Positions 1-64,000 of a stretch of 64,000 nucleotides of DNA are shown here, in pieces. How positions within the stretch are numbered: position 1 is the stretch's first letter; each line of letters begins with the position of its first letter. The notes below the pieces were generated by a model. The model was not told the origin of the DNA. It did no database searches and saw only the letters and a list, made by a program, of their open reading frames with translations. The translations under genes were made by a program, and so were the position numbers. This stretch comes from Chiloscyllium plagiosum (taxonomy: Eukaryota), in NCBI RefSeq assembly GCF_004010195.1, contig NC_057749.1, positions 9,177,070 through 9,241,069 on the forward strand. The letters run 5' to 3'.

Positions 1-680
1 GATGTTGTGAAACTTGAAAGGGTTCAGAAAAGATTTACAAGGATGTTGCCAGGGTTGGAGGATCTGAGCTACAGGAGAGGCTGAACAGGCTGGGGCTGTT
101 TTCCCTGGAGCGTCGAAGGCTGAGGGGTGACCTTATAGAGGTTTACAAAATTATGAGGGGCATGGATAGGATAAATAGACAAAGTCCCAGCCTGTTCAGC
201 CTCTCCTGTAGCTCAGATCCTCCAACCCTGGCAACATCTTTGTAAATCTTTTCTGAACCCTTTCAAGTTTCACAACATCTTTCCGATAGGAAGGAGACCA
301 GAATTGCACACAATATTCCAACAGTGGCCTAACCAATGTCCTGTACAGCTGCAACATGACCTCCCGACTGGGGTCAGGGAGTCCACAACTAGAGGGCATA
401 GGTTTAGGGTGAGAGGGGAAAGATACAAAAGAGACCCAAGGGGCAACTTTTTCATGCAGAGGGTGGTACATGTATGGAATGAGCTGCCAGAGGATGTGGT
501 GGAGGTTGGTACAATTGCAACATTTAAGAGGCATTTGGATGGGTATATGAATAGGAAGGGTTTTGAGGGATATGGGCCGGGTGCTGGCAGGTGGGACTAG
601 ATTGGGTTGGGATATCTGGTCGGCATGGACGGGTTGGACCGAATGGTCTGTTTCCATGCTGTACATCTCTATGGCTCTAT
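1..680 (+). mobile_element. CR1-clade LINE 3' end with an internal inverted duplication (186-365)
   Basis: [18 protein letters not shown] and [15 protein letters not shown] motifs of the CR1 ORF2 C-terminus. Ends in a ctctatg-type tail. Confidence 0.92.
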
Positions 681-1509
681 GAACCATAATTATTGGTTTA
701 TCAGAACAAAACTCTTGCAGTGCATTTACAATAATTTGATAACATACACAGTCACTAATTGAGAAGTATAAAATGTTTATCCCTCTAATTAGCCCCAAAC
801 CAAATCAGCCATCATACACGTGTCATTCAGCAAAAAGAGAAAAAAGATTTCTCTGCAGAGATGGGCACTCTATGAAAAAAAAAGGGCTGTTGACTTATTC
901 AAGAAGGCAAAAAGAATATAAATCAGAGAATGCTCTGGAGTCAGTTACTCTGAGGTTCAGGCATGAGTGGACTTCATTAACCTTGCACAGTTGTCTCTGA
1001 AGTCTTTGCAAACACAGCTTGCTCACAAAATATGATACTGAGAAGCTTCTGCAATCATTCTTTCAGAAGAAAGAATAAGTTCCACCCTGAACTCAACCTT
1101 AGGGTTCTTTCAGAAATAGCAATCTCTCTTTGTAGTTTTAAACTTCTTTATCAAAAGAGTGGTGAGGAAGTGAGCAACATGGATTCAGTTAAGAGGAAAC
1201 TTATAAGGGAGAAGGGAAAGGGGCATTAGGCTGATAGACTGAGAGGTGAAAACGATAGAGGAGGCTTAATTGCCACATAGACCAGTAAGGTCAAATGGCC
1301 TGTATATCTGCACACCCTTGGAGTGCAGATATCATTCTGATCAATCAACACTGCACTTCCTCCAAGGATAACACATCTTTCCTAAGGTGTGGTGACTGAG
1401 GAAGAAATCCCATGGCCCCAGTGTTGCTTCTGGCCAGGGCTCCCAAACTGACTACAGCAGTCTCAAACCCAACCCAAACACATCCTGTCCCCTACATCCT
1501 GTGGTCCTG

Positions 1510-1710
1510 GCTATTGATTTGATTTGATTTATTATTGTCACGTGTACAGAGATACAGTGAAAAGTATTGTTTTGTGAGATATCCAGGTAAATCATACCTT
1601 ACATAAATATGTCAGGATGATAGAACAGAATGCAGCACATAGTATTACAGCTACAGTGAAGGTACAGAAAAAGATCAACTCTAATATATGAGAGGTCTGT
1701 TCACAAGTTG
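1510..1710 (-). mobile_element. LINE 3' terminal fragment (family uncertain)
   Basis: Minus strand ends gtgacaataataaatcaaatcaaatcaa, a short-repeat LINE tail. Confidence 0.45.
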
Positions 1711-1851
1711 TTCAGGAGTATTGAAGGAGGTGGCACCCATCCCTTAAAGAAAAAGCAGGAAAACATTTCAGAAACAGTGAGTTCCTGGAAGAGAGGGACA
1801 TGGGCCTGACATCATTGAATGAGATTCAAATCATACAGGAACACACTGGAA

Positions 1852-2110
1852 AGGGTGGCATGATGGCACAGTGGCTAGCACTGCTGCCTCACAGCACCAG
1901 AGACTTGGGCTTGATTCCACTGTTCGATGACTGTTATGTGGAGTTTGCACATTCTCTCTGCATCTGCGTGGATTTCCTTCTGCAGTTCAGGTGGGAAATG
2001 CAGGATTACAGGGATGGTATGGGCCTGGGTGGGACACTGTTTGGAATGTCAGTGCAGACCATGGGCCAAACAGCCTTTATCTGCACTCCAGGATTCCCAC
2101 GATTCTTTAT
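1852..2110 (+). mobile_element. tRNA-derived SINE (HE1-like), internally deleted
   Basis: Head ggtggcatgatggcacagtggctagcactgctgcctcacagc matches the copy at 63904. CR1-like 3' tail. Confidence 0.85.
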
Positions 2111-2958
2111 GAAATCTCTCAATGCTTGCGATGGTCCTGTCTTTCATGCAAGTTCAGGGATCTGTAAAGAGAAACCAGTAGCTGGTGCAGCAAAACTGCT
2201 GCCTGACGGGCAATGACATGGGGACTGACTGTGATCAAGGAGTCTCTCACCCAGAAGGTTCAGATTTCTTTTCTCTATTGGCTACTGCAGGGTTTTTCCC
2301 ATTGTTACACTCAATGGCAGTTATGCCAATGTAACACTGGACCTGCATCTACTATAGAAGCTTCAGGCACATCAGAATGAGGAGGTTCATGCTGGCGATG
2401 TTAGCTCCTATCCAGCTGTGTTTCAGATGCATGGTGACAGTTTCCAGTTCCTTCCAATCAACGTCCTATCTCTCCACAAAGACTAGAAAGAGAGCAGAAC
2501 TATTTCTCAGAGATGACACACCACTGGGAGCATTGGTGCAAATTGTAAATTCATTCAGCTTAATGTAAAGCAGAGAGCTCTGTTTCTTTTTGCAGTCTTG
2601 CAATAGGTGAGAGGAGGCCTATGAAGAGTATAGTCCTGTCTGGCTGAATGCCTGGTTCTGAGGATTGTACATGCTCCTAGCCTTTCAGAGAGCTCATCTT
2701 AAAGGACTGCATGTGTTGTGTGTATATAAACATTGTGACTCGTCCTGATAGTTAATCTGCTTTGGATTTGGAGGCTGAAAACAGTTAGTCTGCTTCATAA
2801 CTTATTGTGTTTTATTGTTTTAAATAAACTAGCCCACTGTGTTAATCAGTTCCGGACAAGCAATCATCAGACGATTGTTTTTAACATGACACTGTACTGC
2901 AAATACCTTGTTTGTCACATGATCATTGCATTTTCCTTTGACAACTACTTTTGCTTCA

Positions 2959-3418
2959 TGGCACGGGGGCTCAGTGGTTAGCAATGCTGCCCCACAGTGC
3001 CAGGTACCCGGGTTTGATTCCACCCTTGGGCGCCTGTGTGTGTGTGTGGAGTTTACATGTCCTCCTGTGTCTGCATGGGTTTCCTCCGAATGATTCATAG
3101 GATCCCTACAGTGTGAAAACAGGCCATTTGATCCAACTAGTCCAAAGAGTAACTCGCCCAGTCCCATTCCCCGACCCTAATATTCTACATTTACCCCTCA
3201 CTAATGGACCTAACCTAGTGCTCTGGTTTCCTCCCACAGTCCAATAATGTGGTTACTAAATTGCCCAGTGTCCAGGGATGTGCAGGTTAGGTGGATTAGC
3301 CATGATAAATGCAGGGTTACAGGAATAGGATAGGTGGTGGGATGTTCTTCGTAGGTTTGATGTGGATTCGATGGGCCAAATGGCCTGCTTCCACACTGTC
3401 GGGATTCTATGATTCTAA
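2959..3418 (+). mobile_element. HE1-like SINE with a nested, oppositely oriented SINE 3' fragment (~3092-3217)
   Basis: A/B-box head and gattctatgattcta tail. The internal segment is the reverse complement of a SINE 3' end. Confidence 0.85.
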
Positions 3419-3699
3419 GTCGCCTCAAATAGAGTCAAGGGAATTATCAATGAAATAACTGGTGTGGGGCTAGACTAAGGCCAGTGAACTTTTCATGTTA
3501 CTCCGGTATGAATCGGAGAAGTTTGTCAACTCCAGATTTCGTTACTAGCTCAGCATCAGCTCTCCCAGAGCACCATACACAGGGTTTCAGACTTTCAGAT
3601 GTATGGTTACTTCCTGGCTTGGCTCCAATATCACTAAGCGCCACTTCCACAAAGTTACCTGCGGTGATAACACTGTGTCAGAACAAACTTTTCATAAAT

Positions 3700-4510
3700 A
3701 CCTGAAATCGGAGCTGAGATCTTCGGGTCCTACGCAGTGCTTGTGAACCACTGTCCAGGTCAGACAGGGTGAGGGGTGGGGACTGCAACAGCCCGTAGCT
3801 CTGCCAGCTCCCGCTTAACCCCACCCTGCGGCGCCGGTCCCTCCGGCTGGCGGTGAAATCAACCATTTGTCAGTTACACACAGTGCCCGGGAGCCAGGCC
3901 GGGGATCACATCACAAATCACATGCAGCACAACTGGGAGGGACCAGCCGGGGATAGAGTGCCCCAATCGCCTGCCACTTACCCCAGGCACGCTGCAAAAG
4001 CGAGGCCGAGAAATCCAGCCACTCGCTGGCTGGTCGTGTCACAAATCATTCTTTTGTTGTCACTTTGAAACAGCCCGCCTCCTGCGTCCACAGTAACCAG
4101 AAACACACTGACAACAGTGACCAGCAACTCTCTTAGTCCTCTCTTCCCACCCCCAGAATGTTTTCAGAGGGTGTTACACTCCCTTCCCATTCAGTTACAA
4201 TGTATCCCAGAGGCCGGATACTTTGCCTGGAATTTGGCTACAATGTATCCATCTGGAAACAGTCACTTTCAGTTACAATGTATCCAGGGTCCTGTGATTT
4301 CAGGCAGACTGCGCCTGCGTGGCTGGCTCTGGCAGCGCGAGCAATCGCGGGAATTCCGCTTTGAATCAAAGGGCCGAGACAAATGAAGAGTTGCAGTTGT
4401 CTAGCGCCTTATAAGGGGCCTCCTTCTCTCCCCCCCACCCCACCCACCAAAAAAAAACCCGACAGTCGCTGAATCACTGTTCTCCTGCAGAAGGCGGCAG
4501 CTCCCGCACC
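3700..4510. promoter_or_regulatory. CpG/GC-rich island; candidate promoter and first exon of a neighbouring gene, probably on the minus strand
   Basis: Locally high CpG density in otherwise CpG-poor DNA. NRF1-like TGCGCCTGCGT at 4310-4320. Consensus minus-strand donor GGG|GTAAGT with the exon ending at 3982. Confidence 0.55.
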
Positions 4511-4554
4511 TCATGGGATGGTGATCAGAACCTCAGCTTTGTATACAAACAGGA

Positions 4555-4827
4555 TCTTTACAGCAGGCCCTTCGGCCCATTGAGTCCAAACCGATCCTCC
4601 GAAGAGCATCCCATCCGGACCCAACCCACCTAGTCTGTCCATCCCTGGACACTATGGGCAATTTAGCATAGCCAATTCACCCTAATTTGCACCTCTTTGG
4701 ACTGTGGGAGGAAACCCACGCAAACACGGGGAGAATGTGCAAACTTCACAGTTTCCCAAGGCTGGGATTGAACCTGGATCCCTGGTGCTGTGAGGCAGCA
4801 GTGCTAACCACTGAACTACCATGCCGT
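4555..4827 (-). mobile_element. HE1-like SINE
   Basis: Reverse complement of the SINE head (gtgaggcagcagtgctaaccactg) and body. Confidence 0.85.
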
Positions 4828-5009
4828 GATGTTAATTGAGCGATAGATATTATTCCCAGGGACTTGAATGGGTGTACTTGTGGTACCATGGTAGTGCTCC
4901 TACCTCGAGGCTAGATAGTCCAAGTTCAAGACGCATTTGCTCCAGAGGTGTGTCATAATATGACTAAACAAATTGACTGAAAAAAACTTGAAACAACAAT
5001 GGGAGCTGG

Positions 5010-5288
5010 TCCAGCCTCGGGTGACTATTGACGTGGAGTTTGCACATTCTGCCCCTGTCTGCGTGGGTTTCCTCCCACAGTCCAAAGAGGTGTAAGTTAG
5101 GGTGAATTGGCTATGCTAAATTGCTCATAGTGTTCAAGGGCGTGTAGCTTAGGTGTATTAGGCAGGCGTAAATGCATAGTAATAGGGTAGCGGAATGGGT
5201 CTGGGTGGGTTACTCTTCGGGAGGTCATTGTGGATGTGTTGGGCCGAAGGGCCTTTTTCCACAGTGTAGGGATTCTATGATTCTATTG
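5010..5288 (+). mobile_element. HE1-like SINE, 5' truncated
   Basis: Body gtggagtttgcacattct and tail gtagggattctatgattcta. Confidence 0.85.
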
Positions 5289-5530
5289 TAGGTTAATGTG
5301 GTTTACTTGTGGGGGGTCAATTTAGCTCAGCTGATTGTTTTGTAAACCAATGTGATGCTGACAATATAGGTTAAATTCCTCCGTGGATGAGGTGATCATG
5401 AAGAATTCTCCTTCTCAACCTCTCCCCTTGCCTGAGGTGTGGTGTTGGTACAGTAGATCCTCATAAGCGAACAGTGACAGGTGACCAGAACAGGCCAGTC
5501 TCTCTCTCTCTCTCTCTTACAAAGAAGGCA

Positions 5531-5545
5531 GCTGCCACCTGCTGG
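5531..5545 (-). promoter_or_regulatory. CTCF core-motif match
   Basis: Minus strand reads CCAGCAGGTGGCAGC, fitting the CCRSYAGRKGGCR core. Motif match only. Confidence 0.45.
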
Positions 5546-5771
5546 TGCACTTGCACACAGACAGTTCCCAGTTGAAATCTGTTCTAGCCAGCCCATTCTT
5601 TCACATCGGCAAACTGCTCAGGGCGAGCAAGCCAGTCTCGGGATGGATGTTTTGGCTATGGAGAGAGCACCATAAGGTTTTACCAGACTGATTGCTAGGA
5701 TAATAGGACCAATTTATGCAGAGAGACTGGATTAAGGCAGAATTCCTCAAGAATTACTCCTACTGTCATTT

Positions 5772-6081
5772 ACATAGAAATCATAGAATTCCTATAGTGT
5801 CAAAACAGGCCATTTGACTCCACACCAACTCTCCGAAGAGCTTCGCCCCAGACCCACCATAGCCTTGTAACCCTGCATTTCTCATGACTAACCCACCTAA
5901 CCTGCATATCCCTGAACACTATTGGTAATTTGGCAAGGTAAAACCCCCTAATTTGCACATCGTTGAACTAAGAGGAACCCATACAGTCATAGGGAGAACA
6001 TGCAAACTCCACAGGGACGTCCACCTGAGGTTAGAACTAATGTCCCTGTTGCTGAGGCAGCAGTGCTAACCACTGTGCCAC
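5772..6081 (-). mobile_element. HE1-like SINE
   Basis: Reverse-complement head gaggcagcagtgctaaccactgtgccac and tail atcatagaatt. Confidence 0.8.
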
Positions 6082-6156
6082 TTTATGTTTTAACTCTCTA
6101 CTCTCTTCAAAATACTGTACACAGAAACATATTATTACCTTGAAAACTTAATTAGC

Positions 6157-6359
6157 AAGTGTAAGTAACTTTATAATTGTCAATCAACACCATCCTTTCA
6201 ATTTAGTACCTCTGGAAAATACTGAAATCCTTGTTGGGCCAAAGGGCCTGTTTCCACACTGTAATGTAATCTAATCTAATCTAAAAGTGTAAGTAAGTTT
6301 ATAATTGTCAATCAACACCATCCTTTCAATTTAGTACCTCTGGAAAATACTGAAATCCT
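6157..6359 (+). repeat. 75 bp direct duplication flanking a ~53 bp SINE/LINE 3' tail
   Basis: 6157-6231 equals 6285-6359 with one mismatch. The intervening sequence is tgttgggccaaagggcctgtttccacactg...(aatct)n. Confidence 0.9.
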
Positions 6360-6989
6360 CATTGTCATAAAATTATTGAGTCACAGAGCGTGCGAACAGA
6401 CCCTGCAGTCCAACTCATCCAGGTCTTCGTAAATTAGGGAAATGTTAGTTCAACTCAATTAGATTACAGTTTTCTACTCTCCCAAAAAGATTGCGTAATT
6501 TCCAGAGGTAGAGATAAGGGTGCTGAGAAGGTGCAGAACGCTGCAGCAGACTGAACCACCTTCTCACTTCCGGCCTTCTCGGCTTGTTTTTTTTGTTAGA
6601 CTGTTAAAAGCAAGTCTGCAAAGACAGGTGGTTTTTTTACTCTTGACTGAGGTAATGCATTGGAAATAGTGGGGCTTGATTTCCAAAGTCATTACAAAGT
6701 TTAAAATCTCAACTTACGCGAAGCCTCTAATTTACCTGCTTGATGGATTCGGGTTAACAACTTCAACCACAGCCCGAGCCCGAGCCCAAGCCAAAGGGCT
6801 ATGTGCCTATTCGGTTTTCTCTGTATTTATGTTTAACCTGTGTATTGAATCTTGTGAACAAATGCTGGTAAACTGTTTCTCCAGTATTTTTCTCCACCGT
6901 TCATAACGCCTTTTTAGAAGGGATTTGGAGTTTGAACTGATAGCTCTTCATTGCTTGCCCTTGGCGGAAAACTATATCTATAATAAATA

Positions 6990-8300
6990 ATAGTTCACAT
7001 TCATAGGACATCCTGTTTGTGGTTGTTAACCTATCTTCCTATTTTTGCTACAATAATGGGTAACTTCTCATTTATCCACATTTTACTGCATCTGCCATGC
7101 ATTTACCTATTCACTGACTTGTACACTAAAGCAGCCCTGCATCCTCCTCGCAGTTCACCTTCCTATCCAGCTTTATGCTGTCTGCAAACTTGGAGTCCAA
7201 GCATTGATCCCTGCAGTACCTCACTACTTACTGCCACGCAGAAAGTGATCTATTTATTTCCACTTTGCTCCTGATTTGTCAATCAGTTCACTATTCATGG
7301 CAGTGCACTACCCGCAGTTTCATGCACTACTTTTACATAGGTTTCCACATAAGAAAAGTATCAAAAACCTTCTGAAATCCTTTGTAAATCACAGCCACTG
7401 GCTCCCCCTTATCAGCTCTACCAGTTACAGCCTTGAAAATTCCAGTAGCTTTGTCAACGAGATTTCCTTTTTGTAAATCCGTGCACCTCTGTCCAATCCT
7501 GTCACTGTCTTCCAAGTGCTCTATTTTAATCACGAACTCTAGCATTTTCCCTACTACTAACACTAGCTAATTAAATCCTTGCTAATTCTCTTTTCTTTGT
7601 TAAATAATGGGGTCAATTAACTACCCATCAATTCACAGAAACTGTGGTCGAGGACATAGAATCTTTCAAGATTACCACCAATACATCCACGACTTCTCAG
7701 TCACTTCCTTAGGTACTTTGGATATAGATGACCAGGCCTGGGGATTTATCAGCCTTTAATCTCCATTTCCCAATACCCAATTCCCTATCAATATTGATTG
7801 CCTGCAGTTACTCTCTCATGACATTATCACAAAATGATTGAAAAGCAATATTTGTGTCTGCCTTTGTGAAGGCAGAAACAAATTACATATTTAATTGATT
7901 TACCCTTTGTTCCCATTTCAACTTCCCATTTCAGACTGTAAGAGATCGACATTGTCACTTTTTTTTCCACATTCCAAAAGAGTTTACTAATGCATTTGTA
8001 TATCTGCCAAAAGCTTGCTCTCGTCCTTTTTTTCCCCACACTGCACCCCATCACACAATCCCTTTGTCCTCCTGTGCTAAAGTCTAACCTGCTCCCAAAG
8101 CTGAGAGCAGCTTTTTAGTTGATTTATATGCCCTGTCCTTGAATCCAATATGATCCCTAATTTCCTCAAGAGTAAGCCACGGTCAGTCCACCTTTCCTAC
8201 TTTTTTCAATGCCAGACAGGAAGGAATAATTGTTATAGCTTCACCATGTACTTTTTAAATGTTTGTCAATGCCTATCCACCATCATCCCTTTAAGTAATA
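6990..8300 (-). mobile_element. Old CR1-clade LINE ORF2 fragment
   Basis: Minus ORF VVGKMLEFVIK...YKGFQKVFD is a degenerate CR1 reverse transcriptase (RT) segment (compare YLDFQKAFD). Confidence 0.75.
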
Positions 8301-8497
8301 ATAGCAAGAGCTCATTTTGGTTTCTCAAATTATTCAGTTCTGAGCTTTTCCTTAAGGTTTGTTCACTTCTCAGGTGGCACAGAGCATGAGAGATAAAGTC
8401 TCAGATGATGGGCTCTTGATACACAGTGGTAGTGGTCCTATCTCTTGGCTAGGAGGCGTGGGCTTCAAGTCTTACCTGATCCAAAGATGTGTCATAG

Positions 8498-9026
8498 CAT
8501 CTTGGAACAGGTTGATTAGAAAACATCTGTGACTGAGATTGGAGGAGTGCATCATTGCTCCAGTCCCACTACTCCATGGCTCACAACACAAAAAAAAATC
8601 AAGTTTCTGAATTATCAGCTAAAAGCAAGAAAAATAACTGACTTCTTTAGCTTCCAATATTTTACTGGAGACAGACAGATACCATCTCCCATTGTAATGG
8701 ACCAGGCCATACCCCTCAAAGCATCTCAAGAAAGTATCCCAGATCTTAACTTTGCTGGTTTAACATCTTGGAACAGGTTGATTAGAAAACATCTGTGACT
8801 GAGATTGGAGGAGTGCATCATTGCTCCAATCCCACTACTCCATGGCTCACAGCACAAAAAAAAATCAAGTTTCTGAATTATCAGCTAAAAGCAAGAAAAA
8901 TAACTGACTTCTTCAGCTTCCAATATTTTACTGGAGACAGACAGATACCATCTCCCATTGTAATGGACCAGGCCATACCCCTCAAAGCATCTCAAGAAAG
9001 TATCCCAGATCTTAACTTTGCTGGTT
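8498..9026. repeat. Tandem duplication, 266 bp period
   Basis: 8498-8760 matches 8764-9026 apart from a few substitutions. The ORF track shows twin ORFs at 8529 and 8795. Confidence 0.95.
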
Positions 9027-9573
9027 GTTTTAAGCACGATGTATACTAGATAGTCCAGGAGCGTTGCAGCTGACCCAACCACTTAGTTTTAAACAAAACG
9101 GAATCTATTTACAAGACGACAGAATGAAACACAAACAAGAGAGAACAGAAAACCGAATAACTTACCCATCTGAAAACCCAAATTATCCAAACTTAAACAT
9201 TGCTGTTCCCAATAATTGCAACAATCCCCAAAAACACCCCTTGGCACAAAAGGTAAAACCAACCCAGGGTCTTACAGGAGAGAAGTCAAAGAGAGATCAG
9301 CATGACCTTTGGGTCCAGCAGCTTTTTCAACACTATCGCTAAAAACAAAACAAAACCAGAGTAATGTTGAGCTGGGAGAACTGGCCATTCCCCGTTCATT
9401 GTCCAAGTGTTTTTTTCAAAAAACTTGAAAGCCTGTTGCCTGAGGCAGTATGTGTTAGCTATAATCAAACTGGCCCTAACACAAGACTTTTTGAAGTCTG
9501 TGTCTTTTACCACCTCTCTGGGAAAAAAAAGCCAAGGACAGCATAACCTTACTAATGGAGCAGCTTCGTCACA
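8959..9573. mobile_element. Solo LTR (615 bp)
   Basis: TGTAA...TCACA termini flanked by the 4 bp direct repeat CCAT (8955-8958 and 9574-9577). No coding remnant. Confidence 0.7.
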
Positions 9574-9918
9574 CCATTCTGGAAGCTTCTCCTTGCAATC
9601 ACTCACAATCCACAAGCTGCTCAGCTACCAAGGGATGACCTTTGGTATGCACAACTGGTCACAGTTCCACAATCTAATCAGTAACTGGTTGACAGCCAAA
9701 TCTCCCGCTGTATACACATGCTGATGGAAAGCTGTCTGCTTTTACACCTTCCTCCACTGCTTGCAAGACAACAGTGTTAAGCACACCCACAAATGAGTTT
9801 CATTAGCTTGTTTTATAAAAAGTACAGCAATTCCTTAATCCTTTGTCGGAAAACAGTCCCTTCCCAACTCAGTCCAGATTTAAAAACTTAAAATATAAAA
9901 AGCAATGAAGCATTAATA

Positions 9919-11027
9919 CCACGGGAGACAGGTTAGCAAGGTTAGATCTCACGGAATACAGTGAGAACTAGCCATTTGCATACAGAACTGGCTCAAAGGT
10001 GGTGGTGGTGGTGGAGGGTTGTTTTTCAGACTGGAGGCATGTGACCAGTGGAGTGCCACAAGGGTCCACTACTTTTTGTCATTTATATAAATAATTTGGA
10101 TAGGAACATAGGAGGCATAGTTATTTAAGTTCGCAGATAACACCAAAATTGGAGGTGTAGTGGACAGTGAAGGAGGCTACCTCAGATTACAACGGAATCT
10201 TGATCAGATGGGCTGAAGAGTGGCAGATGAAGTTTAATTTACATAAATGCGAGGTGCTGCATTTTGGGAAAACAAATCTTAGCAGGACTTATACACTGCA
10301 TGGTAAGGTCTTAGGGAGTGTTGCTGAACAAAGACACCTTGGAGTGCAGGTTCATAGCTCCTTGAAAGTAGAATTGCAGGTAGATAGGATAGTGAAGGCG
10401 GCGTTTGGTATACTTTCCTTTATTGGTCAGAGCATTGAGTACAGGAGTTGGGAGGTCATGTTGCGGCTGTACAGGACATTGGTTAGGCCACCTTTGGAAT
10501 ATTGCGCGCAATTCTGGTTGTCTTCCTATCGAAAGGATGTTGTGAAACCTGAAAAAAGTTCCAAAGATGTGGCCTTGGTTGGAGGATTTGAGCTATAGGG
10601 GGAGGCTAAATATGTTGGGGCTGTTTTCCCTGGAGCGTCGGAGGCGGAGGGGTGACCTCACAGTGGTTTATAAAATCATACGGGACATGAATAGGATAAA
10701 TGGACAAGGTCTTTTCCCTGGGGTGGGGGAGTCCAGAACTAGAGGGCATAGGTTTAGGGGGAGAGGGCAAAGATATAAAAAGGGAACTAAGGGGCAACTT
10801 TTTCACACAAAGGGTGGTCAGTGTATGGAATGAGATGCCAGAGGAAGTGGTGGAGGATGGTTCAATTGCAACATTTAAAAGGCATCTGGATAGGTTTGTG
10901 AATAGGAAGGGTTTAGAAGGATATGGGCCAAGTACTGGCAAATGGGACAAAATTAGATTGGGATATTGGTCGGCATTGACGAGTTGGACCAAAGGATCTG
11001 TTTCAATGCTGTACATCTCTATGACTG
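9919..11027 (+). mobile_element. CR1-clade LINE, 5' truncated (RT C-terminal half and tail)
   Basis: [40 protein letters not shown] and FFTQRVVSVWNEMP motifs, frameshifted. Confidence 0.93.
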
Positions 11028-11406
11028 TAAGTGCTGTGATTTGGTTCCAGGAAAGTGAATAGAAATCAACATCAATTCGGCGAAAGATGTTTCTGGATCA
11101 ACTCGAAACTTGGACAATCACGTATTACAGACTGCTGTGTAGAAGCTTGGGACAGCCACCAGAGTCAAAACAGACTGAACCACATACCTAAGGAAATCCC
11201 TTCGACTATACACATTTGATAACAAATGACATGAAAAGCAAGTGTATACTGTAAAAACACATGTAACATTTAGCAAGTCATCTTATGCACTTAGTGAAAG
11301 AAAATAATCTGAATTGCACTATGCAGTGCAAATTTTATATAACGTACACTTATAAATTTCACAAATACAGTATATTTTGGAAAAGTATTTAGCAACCAAG
11401 TATTAT

Positions 11407-11412
11407 TTTATT
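11407..11412 (-). terminator. Candidate distal polyadenylation signal (AATAAA)
   Basis: Last minus-strand AATAAA before repeats resume. It is followed by U/GU-rich sequence on the minus strand (tactgtatttgtg). Confidence 0.45.
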
Positions 11413-14400
11413 GGCAATATCGACATTTTCTATACTTGGAATAACATTTGCATTATCACATTCAAAAGAAAAGAGAGCAATCAACAGAAATTTGTCTTTA
11501 TTTAGATCTTTAGTTCCAGCAATGAGAAATCATGTACCTTCCAGAACACAGGACGGTATCTGCATCGAAAATTGAGACAACAGATTTACATTTTGTAAAT
11601 GTCAGTCAACACCAAAACAAAAACACATCCACAAAAAACTTCTTGGTCACAATCACTTAGAACCTCATAACTACAATAAACTGGTACAGCACAAGGGTGA
11701 TGTGCATTAGTTCTAGTGCTCAAGGTCCAGTGTTCAGGTAAACTGGACACATGCAGGAAGTACAGACAGGAGATACTGTGCAAATCAAAGTACATTGGTT
11801 TCAATACGATAAATTAACTACCACTAACAGCAGCCTGCTTTTGATTGTTATGGAAATTTTTGTTTATTCAAAAGATCACCACGTCACAATGTACCAGTCT
11901 ATTTAAGTGTACAGTTTGAAAAGCAACTTTGAACAAACATTAAACAGTTGTTTTTCCAAGAGCAACTGCAATATTAAAGAAGCAGGGAGAGGAACAAAAG
12001 CAGTATTCATGATCACTTGTACCTGCACAGTACAATATTTAACACTGCTGTAACACAAACTCCTCAAAGCTTGATTAATAGGAGCACTTCCACTGAGCAC
12101 ACGTGCAATTACCTGGAAAGAAGCTGGAGTTCCTGTTACCAATAAGTTTTTAGTGGTGCAGAGTGTGTCTGTAAGATTTGTAAACATAAAGGAAAATTAT
12201 GCATTAATGCTGAAATACTGTAAGAATCAAGTTTTGTAAGTTGTAGTGATCAAACAAGGCTTTCTAGGGAAATGCTGGGCTCCACAGACCTATTATGTTC
12301 ACTACTTGTTCCTAGCATGAATTTTGAAACTTATGTTCACAGTGAAGAGAGTTCTTTTTTTCTTAAATAAAGGATGTTTCACCAGTAATTGGCCACTGTA
12401 AAGACGACTGCTAGCAGCATTTCCCACCAAATTACATTGATTGTGCCATTAAGGTGTGGAATCACTTATAAACCTCTCACGCAGAGGGCAGGATTGTCAC
12501 CAAAACACAGACACCATTACTTCTGGTTGAACAAAACTTTTATAACTTGGTGAGCCACTTCCGATGGCTCTGCAGTCCGTCGAATAGTCATTCATTCCTC
12601 AGGAGCCTGCTGGAAAACAGCTGCCAATCTAGAATTCAAACTTGATCTCAATCATCCCACAGTAATTAGCAGAGGAGGATAACTAGGAATTAGTCAGAAG
12701 GAGAAAACTAAAAACTTATTTCTTGCCTGATTTTCCTCTACCCATCTGAATTAGCGAAGGAGGTGGAGGGCAAAACAAAAAGGCAATTAGCACGAGGTTA
12801 TTCAAGAGAACAGCATATGGCACTTTTAAACAGTCACTGAAGATGCAATGCACAGTCGCACACCCTTTTTTCTTTGTACATTTCAGACAGCAGGGCATCA
12901 TGGGGGTAACCCAAACACTAGTGTGGAGACGACACCCCCCCCCCCCACAAACCAAATAGATGGTGGGAACGAGTTAATGCATTTGAGAGCAAAAACAAAG
13001 TCAGACAAAAGACTGAAATATCTGACAATACAAGTTGTTTGTTATCTCCTTTTAATGCTGATCTGATACATTTCACTAAAAATAAACTATTTTGTTCACT
13101 TTCTAGATCTAAAATTACCGCTTCCAAACTTCCTGGCACCTCAAATCAGTGCTGTCATAACACAAAATGACCTGAAAGGTTGAGGATTCCCAAATTCTAT
13201 TCCGCTTGCCAGATTTATTGTTTTGTTAAATAAGCAAAGAAAAAATCCAGGCTTGTCTTCTTCCTCTCATTCTGCAAGGAACTCCACCACAGGGACTTGT
13301 TAAAACCCCTGTCTAAGGGGAAAAAAACACAACTATGTCCATATACAGGGCCATTATGTTAATCTGGAACAGGGAAGAAAGGAAATTCAGTGCTGTGGCA
13401 TTAGACCAGACAGCCAGTTAAAGTATAGGGTGGTATACATTGGAGAATGGCCCATGTTTTCTATCTGCCTGGAACAAAAGCACCAGGATGTTTGAATTCC
13501 GCTTGTCTGCTGTGAACAATCAGTAAAGGGTATGGAGGGCTCAGAGTTGTTGGAGTACTACTTAAAATAACACGACAGACCTGGCTTGCATTTTAACAGA
13601 GGCGGATACTCCATCACCGCCCTAAGTTTGGTTATAGTCACTGCCATGTTGTACAGTCTATTTTTTTAGCTTGTGAGAATCACTCTAGTGAAAATTAAAC
13701 GGTTTGAACAAAACATGTTATTTCGCTTTTTCAAAAATGGATAGGATTGACAAAGGCAGCCAATGCCCAAAGTCTAAGTGGCACAACACTTACATGCAGA
13801 AGCAACTTTCCAGAAATACAACATATCTGTTGCATTGAAAGTACACCTCTAGCACTATCGTGGTAGTTTGTTTCAGATATTCAAATGCCACTGCATTGTC
13901 CAAGCCCAGCATGTATATTCTCACTCACTTTGTGTCCCGTTTTACAAGTGATAAATTCATTTCCTGACATTTGTAGAAATGTACTTTGTAAGCAATGCTT
14001 ATCTACATTCTTTTGTCAATGAAAAATATGCACAAACGTTTTGTCCTTTTATACACTGCCGTCGTAATATTGCACAATGACTGCATAAGATGCGCCTGCC
14101 GTGGCCTGAAAGAAAACTCTATTGTTCAACTCGAAGCTCAAATAACATCACAACAGCAAGTAAATGTTCCTCAATGAGCCGAAACCCTGCAGTCACAAAG
14201 AATTGGATGCCCTGAAAAATGGGTATATTGCTGATGTTGCATCAAATCTGAACAGGAGAGTTAAATATCACTGAAGCCAACTGAATCACATTAAACCAGG
14301 TCCTCCACCAAAGTGATCACAGCAGGGGTTCAATGTTATTTCAGGCCGTTTAGTGATGCCCAGCATCTAAACCCTTTGCCTTCTTCCATATGCACTGCTT

Positions 14401-16253
14401 GAACAAAAACAGCCCTCCTCCAAAATGAAACCAAAGGTATATCAGGTAAACAAAAAGTTAGAATTAGCTTAATTCTTTGCAATGGCTTGATTCAAGCTAC
14501 TGAACAAATTTTACTGGCCACTATTGCTCAAAGCAGAGGGAAGCATGCAACGCTGTAGATTCCATTGAAGAATTAAACTGTTTCAAAGCACTATCACATT
14601 GTGTAGGCAGCCAGACTCTTCGGAGTTGCACAAAAAATAATTTTTGCCTTATTCTAACAAACATCTGGGCAAATAGTAAAGCACAGAGATCTTTCATGTA
14701 CTATAGGAAGCAGCTTCCAGAGGCTTCAGTAGAACTTTAAATAATTACAGTTGAAGATAAATGCTTGCAAATTAAAAAATCTTATTCAGCCTCTGAGAAC
14801 AGTGATAAATGCATTATTGTCAACTCTCACCAACTGTGAGGAACACTGCAGAGGGAAGACTAAAGGAGCACCTTCAAGGAAATATTCTAATTCTCTCATT
14901 ACCAGAACATGGTCAGCAGTGAAGGTGCAATGTATTTCTGTCTCCAAAAAAGAATTTAAGCCATGGATGATGCAGTCACAAAACTGCATTTGAATAATGA
15001 TCTCTAATCAATGGGCATGAGTAAACTGAGTTCTCCGCAATTACTGTCCTATCTCTAGCTCCAGTGTTTTCCAGTGATCAAATAAGATTGTCCAAGCAAT
15101 AAACAAGATGGGGAATGAAATACTGGGAGCTGAGGAACAAAGTATTTATCTACACAAGAACAGATACACATTTCAATTGGAACCTTGGACACTGTTTGAC
15201 TGACCAACTCGGATCACATTGGAAAACCAAATGGCAGCCAAGTCAAAAATAATGATACCAACTTTGTCTATTATCCTAGAAAAGAATGGAACACAATATA
15301 ACCAAAGCCTAAACTGGAGGGTTGGTGGCAGTGGATATCTCTACCAATTTTTTTTTTTTAAAAACAGGAGTGAAAATAACAAGCAAAACTCCCACCCCAC
15401 TTTGGTCAGTTTAGTTCAAATGCTCATCTATGATACCAGAAAATATGTTTTCTACACTACTCTGGTCATGCATTAAAAAGCAATTAGAAATACTTCAACA
15501 CATCAGGAGCACAAGGAGGAGGTGTTCATTCAGCTGGCTCCAGTTCACTGCATTACCTAGCGAAAGCTTTTGGAGCTCAATTCCAAGCTAACCCACATAT
15601 TGAGGTTCTGCTCAACTTTCAATACAATATTGACACTCCTTTTTCACTATCTTACTTCTTCCCAGCAGTTGTATTTATCAGTCGGATTTTCGCCAGTGCT
15701 TTTGCCTGGAATACAAATATCCAGGTGCCAAAAGTTCCCAATTCACGACTGGCTTTAAAATAAAAAATCTACTGATCTAATGGTCCCCAATTGTTCTGTG
15801 AGCACATGAGATTATTTTAAATAATGAGGTTGGCAAACAAATCAAGAGCCCTACTTAACTTATTTCTTCAACTGGTAGGTTAAAGAACTTAATACTTGAC
15901 AATATAAAACAAAAACATTCAGTACAATGGACCCATCTAAAACTCAACATTAATAAGGCATGCACCTTGCTCAATGTAAGACATGGCAGTCCATTCCATT
16001 CAGAACAGTATCACATTAAATAGAAATTTGAACCTATCATTGGCAAAATGGAGCTGACATATTGTTTGATGCTCTTGTATTTATGCTTTTTTGAAGTGGG
16101 GGGGGGGGTGGGTGGCGATATGGAGCATGTCTATGGGAACTACTGAAACTGTCACAACTTCAAGCATCCATCAGCCATTAAGTTCAGGAAAGCAGAAGGC
16201 CCTTTATAACTACCCAAACTGGGTCACCACAGGGGCTGCTCTTAAGCCTTGGC

Positions 16254-16269
16254 TGCACAAGGGGGCGCC
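16254..16269 (+). promoter_or_regulatory. CTCF-like motif
   Basis: TGCACAAGGGGGCGCC resembles the CTCF core. Motif match only. Confidence 0.35.
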
Positions 16270-16947
16270 ATTAGTTCACGTTAAGGATCACAATTACAGG
16301 CATTTTTGATATTCTGCAAATATTGCGTTTCACCACAAATAAAAACATTTAAGCTTCATGAAAAACCACAAGGTTTGAAAACATTGTCTTAAGCCGTCTG
16401 CTCATGGGAAAAAAAAACCAAGAGTGATCATTTCTAAATGGTGCATAGAATTTAAAGGAAACCACAAGTGTGATAGTTACTGCATTTCTTAATGAACATC
16501 TTTCTACTTCAAAGAAGTTCTCAGCAGTTGCCACCCCCTCTCAGAAAAAACTGGTTGAATAGCAAAAATACTATTCTACACGGGCAAACTCATTCATGAG
16601 TGGGTGCCCATTTCAACCCTGCCTATAAAGAAAGTCTTGAATGTCACAAACAATACCATGCACAGCCTTCACAGTAAAGGCACAGTAATGCGCACGGGGA
16701 CAAGGCAAAACTGCAAACCAGCAGTAACCTTTGGTGCTGTCACCCCTTAGCAGATCGTGGTACGGCACCAGTCGCAACAGGACACTTGTGATGTTTCTCT
16801 GCTTCATAAACCATTTCCTGCAACTTTATTATTGAAATCCAAGTGAGTTGTCCATTAAGGCTTGTAACGCTTCTCCATATTCTTCTCCGCAGGTTGCTGA
16901 GCTGTTTTATGGCCTGCACGGTTATCCTCTAGTGTATTAAGCCACCA

Positions 16948-17282
16948 CTACGCACAATGCAAAGGAATGACAAACTTGCAACCAAAAGGTGAGTGATAGG
17001 AGATTCCCACTTCCTGGAAAACCTTTTTTGGTATCCCAATATCACAGAGATAGACCCTGCCAGCACTTTCCCCCAGTGGCAAAGGCAGGCCCACGGCTAG
17101 AGACCACTTGGCATCAATGACATGCTCCAATTCGCCCACAGGTGGGTCAATGCTCAACACCGGAGCTCGATTCTGGTTGGCCCATTCGACTGCTGCTCTG
17201 TACCATGGCTGCTCGCGAAGAAACGGGTTCTCGTGGCAGTCAAGACAATTGATCACCAAGTCAACAGGAGTGTCAGGCAAGT
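16948..17282 (-). CDS. EDC3: EDC3 last coding exon (335 nt including TAG stop)
   Basis: Translates (D)LPDTPVDLVINCLDCHENPFLREQPWY...LCDIGIPKKVFQEVGISYHSPFGCKFVIPLHCA*, the EDC3 C-terminus. Acceptor cttccag|AC, stop at 16948-16950. Confidence 0.97.
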
Positions 17283-17594
17283 CTGGAAGTTTAGCAAGCA
17301 AAAAGAAAACGTTACTTGAGAAAGATATAGGAAATAATTTTGAATGCAAATACCTCCTTGTGTCAAGTCTAAAATTTAATGTTGAAATCTGCTTCACTAT
17401 ATTTGGGAAAAAGTGGAAACTGGGAAATGGCAACCAAGTTGGCAGGTGCTGGATGAACAGGCAAGATAGATCTGGACCTAGAATCAAAGTAAATTTGGAT
17501 CTAGTACCAAGGTCTAGCAATAATATAACTCGGCCATCATCTCCCCCTTCGCCTCTCTATTATAAAATAGACAGTGAGTGTAGAGTTATATAAC

Positions 17595-17935
17595 TGTGTT
17601 GCAGTACGGCAGAGCCCCACAGTGTGCAGTCTTCCATCTTAGATATCAATCCTCTGCCTGCACAGGTGAATATACAAGATCCTACAGCATTACCTGAAGA
17701 ATAGCAGGCAGTTCTTTCCAGTGCCTTGGCCAATATTTATCTCCCAATCAGCATATAAGCATTTTTTAAAATTGGTGGTCATCAGATTGCTAATTAAAGG
17801 ACTTTGGTATGTACAAACTGGCTGTCAGATTTCTCTGTAATATAATAGAAACATTTTAAAAAGCAGTCAATTTGGCTCAGAAGCACTTTGGCGCACCTGG
17901 AAAGTCAGAGCAGGCATGATATGGCTAATTTTCTT
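17595..17935 (+). mobile_element. Ancient Deu-domain SINE (SacSINE1/AmnSINE1-like)
   Basis: aagatcctacagcatt...gttctttccagtgccttggccaatatttatc resembles the Deu core as I recall it. Confidence 0.5.
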
Positions 17936-18982
17936 TCATTCTTCTCTGCAAAGGGTAGTTTTAGCTGACAACCATCTCATACATAACGTGTCTCAATTTA
18001 AACACAGTTGAAAATCTTACAGTGTGCAAATCACCAAGAAACTTTAAATGATAAGAGGTTCACATTGAAGGAACACTTAATAAAGTTCAAGCGATGGAGT
18101 TCCTCATCAAAAAAAAATCCCTTTCCATTTCTAAGAACTGTATCCATGCCTTGGGGTATATACTGGTGTCAATCAGAAATGGAATCCATTTATGTGCCAA
18201 GCTATAAGCATTCGCAACAGGTGGGCAAAAAACTGTGCCAAAGGCAAGATTAATGTTTCTGATTAACATCTACTGATTGAGGGTTGCAATGCTTTTGAGA
18301 TCTTAGCGTGAGAATGAAATAGAGTTTAAGAGCCCTCAGGCGTGAGCAGTTGAGACTGTGGTTGAATGAAACTGCATTTGCTAGGAGCCAACACATTCTC
18401 CTCTCCCAGAATCCAAGCTGGAACATGACTTGGCCATCGTACCCTGATTGCATTCTTTTGAGAGCCATTTCCTAAATGACCTTAAACCGGAGGTGCAATT
18501 CTTTTAGGAACCAAGGGCATGATGTTATAAATGGCTTCCAAAACTTAAATCAATTTTAACCCTTTATGAATGTTACAGAATATTTAGCAAAGCAACTCTT
18601 AAAAAGGAACAGCATAAAAATACTAAATGACTAATAGAAAAGACTTTCTCCTCTAAGCTCAAATCACATTAACAACAGCTATTTATGGTGAGGTGAAAAA
18701 ATTATCAATGGTGCAAATGAGAAGATTGATTTTAAACAGGAGGAAAGAGAGCACTGGACGAGGACGATACAAAGATTTGCAAGTGACAGTGTCTTTTCAC
18801 TAGGGAGGGAGAAAAAAGGCATCAAACTGGATCTCTATTCATTGTTGGGAGCTGTGAAGGGGGGTGGTGGTGGTGGTGGTAGTGGTTGGGTAGAGGGTGG
18901 AGGAGAAACTGCAGAGATCCACCAGGAATGAGAAAAGGAAAATGCCAGCAGAACAGTAAACTGCCCACAGAGAAAACAGGAA

Positions 18983-19290
18983 ATTAGATTAGATTCCCTA
19001 CAGTACGGAAACAGGCCCTGTGGCCCAACAAGTCCACACCAACTCTCCGAAGAGTAACCCACCCAGACCCATTTTCCTCTGACAATGCACCTAGCACTAT
19101 GGACAATTTAGCAGGGCCAATTCACCTAACCTCCACATCTTTGGACTGTGGGAGGAAACCGGAGCATCCAGAGGAAACCCAAGCAGATACTGGGAGAATA
19201 TGCAAACTCCACACAGACAGTCGCCCGAGGCTGGAATCGACCCTGGTGCTGTGAGGCAGCAGTGAGAACCACTGAGCCACCGTGCTGCCC
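18983..19290 (-). mobile_element. HE1-like SINE
   Basis: (attag)n tail and reverse-complement head ccactgagccaccgtgctgccc. Confidence 0.9.
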
Positions 19291-19439
19291 ATTATTCACA
19301 GATCTAAACAGCTGGTTAAATGAAGAGCAATGCTGAACCAGGATTTGACTGTTTTAGATAGGTTTCAGTGTAACTCAAAAGAAATCACTGTAATGCAAGA
19401 GGTGGCTATTTAGCAACCAACAACCTTCTTGTCAAAAGT

Positions 19440-20430
19440 TTTTTTTTTTTTTAAGAACAGCACCGTTCAGAATGCCAACCTAAACCAATGGATCAGTCTT
19501 GAGATTATTTACAATATCTATTAATTACTTGGATGAGGAAAGTGAATGCACTCAGTCATGTTTGTGGACGACAAAGTAGGTGGGAAGGCAAATGGTGAGG
19601 ATGACAGTTTGCAGAGGAATACACACAGGTTTAATGAAGAGGCTGAAACTTGTCAGTTGACCTATAATGTGGGAAAATGGAAGTTTTCACTTTGGCAGGA
19701 AGAATAGAAGAGTTGGATATTATTGAAACGGACAAGACTGCAGAAACTTAAAGCACAAAGAGATTTGGCAGCATTCATGCATACATAAAAAGCTAGAATC
19801 CAAATTTAGAAGAAAACAGGGAGGGAAAATGGAAAGTTGGTCTATGTTTCAAAGGGAATGGAGTATAAACATGTAGAGGTTTTGCTTAATCTACACAGGG
19901 CACCAGTTAGATCACACCTGAAATACTGTGAACAGTTTTGGTCCCCTTATCCAATAGACTGTCACTGGAGGTAGTTCAGAGATGCTCACTGGGTTGATCC
20001 TGGCTAGGGAGGAGTTGGGCATGCATTTATTGAGTTCACAGAAACGAGGGGTGACCTTATTGAAACATACAAGATTCTTAAGGAACTTGACAGGGTAGAC
20101 ATGGACAGGTTGTTTCCCTTTGTGGTACAATTGAAGACCAAAGGTCACAATCTGCGCAAGGAGAAATCGATTTAAAACAGATGCGAAGAAATTTCTTCTA
20201 AGAGGGCAGTAAATCTGTGGAATTTTTTTAATCATATAGGACTGTCACGGCTGGGTTGTTAAGCATAATCAAGGCGGAGATAGATTTTTAATCAGTAAGG
20301 AAATCAAGGGTTAATGGGGAAAAGGCAGGAAAGTGGAGTTCAGGATTATCAGGTCAGCAATTATTTGATTGAATAATGGATCAGACTCAATGGGTTGAAT
20401 TACCTACTTTTAATCCTCGGTCTTATGATC
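19440..20430 (+). mobile_element. Old CR1-clade LINE 3' portion
   Basis: Degenerate FVDDK and HLKYCEQFWSPY motifs. Tail ggtcttatgatctt. Confidence 0.8.
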
Positions 20431-21180
20431 TTGTAATACTGATTAATTAACCCTCTACAGACATAACGGTACAGATTTTCTGATTGCCAGTCAGTCAATA
20501 CTGCAGTGTAGTCGGGAGTTGCATATGGGAATACTGCAGAATCTCCATCAAAGCAGCCACTACATCTTGAATCCTCCAGGAGTCTCCATTTAAATCAGAG
20601 ACTTGAGCTCAGCTGAAATTACTCAGGAAATGTTAAACTGTTGAATACATCGTCTAACTCCCAAGTATTCAACTGACCCCAAACTTACCTCTCACACCCC
20701 CACCCTCAAATATACCTCCCCCAAATCATTTAACCCACCAATCAATCCCTAAACCAAAATCCCCGGCCCCATTTTGCACCCTATCATCCCTACTCTCCCA
20801 GCACCCTAACCAGAGAAGAATTGTGAATCAGCAAGATTTGATGTATATTTTATACTGCCAGACCATTGATCTAGCATAGACAGCTCCTGAAATGTAAATC
20901 TGGGGGCAGAGACTAATACCCTGAAGAAATCTATCAAATTTTCTTTGGCGAAACCCATACATCTGGAATTGATGACAGAAATAGTGCAGAGAGCTCAAGA
21001 TAAAAGCAGCTGCACTCTGTTAAGTGCTCAAATTTAGGACATTTGAAGGTATGAAGTACATGTGTTAATTTATCCAAGCAAGCTCTGGAAACCTCTCATG
21101 CATCATCGGCACCAGTGAGCTGAGGGAACAATTACATCTGTAATCAGCTTAGTCCAACCAGCAGTTGTAGGCCCGTATTA

Positions 21181-21380
21181 GGCAAAAGTGAGGACTGCAG
21201 ATGATGGAAACCAGAGTTTAGATTAGAGTGGTGCTGGAAAAGCACAGCAGGTCAGGCAGCATCCGAGGAGCAGGAAAATCGGGGTATCGGGCAAAAGCCC
21301 TGTTTTGCCCGAAACATCTATTTTCCTACTCCTCGGCTGCTGCCTGACCTGCTGTGCTTTATCAACACCACTCTAATCTA
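21181..21380. mobile_element. Fold-back PLE terminus (two inverted pLTR arms)
   Basis: Arms ~21219-21298 and ~21303-21380 are reverse complements. The 3' tail is on one arm only. Degenerate TSD taggcccgtattagg / taggctgtattagg. Confidence 0.85.
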
Positions 21381-22167
21381 GGCTGTATTAGGTTGTATTT
21401 CACATGATCTGCAAATATCGCTAAGTGCTCTGGACAGATGCAGCTTGCCTTTGAGGATATTTAAGAGACCTGCAATCATGAAAATTAAATATTAAAATAT
21501 TTAATTTGAAAAGGCAAGTGATTAATGCTGTTGACACCAATTCAGAGAATACAATTGCACGGGGCTGACATTCAGTACGCGATTCTTCCAAACTTCAACA
21601 TTTTAAAGAGACTTCAGTTCACATTATAAAATTAATTACTTGGAAGCATACGGGTTTGCTAATTGGGAAATATATAAGTCATTTTTCACACAGATTAATT
21701 CAACAAACAGGCATCAAGTTAATGGTCAGTTAATCTTTTCCCTTCAGTTTCAACAACGTAGCACTTCTTCTGTACTATGCTGGGGTTTCAGGCTAGATTG
21801 CATACTCAAGTTCTGGAAAGGGACTTGAAGCAGCCATTTGGCTGCTGCCAGAAGCAGACTCCAAAAACTAATTATAATTATCTTACATGTGCCTGGTGAA
21901 TTTACCATCCAAACCACCAAAATAAAAGTTTAGAATTAAAATAAGTAGGACCTTAGCCAAGGCCTGATTACTTATATGGCAGAAAGTAAATAGATGCAAT
22001 CCCATGCAGTGAAGATCTCCAATTAGTGCATGCGCTTTGTGATAGGCTTCTCAAAAACTAAGTTCAAGGCTGGGCTGGTATTCAGTACCTTTACACACAC
22101 AGATTCATGTACCACAATAAATAAATAGGGCATAAAACAAAATTATACAAGCTTGATGATGACGCAC

Positions 22168-22385
22168 CTTTCACACTGGCCACTTGTTTGCTTTCTGTCT
22201 TGCTGAAGAGTTGCAGCTCAGTGGTGATACACTCCAGCATCTTCACAAAGTTAGGCAGGAACAGGATAACTTGTACCTGGTGGTTGGCAAGGTGGCGGCC
22301 ACAGCTGATCCCCTGAGCGCCCTTCACATGTGGTCCACACAACAAAGCAACGGTTGGACGCTGGTGAACATTCTTGGGGTTTAAC
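22168..22385 (-). CDS. EDC3: EDC3 penultimate coding exon (218 nt), YjeF-N domain
   Basis: Translates (R)LNPKNVHQRPTVALLCGPHVKGAQGISCGRHLANHQVQVILFLPNFVKMLECITTELQLFSKTESKQVASVK. Acceptor ttcaag|G, donor AAG|gtgcgt. Enters in phase 2 and exits in phase 1, consistent with both neighbours. Confidence 0.96.
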
Positions 22386-22488
22386 CTTGAATATAAATAC
22401 CTTGATTTAACTTTTAAGCAAAACCAGACTTGCAATCACATTAAAGTATTGCATGACATACAAAAAATGACAACTATCTGAAGACCAA

Positions 22489-22491
<3 letters not shown>

Positions 22492-22529
<38 letters not shown>

Positions 22530-22564
22530 TGAGAGTGTGTGTGTGTGTGTGTGTGCGCGCGCGC
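22492..22564. repeat. Compound microsatellite (AG)n(GT)n(GC)n
   Basis: Read directly from the sequence. Confidence 0.97.
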
Positions 22565-24249
22565 TTGGGGGCAGGGGAGAAGAAACAGAGGGACTGCTAG
22601 TAGGCGAATAATCCAACAAGCTAAAGGTCATGACTGACAGGATGACGCATATCGATTCAATGGTAACCATCAAAATGGGGGAATGGAACAAATAACTGAT
22701 GTAAATGATGACAGGGATATGTTGAAATGCTGTTTTCCGGACAGGGGGAGAGAGACTGACTGAATTTATCAGACAGACTGGCCGATCTGAATGACCCCCT
22801 TTTGTGCTAAACTAACGTACACTTCTGTGTGTTTCAGGACCTCTACTTAACGAAGACCAAATATATCAAGGCCAAATGATTACAATGGATTCATGGAACT
22901 TGCACTGCAGCAGTAGTCCACTTTCCCCATGAAAGTCAGCAGCTTCAACCATTGCCATACAGGCAAGTGTTACTCTTTCAGAAAACACAAGGTTTACAGA
23001 GCTAATTCTGAAATTCACTGATGTATAAAAGATTGTATCTTTCGAATGTTCAAAATGTTCTAAATGTCAAAGCATTTGATAAACGTTCCACACATGTGCA
23101 TAGTCTCAATAAAGGATCCAATGTTACTGAGTAGATTGAGGGGGCCACCAATGATGTACAAATAGACAAAAACAAGGCAGCAAAAAAAAAGTCATTGTTA
23201 CTCCCAACCCCAAAAGTTAATCATAAACTGACAGGATCTCCCATTATTTGGAATTCTGATATGTTTGAGTCCCACACCCAATGAGGAAATTGCCCATTAA
23301 AACATCCTGCACCATATAAAACCATTTCCTTCGACCCAGTCCCAACAGGCAGCAAATCACAATTGGAAGAAATTAATATTTGCTAGTGCCAGCTCATGCC
23401 CTGCATTAAAAGAATTTGGAATATTAGTCCTGCCCCTTTTTCTTTTTTAAAACGTTTGACATCAGAATCAGCACACAAATCTGAGACTGTGCTGTTTTTG
23501 TACTGGGTTTGGTGAAGGTGATCAACTAACTTCAAAAATACAGCTCTCACGCAGTCTTTTTGTGTCCTTGTGACCGAAACCAAGAAGGATTGCATGCTTG
23601 GGACCAGCGTAATGAGCGTTAAAGCTAAGGATGGTTGTATACAGAATGCTCTGAACAGCTAGTGTGACAAGTATGTCACACACCACCAGGGACAATGACA
23701 GTATCTCATGTGGAAGCATAAACTAGAGATAGCATTAAGTGGAAAAAGTTGGCCAGAAAGAAACCAAATGCAGTCATGCCAACTGAACAAGGTACTTTAA
23801 AGTGGAAGTAAGGTAATCCTTCACTGAGGCATGGGCATCTGTAATGATCATTTTGAGGGTAGAAGGATTGAATTTATTTTTGGTGTTTGTAATTTCACAG
23901 CGTCAAAATGTTCTTAAAAACAAAATGGTTTGTGTATTTTGTTTTATCACGTGTAATAAACTTTGATATTCTTCTGATAAATGTACACTGGCAGCCTCTT
24001 ATATGTTCAGCGATCAACCAGTACAGTAACAAAATGGCAAAATTAAACTGTCGGTTGATTAAGTCAGGTTTCACTCTGGAATATGACTTGTCCAGTATTA
24101 CTATCAGCTGGGGTCACTATACAACCCTCAAGGTGATGGAGGGGTCATCAGCAAGTCACACTCAACAAATATCACTGCTGACGCTCAGGTTGGGCCCTGC
24201 CAAGACAACATTATAGCCTAGGTTCAAACTGCTCTTGACACAAAAGCCT

Positions 24250-26170
24250 TATTTAAACAGCATGAAACATCACAGAGCCCTAACAGTACAGAAGTCAATG
24301 GAAATAGGGGGAACTCTCTCTACTAGTTGGAATCACAGTTAGCACAAAGGAAGATCATTGTAGTCACTGGAGGTCAGTCATCTCAGCAGTAGTTCAAAGC
24401 AGCATCCTAAGCCCAAGCATCTTCAACTGCTTCATTGAACTTCCATCTGTTATAAGATCAGACATGGGGGGATTCACTGACAATTGCTTAATATTCAATA
24501 TCACCAGCAACTCTTCAGATACAAAAGCAATCCACATCCAAGTTCAACAAAATTATGACAATATCCAGGTTTGGGCTGACAAGTGGCAAGTAGGATTTAG
24601 GCCACACAAGAGCCAGACAATTATTGTAATTATTGTATCAAACAGGAAAATACGACTTCGGCCTTTGACATTGAACTACATTACAATAGCTGAATTGCCC
24701 CACTAACAGCATGCTGGGTGGGGGGGGAAGGGGGAGGAGAGAGAGAGAGAGAGCGCGAGCGCGAGAGAGCGCGAGCGCGAGAGAGAGAGAGCGCGAGAGA
24801 GAGAGAGCGCGAGAGAGAGAGAGCGCGAGAGCGCGAGAGCGAGAGAGCGCGAGAGCGCGAGAGCGCGAGAGAGAGAGAGCGCGAGAGAGAGAGAGCGCGA
24901 GAGAGAGAGAGCGCGAGAGAGAGAGAGCGCGAGAGAGAGAGAGCGCGAGAGAGAGAGAGCGCGAGAGAGAGAGAGCGCGAGAGAGAGAGAGCGCGAGAGA
25001 GAGAGAGCGCGAGAGAGAGAGAGCGCGAGAGAGAGAGAGCGCGAGAGAGAGAGAGCGCGAGAGAGAGAGAGCGCGAGAGAGAGAGAGCGCGAGAGAGAGA
25101 GAGCGCGAGAGAGAGAGAGCGCGAGAGAGAGAGAGCGCGAGAGAGAGAGAGCGCGAGAGAGAGAGAGCGCGAGAGAGAGAGAGCGCGAGAGAGAGAGAGC
25201 GCGAGAGAGAGAGAGCGCGAGAGAGAGAGAGCGCGAGAGAGAGAGAGCGCGAGAGAGAGAGAGCGCGAGAGAGAGAGAGCGCGAGAGAGAGAGAGCGCGA
25301 GAGAGAGAGAGCGCGAGAGAGAGAGAGCGCGAGAGAGAGAGAGCGCGAGAGAGAGAGAGCGCGAGAGAGAGAGAGCGCGAGAGAGAGCGCGAGAGAGGGA
25401 GAGCGCGAGAGAGAGAGCGCGAGAGAGAGAGCGCGAGAGAGAGAGCGCGAGAGAGCGCGAGAGAGCGCGAGAGAGCGCGAGAGAGCGCGAGAGCGCGAGA
25501 GCGAGAGCGCGCGAGAGCGAGAGGGACAGCGAGAGAGAGAGCGAGAGAGAGAGAGCGAGCGAGCGAGAGAGAGATAGAAGGAGGTTACATTGACCAGAAA
25601 CTGTATTAGACTAGCCATATAAGTACTTTGGCTACAAGAGCAAATCACGGGTTAGAAATTCTGGACTCACTCACCTCCTGATTCCTCGAAGACTGTCCAC
25701 CATCTACATGGCACAAATCAGATAAGTGATAGAATAGCCCCCCATTTGCCTGGATGAGTGCTTTGCCAAAACTCAAGGCATGTGACATCATCTAAAACAA
25801 AGCAGACAGCTTGACTGGCCTCCCACATTCATTTACTTCAGCAGACAATGGCAGCAGTGTGTACCATCCACAAGATGCACTACAATAACTCAAAACTCCT
25901 TCAACAGTACCGTCCAAACCTCAACCACCTATAATAGGGCAGCAGATACATGGGAACTCTTCCAGCTGCTAGATCCTGTCCACATCACACTCCATCTTGT
26001 CTTGGAAGTACATTGTTATTCTGGAACTCTCTTTAGAGAGAAGCTCTCTCTAATAACAGCACTGTGGATGTCTGCACACCACGTGGACTAAAGGAGTTCA
26101 CAAATGTTAGGTCACCATATCTTCTCAATGGAGAAGATAATGTTGGCCTAGATACCAATGCTCACATTAC
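24250..26170 (+). mobile_element. Old LINE (CR1/L2-related) RT and 3' end, split by a microsatellite
   Basis: MGGFTDNCLIF (FADD equivalent) and NIQVWADKWQVGFRPHK motifs. Confidence 0.7.
24737..25573. repeat. ~840 bp compound satellite, mostly (GCGCGAGAGAGAGA)n with a 14 bp unit
   Basis: Read directly. The core is homogeneous and the edges are degenerate. Confidence 0.98.
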
Positions 26171-26319
26171 ATGAATGAATCATTGAAATAAAAGAAGTAA
26201 ATTTTCAAACCAAAGCAAACCACCACAGATTGTAAAGTCTCAAACTTCTGAGAAAAAGGGGTGGGAGAATGGTGAGACGGAAGGAGGATTTCATGTAAAA
26301 GGAAGTTTAAAGGCACTTT

Positions 26320-26900
26320 ATATTTTTTCACAAGATGTGAACATCACTGGCTAGGACAGCATTTATTGATCATCCTTATAATCACCCTTTAAAGAGTGGT
26401 GGTGAGCTGTCTTTTTGAACAGCTGCAGTTCATCCAGCATTATGAAAGCAATCTCAGGATTTTGATCCAGCAATGGCAAAGGAAAGGCAATGTAGTTCCA
26501 ACTCAGGACAGAGAATGGCTCAAAATAACTTGGCTGTGATGATGTCTCCATGTATTTGCTGCCCCTATCCTTCTAGGTAGTAGAGAGGTTGCAGGTTTGG
26601 AAGTACTATCAAAAGAGCTTTTGAGAGTTTTTACACAACCTCTCATACACTGCTGGCACTGTGTATCAGTGGTGGAGCAAGTGAATGTTCAAAGTGGTGG
26701 TGAATGAGATGCCAATCAGGATTGCCTTGTCTTGTACAATGTTGAGAGACTTGAATGATATCAGGGCTTGTAACATCCTAGCAAATAGAGCATATTCCAT
26801 TGCAATCTTAGTATATCACTTGCAGATGACTACTAGGCTTCAGGAAGTCACAGTGAGTTATTTGTCGCAGAACTTTCAGCTTCTCACCTCTTGTATTTAC
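26320..26900 (-). mobile_element. Old LINE 3' fragment, same family as 24250-26170 but inverted
   Basis: gctgcccctatccttctaggt...gcaggtttggaagtact is a diverged reverse complement of the segment near 25900-25950. Confidence 0.55.
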
Positions 26901-27029
26901 ACTGGCCCAGCCCAACTCAAATAGTATATTCAAATAACCAGCACAGGAAAGCTGAAGGGAGGTGCATAATTATCCTTTTCTCTTTGCTTTGTGATGTTGC
27001 TGCTGCAAACTGGGTAATCCTGGCTGATG

Positions 27030-27310
27030 CTTTGAGGAAATGGGTTTGAATCCCACCGTGACACCCAGTCATATTTAGAGCTCTATGAATAAAAACTAGG
27101 ATGAAACATAATCTCAGTACTGGTGACCCTGAAACTATCCCGGCTGGTCATAAAGATCCATCCAGTTCACTACTATCCTTCAGGAAAGGGAATCTGCCGT
27201 CATTACCTGGTCTGGACTAGATGTGGCTCCACACCCAGATCAATGATGTTAACAGTTAATTGCCCTTCAAATGGCCTGGTAAGTCACTCAAGGCAGTCAG
27301 GGATTGACAA
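27030..27310 (+). mobile_element. SINE-like repeat (further copies at ~28800-28960 and ~30830-31120)
   Basis: The motif ccttcaggga(a)ggaa(t)ctgcc...ctggcct...gactccagaccc recurs at three places in the window. Confidence 0.65.
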
Positions 27311-27581
27311 AAACTCACCCTCATTTCAAGAATATCACAGTGGCTCAAGTGTGTATTTCAGACTAATTCTCATTAGGTAGAGACTCACTAAAACTGCTTA
27401 TCCCAAATGAATGCAGGAATTGAAGTTTGCTGCTACCACTAGAAACTCAAACCAACAGTGAAAGGGAAGGTCCATTTTTCCCAACAAGCATAGAAGTTTC
27501 TTGCTAAGACAAACTGACTGGATACAAAACAAAATGCGCATTAAAAAGAATGACAGCACTTTCCATAAGCCCTAGAGGTAC

Positions 27582-27735
27582 CTGTTAGGTCCCCCAAGCA
27601 GTGTGAGTGTCATTTGGCTCGCACACACTCCAGCCATTTCCAGTCTGCGCTCCAGTGACAGGCCATGCCTTTCAGCAGTAGCCAGCAACTTCTTATGCAA
27701 GTCATAAGAAATACTGGGGACAACCAATCCTGAAT
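27582..27735 (-). CDS. EDC3: EDC3 third-from-last coding exon (154 nt), start of YjeF-N domain
   Basis: Translates (D)SGLVVPSISYDLHKKLLATAERHGLSLERRLEMAGVCASQMTLTLLGGPNR, recognisable as vertebrate EDC3. Acceptor tttccag|AT, donor AACAG|gtacct. Ends in phase 2, matching the next exon. Confidence 0.95.
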
Positions 27736-27894
27736 CTGGAAAACAAGCAAAAACAAGGTAATTGCAACATGTAATAAACATCACTACATTCCCCTAAACA
27801 TCTTGGCAGTAGAAAGACAAATTTCAAATCATACTTTAAACGGTTAGAGAATTTGAATTTTTCATTTAAAATGTCAATGGAAGTAACCATTTCA

Positions 27895-28760
27895 ATATAT
27901 AATAGGTGCAGGAGTAGGCCATTCGGCCCGTCGTGCCAGCACCACCATTATGTTCATAGATGATCATAATGTTGGCCTAGATACCAATACTCATTACATG
28001 AATGAATCATTGAAATAAAAGTAGTAAATTTTCAAACCAAAGCAGACCACCACTGATTGTAAAAATTTCAAACTTCCATCTGAGAAAAAGGGTGGGAGAA
28101 TAGTGAGAGAAAAGGAGGATTTCATGTGTCCTGTTCCTGCCTTATCCCCATAACCCTTGATTTCACTATCTTTAAGAGCTGTATGCATCTCTTTCTTGAA
28201 AGTATCCAGAGACTTGGCCACCACTTCCTTCTGGGGCAGAGTATTCCATATATCCACCACTCTCTGAATGAAGAGGATTCTCCTCAACTCTGTTCTAAAT
28301 GGCCTACCCCTCATGTTTAAGCTGTGTCCTCTGGTTCGGGACTCACCCATCAGCGGAAACATGCTTCTTGCCTCCAGAGTGTCCAATCCTTTAATAATCT
28401 TATACGCCTCAATCAGATCCCCTCTCATCCTTCTAAACTCAAGCAGATACAAGCCCAGTCGCTCCAATCTTTCAACATATGATAGTCTCACCATTCTGGG
28501 AATTGACCTTGCAAACATACGCTGCACTCCCTCAATAGCCAGAATGCCCTTCCCCAAATTTGGAGACCAAAACTGCACACAATACTCTAGGTGTGGTCTC
28601 ATCAGGGCCCTGTACAGCTGCAGAAGGACCTCTTTGCTCCTATACTCAATTCCTCTTGTTATGTAGTCCAGCATGCCATTAGCTTTCTTCACTGTCTGCT
28701 GTACCTGCATGCTTGTTTTCATTGACTGCTGTACAAGAGCACCTAGATCTTTATGAACAC
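27895..28760 (-). mobile_element. CR1-clade LINE 3' portion with a foreign insert at 27966-28127
   Basis: ORF 27994-28821 contains [19 protein letters not shown] and FIQRVVDIWNTLP. Confidence 0.93.
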
Positions 28761-31121
28761 CTCGATTTTGAAAGACTCTTAAAAATCTACCTGCTCCAGC
28801 AATAACTTTCAGGGAAGACAATCTGCTATCCGTACTTAGTCTGGCCTACGTGTGACTCCAGACCTACTGCAATGTGGTTTCAAATGCCCTTTGAAATGGC
28901 CAATCAAACCACTCAAGTCTTAACTAGGGGTAGATGGGGAATTCCAACCTTGTCAGCATTGCCCATGTTTTAAAAAGGATCCTGCACGACAATGTCTGCA
29001 AATATTCACGCTTCTGCAAAGTTTCTTCAAGTCGTGCCCATCAGTTCAAAACAATCCATTAACTGGTGTTCCAATTGTTACTTAATGCGAAGAAATCTTC
29101 TGAAATTGCAAATGGGCAAGATACCAAAATACAAAAAATACTTCACATCGGTCTCAAGCAAGACTCACTCATAACGCAAGGTGAAAAGAATCAAAGATAT
29201 GGTTGAGTATTAAGCTTACTTCAGTGCCAATTGAGCTGCATCTGATGTATTGAGGGCCATTGATTACTGGAGCACTTTGTGGTTTGCAAAATTAACTGGG
29301 CATGGTCAAGTCCAGAACCAATGGGCTCATCAGAATTCAAGCTTTATAAAAGCAGTTAGCCAACATTAGTTTCATCCAGGCATGTTACAATACAGTGAAA
29401 TGTAAGTACAATGAACTCCTGCCCAAATTTATCATTTGGGCAGATAATCAATGGGGACTAACCATTTCCACCGGTTTCATATATATGTGGGAAAAATAAA
29501 CGTGTGTGTAGCACCTCTACTTGCATTAACTGCACAATACAAGTATTTAAAAGTTGTTTGACGTTTGACATATCACTTGAAATTGCAACAGTTCCATGAA
29601 CAGCTGCATGCAATGAAACCAGGCATAGTTTTTTGGAATGCAGAAAAAAATGCTGATATAATTGTAGAACCGAGTGAGGCACTAGGGAATCCTGGCAATT
29701 TAAATTGAAGCCAAATGCAGCATAAGCTAAGTCGAGAATTGGAAATACTGGGGAGCAGATACAAACTGTTACACTTTTGATAGAACTTTCTTGTCGAAAC
29801 ATTTTTTCAAAGAAACTCCATGATATAAAAGGTAGAGTCTGGGATACATGCCTATAGTTCATAGCTGTAGAAATACACATGAACTACACCAGAAAAGCAG
29901 GAGAAAGAATGGATCACAGGACTTTTTTTTGGTGAGGTAGCTGGTGTGGAAGCAAGTCGCCAGTCAGCACCTTTGGCTGAACAGCAATTGTTTCACGGGT
30001 TGACGCAAGAGGAAATCTAATTCCAAAAAGGAATTACAGGGAATTAAATTGAAAAAAAACCCGCGCTGTTGGAATACATTACTGAAACATATCCAAAATG
30101 AAAATACTTTACAGAAATGGCCCACTGTGGAGCCTGCCACCCCCGTAATGATGTGGAGACCGCCAGCATAGTTTTCCGAAACCTCAGATTCAATGTTAAA
30201 TTTTATTGGTTATGTCAGCCCTTTGCAATGGATAAAAAGTGATGAGTTTCTAATTATGTTTCACTGTCATAAAGAGCATTCCTTGGGAATTTGCTGCACT
30301 AAATTTGAGAAATTTACAGAAAGGAATGCTTAATTCCCAAAACTAAACCTGACTTTTGTTTCCTTCTTACCTAAAACAGGAATGGAGGGAGGAATCATAC
30401 ACAATTGCTTTTAAGAAAACTAAATTTTACCAACACTCAAAACCTTTAAAAAGCTAACAGTTGCAACAGCATGCCACATTTTTGAATGACTGGATATCTC
30501 AGATATGACAGAAGGCACCTATTTCAAAAGTAAAATTCTAAGCTCATAACCGTACCTTTGTATTTCGTATGTAACTTCCACTTTAACTGAAGGGGCAAGA
30601 TATTAAGTGTGAAGGTAAAGTCACCATAGTACCAGAAGACCACAAGGCTGGTCTCCGATGAGAAGACAGAGTTTCACTGAAGAGCTTTCACACCCCAGGC
30701 AAAGGGTGAGGTTGAGAAGATGGGACCTTCAGGATAACTTCAGCATGTGAATTGAACTGCAAACACACAATCCAGTTAACTGAGCGAATCGACCTCTAGG
30801 AAGAAGGTATCAGGGTTGTGGAAAAGTCATTGATCTAGTAATCCAGAGACCCAGACTAATGGTCTGCGAACACCAATTCAAATCGCATCACGAGTGCTGG
30901 TAGAATTCAACTTCAAATAATAAAGAATTTGAATTGAAAGCTAGCATTAATAATGGCAACCATGGAATATCCAATTGTAAAATGCCATCTGGGTTTGCTA
31001 ATATCCTTCAGGGAAGGAAGTTGCCATCCTTACAAGATTTGGCCTAAATGTAACTCCAGATCCGCAGCAATGTGACTGGTTCCCAACCACCTCTGAATTG
31101 GCCAAGCAGGATACACTAAGT

Positions 31122-32490
31122 CAAAGAGTCACATACAGCATGGAAACAGGCCCTTCGGGCCAACTCACCCATACCGACCAGATTTTCCAAACTAATCTAG
31201 CCCCATTTGCCAGCACTTGACCCATATCTCTCCAAAACCTTCCTATTCATGTATCCATCCAGATGCCTTTTAAATGTTGCAAATGAGCCAGCCACCACCA
31301 CGTCCTCTGGCAGCACATTCCATACACCCACCACGCTATGTGAAAATGTTGTCCCTTAGGTCCCTTTTATATCTTTCCCCTCTCACCTTAAACTTTTGCC
31401 TTTTAGTTCTAGACTCCCCCACCCCAGGGAAAAGACTATGTCTATTTACCCTATCCATGCCCCTCATGATTGTATAAACCTCAGAGGTCACCTTTCAGCC
31501 TCAGACACTCCAGGGAAAACAGCCCCAGCCTCTTCCGATAACTTAAATCCTCCAACCCTGGCAACATCCTTGTAAATCTTTTCTGAACCCTTTCAAGTTT
31601 CACAACATCCTTCCAGTAGGATGGAGACCAGAACTACACATAATATTCCAAAAGTGGCCTAACTAATGTCCTGTACAGCCACAGTATGACCTCCCAACTC
31701 CTGTACTCAATACTCTGACCAATAAAGGAAAGCATGTCAAACACCACCTTCACTATCCTATTTACCTGCGACTCTACATTCAAGGAGCTATGAAACTGCA
31801 CTCCAAGGTCTCTTTGTTCAGCAACATTCCCCAGGACCTTAGCATTAAGTGTATAAGTCCTGCTAAGATTTGCTTTTCCAAAGTGCAGCACCTTGCATTT
31901 ATCTAAATTAAACTCCATCTGCCACGTCTCAGCCCATTGACCCATCTGATCAGGATCACATTGTAGTCTGACGTAACCTTCTTTAATGTCCACTGCACCC
32001 TCAATGTTGGTGTCATCTGCAAACTTACTAACTATACCTCTTATGTATACATTGAAATCATTTATATAAATAACAAAAAAATGGTGGACCTAGCACCAAT
32101 CCTTGTGGCACTCCACTGGTCACAGGCCTCCAGTCTGAAAAACAACCCTCCACTACCACCCTCTGTCTTCTATCTTTGAGCCAGTTCTGTATCCAAATGG
32201 CTAGTTCTCACTGTATTCCATGAGATCTACCTCGCTAACCAGTCTACCACAGGGAACCTTGTTGAAGGCTTTACTGAAGTCCATATACATTACATCCACT
32301 GCTCTGCCTCATCAATCCTCTCTGTTAGTTCTTCAAACAAATATCAAGCTTGTGAGACATGATTTCCCATGCACAAAGCCATGTTGACTATCACTAATCA
32401 GTCCTGGCCTTTCCAAATACATGTTCATGTCAGGATTCCCTCCAACAACTTGCCCACCACCGACTTGCTCACCGATCTATAGTTCCTTGG
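31122..32490 (-). mobile_element. CR1-clade LINE, 5' truncated
   Basis: VVGKLLEGIL, KFADDT and WQMEFNLDKCKVLHFG motifs plus 3' tail. Confidence 0.93.
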
Positions 32491-32781
32491 CTTGTCAGAG
32501 TGACACTCAATGCAAATAAGATGGAAAACAAACATTGATTTTGCCAGTGATCCTCTCGCCCCATGAAACAAGAAAAATCTTAGGATGCTCCCTTTTTGTG
32601 GCAAAGTATAAAAACACCATAAAAATTCAGTATGGCCTGAACACAAACTGATTGAAGTTCCATAGCCCAAAACATTATTCATTTGCCCAGTCAAAAAAAA
32701 AGAAGGTAGCATGGAATTGGGAATATAATTAAATTGATATGTCCTATTTACAAGTATCATGTGTTAGAAGTAATGATATTT

Positions 32782-33684
32782 TCACCACCTACAAGTGAAC
32801 CCCACCACCAGGAATATATTTCCCTCCCTGCCCGTATCCACTTTCCGCAAAGTCCATTCCCTCAGTGACTCTGTGGTCAGGTCCACACCCCCCAACAACC
32901 CGCCCTCCCCTCCTGGCACCTTGCCCTGCCACCTCAGGAATTGCAAAACCTGCACCCACACCTTCCCCGTCACCTCCATCAAAGGCCCCAAAGGAGCCTT
33001 CCATATCCATCAAAGTTTCACCTGCACTCCCACAAACGACATTTACTGCATCTGTTGCTCCCTATGCAGCCTCCTTTACACTGGGGAGACTGGATGCCTT
33101 CTCACAAAGCGCTTCAGGGAACATCTCCGGGACACCCTCACCAATCAACCTCACCACCCCATGGCAAATCATTTCAATTACACCTCCCACTCTGCCGAGG
33201 ACATGCAGGTTCTGGGCCTCCTCCGCTGCCACTCTCTCACCACCTAAAGCCTGGAGGAAGAATGCCTCATCTTCCACCTCGGTACCCTTCAACCCCAGGG
33301 CATCAATGTGGACTTCACCAGTTTCATCATTTCTCCTCCCTCCACCTTACCCCAGTTCCAAACTTCCAGTTCAGCACCATCCTCATGACCTGTCCCACCT
33401 GTCAAATCTTCCTTCCCACCTACCCACTTCACCCTCTTCTCCTACCTATCACCTTTACCCCTTCCTCCATTCACCTACTGCACTCTCAACTACCTTCTCC
33501 TCAGCCTCACCCCCACCCATTGAATGTTTCTACCCCCAAGGATCCCAGCCTCATTCCTGATGAAGGGCCCGCGCCCGTAACGTCGATTTTCCTGCTCTTC
33601 GGACGCTGCCTGACCTGCTGTGCTTTTCCAGCACCATTCTAATCTTGACTCTAATCTCCAACATCTGCAGTGCTCACTTTCCCC
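32782..33684 (+). mobile_element. PLE 3' part: GIY-YIG endonuclease, pLTR and tail
   Basis: CKTC...IYCICCSLCSLLYTGETGCLLTKRFREH is a PLE GIY-YIG domain. A premature stop follows. Hammerhead motif in the pLTR. Confidence 0.92.
33553..33588 (+). ncRNA. Minimal type I hammerhead motif, mutated (GUAA in place of GAAA)
   Basis: CTGATGA-a-gggc-ccgc-gccc-GTAAC-GTC. Confidence 0.65.
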
Positions 33685-35653
33685 TATGTAGTAGGGGTAG
33701 CTTTATGTCATTTTTAAAAATACTTGCAGTAAAGGCTATGAGCTTATTAAATACTCAAAACTATTCGCGCTTTGGAGATTAAAATCTCAGTGCACTAGCT
33801 GGAATTTTTATTTAAAATCTTTTACCCAAGGTCCGATTTCCTGCCATCCTACTAAATGCATTGATTCCTTAACAAGAAAGATGGAGGCACACTATCACAA
33901 TCATATACTCCTCCAGAATTCGATCTGGATCTGCAAATCTAGTCAATAATGTATCCGGGTACTGAACTGTGGAAGACGACATTATAGCAATCACAATCTT
34001 GTCCATAACCTATCAGAGTACATATCGAATCCCCTACCAATGCAGGCTGCAACTCTAACATCCCCGACACCTGTTCCACCTGAAAAGAGGAAGCAAATGT
34101 TCCTGATCTGATGGGCTCATCCCTCAGTTTTAAGTAGCTACAAGAGTGGGCAAGTTACAGTTTATTCATTCAACTGAACTTATAAGCAATAATCAATAAT
34201 ACTCAAGGCAGCTTTTGAAGAACTTTTTGAAGGTTATGCTTTGATGTGACAGCCAACCAAAACGATTAACTTCAAATAGCATGAATCCCCTTCAAGTCCC
34301 TGATGCTTTAATTTAATTTCTCCCTGGACATACTTTGCCATAGCAACTTGTACTTTCCAACAGTTCCGGTATTTGCAAAAGTAACCCAAGAGATGATAGT
34401 AGTCACTTAAAGAGCATTAAGCCTTCAGGGATCGAAACAGTCTGATGGCTCCTGATACACATACTTAAATACAACAAAAAATGTGTTGGTCAGTCAGGTG
34501 TATTTCTGTTGTTTGCCGCAGCCTGCTTGCACGCCACTGGAGAAATTCTGAACATGCAGCTCAAACTCAGCACATACCAATTACATAGCAACAAAACGAA
34601 AAGAATGAGGAAACTGCTACAGTTTATTTAAGTCTAAAATACACCGTTTGTAAACTATGGGTTGCCAAGAAACAGTGATACTTAACACGCAACGAATTGG
34701 CACAGATGCTTTCCCTTCAGAAAAAGGAATAATATTTTTGAAGGCTCCTGTCACACAAATGTAGCCCACCACAAGATAGAGATCTGTAAAGTGGAGACTA
34801 CGTGGTTATAATCAATTACATTAAAACAATGACACTTGGCACTTTGTGACAAAGTGGACCTTCTATCAGCTCTGGAACCAGAGCTTTCATGCTCTAGAGA
34901 AACAGAAAACTTCAGGAATCAATCTGATATGCTACAAATTCAGAAATAAAATATATGCCCCTTATATCCAACTAAGCAGGACATGCTCAGTTACCTCCAA
35001 ATTTAAAAATAATTTACAAATAATTTATAATCTGGAGAACATAAGTGTGCAAATCATAATCCTGAGAGCACTTGTGGGTGAACTACCATGGCTGAATTTC
35101 AGAGCTCAGGTACTTGTATTGGTTTGAAAGCAATGACCATTTTGTTTTAACTTTCCCTGCTCATTAAGAACAGCCCAATCAGAAAAATTAACAATGAACC
35201 TTAAGTGCAAACATAGTTAATGCTGGCAACTGTAATAATCTTACACATCACAATACATAATATTAAATTCTGCAACAAAATGAATTAGTGGTGCCAACAA
35301 GTATAATATATCATTTTATTATGGACACAGCCTCTTTGCAGGTTCTAAACAATGGATACTGGCCAGATATTAAACAAAGCAAATCGCGCCACATCTAAAC
35401 TTGTGTGCCATAAGAAACACTTAGTAAAACAATACATCGGCTGTTGAATAGATCAAAGCTTCCCACTGCACTTGGCAAAAATCTTGATATGTGGTACAAT
35501 GCAACCTAGCAATCGCTTTGAAACATGACAAGACTGCACCGGAGCAACAAACAACAAAAGAAAATTAGTTGAAAACATACATTTCCTGAAGCATATATAG
35601 AATCATAGAGATGTACAGCATGGAATCCTAAGAAGGAGGAAGAACGATATTAG

Positions 35654-37529
35654 TGTAGTCATTGTAAGGAGGTCAGCCAGGTGGACGTCATAGGAGATGA
35701 GTTCAGTGCTTGGAGATGTTAATCGGGTCTGATCAGGGAGCCCTGGCTGGCAGATAAGAACAGGGGTGTCAGACATTCTGTCCGAGGGATCCAGATCAGT
35801 CTCACCTATAGCTTCAGGCAAAATTCAGTGATGGACTCTAACATGAAGTACATATAATTAGAAGCTGGAACATTATCCAGGAGGTCAAGTAGCAAATGGA
35901 GATGCATTGATTGGTCTCCCACTGACAAAAACACCACTGGTAGTACTGCCACTGCAAGAGTCTGTAATGGCTTTACATTTTCTGGACACCCTTCCAGTTA
36001 CAGCTGACAATATCAGACTTTGGACGCAGAACGATCTGGTGCTGGCAAAACAAACAGCTGGTGGTCATGGGGACTCCAACAGACTGTCACAACCAGAACT
36101 GAAGCCATTTTGGACCCAGAGAGACCAGATCACAGTAGAGGATGGCATAATACTATGGGGAGCAAGAGTGATTGTTCCAAGAAGTAATGTCTAGTGGCCG
36201 TGACTGGATGCAGACATAGCCACGTTGCTGGGGCAGTGTCCAGATTGCCAACAGGGATACAAATTATCACCAGCAACTCCCCCACGTTCTTGGGAATTAC
36301 CGGGTAAACCCCAGTCTTGGTTACACATCAACTATGCAGGTTCTCTCGTGGGGGCTTAATGCTCTTAGTCACTGTAGATGTCTACTCAAAGTGGCTGGAT
36401 GTGGATAGTGTTCATTTGTCAAACATGGGGACAACAGAAAAGTTGTTCACATCTTTTGCAATACACATTTTCCCAGAAGTGTCAATCACAGATAATGGGC
36501 CATCATTTACCAGCAGGGAATGAGTATTCCTGAAGTCGAATGGTATTCGTCATAGAAGGACAGGTACATACCATCCAACGTCCAATGGTCTGACAGAAAG
36601 AGCAATCCAAACTTTGAAGGCAGGCTTACAGTTTCACTAAATACCAAACAATCCTGGCTCCTATTTGATAACAGGACCATCCATGTAAACTACAGGGCTA
36701 GCTCTAGAGTTGCTAATGGGGAGAAGACTCCGCACCAGGTTAAGTCTGATCTCTCTGGACCAGGGGGCAGAGGCGAAATGGCATCAGGAACCCTAATGCC
36801 AGACTCAAGACTCTGCTAAGCAAGAGAAACAGCTCACTTCAGGGGACAAAATTTGGCGCGGCAATGAGAGGAATGACCCAGCATGGATAAGAGGCATGAT
36901 TGACACAAGGTCAGGTCCAGTTCTGGTTGGTGCGATGGTCCTGAGCAAGCACATGAACCATATGAAAGCTGTAAACGTGCAAACAGCGCAGGAGCAAAAT
37001 ATGTCCGGTTCGTCGACAGCCTTTCAGACTATTCCTGAACCTGTAGGTTCTCCCTTTCCATCACACTTTGAAGATACCTTGGAACCTGAGATGGACACTA
37101 TCGATGTCACTGTCTCGACACCGTTGTTGCCTGAAGAGGGGAATGAATTCCTTCAGAGACGCTCCAGGCATAAGTAGTAAGTTACTGTGTGTTACATGCT
37201 GCCCATATCAAAGGCAGAGTTGGAAGAACCTGACCCGGTGCAAATATGGCCCAGGAAGGGGTACAGAAACAAAAACCAGCCCATGCCCTTAAACTCAGAG
37301 GTGGAGGGATGGAGTGATTCTGTTAAGGTCAGCCTCAGAACAGAGATTCCCTGATTGGGCCAGATTAACAGCCCCAATCAGGGAACCGTGACCTACAAAT
37401 GGAAACAGGACTGAGAGACATTCCCTCAGCGAGCTGGCTCTAAGGGGGTTGGATCTGTGTCAAGGACTCTCCACATTTAGATACAGGGTGACTTGGTGCC
37501 AGGACACCTGCCTCTGTGGAGTTATTTCA
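35654..37529 (+). mobile_element. Degenerate, internally deleted Gypsy LTR retrotransposon
   Basis: Integrase remnants VDVYSKWLDV, ITDNGPSFTS and YHPTSNGLTERAIQT. Polypurine tract agaggtggaggga precedes a 3' LTR (37310-37529, TG...CA) whose start resembles 35654. No clear TSD. Confidence 0.88.
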
Positions 37530-38289
37530 AATCACCACTTACTGGAAGAAGGAGGGCATAATCTTGGAGGGGGTCATACAACACAGAGCACTTGTGGGGG
37601 TGATTAATTAGTTCATCATGGTGGTGGGCATCAGGGTTATACAGTGTAATGGTCTGCAGTCATTTGTACCTCAGGGCAAGTCTGAGCCTTGCAAGTACCT
37701 CCCAAGTACCTGGTTCCAACAAAGCCAGAAGCATGGGAAGGGCCAGATACAAGTAACTATGTACTGCTGTAGCACCTGTTGGACAGCAAGTGGAATTTGA
37801 ACAGTTTGGGTGAGGTGAGGCATGTGCAATTAATTGTTTTAACATGGCCCTTGCACACTCTGTGCAGAGTCTCAAAAGAATGGTTGCTTCATTCAGCTTT
37901 CTTGGCAAGTCAGCTAACAGCCAAGACCTAACAAAATGAAATGACCAGAATTCCTGCATGAACTCAAAAGAACATTTCCACCTGATTAAATGAGAGTACT
38001 GCTGCAAAGAACAAAATCCTCCAAAAACTTCATCTCCAGAAACAGAAGAATGAGGACTATGCTAACTTGTACAATGCTTTCACTACTGCTTCTCTCAAGA
38101 ATGGAAAGACTTGCATTTGTATTTTGAGACCTCAGGATGTGAAAATACACTTATAACCAATTAGGTATATTTGATATGCAATTACTATTGCAATTCAGCA
38201 ACTAAATAAACACAGCAAGGTCCTTCAAGCCATGAGATATAATGGTCTGATATGATCCTTTTGTTTTTACAAGTTACACATTAGGCACA

Positions 38290-39368
38290 GGAAAAGAGCA
38301 CCAGGCTGTTGGGTGAGAGTTCAAAGCTGCATTACAAATTGGACGGTCTACACATGGGCCGGACTGGAAACAATGTCGTGGGGGTGCTTTTGCTAACGCT
38401 GTTGGGGAGGGTTTAAACTAATGCGGCTGGGGAACAGAAACTAAATGAGGTGGTTAGTGGACAGCAAGGAGAAAGTAACTATAGCCTGTAAGGAGCTAGA
38501 TAATTAAGTCAGCGTGATTAAGGGGAAAGGTAGGCAGGGAGCAGATATTGAATGCAAAGACACAGGTGGTCTGAGATGCATTTATTTTAATGCAAGAAGT
38601 GTAGTAGGTAAGGCAGATAAACTTAGGACTTAGATTAGTACCTGGGTGTATGATGTCATTGCTATTACTGAGACTTCGTTGAGGGAAGGGCAAGTTTGGC
38701 AAATAAATTTCCCAGGATATAGATGCTTCAGGCAGGATAGAGAGGAAAGTAAAAGGGGTGGAGGAGTTGCGTTATTGGTCAGAGAGGATACCACAGCTGT
38801 GCTGAAGGAGGGTACAATGGAAGACCCAAGCAGTGAGGCATTATGGGCAGAGCTCAGAAATAGGAAGGGTGCGGTGTTGGGGCTGCACTACAGGCCTCCC
38901 AACAGTGTGTGAGAGATAGAGGTACAAATATGTAAACAGATTATAAAGATGTAGGAGCAACAGGGTAGTGGTGATAGGTGGTTTTAACTTTCCCAACATT
39001 GACTGGGATTCACTTAGTGTTAGGGGTCTAGATGGAGCAGAATTTGTAAGGAGCATCCACGAGGGCTTTCTGGAGCAGAATGTAAATAGCCCAACTCGGG
39101 AAGTGGCCATACTGGACCTGACATTGGAGAATGAGCCTGGCCAGGTGGTTGAAATTTCAGTCAGGGATTACTTTGAGAATAGTGGTCACAATTCCATAAG
39201 TTTTAGAATACTCATGGACAAAGACAAAAGTGGTCCTAAAAGAACAGCGCTAAATTGGGGGAAGGCCAACTATACCAAAATTCGACAGGAGCTGGGGAAT
39301 GTGGATTGGGATCAGCTATTTGAAGGGAAACCCACATTTGGTATGTGAAGACTTTCAAAGAGAGAGAG
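38290..39368 (+). mobile_element. CR1 fragment: end of ORF1 and APE endonuclease
   Basis: YFNARSVVGK, YDVIAITET, YRPPNS, GGFNFPNIDW and ILDL motifs. Confidence 0.9.
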
Positions 39369-40790
39369 GTTGACCTACACAGGTACTGTGCCCCAACTCT
39401 TCCACCTTTACATTGATGACTGCATCAGTGCAGCATTCCGCACCCAGTTCATTGACTTCGCCCACAACTTCCACCCTGCCATCAAGTTCACTTGGTTCAT
39501 CTCAGACACCTCCCTCTCCTTTCTTGACCTCACCAATTCCATCTCTGGCGACAGTCTCCAGACAGACTTTGACTACAAACCCACAGACTCTCAACAACCA
39601 GGACTACACCTCCTCCCAGCTAATATCCTGCAAGAACTCATTCCCATTCTCCCAATTCCTCTGCCTCATCTACTCTGACAAGGAGACATTCCACTTGCAA
39701 GCATCCCAGACGTCTACCTAATTTTCAATAATGTGCTTTTCCTCCTCCTGTCATTCAGACAGCCCTACACCGCACTACCTCCATTCCCGGTTTCACTGCT
39801 GTAAACACTCCCCGCCTCCCAAACGCAATAAAGACAGAGTTCCCTTGTCCTCACCTATCACCCCACCAGTCACTGCATCCAACACATCATCCTTAAACAT
39901 TTCTGCCAAGTTCAACTAGACCCCACCACCAAGAACATCTTCCCCTCCTGACCCCTCTGACAGTCCTTGATTTATGCCACTCTTCCCACCGATTCCCCTG
40001 CACCCCAGGGACTATCCCCAGCAATTGGAAAAGATGCAAAACCTGCTGGTACTCCCCTCAGCTCCATTTCAGGCCCCAAGCAGCCCACCTAGGTGAAAGA
40101 GGTTCACCTGCCTCTCTTCCAACCGAGTTTGCTGCATCTGGTGCTCCCGATGTGATCTTCACGACACTGGGGAGACCAAATGTAAACTCAGGAAACGGTT
40201 CACTGAGCACTGCAGCCAGGCCCGCAGGGGCTGACTGGACCTCCTAGTCACCGCCCATTTTATTCCCCTTCCCACTCCCTTTCCAGCATGACCGTCCTTG
40301 GCCTCCACCATTGCCACAACCAACCAAGCACACCACATCTTATCTTCCACCTTATCTTCCACCTGGGCAGCCTTCAACCTAGAAGACTCAACACTGAGTT
40401 CTCCAATTTGATTAATTACATTCCCTACAGTATGGAAACAGGCCCTTTGGCCCAACTAGTCCACACCGAACCTCCGAAGAGTAACCCATCCAGACCCATT
40501 CTCCCTAACTAATGCACCTAACTCTACGGGCAAATTTAGCACGACCAATTCACCTAACCTGCACATCTTTCGACTGTGGGAGGAAACCGGAGCACCCGGA
40601 GGAAACCCACGCAGACACTAGGAGAATGTGCAAACTCCACACAGACAGTCGTCCGAGGCTGGAATTGAACCCGGTTCCCTGGCGCGGTGAGGCAGCAGTG
40701 CTAACCACTGAGCCACCGTGCCGCCCAACTCAAATAACTTTGCCTCCCTGACTCCCTTCCCAGCCCTCCCTGTCCCTTCCACTGTTTGAT
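39369..40790 (+). mobile_element. PLE RT and GIY-YIG remnant, interrupted by a SINE
   Basis: LYIDDC...NFHPAIKFT...LSFLDL...YKPTDS is a PLE RT segment. A degenerate TGETK...RFTEH motif lies downstream. Confidence 0.9.
40410..40726 (-). mobile_element. Young HE1-like SINE inserted in the PLE
   Basis: Full-length, CpG-retaining copy ending ccactgagccaccgtgccgccc. Confidence 0.92.
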
Positions 40791-42839
40791 AAGGGGTCTT
40801 CGTGATGATGATGGAGAACACAATCAGAGTCAACAAGTGGCTTGTGTGGAGAAAAACATGAATATTTGATGAGCTAAAATGGTCCATTTCAGTGTTGGAA
40901 CATTGACAATCTTTTACCAAGTTTTAGCAGAAATGCCAACATGCACATCTTTAACACAACTTTATTCTTCCATCAACAAGTACACTGTTGAAGCTGCGTG
41001 TGACTAAAATTCTCATGGACTTCTAGCTTTTTCAATAAAGGCACAATTTAACAAATGCTTCCAGTTAAATTGCTGTGATTCAGCAACATAGAAAAATACA
41101 TTTGTTCACCTTCACAATAGCAAGAGAAAGACCAGAAATAGATTCCAGTCTGGCAACTCTGCTTTCAATAACATCACCTTTCAAGGTGAGAAAATAGCAT
41201 GTTACCACAGCTGAGTAATTGAAGGTAATTTTCTTTAAATCAGGGATATTTTAGAAAATTAAAATTATCTCAACTTTATCTGCTTTTATAATTAATTGGT
41301 GGTTTAAATTAGCTGGTAGGATTTTTTTTTAAACAAATTCATGCACGGGATCAGAGAGTCACTGGCTAAGCCAACATTTATTACCAATCCCTAATTGGTC
41401 TTTCCTTCCTTAAAGGGAAAATAGACTAAAGGACTCATGGTCATTATTAGACTCTTAATTCCAGATTTTTATTGAATTAAAATTACATCATCTGCCATGA
41501 TAGAGTTTGAAGCCAGATTCCCAGAACATGACCTGGTCTCTGAATTAAGAGACCAGCAATAACAAAAGGCCATCAGCTCCCTGTCTTGCCAAAAAGCTTT
41601 GAATTCCACAGAGAAAGTCTGACACTGACAACTTAGTTGACACTTGTGTGACTGCTGGTGCATTATACAAACAATTTCAGAGAATCTAGATGCTAAAAAA
41701 AATTTAAATACTATTACGGGAGAGCTCATTTTGCTAAATCTGTTGTAAAACACAAAACACACGACTGTGAGACCACCCAACTCATTACGCTTTTGCAGGA
41801 ATTTCAGAGCATATCACATTAGATAAAAGCTCTTCGTTATTTCATTCACCCCTCCTCCGGACTCCTATCTTGCTTCTGTACTTGTCCCATTTATTACCCT
41901 GGGTACAACCTAAGAGTTCCTTTGTCATTTAACCTCTTCCATTCTATCACAGGCCTCTACTTTTCGACTTCCAAACTCCCACATTTTACACACTTAAAGT
42001 TCGAAATGTTCTAACTTTTAAGTTCTGACAGTAGGGCAGCAACATTATTCTGAAGTGTTTGTTTCTCTCCCCATAGATACTGAGTGGAGTATTTCTAACA
42101 TCTTCTATTGTTTTAGTATACCCAAGTCTGTGTGTAACTATATTAGGTATTTAAATTAGTCATATTTTCATGGATACAATATGGTTTCAACTTCATCACC
42201 TCATCTTCGGATTTCAAACCAAGTGTTTACAAATACACTAACGTACATATATTACACATCTGTTGCTTAAGCAAGGTCTCTAGTTAAGTGAACCTGAATT
42301 AAAATTTATTATCTGCACATGCTTGCCAATACTTGACAAGTGAGAATTTTTTGCTCCCTTAGCCAAAAAGAGTGTCAAGCAACTTGAAGTTCAAATTAAA
42401 ATACAGGTAGCTACAAAGGTTATTAAAACGCAGAGATGCTCCTTCTGGCTTCCATTTTGGAAGAATGCGATGATAACAGTGGATTTCAAATATAGTTATT
42501 TTAATCTAAAGTGATAAATGTAAAATACTCATGTGATGGGAAGGGATGTAACAAAAATCATTCAAGGCTACCTCACATGTAAAAGTCACAGATATTTTTT
42601 TAAAGCCATTGGCCATGTGTCTTACAAAGCAAGGATTTTGTGAAATGCACCTTTCAGTTCATTTGTTAAAGCACAACTATATTGAGAGAGATGTCAGGTC
42701 TGTGCCAAATATTTGATGCACCTTTAAATGTTAGCTTGTTTCCAATATATCCAGAATCTCTCTTTCACACAGGCAACACTTGAAAATGGTTGTGTCAAGT
42801 CTGTCAATATACTACGATCATGACTATACAACTACAGAA

Positions 42840-44950
42840 GTATAGAAATGTTGTAGCACAGAAGAGATCAATCTGCCAATCCTGTCCATTCGGACCCAAA
42901 GATGCTCTTTATAATCCTGTCTTCCAGGATGTGGCCTATAGTCTTTGCAGCTTACAGCATTTAAGGTGCTGATCCTGATGCTTTTTAAAAGAAGAGTTTA
43001 GTGTCTCTGCCTCCAACACAAACTCAGGCAGTGAATTCCAGCCAGCCACCAAACTCTCCATAACAAAGATTTTCCTTAAATCCTCTCTAATTTTTCTGCC
43101 ACTTGGTTTGAATCTGTGACCCACGGTTTCTGAACTCTCTGCCAAGGGAAACTGGTATCTTGACCCCTTATAATTCTGTCTATCTCAATCATGTCACCTT
43201 TCTCTGCTCCAAGGAAAACAATCTCCATCTCTCCAATGGTTCTAACACTTTCTTTCTCGTCATGATTGTGCCCAATAAATCACACTGCTCCTCTTGGATT
43301 GCTATATCTACATCATCCCATTTCTTTGAGAGTACGGAGACAAAAATTTCATTTAAAATTCTTCCTATACCCTCTACATCTTCAAACAAGTTGCCTTCTT
43401 AATCTCTGATAGGTCTCACTTTTCCATTAGCTGCCCTTTTGCTGTTTAAATAATGGTAAATCATCTTTGGGTTTCCCTTTATCTTGCTTGGTAATTTTTT
43501 TTTCTAAAATTTGTTCCCTATACTTTCTACCCTCCTCTAGGTTATCTGCAGTGTTGAGTCATTTTGTGACTATCTTAAGTTTTTTTCCGGCTTAATATTC
43601 CCCTGCATTTTTCCAGTCAACCATAGGATTTAGAGGAGATGGAGCTGAAAATGTGTTGCTGGAAAAGCGCAGGTCAGGCAGCATCCAGATAGATGGGTAT
43701 AAATGTAGACAAATTTCTGCCTGTAGGAATAAGGTGGCAATAGTTGGAGAGTTTAACTATCCCCATATCAGCTGGATTTTGAACAATAAAAAGGGCTTTG
43801 AGGATGAAAACAACATGTACATCCAGGAATTTCTTTTTAAACATAACTGATAAGCCCAATGTGGGCATGCCCGAAACGTCGATTCTCCTGCTCCTTGGAT
43901 GCTGTCTGACCTGCTGCGCTTTTCCAGCAACACATTTTCAGCGCTGATCTCCAGCATCTGCAGTCCTCACTTTCTCCTTTTAGAGGGGATATACCTTAAG
44001 GATCTCACTCTTTAGTGCCTCCCATTGGTTTACCACTGATGTGCCCTTTCGCAGTCCTGTCCAGTCCATCTCAGACAAATCACATGCCTGTACTGTAAAA
44101 TTTGCCTCCCATTAAAACCTTTTATGCCTGATTCATCTGTGCTTTGCAATAATATTAAATCTAGCCAAATTGAGGTCACTATCCCCAATATAGTCACAAA
44201 CTGTCACTTTTCCCATTTGCCCACCTTCATTTCCCAAACTAAGTCCAGAATTGCATCACCTCTCATTGGGCTTATCAGTTATGTTTAAAAAGAAATTCCT
44301 GGATGTACATGTTGTTTTCATCCTCAAAGCCCTTTTTATTGTTCAAAATCCAGCTGATATGGGGATAGTTAAACTCTCCAACTATTGCCGCCTTATTCCT
44401 ACAGGCAGAAATTTGTCTACATTTATACCCATCTATCTCCCTCCCACTACAAGGATTATGGTATTGTGCTAGTAGTGAGACTGCCCCTTTCTTAATTCCT
44501 ATGTTCAACCCATAATGCCTCATTTATTAAACCTGTTTAGTATATCATGCCTTCTCACAAATGTAATTGATTCTTTAGCCAATACTGCTACCCCACCTCC
44601 CCTTTTTTGTCACCCACTCTATCCCCCTGAAAACTGAGCTGCCAATTCTGTCCCTCTTTTAGCCAGTTTTCTGTTATAGCAACAACATTGTGTTGCCATG
44701 TGGCTATCTACGCCCTTAGTTCATCTGTCTTGTTTATAATAACCTTTGCAATGAAGAATAAGCAGCTTAACCCTATCAATTTTCATTGCTGGATATTTCT
44801 GGAAAATCCTCATTTCTTTTCATCTTTGAGTTGCTGACTACACCACTAAAGTTCCACCTCCTATTTCCTGATCTGAATCGGACCCATCTTGGTCTACAAA
44901 CTGGTTCCCAACCACTACAATACTCATTTAAAAACCACACCAACGGAGCT
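42840..44950 (-). mobile_element. Old CR1-clade LINE with deletions, hosting a PLE insertion
   Basis: VAGWNSLPEFVLEAETL (3' part) and IVGEFNYPHISW (APE domain) motifs. Confidence 0.8.
43641..43978. mobile_element. Fold-back PLE terminus enclosing 175 bp of captured local DNA
   Basis: Inverted pLTR arms at 43641-43686 and 43862-43978. TSD tttagaggagat / tttagaggggat. Confidence 0.88.
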
Positions 44951-46210
44951 AGCAAAAGTCCTTGCAAGGATGTTTGTCCCACATGGTAAACAGAAACAAC
45001 TGTCTCCACTGTCCCGTCAAAAATCTCACAACCCTGAATTGGGAATAGATCAGTCTCCCTTCATAATCATTGGGTCTGGAAATTTCCACTAACAGCACCT
45101 ACACCATTTGGACTAAAGTACTTCAAAGTGATTTGTGACTATCTTCTTGACTTTAAATAGGGTGGAAACATTTTGTCACTGTCACTGATACCCACAACAC
45201 GAGATGAAATGAAGGTAAGAGATGACAGATCTATAGATCTTTCTCTCTGTAGTACAGAGCATAAATAGCACAAATATAACAAATCAACATTTGCTAAAAA
45301 TAAATGCAATCTGATTCAGCTCATTTCTAAAAGGCCTTAAAGAAAAATTGAACAACAATTGCAAAGATATAACTGTTAGATATTGAATATGCAGCTCACT
45401 TCAACTTGACAACTTAAATGTACACAAGTTTAAATCATTTAAGCAGAAAGGTAATAGTGAAGAATATAAACCAGGATTTCATTGGATTTTGCTACAATTC
45501 ACTTTAAAAAGGAACACATTCCAAAAATTACTTTGAAGTTGGGACAGATCTTGTACATAGAAAAACTTTTGGTAGACTAAATGCAGACAATGTCGAAAGG
45601 TGGAGGCAAAAATCAATTTTCAAACATTCACACCAAAAAAAACGATCCCTTCCCTTAAAAAAAAACAGGAGTAAATAGTTTAAATAATGTCAAAATCAAT
45701 ACCCACTGAGGTTTTGTAGACTTTGACAATTATTTAGTATTGGTTGTATTTCTCAGAATAGACAGTTCCTGAGTTCAATACAAATTATTGAACAGTTGAT
45801 TTATGATAATCTAGCTGATGGTAATGCTCGATAATTGGCTCTCAGATAATCCAATATTTTTATTTCTTTTAGTTTAAAATGAGGTCAGTCATGTTGACAA
45901 GAGGCTGCCAATGTACTTTAAGCAGAAGAATGCGAAAGCTTATTATACAAAATCAAAACACAAATTAGTATGAACCAAAGAGCGTGGTGCTGGAAAAACA
46001 CAGCCAGTCAGGCAGCATCCGAGGAGCAGGAGAGTCAACGTTTCGGGCATTACCCCTTCAGCAGGGATGAGGCATGTGGGCCAAGGGGGCTGAGAGATAA
46101 ATGGGAGGGGGCGGGGCTGGGGCTGGGGAAGGCAGCTGGGAATGCGATTGGTAGATGGGGGTGAAGGTGATAGGTCAGAAGGGAGGGTGGAACACCTAGG
46201 TGGGAAGGAA

Positions 46211-46805
46211 CATAGAACCTAGAAAATTACAGCGCAGTACAGGCCCTTTGGCCCTCGATGTTGCGCCGATCCAAGCCCACCTAACCTACACTAGCCCACT
46301 ATCCTCCATATGCCTATCCAATGCCCGCTTAAATGCCCATAAAGAGGGAGAGTCCACCACTGCTACTGGCAGGGCATTCCATGAACTCACGACTCGCTGA
46401 GTAAAGAATCTACCCCTAACATCTGTCCTATACCTACCACCCCTTAATTTAAAGCTATGCCCACTCATAATAGCTGACTCCATATGTGGAAAAAGGTTCT
46501 CACGGTCAACCCTATCTAAACCCCTAATCATCTTGTACACCTCTATCAAGTCACCCCTAAACCTTCTTTTCTACAATGAAAACAACCCCAAGTGCCTCAG
46601 CCCTTCCTCATACGATCTTTGGCAACTTTCAGAGATCTGTGTACATGGACACCAAGATCTCTCTGCTCATCCACACTACCAAGTATCTGACCATTAGCCC
46701 AATACCCCATCTTTTTGTTACTCTTACCAAAGTGAATCACCTCACACTTACCTACATTGAACTCCATTTGCCACCTTTCTGCCCAGCTCTGCAGCTTATC
46801 TATAT
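46211..46805 (-). mobile_element. CR1 3' fragment nested in the PLE
   Basis: WQMEFNVGKCEVIHFG and FFTQRVVSSWNALP motifs. gaaggaa is repeated at 46204-46210 and 46806-46812. Confidence 0.9.
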
Positions 46806-47471
46806 GAAGGAAGTTGTGACAGGTAGGACCATTCAAGACGGTGGTGCCAAGTTGGGAAGTTGGGACTGGGATAAGGTGGTGGAGTGGAAATGGGGAAAGT
46901 GATGAAATCCACATTGATCCCATATGGTTGCAAGGTCCCAAGGCAGAGATGAGGCGTTCTTCTTCCAGGTGTCGAGTGGTAAGGGTTTGATGAGGGAGGC
47001 AGACCAGGACCTGCCTGTCGTGGCAAGGTGGGAGGGGGGAGATGAAGCGTTCCGTTACTGGGCAGTGGGGTTGATTGGTGGTGTCCCAGAGACGTTCTCT
47101 GAAATGATCCATAAGTTGGCATCCTGTCTCCCCAATGTTGAGGAGACCACATCAGGTTCAATGGATGCAGATGATGACATGTGGAAGTACAGGTAAATTT
47201 CTCTTGTATGTGGAAAAATCCATTGAAGCTTTGGACGGAGGTGAGGGGGGAGGTGTGCACACAGATTTTGCAATTGCTAAGGTGGCAGGGGAGGGTGGGT
47301 TGATGGAGGGCATGGATCTGACAAGGGAGTTACTGAGGGAATGGTCTCTCCAAAACACAGATAAGAGTGGGGAAGGAAATACATCCCCACCTTCATCTAC
47401 CTATCGCATTCCCAGCTACCTTCCCCTCAGCCTCACCCCGTCCAATTGATCTCTCAGCTCCCTTCGCCCAC

Positions 47472-47507
47472 ATTCCTAATGAAGGGCTTATGCCCGAAAC
47501 GTCGATT
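47472..47507 (+). ncRNA. Minimal hammerhead motif, mutated (CUAAUGA)
   Basis: CTAATGA-a-gggc-ttat-gccc-GAAAC-GTC. Confidence 0.65.
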
Positions 47508-48699
47508 CTCTTGCTCTTCAGATGTTGCCTGACTGCTGTGCTTTTCCAGCACCACACTCTGACTCTGATCTCCAACATCTGCAGTCCTCAGTTTCTCCAT
47601 AAACTAATATGAAACAAACTCATTTCAAAAATCATGAAGATTCAACCTTTTTACCACTTACCTCCACTGTTCCCTCCCAAATAGTCTGAGAGACAATACC
47701 TCAGTGAAGAATCAGCCCACAGCAATGCTCCTTGCTCTGCTAGCATAGCCGCAAATTATTTCCTTTTCAGCAGATTTCTTTGCATTCACTTGATGGCATA
47801 TTCCTCTACTGTTTCTCCCTAAGCCTTTAGGTAAGCTTCAGATCACTATTGCTACATGACATGGGATCCTAAAACTTGTGTCTTTGATTAAATTGTGGGA
47901 CGGCTTCTGCTTACATCTCCAAAGTTTTCTACTTCTGAAGTTTACTTCTGGGCAACTCAGGACTTCTCCCTAGCCTTGTCCTGTCTATTTTTGGAAACTA
48001 TTATGAACCATGCTGATCATCAGCCTCTTCCCTTGAAATGAAGCCTTTTCTGGTCTCTTAATCAAGTCTGCCAACACCATAGTAACATTATCCCACGTGT
48101 CTGGCTAATAACTCAGTCAAAAATTAAATTTTCTTTGGAAATGCTGTTTTAATTCATTTTTCAAAAAAAGTCAGTCAAGCCTTCACAGAAGGGATAACAT
48201 TTTCTGCCATTTCAGGACCCAAATTCCCCCCCAAAAAAATATTGTGAGCCTTCATCATAGGTTAAATAAGACATCAGAAATTTATTACTTGTTTTGAAAT
48301 TCAGGTGAAAATAATTTTTTGAAAAACAAAACTGAATATTGTTCTAATTTAATAAAAATTCACAATGTGTACGTTTGACTATAAATTACATTTTAATGCA
48401 ATGAGTGGCATGAGGACATATCTTGGAAAAGATTATTATACAACACATTGGTGTCTCTGATGCTGTCACATTGCAATTGCACAGAGTTTGTAACAGGAGT
48501 AACACACAAAAAGTAACACCAACATAGGTAGTGATGTTATCACAGTCTGAACTTCTGTCAGAACAAGTGTCACATGCTACAACTGAGAAAACAAAAGAGT
48601 ATATAGAAATTATTTCTCCTTCAAAAAATATGATTAGCATAATCATGATTCTCCTTATTTCTTCAAAGTATTCGAGAGATAGACAAAAAAAACTAAATG

Positions 48700-49385
48700 G
48701 CCATCTTGATTGAGTAAACTGTCTTGGATCCCAAACACACCTTCAAGGTGAAGCAGAGAAATTTACTTGTATTTCTTTCAATAGTCCTCTGCATTCACTG
48801 CTCAGAGTATAATCTCCTCTGCATTAGAGAGACCAAATGCAGACAGGTTGACTGCTTTCCAGAACAATCCTGACCTTCCAGTTGCTCATCACTTCAATAC
48901 ATCCTCTTGAACCCATACAAACATTTCTGTCCGAGGCCTGGTGCAATTTTCAAGCAAATAAACCTGTTGGCCTATAACCTGGTATCATGTGACATCTGAC
49001 TTCAGGATTCAATACTGACTGCAATCACTTCAGAAACTGTCCTTGAATCTGATTACACTCCTCCACTCCAGTATCTGGTTTGCTCTGAGCAAATCCAACC
49101 TATGTTCGACTTTCCACATCTATTTTCATCAAGATCATTCCTTTACAACCATTAGCACTCCCTTATCTTTTGCTCAGGGCAGCCTCACCAACTGTTACTA
49201 GTTACTTCTCCACCCTCTTTGCCAACATAAATACCAGAATTTCACAGTCCTCTCCAGTTCTGAAGAGGAATAATCAGACTCTATGTTAACTGTTCTCTCT
49301 CCACAGATTTTGTCAGGCCTGCAGAGGTTTTTCCAGCATTTTGTTTTTTGATTTAATTTCAAATGTCCAGTATCTTTTGCTTTTG
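48700..49385 (+). mobile_element. Ancient PLE 3' remnant
   Basis: Degenerate GIY-YIG DNA (tgcattcactgctc...tgcattagagagaccaaatgc) and a terminal ctgaaga...gttttccagcatttt motif. Confidence 0.6.
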
Positions 49386-50539
49386 TTTAACTCAATTAGC
49401 ATTAAGTTGTGTCAGGAAATATTCTTTCAATTTGTTCAAGAAAAACAAATTGAAAGGTAATTTTAATTACATAGTATAGTCAAACTTGGGTTTTAAGGAA
49501 CCATCAGCCAAATTTTCATTTCAAATATTCAGAAGAATTCAAAGAGTCCCCGTTGGATGCACCCTAACATTACAAAGCAAGAATGCAACCCACAGCAGAT
49601 TTTCAAACAGAAAAAATCTGGCTAATACTTAGTCAGAAGAAAATAAAAAATCCTTCAACAATAAGTTGTTTCAAACGATCAGTTCTCCCTTCCAGTATGC
49701 TTGTGACTAAAGTTAAATTTTGGTGAACTTAACAGCTCTAAATAGTTGGCAGAACAGAGGTTAATTAGCCAAGCATGTATCCAAAAATTTGTTGGAACAA
49801 GTTCTTAGTTGCACTGGTAATATCTGCAATAGCGATCCCTTGGAGCTAAGCTAGGACTTAATAAGTAATTAAAGTGAATTCCCAAATGCCACGAGAATTT
49901 TTCAAATTTAACCCTACAGACAATTGTTTCAGTATTATGCTTGCAGCTCAAAGTAACACTGCATAAGTCTGACATCAGAAAGAAATGTGGCTTGATAGAT
50001 CACAGTTTAATGTTTGCAGGTAGTCACTGAAACCAATTCGATGGAAGCCGATGTTTCTAAAAAGAAGAACATCAGTTTATTACACGAAGGAACTAATCAA
50101 ACCCTCTCAGATTGGAAGCTCCACTGGCTCAAGTAAAGCTTTTATTTCAAGGAAAGCAGTAAGTTCTCCTGCTAGTAGAAGTGCTTTACCTCTGTTCCTG
50201 TGCTATAATGTTCTATGTCGCATATTGAGACATTGAAATTTCCGTTCAGAGTCAAAACTAAGCCTGTGATTGGCACATATGAATATCACCACATGCTTTC
50301 CTGGACTGACACACTTAGGTCACTGTCCCAAAGGACTTTCTGACCAGTTTAACAAACCTTTCCTTCGAACTGACTCACATTCAATTGCCTCTATCACACT
50401 GTGGGACCCTGGTCAAACAATGACCGAAAAAAGTGAGTGGCGAAAATAGCGTCTTTATTTTGCAAACCCAGCACAAGTTTGGGGCTGCAAGAGAATCCCA
50501 AAACACAGTTCCTACAAGAGCCCCTTTATACACAGTCAG

Positions 50540-50657
50540 AGCCGTAGAGATGTACAATATGGAAACAGACCCTTCAGTCCAACCAGATATCCCAACCCAA
50601 TTTCATCCTACCTGCCAGCACTCGTTCCATATCCTTCCAAACCCTTCCTATTCATAC
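50540..50657 (-). mobile_element. CR1 3' tail fragment
   Basis: Reverse complement of the tail at 540-680. Confidence 0.8.
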
Positions 50658-51725
50658 TGAGGAAGTCAATCCGGGTGTTCCCCAACAGGAAACCCTGGAT
50701 GAATCAGGACATACAGAACCTGCTAAAAACCAGGTGTGAGGCCTTCAGACCAGGAGCCCCACTCAAATATAAAGGAATCCAAGTGTGACCTTCGCAGAGC
50801 CATTAAGACAGCCAAGGAACGATACCGATCCAAAATAGGGACCCAGACAGACAGCTGGCAACTATGGCAAGGACTGAATGACATCAAGTTCAAAAAAGAG
50901 ACAGTGCAAGATAGCAGATGACAAATCCTTCCCATATCGTCTCAATGCTTTGAGCAGAATTTCGGCGGAGAGGTAACACCTATTCCAACAAGTCCTGACG
51001 AACCTATCCCAACAGTCACTGCATCAGAGGTCAGATCAGTTTTCTTTCGTGTGAATCCAAGGAAAGCAATGGGACCAGACGGAGTACCCCAGGCCATGCA
51101 CTCAAAGCATGCGCAGATCAACTGGCAGAGGTCTTTTCAGACATCTTCAATCTCTCCCTGCAGCAGGCCACTGTCCCCAGGTAAAAACAATGACTGCAGA
51201 TGCTGGAAACCAGGCTTTGGATTAGTGGTGCTGGAAGAGCACAGCAGTTCAGGCAGCATCCAAGGAGCAGCAAATGCAGCCTGAACTGCTGTGCTCTTCC
51301 AGCACCACTAATCCAAAGGCCACTGTCCCTGCCCGTTTCAAGAGGGCCAACATCCCTGTGCCTAAGACAACTCATGCAGCATGTCTTAATGACTACTGCC
51401 CAGTGGCCCTAACTTCAGTGGTCATGAGGTTCTTTGAAAGGCTGGTCATGGCATTAATCAACTCTGACCTCCCCGCTACTGTTGACCCATTCCAATTTGC
51501 CTATCGGACCAACAGATTCACATCAATGACACATCACTTGCCCTTCACTCCTCCCTAGAACATCTTGACACCAAGAATAGCTACGTAAGAATTCTACTCA
51601 TTGACTATACTTCAGCCTTCAACACTATTATCCCCTCGAGACTGATTACTAAAGTTAGTGATCTTGGACGAAGCCCCACTCTCTGCAACCTGGATCCTCA
51701 GTTTCCTGACCCACAGGCCACAGAG
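50658..51725 (+). mobile_element. Rex1/Babar-clade LINE ORF2 fragment
   Basis: [58 protein letters not shown] and [11 protein letters not shown] motifs. Confidence 0.85.
51178..51316. mobile_element. Very short fold-back PLE terminus inserted in the Rex1 element
   Basis: Inverted arms and an exact 13 bp TSD aggccactgtccc (51165-51177 and 51317-51329). Confidence 0.9.
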
Positions 51726-51742
51726 AAGATGGGGGACAATAT

Positions 51743-52705
51743 TTAGAGTCAGATGTACAGCACAGATACAGACCTTTTGGTCCAACCCGTCCATGCCGAC
51801 CAGATATCCAACCCAATCTAATCCCATCTGCCAGCACCAGGCCCATATCCCTCCATACCTTTCCTCTTCATATATCCATCCAGATGCTTTTTAAATGCTG
51901 TAATTGTACCAGTCTCCACCACTTCCTCTGGCAGCTCATCCCATACACATACCACCCTCTGTGTAAAAAAGTTGTCCCTTAGGTCTCTTTTATATCTTTC
52001 CCCTCTCACCCTAAACCTATGCCCTCTAGTTCTGGACTCCCCCACTCCAGGGAAAAGACTTTGCCTATTTAACCTATTCATGCCCCTCATAATTTTGTAA
52101 ACTTCTATAAGGTCACCGCTCAGCGTTCGACGCTCCAGGGAAAACAGCCCCAGCCTGTTCAGCCTCTCCCTATAGCTCAAATCCTCCATCCCTGGCAACA
52201 TCCTTGTCAATCTTTTCTGAACCCTTTCAAGTTTCACAACATCCTTCCGATAGGAAAGAAACCAGAATTGCACGCAATATTGCAACAGTGGCTTAACCAA
52301 TGTCCTGTACAGCCGCAACATGACCTCCCAATTCCTGTGCTCAATGCTCTGACCAATAAACGAAAGCATACCAAACACCACCTTCACTGTTCTATTTACC
52401 TGCAAATCCACTTTCAAGGAGCTACGAACCTGCACTCCTCGGTCTCTTTGTTCAGCAACACTCTCTACGACCTTACCATTAAGTGTATAAGTCCTGCTAA
52501 GATTTGCTTTCCCAAAATGCAGCATCTCGCATTTATCCGAATTAAACTCCATCCGTCACTTCACGGTCCATTGGCCCATCTGATCAAGATCCCATTGTAA
52601 CCAGAGGTAACCTTCTTCACTGTCCATTACACCTGCAATTTTTGTCTCATCTGGAAACTTACAAGCTATACCTCTTATACTCACATCCAAATCATTTATA
52701 TAAAC
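51743..52705 (-). mobile_element. Young CR1-clade LINE, 5' truncated
   Basis: Uninterrupted 244 aa ORF2 C-terminus (51818-52552) plus 3' tail. Confidence 0.95.
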
Positions 52706-52709
52706 GAAG

Positions 52710-52955
52710 AATCTATTCCAGTCTTAAAATATACTTAATAACCTGGCCTCCACAGCTTTGTGTGGCAGCGAATTCCATAGATTCACCACTCTCTGGCTGA
52801 AGAAGTTTGTCTTTATCTCAGTTCGAAAAGGTCTTACTTTTACTCTAAGGCTGTGCTCTTGGCTCCTAGTCTCTCCTGTCAATGGAAACATCTTCCTAAC
52901 ATCCACTTTGTCTAGGCCAGTCAGTATTCTGAAAGTTTCAATCAGATTCCCCATG
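52710..52955 (-). mobile_element. CR1 fragment of a different subfamily
   Basis: NFFSQRVVNLWNSLP motif. Confidence 0.85.
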
Positions 52956-55900
52956 CTGATCAGATCAGTTTCTGCCAAAGATGGACCTTGGACTGGCAAA
53001 AACAGAGGGAATATTGTTACCATCTACTGACACTTTAAAAACATTTAAGATATGAAGATCTTCACATCACTTAATAAAAGTGAATACAATTATTTCAGCT
53101 TGATTGCATAATTTAAGCATTGCTCGTTATTGGGGTCAGTCAGCATTGCACAATCCCATTAAAATTAACTAGCACTATTATTTAACAATTGCTTTTATAC
53201 TCCATTTCTAGCTTTACATTTTAAAAAGAAGTAACTGGTGGTTTCACCATAGTGCTGGTTGAAAGCAGAAAACAAATTTGTGCATCTACTTGCTCAACTC
53301 TAATCCAAATTTTCTTTAAAATATCTCATGTTTATCATCTGTATCTCACCAGTAGTCAACATTCTGCCACTTGCTCTTTCAGTTTCATTAATTTCACTTG
53401 CAATTCTGAGTCTCTCAATAGTTTTCTCATTGCATTAAATCCTCAGTTGACGTTCAAAGCATTTTTGCACCCTTGTTTTTATCACATTACGTTTTAGTAT
53501 CCTTTTACGCATTGAGAATTACCTTCAAACTCAAGGTATCATGTACATAGTTGAAGTCACTACAGCATTATTTCTTGTAGAGAACTGTAATATATTGAAC
53601 AGTGTGAAAGTTCAAGACTTAAAACTGAGTAATGAAGCAAGCTACCTTTTAATATTGCATAGGGAACAGCAAAGTGGCATACTTAAAATTACAATGCTCT
53701 GCGAGAAAAATGTACTGATTAACATTTTCATAATGGATGCTACAAATATTTAAGTTGCAGCTACACAAAGCCACTGCTTTAGAGCTGGATTATTTCCAAA
53801 TCCACTCCATCTTTCACAATGGGGATCAATATTTGAATCTCAGAACCAATCTGCAAGTACCTACCGCAGAAACAATATTCCTGGCTGAGTATAGCGCAGC
53901 ACTGCTCAAAGTGAGTGAATTTCACAACTCTGGAGCAATGCTTTAGTCTGACTTGCAGGATTTTATTGAACTGAACTGAATGAGTCATTTTAGAATGTAA
54001 GGAATGGTGGATAGAAGAAAAAGGAAGCCTTTCCTAAGGCTCAGCTTGAACTGGAGTCATTAGGGGTGAATATTAAGCAATGAGAAACTCAATTCCAGAT
54101 GAAGCCATGTCATTGTCCACTGTAACAATGAGGTTAATTTTGTACGTCATTGCTAGGATAGTCATCAGCACAGCATGTTCTATCAATCATGGTAACAAGC
54201 ACCTCATGCACTTAAAACAGCATGGGAGCTGACACACCAAGTCTTGCAATTTTCATGGGGCGCACTCAAAGGCAAAGCATTCCAACTTTCAGAACTTTGC
54301 TTCCACCTCAAACAAGCAGTATAAAGAATAACCATTCCTATACAATGCCAGGTAGCATGCATACCTGAACACATTAGACACAGTACAATAAAACATGTGG
54401 GAATAATTAAAAGTTAGTATGTTTGAGATTTCATTTCAAAGCAGCTGAAGAGGTGTTAAATATTACACAAACATTCAGAAAAATACCTTTCAGTTTTAAT
54501 AATGTGTCATGTTGAGGACATGTTTATCAGACTACAGGTAACTGACAACAACACAAACAGATTGGCTGTAAGGCACTTTTGGAAACTGAGGACATGAAAA
54601 GTACTCTATTAATGCAAGTTCTTGCTTTCTCATTTTCTTGCATGGAACAAATTACCATATGTGTGAAATGTGGATTCGGAATTAACTTCATAATATTTAT
54701 CTAAATAATTACTTAGGTAGATGTACGTATTGTAATTCGCCTGAATGTGCGTGATGCACCACAAATTGTGTCCGGTAAACAGGGCAAAAGCCTGTACAAT
54801 TTAACCAAAAAGGAAACAGAGAAACAATGCACTTTGCTCTAATTGATAATAAATAGTCTGTCTGGATGGAGTTATTGGCTGCCAAGCCAACTTCCCGTCA
54901 AGTACACACGCGATGTATAACCTGCCCTGAGAGGTTATCGGTAGACTTGCAGCACAACCCTAAAACTGCAAATATGATAAACTATAAAAGGAAAAGAATC
55001 AAGGTCATACCACAGCATGCACACAACAGTAACACTCCACCTCATTGAAGGAAATTTACTTGACTCAAAGCCAACAATAACTACAACTGGATTAGTGCTG
55101 TAAAGTTTTCACCTCACGAAAGATACTCATTGCATTTTCCATTACAGGACAAGTTTATCATATCATTTTGTAATAAAAACAAAATGCCTTGATAGTCCCA
55201 AGTTCGTAAATGCAGCACAGAGCTGAACAATACAAACAGGGCATTCAAGGATTAGTGATTGGGGACAGTGTGCTGCAAAAAGCAAAGCTTCTCTTTGCCA
55301 ACAGGATTCAGCTTTGCATAGAGGTTTTGGACTCAGGGATAATGTCCTCTGTGATTAAATAACCCACCAAAATTCTATTTAAAAAACAGCCACTTGGACC
55401 AGGTATAAAAACACTGCTTTAAGGAGACAAAGGGCAGAGATGTAGAAGCAAATGTTCCACAAACAAATTTTGGTCATATACTAAAAGTTTATCAGCTTAT
55501 GGAAGAAAAAGCAATATGCTTATTGGAGTACCTCAGATGCATTTTCAGTCATTTGTCTTTTAATCATTCTCAACTTTGATGTGGAAACACCAAACTGCAC
55601 TCATCAGAAAACACAATTAAATGTTGGGCTTATACGATTATGCACTTTAAGCCAAACAATTAGTTTGCGGTGCCACTAAAGGCACAACACTGGATTTTGA
55701 AAAGGCAGAGGTAGAATGCAACTTAATATGGAAGAGATACAATGATCATAGTCTGCTTACACTAAAGATAATGGCAAGGCTTATTTTAGGAAACTGCACT
55801 CGCATTTTTGATGTTAGGTTTCTCGTGAATCTAGACTTCAAACAGAAGAGACTTGATCCAAAGGAGCAGAAAGAAAGCTCTCCTCTTTTATATACTATCT

Positions 55901-56339
55901 TCAGATTTATAGAGGGTTGAAGATCCATTACAAATGAACCTTTCATGCACAGCTTATATGCAGAAAGATATCTCAAATCAGTTCACAGGATGAGATAGTG
56001 AAGCTTTGAAGGCGGTGATTTCGGAAACAATTGTCAAGTCTGGCAGGAAAGAGAAGCCTTGAGTTCACACGAGGGACTCAAGAAACTGCTGCCAATGATT
56101 GTATGTTCCTCCACTGGGGTCATGGTTGAAATTCCCACAGGTGAAAAATCTCTAACATTCAGTTTGACGTGAACTTCCATTTTTACGTTATTACTCTTAC
56201 TGTAAAAACCCTTGAAATCTACTTTCCAAAGTAATTTAAAACAAAGGGAAGGATAATCAATGGTTTACATTTGCTTAACAGTTTCATTGATCTCTGTTGC
56301 TGGACACCACAACCAAAATTGAGGGTTTGGTTAAGAAGA

Positions 56340-57597
56340 AGCAGCATATGTCAGGTACAGACAGGATAGATCGAGTGAATCCTTAGAAGAGTATAAAGAA
56401 AGTAGGAGTATACTTAAAAGGGAAATCAGGAGGGCAAAACAGGGACATGAGATAGCTTTGGCAAATAGAATTAAGGAGAATCCAAAGGGTTTTTACAAAT
56501 ATATTAAGGATAAAAGGGTAACTAGGGAGAGAATAGGACCCTTAAAGATCAGCAAGGCAGCCTTTGTATGGAGCCACAGAAAATGGGGGAGATACTAAAT
56601 GAATATTTTGCATCAGTATTTACTGTGGAAAAGGATATGGAAGATATAGACTGTAGGGCAATAGATGGTGACGATCTTGCAAAATGTCCAGATTACAGAG
56701 GAGGAAGTGCTGGAGGTCTTGAAATGGTTTAAGGTGGATACATTCCCAGCACCTGATCAGGTGTACCCGAGAACTCTGTGAGAAGCTAGAGAAGTGATTG
56801 CTGGGCCTCTTGCTGAGATATTTGTATCATCAATAGTCACTGGTGAGGTGCCGGAAGACTAGAGGTTTGCTAACGTGGTTCTACTGTTTAAGAAGNNNNN
56901 NNNNNNNNNNNNNNNNNNNNNNNNNNNNNNNNNNNNNNNNNNNNNNNNNNNNNNNNNAACATGGCTTTGTGCATGGGAAATCATGTCTCACAAACTTGAT
57001 TGAGTTTTTTTGAAGTAACAAACAAGATTGATGAGGACAGAGCAGTAGATATGATCTATATGAATTTCAGTGAGGCGTTCGACAAGGTTCCCCATGGGAG
57101 ACTGATTAGCAAGCTTAGATGTCATGGAATACAGGGAGAACTAGCCATTTGGATACAGAACTGGCTCAAAGGTAGAAGACAGAGGGTGGTGGTGGAGGGT
57201 TGTTTTTCAGACTGGAGACCTCTCACCAGTGGAGTGCCACAAGGATCGGTATTGGGCCCTCTACTTTTTGTCATTTACATAAATGATTTGGATGCGAGCA
57301 TGAGGTACAGTTAGTAAGTTTGCAGATGACACCAAAATTGGAGGTGTAGTGGACAGGGAAGAGGGTTACCTCAGATTACAACAGGATCTGAACCAGATGG
57401 GCCAATGGGCTGAGAAGTGGCAGATGGAGTTTAATTCAGATAAATGCGAGATGCTGCCTTTTGGGAAAGCAAATCTTAGCAGGATTTATACACTTAATGG
57501 TAAGGTCCTAGGGAATGTTGCTGAACAAAGACCTTGGAGTGCAGGCTCATAGCTCCTTGTTTCCACGCTCTACATCTCTATGACTCTATGATTCTAA
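56340..57597 (+). mobile_element. CR1-clade LINE ORF2 fragment spanning an assembly gap
   Basis: [34 protein letters not shown] and KFADDTK motifs. An internal deletion joins it to the tail near 57558. Confidence 0.95.
56896..56957. other. Assembly gap (62 N)
   Basis: Run of N. Confidence 1.
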
Positions 57598-59301
57598 GTA
57601 AAAGAGGAACTCTCACCAGAGTGAACTCTATAGTAATGACAGCCCAGCCTTTGAGGTCAGCAGTGATGACAGTTGCTTTGCTGCTGCCCACCAAAAACCA
57701 TTAACTTTACATAGCTTCTAATTCTTCACCTAAAAGTAATTCCCAGTAAATCAATAGTAGCCACTGAAATAACTACGTTCTTAATGTTAGTCAAGCGCTA
57801 AATTTGGAAAGATAAAAAAAGCTGTATAGTTGCATACTTCACAGTACACAAATCACTGTTGTTAGCCAAAAAAAGTGAATGAAAAATTGCATGTGGTATT
57901 GGTATGGCAAAGTTTCAGATTTCATATCACATTTTACCAAAGTCCCCATGACTATACTTATATAGGTACAAAGGGCAAATGAGCAAGTGAAGAGTTTAGC
58001 AAGATTTTTTTTTCAAAAGCATCAAGGTAACTGAGAACTTTAATCCATGGATTAAAACAAATGCTGGAAATTCAAGTTCAACATTTCATTTTCTCCAATT
58101 GAATTTTGTTAAGAGTGGAACAATGTGATTAAATACAGTACCTGAAGATGTAGGTTAGTGATAGAAAAGTAAAGATATACATGACTAACTTTCACTAGCA
58201 CACTTTCACTAAAAATAAAATTAGCTTCTTTGGAATACCAGCTTCTCAATGAATTTCCACCGGCCACTATATTAAGCCAGCACTCCATTACTATCTCTTG
58301 CCTTCCTCTATAGAAGACTTCAAGTTTGAAGTAATCATCTAACTAAAGTCCCCGTACCAGAATTTCAAAATGCCGATTAGAAAAAAACTGTTTTGATGAG
58401 CCATGCTGCACTGTCCATATGCAAAAGTGAAGTTGTAATAACCACTTGACTGAACACTGCAGCTTTCAAAATTTAAACTATGCAAGCTGAAAATTGTAAA
58501 CAAGCCAGTCACTTTCAACATCATTTATCAAATGTTGGGCTCAGCAACCAGTGAAAGCTCACTCACTCAGACATTTAGAGCGAAGTTTCCCTCTTGATGT
58601 TTTCAACAATACGCAAGTCTGCAGTTCGGCTGTTGTTTCTCAGCACATCTTGGTGTCAGCTCATTTATTTACTTGCCCTAGTTTGGTCAACTTCATTTAA
58701 TAAGCTTTAATGCTAGTTTGACTGGCTTAATTTTCAATGTTATCTGTAATATATAAAGGTTAATTTTCAAAAATATAATGATGGTAGCCATCCCCAAGCT
58801 TTTCACCTCATCTTTCAAATTAGGAAACTTTCATTTTCCCCACACGTAACTGATGTCACTCTTGCACAAACAAATGGATTCAATCCTTTGAAATCAGTTT
58901 AAGCAAAACGGCATTGCAATATTTAATATTACATGGCACAAATATCAATGCAACACAAAACAAATGATATTCTTAATAAGGAATAAAAGAATTTTTGGCT
59001 TTCATCAACACCTTCTATTGACAAGACAACTTAGAAACTAACGTACACCTTTCTTTCCTGTGGGATAAGCCAGTTGTGGTTTTAAGTCAGCATTCTTGCA
59101 GTTCTCATTATAAATGCAAGACTATAAACTTTGGCACCAGTTCTCGCTTTTCAGCAATATTAAAGATAAAATGGGGTTGGAATGAATTGACAAATACATG
59201 ATAACGAGGCAAAAACAAAGATTGCAAATGCTGGAAACCAGATACTGGATTAGTGGTGCTGGAAGAGCACAGCAGTTCAGGCAGCATCCAAGGAGCAGCA
59301 A

Positions 59302-59335
59302 AATCGACGTTTCGGGCAAAAGCCCTTCATCAGCC
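59302..59335 (-). ncRNA. Minimal type I hammerhead motif, intact core, stem I disrupted
   Basis: Same core on the minus strand (59306-59333). The 5' strand of stem I is replaced by the fold-back junction. Confidence 0.6.
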
Positions 59336-59371
59336 CTTCCTGATGAAGGGCTTTTGCCCGAAACGTCGATT
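59336..59371 (+). ncRNA. Minimal type I hammerhead motif, intact core
   Basis: CTGATGA-a-gggc-tttt-gccc-GAAAC-GTC. Predicted cleavage after 59367. Confidence 0.75.
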
Positions 59372-60199
59372 TCGCTGCTCCTTGGATGCTGCCTGAACTG
59401 CTGTGCTCTTCCAGCACCACTAATCCAGAATCCAAATACATGATAACGACTTGCTGAATATGTTGTTAGCACATGATAGGCATTTTTAATTAAAAAGAGT
59501 CAGAGGGGTCTTTTGTTTAAGCGGTATTTTCTCTACCTCTGATTCAGAAAGTCCAGACTTAAGTTGCAGCTATTCCAGTGGTGTGGCTTGTCTGAGCAGC
59601 ACCATTAAAAACAACAGTGATAGTGTGGCCAATTAATTAAGCATCCAACTGAGGACAGTACTTTTAACGGAAGACTATGTCCAAATCTACAATTGTTTGG
59701 AAGCCTTGTGGTTTGAAAGCACATGTTTTATGAGCAAGGAGATCATGAGCTTGACTTTCAGCAACACCACTATTGTTTCTAGGGTCTCCTGTGGTGCAGT
59801 GGTAATATGGAACAAAAGATCAGAGTTCAAGTACTATCCAGGATGTGATGGGCAGAGTTATCCCACAACACATCCAGGCAGCTTAACCAGATAGATTGAA
59901 AAAAGAAATTCAAAGAGGGTCAGGTGCTCATGTGGCGCAGTGATAACACCGTCAATGCTTCATTTTAAGAGTGTCATGTAATGCAGTGGCAGTGACCCTA
60001 CTTCTGGGTTGGAAGGTCCAGATTCAAGATTGGACCAAGTTCTCAAAAATGTGATCAGAATAGTTTTGTGGTCTTTTTGACTGACGTGGACACAAGGGCC
60101 TTTTTCTCAGTGCTGTAGATCTCTGTGCCTAACATTCTCCCCTTTCCTCTCCCTCAACAGGTTGATGAAACATTATTGTAAAGAGTATCAATTTGGATA

Positions 60200-63100
60200 C
60201 TGGATTTTAATTGCTCTATTTTAATTGCAGCGAGGGCAGATAGAACAAGGACCAGGAAGCTGCCAGTAAAGTAAGCAAAACGTTTGAAAAGCTTCCCTTG
60301 GGAGTCTGCTGCCTCCATTTTAATTGCAGCGAGGGCAGAAAGGAGGAGGACAATGGGGCTGTCGGGAAGGTAAACAAACCATTTAAAAAGCTGATATATT
60401 TAGGCAGCAGCTGAACTAGAGACACTATCACCTGCTCCCCCTCCTCTAACCAAAGAGAAGGTCTCTGTGGTGTGTTGACAAGGTAAGGATTTTGGCAAGT
60501 ACAGGTAACTTAATTAAAAAAAACTTTTCTTTTTCATAACTTCAGTCTCAACTTAGCTAAAGCTTACGATTAAAAGTGGTAGGAGATCTCAGACCCATGT
60601 CATGCTCCTCTTGCTGAATGTGAGCACTCAGACACAGCTGGTGTCCCTGGCTCCTTCACTTGCAAGAAGTTTGGACAGCACGTTTAGTGAACTGGTCACA
60701 CCGCAAATTAGGACTGCTGAGGGAGAGGGGGAATGGATGACCAAAAGGCAGCGAAAGAGCAGAAAGGCAGTGCACGTGTCCCCTGCAGTCATCTCCCTCC
60801 AAAACAGGTAGACCATTTTGGATACTATGGGGGAGATGGCTCACTAGAGAAAGGCAGCAGTAGCCAAACTTAAGGCAACGTGGCTGGCTCTGCTGTTCGG
60901 AAGTGTGGGGGAAAAAAGTGGAAGGGCTATAGTCAATGGGAATTCATGTGTAAGGGGCAGAGATAGACGTTTGTGTGACTCCTGAATGAAATGTTGCCTC
61001 CCACGTGCAAGGCTCAGGGTGTCTCCGATTGCCTGCAGAAAATTCTCAAAAGGGAGGGTGAACAGCCAGTTGTCATGGTACATGTTGGCACCAATGATAT
61101 AGGTAAAAAAACAGGATAAGTCCTACAAGCGGAATTTAGGGAGTTAGGAAACAAGTTAACAAGTAGGACTTCAGGAGGCAGTAATCTCAGGATTTCTACC
61201 AGTGCCACATGCTAGTCAGAGTAGGAAGGATAGAATAACCAGGATGGATGTGTGGCCTGAGAAATGGTGCAGGAGGGAGGGATTCAGATTTTTGGAAATT
61301 TGGGACCAATTCTGGGGGAGGTGGGACTATTACAAATTTGATGATCTACACCTGGGCCAGATTGGAACCAATCTTCTTGGGGGTGCTTTTGCTAATGCTA
61401 TTGGGGAGAGTTTAAACTAACATGGCAGGGGAATGGGAATCAAATGAGGAGGTTGGACGATAGGAAAGAGGCAGTAACTAGAGCCTGTAAGGAACAAGAC
61501 AATGAAGTCAGCGTGACTAAAGAGAAAAGTAGGCAGGAAGCGGAAGATGAACACAGAGGGACAGGTGGTCTGAGGTGCATTTGTTTTAATGCAAGAATTA
61601 TAGTAGGTAAGGCAAATTAACTTAGGACTTGTATTAGTACCTGCGAGTATGAGGTTATTGTTATTACTGAGACTTCGTTGAGGGAAGGGCAAGATTGGCA
61701 ACTAAATATCCCAGGATATCATCAAGTGGGATAGACAGGGAGGTAAAAATGGGTGGAGGAGTTGCATTACTGCTCAAAGATATCACAGCTGTGCTGATGG
61801 AAGGCACTATGGAAGACTTGAGCAGTGAGGCAATATGGGCAGAGCTCAGAAATAGGAAGGGTGCGGTAACAATGTTGGGGCAGTACTACAGGCCTCTCAA
61901 CAGCGAACATGAGAAAGAGGTATAAATATGTCAAGAGATCATAGAAAGACTTAGGAGCAATGGGGTGGTGGTGATAGGAGATTTTAATATTAGAGGTCGA
62001 GATGGAGCGGAAGTTTGTAAAGAGCATCCAGGAGAGTTTGAGAGCAGTATGTAAATAGTCCAACTTGGAAAGGGGCCATACTGGACCTAGTTTTGGGAAA
62101 TGAGCCTGGCCAGGTGATTGAAGTTTCAGTAGGGGATTACTTGGGGAAAGTGACAGAATTTCATAAGTTTTAGAACACTCATGGACAAAGATGAGAGTGG
62201 TCCTAAAGGACGAGCGCTAAATTGGGGGAAGGCCAACTATACCAATATTCGGTAGGAGCTGGGGAATGTAGATTGGGAGCAGCTGTTTGAAGGGAAATCT
62301 ACATTCAATAAGTAGGAGGCATTTAAAGAAAGGTTGATCAGAGTTCAGGAGAGAGATGTTCTTGTGAAAACAAGGGATAGAAATGGCAAGTCCTGGGGAA
62401 AATTAATGTACGGAGAGATCTAGGAGTTCTGGTCCATTGTTCCTTGAAGGTGGCACACAGGTCATTAGAGTGGTCAAGGCAGCATACGGCATGAATTCCT
62501 TCATCGGACATGGTACTGAGTACAAAAGTTGACAAATGGCCACATTGGGAATACTGCGTACAGTCCTGGTCGCCACATTACCAAAACGATGTGGATGCTT
62601 TGGGGAGGATGCAGAGGTGGTTCACCAGGATGTTGCCTGGTGTGCAGGACGCTGGCTAAGAGGAGAGGAAGAGTAGATTAGAATTATTTTCATTGGAAAG
62701 GAGGAGGATGGTGTGGGGGGGGGGGGCGAACCTGAATGAGGCGTACAAAACCTTGTGAGGCAAAGATTGGGCAGATAGCAAGAAACTTTTTCCCAGAGCG
62801 GAGAACTCAATTACTAAAGGTCACGAGTTCAAAGCGAGAGGGGAAAAGTTTAGGTGAGATATACAGGGCATGTCCTTCATGCAGAAGGTGGTAGGTGCCT
62901 GGAAACTGTTGCCAGTGGAGGTGATGGTGTGGGGATGATAACATCATTTAAAAATGTATCTATACAGATACATGAATAGGCTGGGAACAAAGGGATGCAG
63001 ATCCTTAGAAAATAAGTGGCAGATTTAGATAGAGGATCTGGATCGGCATAGGCTTGGAGGCCCTAAAGGCCTGTTCCTGTGCTGTAAGGTTCTTTGCTCT
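60200..63100 (+). mobile_element. Decayed CR1 LINE with 5' UTR, ORF1 (zinc finger and SGNH esterase), APE domain and 3' end; RT core deleted
   Basis: CSSC..., VMVHVGTNDIG and DDLHL (ORF1). CFNAR and YYRPLNS (APE). The sequence jumps to the C-terminal region near 62400. Confidence 0.88.
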
Positions 63101-63903
63101 CTTTGTTCTTTAGAGTAATAGTTAGGAGGCAAAAGATCTAGAAGACTGCAACTTGCAAAAATACCTACCAAGAAAAAGAATGGTCTTGTTTCAGACATCA
63201 CCTTGCTTGGATCCATTTAACAAAGTATCCCCTAATAGAGAATTACCAACTGAAAATGTAGCATTTTGGAATTAAGGTAGAATCAAACATACTAGGAATT
63301 CTCTTGACAAATAAAAACTTTGAACTGAGAAGTTACCAGGACTGAAATCATGCTGCCTTGAAGATGCTAACATATCAATCCACCAACACGTGGTGTTGCA
63401 TCTGTACCAAGGGCTCAATACATTTTAGAAGCAAACAGTCACAACAAAACCTTGATCCCATCATTGGACATTAGACTTAAAATTTCCCTAGAATTTTAAG
63501 TAAACATTAAACATTAGCTTGCACGCTCAAGAGACAAACTTTGGTTTTGAATTCATGAATGCAAACCTAGTCAGCCAAGTACAACAGCAACTAATTTAAA
63601 TAGTTAACATGCACACGCACTTACAAACTAGGAGCAGTAGACCATTAGGCCCCTCAAGCCTGCTCCACCATTTGAAACTATCAAATATTGCAGCAAGTTG
63701 AAATCTTATGAACATTTATGCTTTTATTTGACACCTACAGATCATTTTGCTTTTCCCGAAGTGAACAGAATATATGAAGTCTTGGACAGCAGTTATCTAC
63801 CAAAGCTAGAATGCTTTCAGTGCAGCATTGATACAGTACTGGATTGCTGAGGATGATTTCAAGGAGGATGCCCCATCTGCCTGTTTCACTGTTTTAGAAC
63901 AGT

Positions 63904-64000
63904 GGGCGGCACGGTGGCACAGTGGTTAGCACTGCTGCCTCGCAGCGCCAGAGACCCGGGTTCAATTCCCGACTCAGGCGACTGACTGTGTGGAGTTTGC
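63904..64000 (+). mobile_element. HE1-like SINE 5' end (runs off the window)
   Basis: gggcggcacggtggcacagtggttagcactgctgcctcgcagcgccagagacccgggttcaattcc, with Pol III A and B boxes. Confidence 0.92.

Follow-up and report, generated by a model that had tools for sequence, protein, structure and literature searches.

Head-to-head end modules of Penelope-like elements in Chiloscyllium plagiosum and a hot spot of cDNA ends at a predicted minimal hammerhead motif

The window, i.e. the whole stretch of 64,000 nucleotides of Chiloscyllium plagiosum DNA that was analysed, contains four insertions (c1 to c4), each of which is a head-to-head double copy of the 3' end module of a Penelope-like element (PLE; Table 1). 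Positions within the module are counted from the C of CUGAUGA (position 0), which places the scissile bond between +27 and +28. All four inverted insertions are present where the initial annotation had located them and, as it had stated, they carry target-site duplications (TSDs) of 12-17 bp and a tail on a single arm, which is 34-36 nt long and confined to one arm in 4/4 cases. The inner ends (tail arm/other arm) are +7/+12 in c1, approximately 0 to +14/+44 in c2, +31/+46 in c3 and 0/-3 in c4. The end of the c1 tail arm, annotated in stem II at about 21300, indeed falls inside stem II, at +7, and the fold-back of c4, placed just 5' of CUGAUGA at 59334, is where it was expected, as both arms end just 5' of this box. 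The c2 end given as about 43862 is within the alignment uncertainty: a strict alignment puts it at +14 (43867), and a lenient one, running through the decayed CUGAUGA box, at -1 (43855). The c3 end, described as 1-2 nt from the GUC cleavage site, is near this site, but lies 3 nt 3' of the scissile bond. The proposed division into two subfamilies was a simplification, since c3 and c4 are close to each other (92% identity over 86 nt), but c1 and c2 are each about 82-85% identical to the other copies. The arms of c2 are separated by approximately 170-180 nt of unrelated sequence, absent from the earlier description; its open frame contains a motif with a possible resemblance to a LINE endonuclease. 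Nested insertion of two separate copies was ruled out, because a single TSD encloses both arms.

Table 1. Features of the PLE insertions and other PLE copies in the window
Feature	Position	Strand	Remarks
c1, whole insertion	21170-21392		TSD 12-13 nt
c1, left TSD	21170-21182	none	recurs with one change at 21381-21392
c1, tail-bearing arm, antisense	21183-21301	-	tail 21183-21218; inner end +7, stem II
c1, tail-less arm, sense	21303-21380	+	begins at +12, loop II
c1, right TSD	21381-21392	none
Longer PLE copy, 3' part (natural reference)	32777-33690	+	endonuclease frame remnant, CT-rich untranslated stretch, predicted min-HHR 33557-33584, tailed end ~33686
c2, whole insertion	43629-43990		12 nt TSD; tail on right arm
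c2, left TSD	43629-43640	none	12 nt, one change relative to 43979-43990
c2, tail-less arm, antisense	43641-43687	-	inner end ~+44
c2, filler between arms	43688-43854	+	no relation to PLE; open frame
c2, tail-bearing arm, sense	43855-43977	+	inner end -1 (lenient) to +14 (strict)
c2, right TSD	43979-43990	none
Long-armed fifth inverted pair, tail-less arm	45979-46163	-	partner 47388-47598
Long-armed fifth inverted pair, tail-bearing arm	47388-47598	+	~1.2 kb between arms
c3, whole insertion	51165-51329		13 nt TSD
c3, left TSD	51165-51177	none	13 nt; within older LINE-like RT reading frame
c3, tail-bearing arm, antisense	51179-51274	-	inner end +31, 3 nt 3' of scissile bond; without ribozyme core
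c3, tail-less arm, sense	51274-51316	+	begins at ~+46; overlaps other arm by 1 nt
c3, right TSD	51317-51329	none
c4, whole insertion	59191-59449		17 nt TSD
c4, left TSD	59191-59207	none	17 nt, exact
c4, tail-bearing arm, antisense	59208-59333	-	full predicted min-HHR core; inner end 0
c4, filler CCC at fold-back point	59334-59336	none	three bases
c4, tail-less arm, sense	59337-59432	+	full predicted min-HHR core (59340-59367); begins at -3
c4, right TSD	59433-59449	none

The motif of the c4 type is a predicted minimal hammerhead ribozyme (min-HHR), identified by eye against the published description (PMC4209133). The core features, namely CUGAUGA ... GAAA ... UH, a bulged base after A9, G10.1-C11.1, no helix III and a palindromic 15.2-16.2, were read in both arms of c4, at 33557-33584 and in 27 aligned relatives. 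Among the four insertions the whole core is kept only in c4, the 3' part only in c1 and c2, and none of it in c3; in the c2 tail arm the 3' strand of stem II, GAAAC and GTC are intact. Helix I, as judged by inspection (-1 to -4 against +28 to +31: C-G, U-A, U.U, A-U), has at best three of four pairs, and most short copies lack part or all of its 5' strand, because they start at -7 to +3. The min-HHRs of metazoan PLEs (Cervera and de la Pena 2014, PMC4209133) likewise have CUGAUGA, one bulged base before stem II, G10.1-C11.1, a stem II of 4 bp, GAAA, no helix III, a palindromic C15.2-G16.2 and a GUC site; their helix I has 4-5 pairs. The insertions studied here depart from them in that, of the four, c4 alone has the whole core and that Rfam hammerhead models gave no match in the 64 kb window, either at the gathering score or at E<=10. 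The same work describes pairs of min-HHRs that lie on opposite strands at a spacing of 100-700 bp, as well as numerous solitary motifs derived from truncated PLEs. On c1, c3 and c4, Rfam gave miRNA-like hits, in which perfect hairpins were matched by chance.

In the reading frame of the longer PLE copy (32777-33247), the match to GIY-YIG is weak (E 0.005; 17.6 bits against a cut-off of 22.6), and the translation of the frame shows IY-C..C-..Y.GE; no RT match was obtained in 31002-32868. Long PLE copies elsewhere in the genome consist of N past the untranslated part. None of 216 arms is a 5' pLTR running into an ORF, and 0/216 continue 3' into arm-shared sequence, as direct pLTRs in partial tandem around an ORF would, two local duplications excepted; the copies are solitary end modules, not full PLE units. 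In the EN+ PLE family, the RT carries a fused GIY-YIG endonuclease, in which cysteines separate GIY from YIG, and canonical units, as described by Craig et al. 2021 (PMC8557442) and in parts of Arkhipova et al. 2013 (PMC3846280), have an inverted pLTR beside a direct pLTR and an optional tail of 30-40 bp at one end. Sections of the latter paper also report, for rotifer PLEs, an inverted pLTR, a tail on one inverted pLTR and palindromes at the inverted junction. The copies studied here resemble these units in their head-to-head inverted pLTRs, the tail of about 35 nt on one arm, the TSDs, the short overlaps or palindromes at the inverted junction, the heavy 5' truncation and the hammerhead motif of the pLTR. 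They differ in having no ORF or direct pLTR between the arms, in consisting of two stubs of only about 45-130 nt, in copy numbers in the thousands and in a very short pLTR unit, the start of which is the hammerhead. As genomic objects, the four insertions are unexceptional remnants of an element class that is already known.

The four hairpins belong to a class with thousands of relatives in the 3.56 Gb genome, the first-look candidates for full-length hairpin relatives numbering 2687, 847 and 6584 (40 of each were scored). In total 98 hairpins were examined, from the window, 84 biased loci and 32 short pieces and bystanders. Exactly one tail is present in 95/98 and, likewise in 95/98, one arm ends near +123 to +127 and the other near +76 to +92; flanking direct repeats of 12-19 nt were found in 89/98. 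In the bystander and window hairpins, which were not selected for structure, one tail is present in 9/10 (binomial P 0.011 against independent choice of start sites). The joints show a 1-12 nt overlap in 33 of the 98 hairpins, are blunt in 8 and contain 1-5 nt of filler in 31. In c1-like hairpins, decayed CpG sites interrupt the strict alignment and produce false ends at +16 and +22; the exact end values of these hairpins were not used.

The abundance of full-length relatives might indicate a MITE-like or SINE-like family amplified, as DNA or via RNA, from a few hairpin master copies, and some junctions do recur: 0/CCC/-3, the c4 type, in 6/27 hairpins with the window copy included, and +9/+51 with a GCC overlap in 4/25. 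Nevertheless, 24 junction types were counted in 26 hairpins, 21 in 25 and 27 in 29, i.e. almost all are distinct, even though these samples were biased toward the junction of the query. The recurrent junctions sit on different arm variants and have different TSDs, and flanks and TSDs vary from copy to copy. A MITE would have symmetric terminal inverted repeats, a TSD of fixed length and a shared internal sequence, whereas here the single tail makes the outer ends asymmetric, the TSD varies from 12 to 19 nt and the centre is variable; moreover, three arm variants are common to long and short copies. Amplification from master copies is thus very improbable. The four insertions are independent events, as the initial annotation had argued from their different junctions: their TSDs and junctions differ, and the junction types of the relatives are nearly all distinct.

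The positions of cDNA ends were determined in 40 tail-anchored arms, all of one young subfamily, that were sampled without regard to junction. Fifteen of them end at -7 to +11, five at +25 to +31, three further 3' and six between -17 and -132, while 11 run on or are censored. The ends at -7 to +11, an interval which was chosen after the data were seen, and at +25 to +31 amount to approximately seven times the background rate (rate ratio 7.2). Over the hammerhead zone as a whole (-7 to +31) there are 21 arm ends against 3.6 expected, a 5.9-fold enrichment relative to elsewhere (Poisson P 3e-10), so that the clustering of fold-back points at the hammerhead, first noticed in four copies, is upheld genome-wide. 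The main peak (15/40 arms) coincides with the motif's 5' edge, approximately 30 nt 5' of the scissile bond; the minor peak at +25 to +31 contains 5/40 arms against 0.74 expected (P 0.001, with the interval picked post hoc). Templates with upstream sequence also exist, because, besides the six arms ending at -17 to -132, at least 7 of the 40 extend past -200. Older subfamilies were placed only for hairpins and TSD-bearing copies, and older single bystander copies entered the counts only if a TSD fixed their end; in these bystanders strict alignments stop near -4 by construction, because their upstream parts differ from every natural reference.

Simple copies, which are not folded back, end at the same place. 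Among those with a TSD score of at least 8, a value reached by 2/285 random flank pairs, 8/11 end at -7 to +11 (spread -5 to +9) and two at +29 and +31. Independent reads and contigs were also examined. The summed contig depth on a long natural copy climbs approximately 7-10 fold from positions 225-238 to 253-266. The best supported point of upstream divergence is position 247 (= -4), with 31 and 43 contigs in two runs, and the diverging contigs show low agreement of sequence before it; raw reads contain opposite-strand joints at 242/254 and 246/253. In one single-cell poly-A library no pile of RNA starts or ends was seen on the element, and its reads come from both strands about equally.

The spread of junctions might also have arisen later, if full palindromes reaching about -9 were formed first and then suffered deletions at their unstable centre. 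In the c4-like set no arm passes -9 and in many cases one side extends to -8 or -9, and slippage or end joining would account for the 1-6 nt overlaps seen at many junctions. However, simple copies, which are free of palindromes, are spread in the same way, asymmetric pairs such as +11/+50 and +33/-5 would need one-sided deletions of 40-55 nt, and the hot spot itself would be left unexplained. We consider this origin of the junctions highly unlikely.

The initial annotation had proposed the ribozyme as the cause of the hairpins: a folded or self-cleaved hammerhead would halt the RT, and the stalled enzyme would switch template. The enrichment across the hammerhead zone is in line with this, and the minor peak fits run-off on an RNA cut between +27 and +28, as do the two TSD-bearing simple copies ending at +29 and +31 and the window copy c3, ending at +31. 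An enzyme arriving from the 3' end, however, would have crossed the motif before it came to the main peak. As this peak is approximately 30 nt 5' of the scissile bond, its ends cannot be produced by cleavage, and if structure blocked the RT, the block should be on the 3' side, where the enzyme arrives first. The module has no unusual predicted stability (z -0.9 and -1.7), and the fold-back share is no higher inside the hot spot (6/15) than outside it (7/14; Fisher P 0.72). In addition, the ribozyme is dispensable for insertion in vitro, and the lizard data contain no RNA ends at the cut (PMC11167929). Among the arm-end peaks, only the minor one fits templates cut at the ribozyme site, and the claim that the ribozyme triggers the fold-back is not supported; we regard it as unlikely. 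Since simple copies share the pile-up, the fold-back share is equal and the peak is displaced 5' of the cut, the fold-back cluster indicates where the short pLTR unit has its 5' boundary.

The more probable explanation is that each site represents one PLE insertion that left two inverted pLTR stubs, with the fold-back point being where short cDNAs end. The pLTR module consists of the predicted minimal hammerhead and approximately 60-100 nt leading to two reverse-transcription start sites. After a staggered cut of the target both strands may prime reverse transcription or, alternatively, one cDNA may jump onto the other or snap back on it; snap-back and the use of two templates of one source are not separated by the arm sequences, because arms of the same hairpin exceed arms of different hairpins in identity by only 1-2.3 points. 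One arm would carry the tail because it starts at the distal start site, the other starting at the proximal one, and the short cDNAs would be joined at their 3' ends with an overlap of 0-3 nt or some filler bases. The cDNAs of the module, with a second inverted arm or without one, end preferentially at -7 to +11 in this genome. Helix I and the core have their 5' edge at this position, which is also the 5' boundary of the short unit. The most likely cause, in which our confidence is a little less than even, is that the template RNA itself begins there, either from a start site inside the pLTR or by run-off after internal initiation on the start-site copy that is 5'-proximal; a smaller number of templates may begin at the ribozyme cut (+28). 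An RT stop passed by half of the cDNAs would fit the picture of the ends equally well. In Drosophila, the pLTR holds an internal LINE-like promoter and start site, as described in part of PMC2377424. A look-alike of a pol III A box, seen by eye on the antisense strand, was rejected, as neither the B box nor the spacing agrees.

The purified PLE protein cuts and extends both target strands, its RT starts at two internal sites, the interval between which is the tail, and the ribozyme is not needed by it in vitro (PMC11167929). The module proposed here is similar in that two adjacent start sites define the tail, both strands would be cut and extended, the hammerhead lies approximately 60-100 nt 5' of the start sites, and a short RNA, roughly from the ribozyme to the start sites, would suffice as template. 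That study, published in 2024, reported neither genomic positions of cDNA 5' ends nor inverted products. It found the choice of start site to be equal between the strands, in contrast to the one tail in 95/98 genomic hairpins, and so simple two-strand priming does not explain the one-tail rule.

A bolder reading, which we find doubtful, takes the genomic 5' ends as a fossil record of template RNAs, most of them beginning at the 5' edge of helix I (about -4) and a minority, about one arm in eight, at the scissile bond. Transcripts would then start in the conserved, initiator-like YYATTCC, with the minimal hammerhead at the very 5' end of the RNA. If true, self-cleavage by a vertebrate min-HHR would have left its first in vivo footprint in this minority, and the ribozyme would help to set or handle the template's 5' end in retrotransposition, a role comparable to that of the HDV-like ribozymes of R2 and L1Tc, as outlined in part of PMC6765202. 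Under this reading, the strictness of the one-tail rule would point to an asymmetric, coordinated use of the two RT start sites by a dimeric enzyme on the two target strands. PLE integration is still poorly understood, and the sole biochemical study was unable to give the hammerhead a role. A literature search, which covered papers without their supplements, found none that mapped PLE fold-back points or 5' ends against the hammerhead. The thousands of young end stubs are a natural record of cDNA starts and stops, in which the ends of cDNAs accumulate at the ribozyme's 5' edge and less so at the cut site, the accumulation is independent of fold-back, and fold-backs nearly always combine a tailed and a tail-less start; these are concrete, testable constraints on the mechanism of PLE integration.

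A further mechanism that yields inverted copies is the twin priming of L1, which Ostertag and Kazazian reportedly described in 2001 as inversion with 5' truncation. In twin priming, one RNA is primed internally and at its poly-A, so that the 5' part of the element comes out inverted and the 3' part direct; unlike in the stubs found here, no outward-facing pair of the same 3' end arises. What both have in common is a second cDNA primed by the second target strand, which for the stubs is the proposed route, a join at microhomology and an inverted segment enclosed in one TSD.

Eleven arms of one repeat were found in the window, in a genome of 3.56 Gb, by a similarity search with the arms of four reported hairpin insertions (c1-c4). 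An arm is one copy of the 3' end module (pLTR) of a Penelope-like element (PLE), and two arms standing head to head make a hairpin, or fold-back. Eight of the eleven arms form the four reported pairs, and the remaining three are single 3' ends in that search. Sequence reading bore out the initial annotation in that each of c1-c4 lies between direct repeats of target DNA, 12-17 nt long, and one of its arms, never both, is extended at the outer end by 34-36 nt (the tail). Positions were read from natural long copies used as rulers, with no consensus built, position 0 being the C of CUGAUGA and the scissile bond lying between +27 and +28. Tail-less arms stop at about +76..+92 and tailed arms at about +123..+127. 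Among c1-c4, the whole ribozyme core is kept by c4 only, and c3 is without any core. The same element is also present as a fifth inverted pair, whose long arms stand about 1.2 kb apart; their inverted repeat is matched over about 185 nt and extends some 100 nt beyond the 5' side of the hammerhead, and the tail is again confined to one arm.

Features of the window, with the inner ends of the hairpin arms
Feature	Position	Strand	Tail arm	Other arm
Open frame with YjeF_N match	16948-17520	-
Hairpin c1	21170-21392		+7	+12
Probable purine-rich repeat	24001-26000
Overlapping open frames in it	24638-25648	both
Frame upstream of long copy	32777-33247
Single 3' end	33557-33697	+
Hairpin c2	43629-43990		+14 (strict) or -1 (lenient)	+44
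Open frame in c2 filler	43688-43854
Single 3' end	45981-46065	-
Fifth pair, first arm	45979-46163	-
Fifth pair, second arm	47388-47598	+
Single 3' end	47473-47598	+
LINE-like frame hosting c3	50922-51558	+
Hairpin c3	51165-51329		+31	+46
Second LINE-like frame	51818-52555	-
Run of 62 N	56896-56957
Hairpin c4	59191-59449		0	-3

In the sequence shared by the arms, CUGAUGA and a single additional base precede stem II (4 bp, closed by a loop of 4 nt), which is followed by GAAA, C-G and UC. Judged by these features, the motif is the helix-III-less minimal hammerhead of PLEs, because the bulged base after A9, G10.1-C11.1 and the palindromic 15.2-16.2 agree with the description of that ribozyme, known from Penelope-like elements with those core features (PMC4209133), although no hammerhead model of Rfam matched, even at E<=10. 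The frame upstream of the longer copy at 33557 has a weak GIY-YIG match, with cysteines between the GIY-like and YIG-like motifs, and is compatible with the 3' end of a PLE ORF; a reverse transcriptase (RT) match looked for upstream of this copy was not obtained. The long copies of loci L102, L110, L115 and L120 give way to N, as gapped or withheld sequence, some way upstream of the hammerhead, the distance differing between copies. The insertions c1-c4 are of a known kind, solitary inverted PLE end modules with the known minimal hammerhead, and Cervera and de la Pena already saw pairs of this ribozyme 100-700 bp apart on opposite strands (PMC4209133).

The position of arm 5' ends was determined by a junction-neutral search of the genome with a 65 nt query limited to the tail plus the outermost 30 nt of an arm. 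This gave 394 candidates; 40 full-length places were scored and all 40 tail-bearing arms analysed. Fifteen arms ended at -7..+11, five at +25..+31, three further 3' (+16, +39, +51), six at -17 to -132, and eleven beyond -200 or into N. The main peak, -7..+11, a window set post hoc, has 15 ends where 2.1 are expected, 7.2 times the background when rates are taken per arm and nucleotide (P 6e-9), and the whole hammerhead zone -7..+31, the prior of the initial annotation, was enriched in the same 40 arms (21 against 3.6). A third preferred end point, +44..+51, is used chiefly by tail-less arms, and read depth also steps up there.

The proposal that ribozyme cleavage or structure stops the RT and triggers the fold-back was not upheld. 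The main peak is made up of six fold-backs and nine simple copies, and the 14 ends elsewhere of seven and seven (Fisher P 0.72). A target-site duplication (TSD) score >=8, reached by 2 of 285 random flank pairs, marks 11 simple copies: eight of them have their end at -5..+9, two at +29 and +31, and one at -45. Since simple copies share the peak and the fold-back share is unchanged, the hot spot belongs to the cDNA or its template and does not depend on folding back. In the main-text literature searched, no report was found that the 5' ends of simple and folded copies alike concentrate at the 5' edge of the motif and, in a smaller peak, at the cleavage site.

Ribozyme cleavage was rejected as the source of the main peak, the cut sitting about 30 nt further 3'. 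An RT-blocking fold is disfavoured: the block would be expected on the 3' side of the motif, and the predicted folding stability of the end module is ordinary. The preferred reading is that many templates would begin at -7..+11. Drosophila PLE pLTRs have an internal promoter with the start site inside the pLTR (PMC2377424). Were initiation internal in this way, an RT setting out from whichever of its start sites is closest to the RNA 5' end would run off the template some 90-130 nt later. Just before CUGAUGA, five bases (given as YYATTCC) are conserved among the natural copies compared; as they also form the 5' strand of helix I, this conservation is not decisive for a template start. The minor peak at +25..+31 consists of five arms only and is compatible with templates that the ribozyme has cut.

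Two contig sets and one raw-read run were aligned to a long natural copy. At the 5' edge of the motif, summed contig depth climbs by a factor of about 7-10, which may be partly due to other subfamilies sharing the conserved core alone. The best supported upstream divergence of contigs is at position 247 of the long copy (-4; 31 and 43 contigs), and the preceding sequences show low agreement. Opposite-strand joints occur in raw reads at 242/254 and 246/253, thus hairpin centres there are not assembly artefacts. The reads, from one poly-A single-cell library, fall on both strands in about equal number, and neither their starts nor their ends accumulate at any point.

Full-length relatives of the hairpins are very many (2687, 847 and 6584 first-look candidates, 40 being scored per search). 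Despite sampling biased toward junctions resembling the query's, distinct junction types numbered 24 among 26 hairpins, 21 among 25 and 27 among 29, and flanks and TSDs differed in every relative. Two junctions recur, both on differing arm variants: 0/CCC/-3 in 6 of 27 hairpins, c4 included, and +9/+51, joined through an overlapping GCC, in 4 of 25. Different centres, flanks and TSDs, and recurrent junctions on different arm variants, therefore indicate that every insertion makes its own hairpin, in line with the independent events for which the initial annotation argued. Long and short copies carry the same three arm variants, which makes the stubs by-products of the same sources and not a separate lineage. 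In the first junction (L002, L004, L007, L014, L015 and window 59334-59336), an arm that stops at 0 is linked through three C (G when read from the opposite strand) to a partner that stops at -2/-3; the three C could be untemplated additions at the template end or a small slippage duplication. In the second (L039, L044, L046, L055, nearly L121), +9 comes from the tail arm and +51 from the other. Locus L032 has two family hairpins adjoining within 370 nt (2543-2908), and L020 and L032 each have a local duplication spanning one arm and 150 nt of flank.

Exactly one tail was present in 95 of 98 hairpins (from the window, fetched loci, short pieces and bystanders), and 89 had a TSD of 12-19 nt. 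Among hairpins not chosen by structure, 9 of 10 joined a tailed to a tail-less arm (P 0.011 against independent choice), and single copies, unlike this near-obligatory pairing, use both ends. This rule was not found as a quantitative statement in the same literature; among the hallmarks of PLE insertion described in PMC3846280 and PMC8557442 are inverted pLTRs in head-to-head order, palindromes at their inverted junction, and a tail that one of the two carries. The purified PLE protein of a lizard cuts both strands of the target, extends both and begins reverse transcription at two adjacent internal sites, the interval between which is the tail; a short RNA, from about the ribozyme to the start sites, is sufficient, and ribozyme activity is dispensable (PMC11167929). 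Two-sided priming on a short module would leave two 3' ends outward and, with the cDNA 3' ends joined centrally, produce hairpins such as those found here. More than one joining route is likely, because the 98 junctions include 1-12 nt overlaps (33), blunt joints (8) and 1-5 nt fillers (31), and some are shaped exactly as snap-back on a 3 bp stem predicts, e.g. -3/+5 with a GAA overlap.

The arms of c2 are separated by about 170-180 nt of foreign sequence, with one frame open throughout and a motif that we take to resemble a LINE endonuclease domain. In locus L099, the hammerhead edge likewise runs on into LINE-like coding sequence, and both cases suggest jumps onto other retroelement RNAs. 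The insertion c3 lies in a LINE-like reverse-transcriptase frame that resumes after it; the second LINE-like frame, just downstream on the opposite strand, had no Pfam match at E<=0.01. Elsewhere in the window, the segment with GC 0.52 and AT skew 0.42, in which long open frames overlap, is probably a low-complexity repeat rich in purines. The frame matching YjeF_N, at E 6.5e-06 and above the Pfam cut-off, probably represents a host-gene exon.

Follow-up and report, generated by a model that had tools for sequence, protein, structure and literature searches.

The 225-nt insert at 59208-59432 of the 64,000-nt window analysed here, a stretch of the Chiloscyllium plagiosum genome (contig NC_057749.1, 9,177,070 to 9,241,069), is almost certainly what one integration event of a Penelope-like element (PLE), probably an endonuclease-bearing one, left behind: an insert that lacks an ORF and was dead on arrival. 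Its make-up is nearly as good as certain, too: of the element, nothing but the terminal ~93 nt is present, twice and head to head, with a tail on one of the two copies. On our best reading, both arms were copied from one short template, the 5' end of which lay just upstream of the ribozyme, and we consider it probable that this account is the best explanation as a whole, covering the identity, the origin and the present inertness of the insert. The insert is real but ordinary: the genome has ~2,800 of these close head-to-head junctions, and inserts of this kind have been described before. On its own, it matters little, for it is an old and inert remnant, located in an intron, of a class of retroelements that is well described. 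Its value is rather that of a clean example from a large natural data set, which comprises 2,825 junctions, many of them with intact duplications. This data set constrains how PLEs integrate: there is a tail on exactly one arm, the short arm stops at the end of solo copies, and the turn-round is clustered. In-vitro studies of how the second half of the PLE integration cycle proceeds could take these regularities as a guide.

The insert is enclosed by an exact 17-nt direct repeat, the target-site duplication (59191-59207 and 59433-59449). Read along the plus strand, the left copy of this duplication is followed by a 33-nt tail (59208-59240), an extension beyond the short 3' end that belongs to the left arm only, lies outside the palindrome and matches positions 93-126 of a long-ended copy, L053. 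The left arm (59241-59333) comprises positions 0-92 of the PLE terminus and is antisense on the plus strand, so that the element sense of the tail-bearing copy is the minus strand. It is separated by a 6-nt centre, CCCTTC (59334-59339), from the tail-less right arm (59340-59432), which comprises the same positions in sense orientation and ends at the family's short 3' end. The two 93-nt arms were recovered as an inverted repeat and are 98% complementary, with two mismatches (59244 vs 59429 and 59300 vs 59373), the second of which is a T/C difference at a CpG. In alignments to the reference copy, identity amounts to 94% for the left arm with its tail (59208-59333, which covers reference positions 0 to 126) and to 97% for the right arm (positions -3 to 93). 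Next to the plus-strand core, the last 3 nt of the centre agree with the upstream sequence of the family, which leaves three C unexplained. Repeat analysis thus reproduces the duplication, the arms, the mismatches and the loop that the earlier note had described from the letters alone. Its statement that the insert consists only of a PLE terminus and its inverted copy stands for the inverted pair, but not for the word 'only', as the tail is found on one arm alone.

A tail on one side only is the published hallmark of endonuclease-bearing PLEs (PMC3846280, PMC8557442, PMC11167929); such a tail, borne by one of two inverted pLTRs, has been described together with palindromes where the inverted copies meet (PMC3846280, PMC8557442). 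In a related locus (L035), a protein fragment directly upstream of the terminus aligns to a shark protein of 486 aa (residues 405-441, 31 of 37 identical), whose matches to GIY-YIG (354-386, 21.7 bits) and RVT_1 (1-120, 16.4 bits) lie below the Pfam cut-offs of 22.6 and 29.6, respectively. A search of the genome for the GIY-YIG family, in which 150 of 14,403 first-look candidates were scored, gave one match, on a 1,000-nt contig. When the fragment that precedes the terminus was compared with a protein atlas, one weak lead emerged at rank 16, with a cluster in which 15% of the members carry GIY-YIG. Around the insert itself, a Pfam search with the 110 open frames of at least 55 aa between 45.9 and 64 kb yielded no match at or beside it, and the nearest match is an RVT_1 fragment at 57000-57549. 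We also considered the RT fragments beside the terminus in the loci L052 and L035 as the element's own RT and rejected them as neighbours, which we take to be LINE-type from CR1/L2-like LINE motifs in their translations.

Both strands carry the same 30-nt minimal hammerhead core (59340-59369 on the plus strand and 59304-59333 on the minus strand), with which each arm begins and in which CUGAUGA, stem II, GAAAC and GUC are matched without a mismatch; none of 100 shuffles gave such a match. The CUGAUGA box, the GAAA box, the UH cleavage triplet and the type I order are present on either strand. In the plus-strand core, there is an extra A at 59347, and a 4-bp stem II (GGGC/GCCC) with a UUUU loop spans 59348-59359 and is predicted in all three folds that were computed. 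Helix III is replaced by the palindromic ACGU at 59363-59366, the very short stem III that had been noted earlier, which would imply action as a dimer, and the cleavage point, predicted from the sequence only, would follow the C at 59367. Outside the core, the ribozyme is incomplete. In place of a helix I of ~4-5 bp with a loop 1 and a closing stem, only a C-G and a U-A pair are found before mismatches set in, and for the distal closing stem, which is predicted in the full copy L053, the 5' strand is absent from the insert. The description of an 'intact' hammerhead on each strand therefore applies to the core, but neither to helix I, with its two contiguous pairs, nor to the distal stem. An Rfam scan of 58500-60200 returned no hammerhead family among 24 matches at E-values up to 10, and a scan of the whole window gave no hit that reached the gathering score. 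The sub-threshold matches are microRNA precursors, the best of which is MIR6136 (49 bits vs a gathering score of 99), and arise because the palindrome forms a perfect hairpin.

The transcript of the insert is indeed predicted to fold into a single long hairpin (-192 kcal/mol, z = -24), in agreement with the earlier suggestion of a ~93-bp hairpin that masks the ribozyme. In the host pre-mRNA, both cores would accordingly be buried in this hairpin, each of them without a usable helix I, and the insert presumably does nothing catalytic at present. Cleavage by the hammerhead was also examined as the source of the insertion ends and rejected, as none of the copies examined begins at the predicted cleavage position (+27).

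The evidence supports a location of the insert within an intron of an EDC3-like gene, as had been supposed. By contrast, the earlier note's view of a recent integration has to be abandoned: contigs of another species label contain the two junctions as well, with flanks that differ by ~3-5%, and an insert shared by this second label is not recent. No contig that joins 59207 to 59450, and would thus represent the empty site, was found in four runs; contigs drop variants, so this leaves fixation unproven, and one of the runs (X9) has no coverage of the left flank. The locus may show palindrome instability: a contig from one further individual (run X5) runs directly from 59253 into 59451.

The insert belongs to a very large family. 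Its 30-nt core, the commonest of the family, occurs 15,996 times as an exact match in the 3.56-Gb genome, and exact 12-mers of the core are found 96,768 times, compared to 82 for the control. Head-to-head cores at most 30 nt apart exist at 2,825 sites genome-wide, and a search for the loop junction of the insert retrieved 88 sites with the identical 22-nt centre. The turn-round just past the ribozyme, where the earlier note had placed it, is no idiosyncrasy of this copy but a genome-wide hot spot. The turn-round clusters within ~10 nt upstream of the hammerhead, in a sample that required both cores to lie within 30 nt of each other and hence under-represents turn-rounds farther upstream. Among 31 same-centre loci that were examined (the window and L001-L030), there are 11 different duplications, which identifies them as independent insertions. 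Even so, a shared centre is the exception: 40 unselected junctions have 38 different centres, of which two recur, each twice.

Across family copies, the duplication measures 10-17 nt, and in each of the 27 palindromic copies with an exact duplication of at least 10 nt, the tail is found on one side only. Together with the layout of the insert, this bears out the earlier assignment to a single integration of a PLE terminus with an inverted duplicate, a one-sided tail and a target-site duplication. The same asymmetry is seen in the arms. In 52 of 54 analysable palindromes, one arm extends to 111-126, whereas the other does not go beyond 98; this second arm usually stops at 86-98, and in 12 of the 54 it is cut short at 14-70. 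For comparison, 30 random single copies comprise 18 long-ended and 12 short-ended ones, a split at which mixed pairs would be expected only about half the time if the choice of ends were independent. Nine of these 30 are simple insertions, with their start 0-18 nt upstream of the core. Five of the 12 short-ended copies (L031, L035, L045, L047 and L056) are solo copies without a partner in the 3-kb locus and end at 88-97. The short arm thus ends where solo copies end, which makes its end look like a second priming site rather than the stop of a copy-back. Furthermore, the arms of L023 and L068 are 100% alike, although they are only 92-97% like the reference copy; this identity and the 98% likeness of the arms in the insert point to one template for both arms.

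How the palindrome came about is less clear than what it is. The reading we favour, and to which we give an even chance, is priming on both target strands followed by a template jump. The RT-endonuclease of the element would nick the two target strands 17 nt apart, and each nick would prime cDNA synthesis on the same short RNA, whose 5' end would lie 0-10 nt upstream of CUGAUGA. One strand would start at an inner initiation site (~93) and the other at an outer one (~126), which would account for the tail; at the 5' end of the RNA, an end-to-end template jump would then continue one cDNA on the other, with 3 extra nucleotides, and so create the palindrome. The turn-back of reverse transcription proposed in the earlier note is retained as a rival, albeit a distinctly less likely one: here, a cDNA primed at the outer site would fold back at the end of the template and copy itself, and the copied-back strand, ending at the tail boundary through a cut or a stop, would be joined to the other end of the target. 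Such snap-back self-priming fits the near-identity of the arms, and it fits the tail-bearing arm being always there while the second arm is sometimes short; for the 12 arms cut short at 14-70, a copy-back that stopped early is in fact the simpler explanation than priming on two strands. In the literature, self-priming is offered for the palindromes at inverted PLE junctions (PMC3846280), and the tail is ascribed to an endonuclease-mediated resolution of an intermediate (PMC8557442). What self-priming does not predict without an extra cut is the usual stop of the second arm at the 3' end of partnerless solo copies, and the end of the cDNA has no self-complementary stretch for priming. The centres point in both directions: by a hand tally of 40 unselected junctions, a small sample, 32 have an unpaired centre of at least 2 nt, as a hairpin loop would leave, but 8 have one of 0-1 nt and none has one of 3 nt, which is hard to reconcile with an intramolecular loop and speaks for the jump. 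Two-strand priming, in turn, has to contend with an in-vitro study that saw equal use of the start sites on both strands, and nothing published requires one site per strand (PMC11167929). Moreover, the microhomology at some short-arm ends, where the duplication overlaps the arm by up to 5 nt, fits end joining equally well, and the recurrent CCCTTC filler is explained by neither of the two readings.

Other origins appear far less probable. A palindromic master, that is, a mini-element transcribed and retrotransposed as a unit with an inherited centre, would explain why the identical 22-nt centre recurs in old and young copies at 88 sites, and why some same-centre arms (L002, L004, L018 and L025) are truncated as if from a 5'-truncated hairpin RNA. 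We nevertheless regard it as improbable: the variety of centres among the unselected junctions implies that most palindromes arise anew, the same centre is found in subfamilies with different tails, and a fully paired hairpin would be a poor template for RT. In addition, the RNA of such a master would end at 93 on its 3' side, without the outer start site, which is at odds with a tail that is never missing. An assembly artefact, in which a fold-back chimeric long read yields a false palindrome, is very improbable still, although long-read libraries are known to produce palindromes by error and none of the contigs from the compared runs spans the whole insert. Against it, short-read contigs of one run (X1) cross both the left (58950-59257) and the right junction (59409-59700), and in the second species label (X14), the right junction is crossed by a contig, and on the left, a bubble unitig extends as far as 59225. 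As the element has opposite orientations at the two junctions, the inverted arrangement must lie between them, and there are thousands of similar structures with duplications of their own. Finally, 93-nt terminal inverted repeats with a flanking duplication might suggest a MITE or foldback DNA transposon moved by a transposase. We rejected this reading, which has next to no chance of being right, in view of the duplication, which varies between 10 and 17 nt among copies, and the asymmetric ends with their strictly one-sided tail; besides, the arms derive from a retroelement, of which they form the 3' end and which is also found as simple 5'-truncated copies.

Returning to two-strand priming, the palindromic stubs might even be the footprint of a coupled integration, in which a dimeric RT-endonuclease acts on one short RNA, with the inner site used by one protomer and the outer site by the other, and the two cDNAs are joined by a template jump at the RNA 5' end. 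We put this forward tentatively and think it rather doubtful. If it were true, however, the strict one-tail rule (27/27) would testify in vivo to a mechanism with one site per strand, of which in-vitro work has given no description, and a defined RNA 5' end would adjoin the ribozyme.

Several known systems share parts of this picture. The 5' inversions of L1 reportedly arise by twin priming, a process that Ostertag and Kazazian are said to have proposed in 2001, in which both strands prime cDNA and the inverted segment comes to lie within one duplication. There, the inverted piece comes from elsewhere in the element, nearer its 5' end, whereas the insert has the same 93 nt twice. Non-LTR retrozymes are, like the insert, short, non-autonomous, hammerhead-bearing derivatives of PLE ends; they form head-to-tail tandems, are thought to give rise to circular RNAs and are reported as excluded from introns, whereas the insert is an intronic head-to-head pair (bioRxiv 10.64898/2026.07.22.740005). 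We rejected an assignment to this group, which needs tandem hammerheads in head-to-tail order, as those of the insert lie head to head on opposite strands.

The ribozyme resembles the minimal hammerheads of metazoan PLEs (Cervera and De la Pena 2014, PMC4209133). It shares with them the CUGAUGA and GAAA boxes, the G10.1-C11.1 pair and the palindromic 15.2-16.2 (ACGU) in place of helix III, as well as the massive, dispersed copy number and the occurrence of dual motifs on opposite strands. These dual motifs are 100-700 bp apart in that study but 6 nt apart in the insert, whose helix I has only two contiguous pairs and which has no distal closing stem. Published hammerheads of this kind need a dimeric form or a protein in order to cleave, and then do so poorly (PMC4209133, PMC11167929).

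A further comparison is with Poseidon, a PLE of Anolis carolinensis that was reconstituted in vitro (Frangieh et al. 2024, PMC11167929). Its protein, a predicted dimer, nicks and extends both strands and uses two adjacent internal start sites, the spacing of which equals the tail. As in the shark family, the hammerhead is located ~100-130 nt upstream of these start sites, and the insertion ends are not set by its cleavage. The Anolis ORF begins inside the hammerhead, whereas in the insert, the frame from that ATG stops after 17 codons. The Poseidon work is biochemical, and neither head-to-head products nor a one-site-per-strand rule are described in it. Close counterparts are the insertion units of the Pen families of Adineta vaga, with an inverted pLTR (PMC3846280; scheme in PMC8557442). 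The insert differs from them in that it has neither an ORF nor a direct pLTR between its inverted ends, in that both copies are cut to ~93 nt at the hammerhead, and in its duplication of 17 nt, compared to 8-10 nt in the rotifer copies (PMC3846280). Otherwise, the two systems match: both have head-to-head terminal copies with a palindrome at the junction, a one-sided tail of 30-40 nt, a duplication of variable length and heavy 5' truncation.

The insert at 59208–59432 (225 nt) lies between two copies of an exact 17-nt direct repeat, the target-site duplication (59191–59207 and 59433–59449). It consists of two inverted arms of 93 nt each (59241–59333 and 59340–59432), a 6-nt centre (59334–59339) and a non-palindromic stretch of 33 nt at one end, the tail (59208–59240). 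The arms differ at two positions, one being a T/C mismatch at a CpG and the other an A/T mismatch near the outer end. On both strands there is a mismatch-free hammerhead core of 30 nt, in which CUGAUGA and one additional A precede a stem II of 4 bp capped by a UUUU loop, followed by GAAA, ACGU and GUC; it was matched in none of 100 shuffles. The window sequence thus confirms the layout described in an earlier note, namely a palindrome with two cores and an exact 17-nt repeat. A long copy of the same family (L053) served as a ruler, numbered so that the C of CUGAUGA is 0. Measured against it, the left arm spans 0 to 126 and so includes the tail, while the right arm spans −3 to 93 and stops exactly at the short end of the family; the centre is made up of 3 nt of family sequence and three C. 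Four of the 33 tail positions deviate from the reference copy, and the whole left copy (arm and tail) is 94% identical to it, the right arm 97%, so that the tail looks either more diverged than the remainder or derived from a variant subfamily.

The family is abundant: in the 3.56-Gb assembly, whose contig C40 holds the window, the core 30-mer occurs 15,996 times (control, 0) and its first 12 nt 96,768 times (control, 82). Sampling covered the initial part of contig C1 or followed listing order, the latter applying to 30 random core copies (L031–L060). In these, the conserved element end comprises about 70 nt or more upstream, the core, about 63 nt up to a first recurrent end and a further 33 nt up to a second, which correspond to 93 and 126 on the ruler, a single young copy to which older subfamilies align over a shorter distance. 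Among the 30, long-ended copies number 18 and short-ended ones 12. Related subfamilies have left three older solo copies in the window, all on the plus strand (47476–47590, 43860–43975 and 33548–33690); among them, one has CTAATGA for the CUGAUGA box, one is truncated within the hammerhead and one has GTAAC for GAAAC together with a different stem II.

Head-to-head palindromes are a class in this genome and not an oddity. The genome has 2,825 sites with cores facing each other at a distance of at most 30 nt (control, 0), which account for 5.8% of all intact 12-nt cores; when the earlier note's suggestion of looking for an identical centre junction was followed, the exact 22-mer turned up at 88 sites, including that in the window. 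We examined 71 palindromic loci, a sample selected for close cores: the window, 30 loci with the same centre (L001–L030) and 40 with any centre, in listing order (L061–L100). Strict core matching placed 54 of the 71 on the ruler, and in all of these except L016 and L088 (52/54) one arm ends at 111–126 and its partner at 98 or less. Flanking duplications, counted only if exact and at least 10 nt long, are present at 27 of the 71 loci and measure 10–17 nt. Without exception (27 of 27) they adjoin one arm (offset −5 to +8) and are separated by 25–57 nt from the other, so the tail is one-sided only. The 31 same-centre loci show 11 distinct duplications, which identifies them as separate insertions. 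A CCCTTC/GAAGGG filler, whose sequence equals a 6-nt stretch of the hammerhead, is found again in many differing junctions genome-wide, also between arms that both reach further upstream, and looks like a short templated insertion.

The single duplication around the insert shows it to be the product of one integration event, as had been claimed. Arm-to-arm identity is 98% in the window and 100% in L023 and L068, two palindromes whose arms are only 92–97% like the ruler; since the arms are closer to each other than family members are, the comparison of sequences shows both to be copies of one template. The arm types are coupled as well, in that all 27 pairs combine a long and a short arm, whereas independent choice from the 60:40 ratio of solo copies would yield about half. 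The short-arm end is also that of solo short copies without a partner in their 3-kb locus (88–97; L031, L035, L045, L047 and L056).

The PLE (Penelope-like element) protein of Anolis, a predicted dimer, nicks the two target strands and extends both, and it initiates reverse transcription internally at a pair of neighbouring sites, the distance between which equals the tail (PMC11167929). For the insert, both nicks could have primed cDNA on one short RNA, one per start site, and at the 5' end of this RNA an end-to-end jump would continue one cDNA on the other; we give this two-strand route roughly an even chance. Snap-back self-priming, in which reverse transcription turns back on itself, was proposed both in the earlier note and in PMC3846280, and we regard it as a possible but rather doubtful origin. 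It would explain more simply why the second arm is cut short at 14–70 in 12 of the 54 palindromes on the ruler. However, among 40 unselected junctions, counted by eye, the number of unpaired nucleotides at the centre is 0–1 in 8 and 3 in none, a distribution that fits an intramolecular loop less well than an end-to-end join. The three C in the centre of the insert are explained by neither model.

Inner arm ends of the palindromes on the ruler cluster 0–13 nt upstream of CUGAUGA, a clustering imposed by the search criterion. Yet the hot spot is also found in unselected simple copies, since 9 of the 30 random copies are non-palindromic insertions starting 0–18 nt upstream of the core (L033, L037, L040, L045, L050, L056, L058, L059 and L060), a finding that suggests a shared short template with its 5' end adjoining the ribozyme. 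Four further sites in the random set hold inverted pairs (L038/L039, L044, L048 and L057). Among the copies aligned to the ruler, none starts at the predicted cleavage position; hence, in line with PMC11167929, hammerhead cutting does not define the insertion ends.

The published min-hammerhead has both boxes, an extra nucleotide after position 9, a G10.1–C11.1 pair and a palindromic stretch that replaces helix III (PMC4209133). The motif in the insert has all of these, with ACGU as the palindromic stretch. Nevertheless, we expect no self-cleavage of the insert, given that helix I has two contiguous pairs only, that the 5' strand of the distal closing stem predicted for a full copy is absent, that a single arm is predicted to adopt an inactive fold in which the CUGAUGA box pairs with the ACGUC stretch, and that both arms together would form a single masking hairpin (−192 kcal/mol, z = −24). 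Likewise, the Rfam hammerhead models match neither the insert region nor the whole window, and cleavage by comparable motifs in the literature is weak and requires dimers or the protein of the element (PMC11167929; PMC4209133).

With its duplications, the insert occupies C40:9236260–9236518, between minus-strand exons of an EDC3-like gene. The YjeF_N exons lie in the window (16951–17556 and 22094–22435), and the Edc3_linker exons (C40:9254438–9254533 and 9292479–9292655) and the LSM14 exon (C40:9298353–9298484) follow on the same contig, 13–57 kb past its right end. The insert is therefore intronic, which bears out a location raised in the earlier note, and the gene is transcribed from the minus strand; being palindromic, it would form a hairpin in pre-mRNA whichever strand is transcribed. 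Reverse-transcriptase (RVT_1) fragments of another retroelement (57000–57549, plus strand; 48 and 22 bits) lie some 1.6 kb upstream of the insert. Elsewhere in the window, a tandem array (24737–25573) of a GA/GC-rich 16-nt unit, with 53 copies and 91% matches, is open in all six frames, and a plus-strand open frame (53451–53750) with a weak RabGAP-TBC match (22.2 bits against a cut-off of 27) may belong, as an exon, to an adjacent or nested gene encoded on the opposite strand, or be due to chance.

Assembled contigs from short-read runs, which show presence but not absence, contain both junctions in run X1 (58950–59257 and 59409–59700). In X14, which carries a second species label, one contig covers 59409–59700 with 11 other letters and 4 gaps, a bubble unitig reaches about 59225, and a flank contig (58950–59172) differs at 7 of 223 places. 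The insertion is thus older than the split of the two labels and not recent. Of the earlier interpretation, the single integration and the intron stand, as does the underlying observation, but the recent age does not. No contig crosses the centre, whose words are repeated millions of times, and no empty site was seen among the read contigs. X5, a different sample under the same species label, has one contig of 1,575 nt in which 59253 is followed immediately by 59451. It lacks 197 nt, comprising the larger part of the left arm together with the centre, the entire right arm and the right-hand duplication, and 59444–59449 has no contig cover in this run; this single contig may represent an allele in which an unstable palindrome has lost 197 nt.

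The insert shows the structural hallmarks of PLEs, namely the one-ended tail, the inverted head-to-head copy, the variable-length duplication and the min-hammerhead. Coding evidence is only partial, as judged from sequence similarity: directly upstream of the terminus, L035 has an open frame identical at 31 of 37 positions to residues 405–441 of a 486-aa shark protein, and this protein has a GIY-YIG match (354–386) just below the Pfam cut-off and an RVT_1 match (1–120) below it. In 8 of the 30 random copies (L032, L041, L043, L046, L049 and L053–L055), the longer and presumably coding ones, the stretch adjoining the terminus on its upstream side is N. Much of the scheme is in print, including the general mode of PLE insertion (PMC8557442), the two start sites with two-strand activity (PMC11167929), and the min-hammerhead with dual motifs on opposite strands (PMC4209133). 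In the passages and literature searches that the comparison covered, we found no quantitative statement on strict one-tail pairing or on turn-round clustering at the hammerhead, an absence that is weakly founded. The PLEs described in PMC3846280 have a short duplication and inverted pLTRs that meet in a palindrome, one pLTR bearing a tail of about 31 nt, and the insert is built likewise; compared with this published structure, it is the minimal form, two ends with nothing between them.
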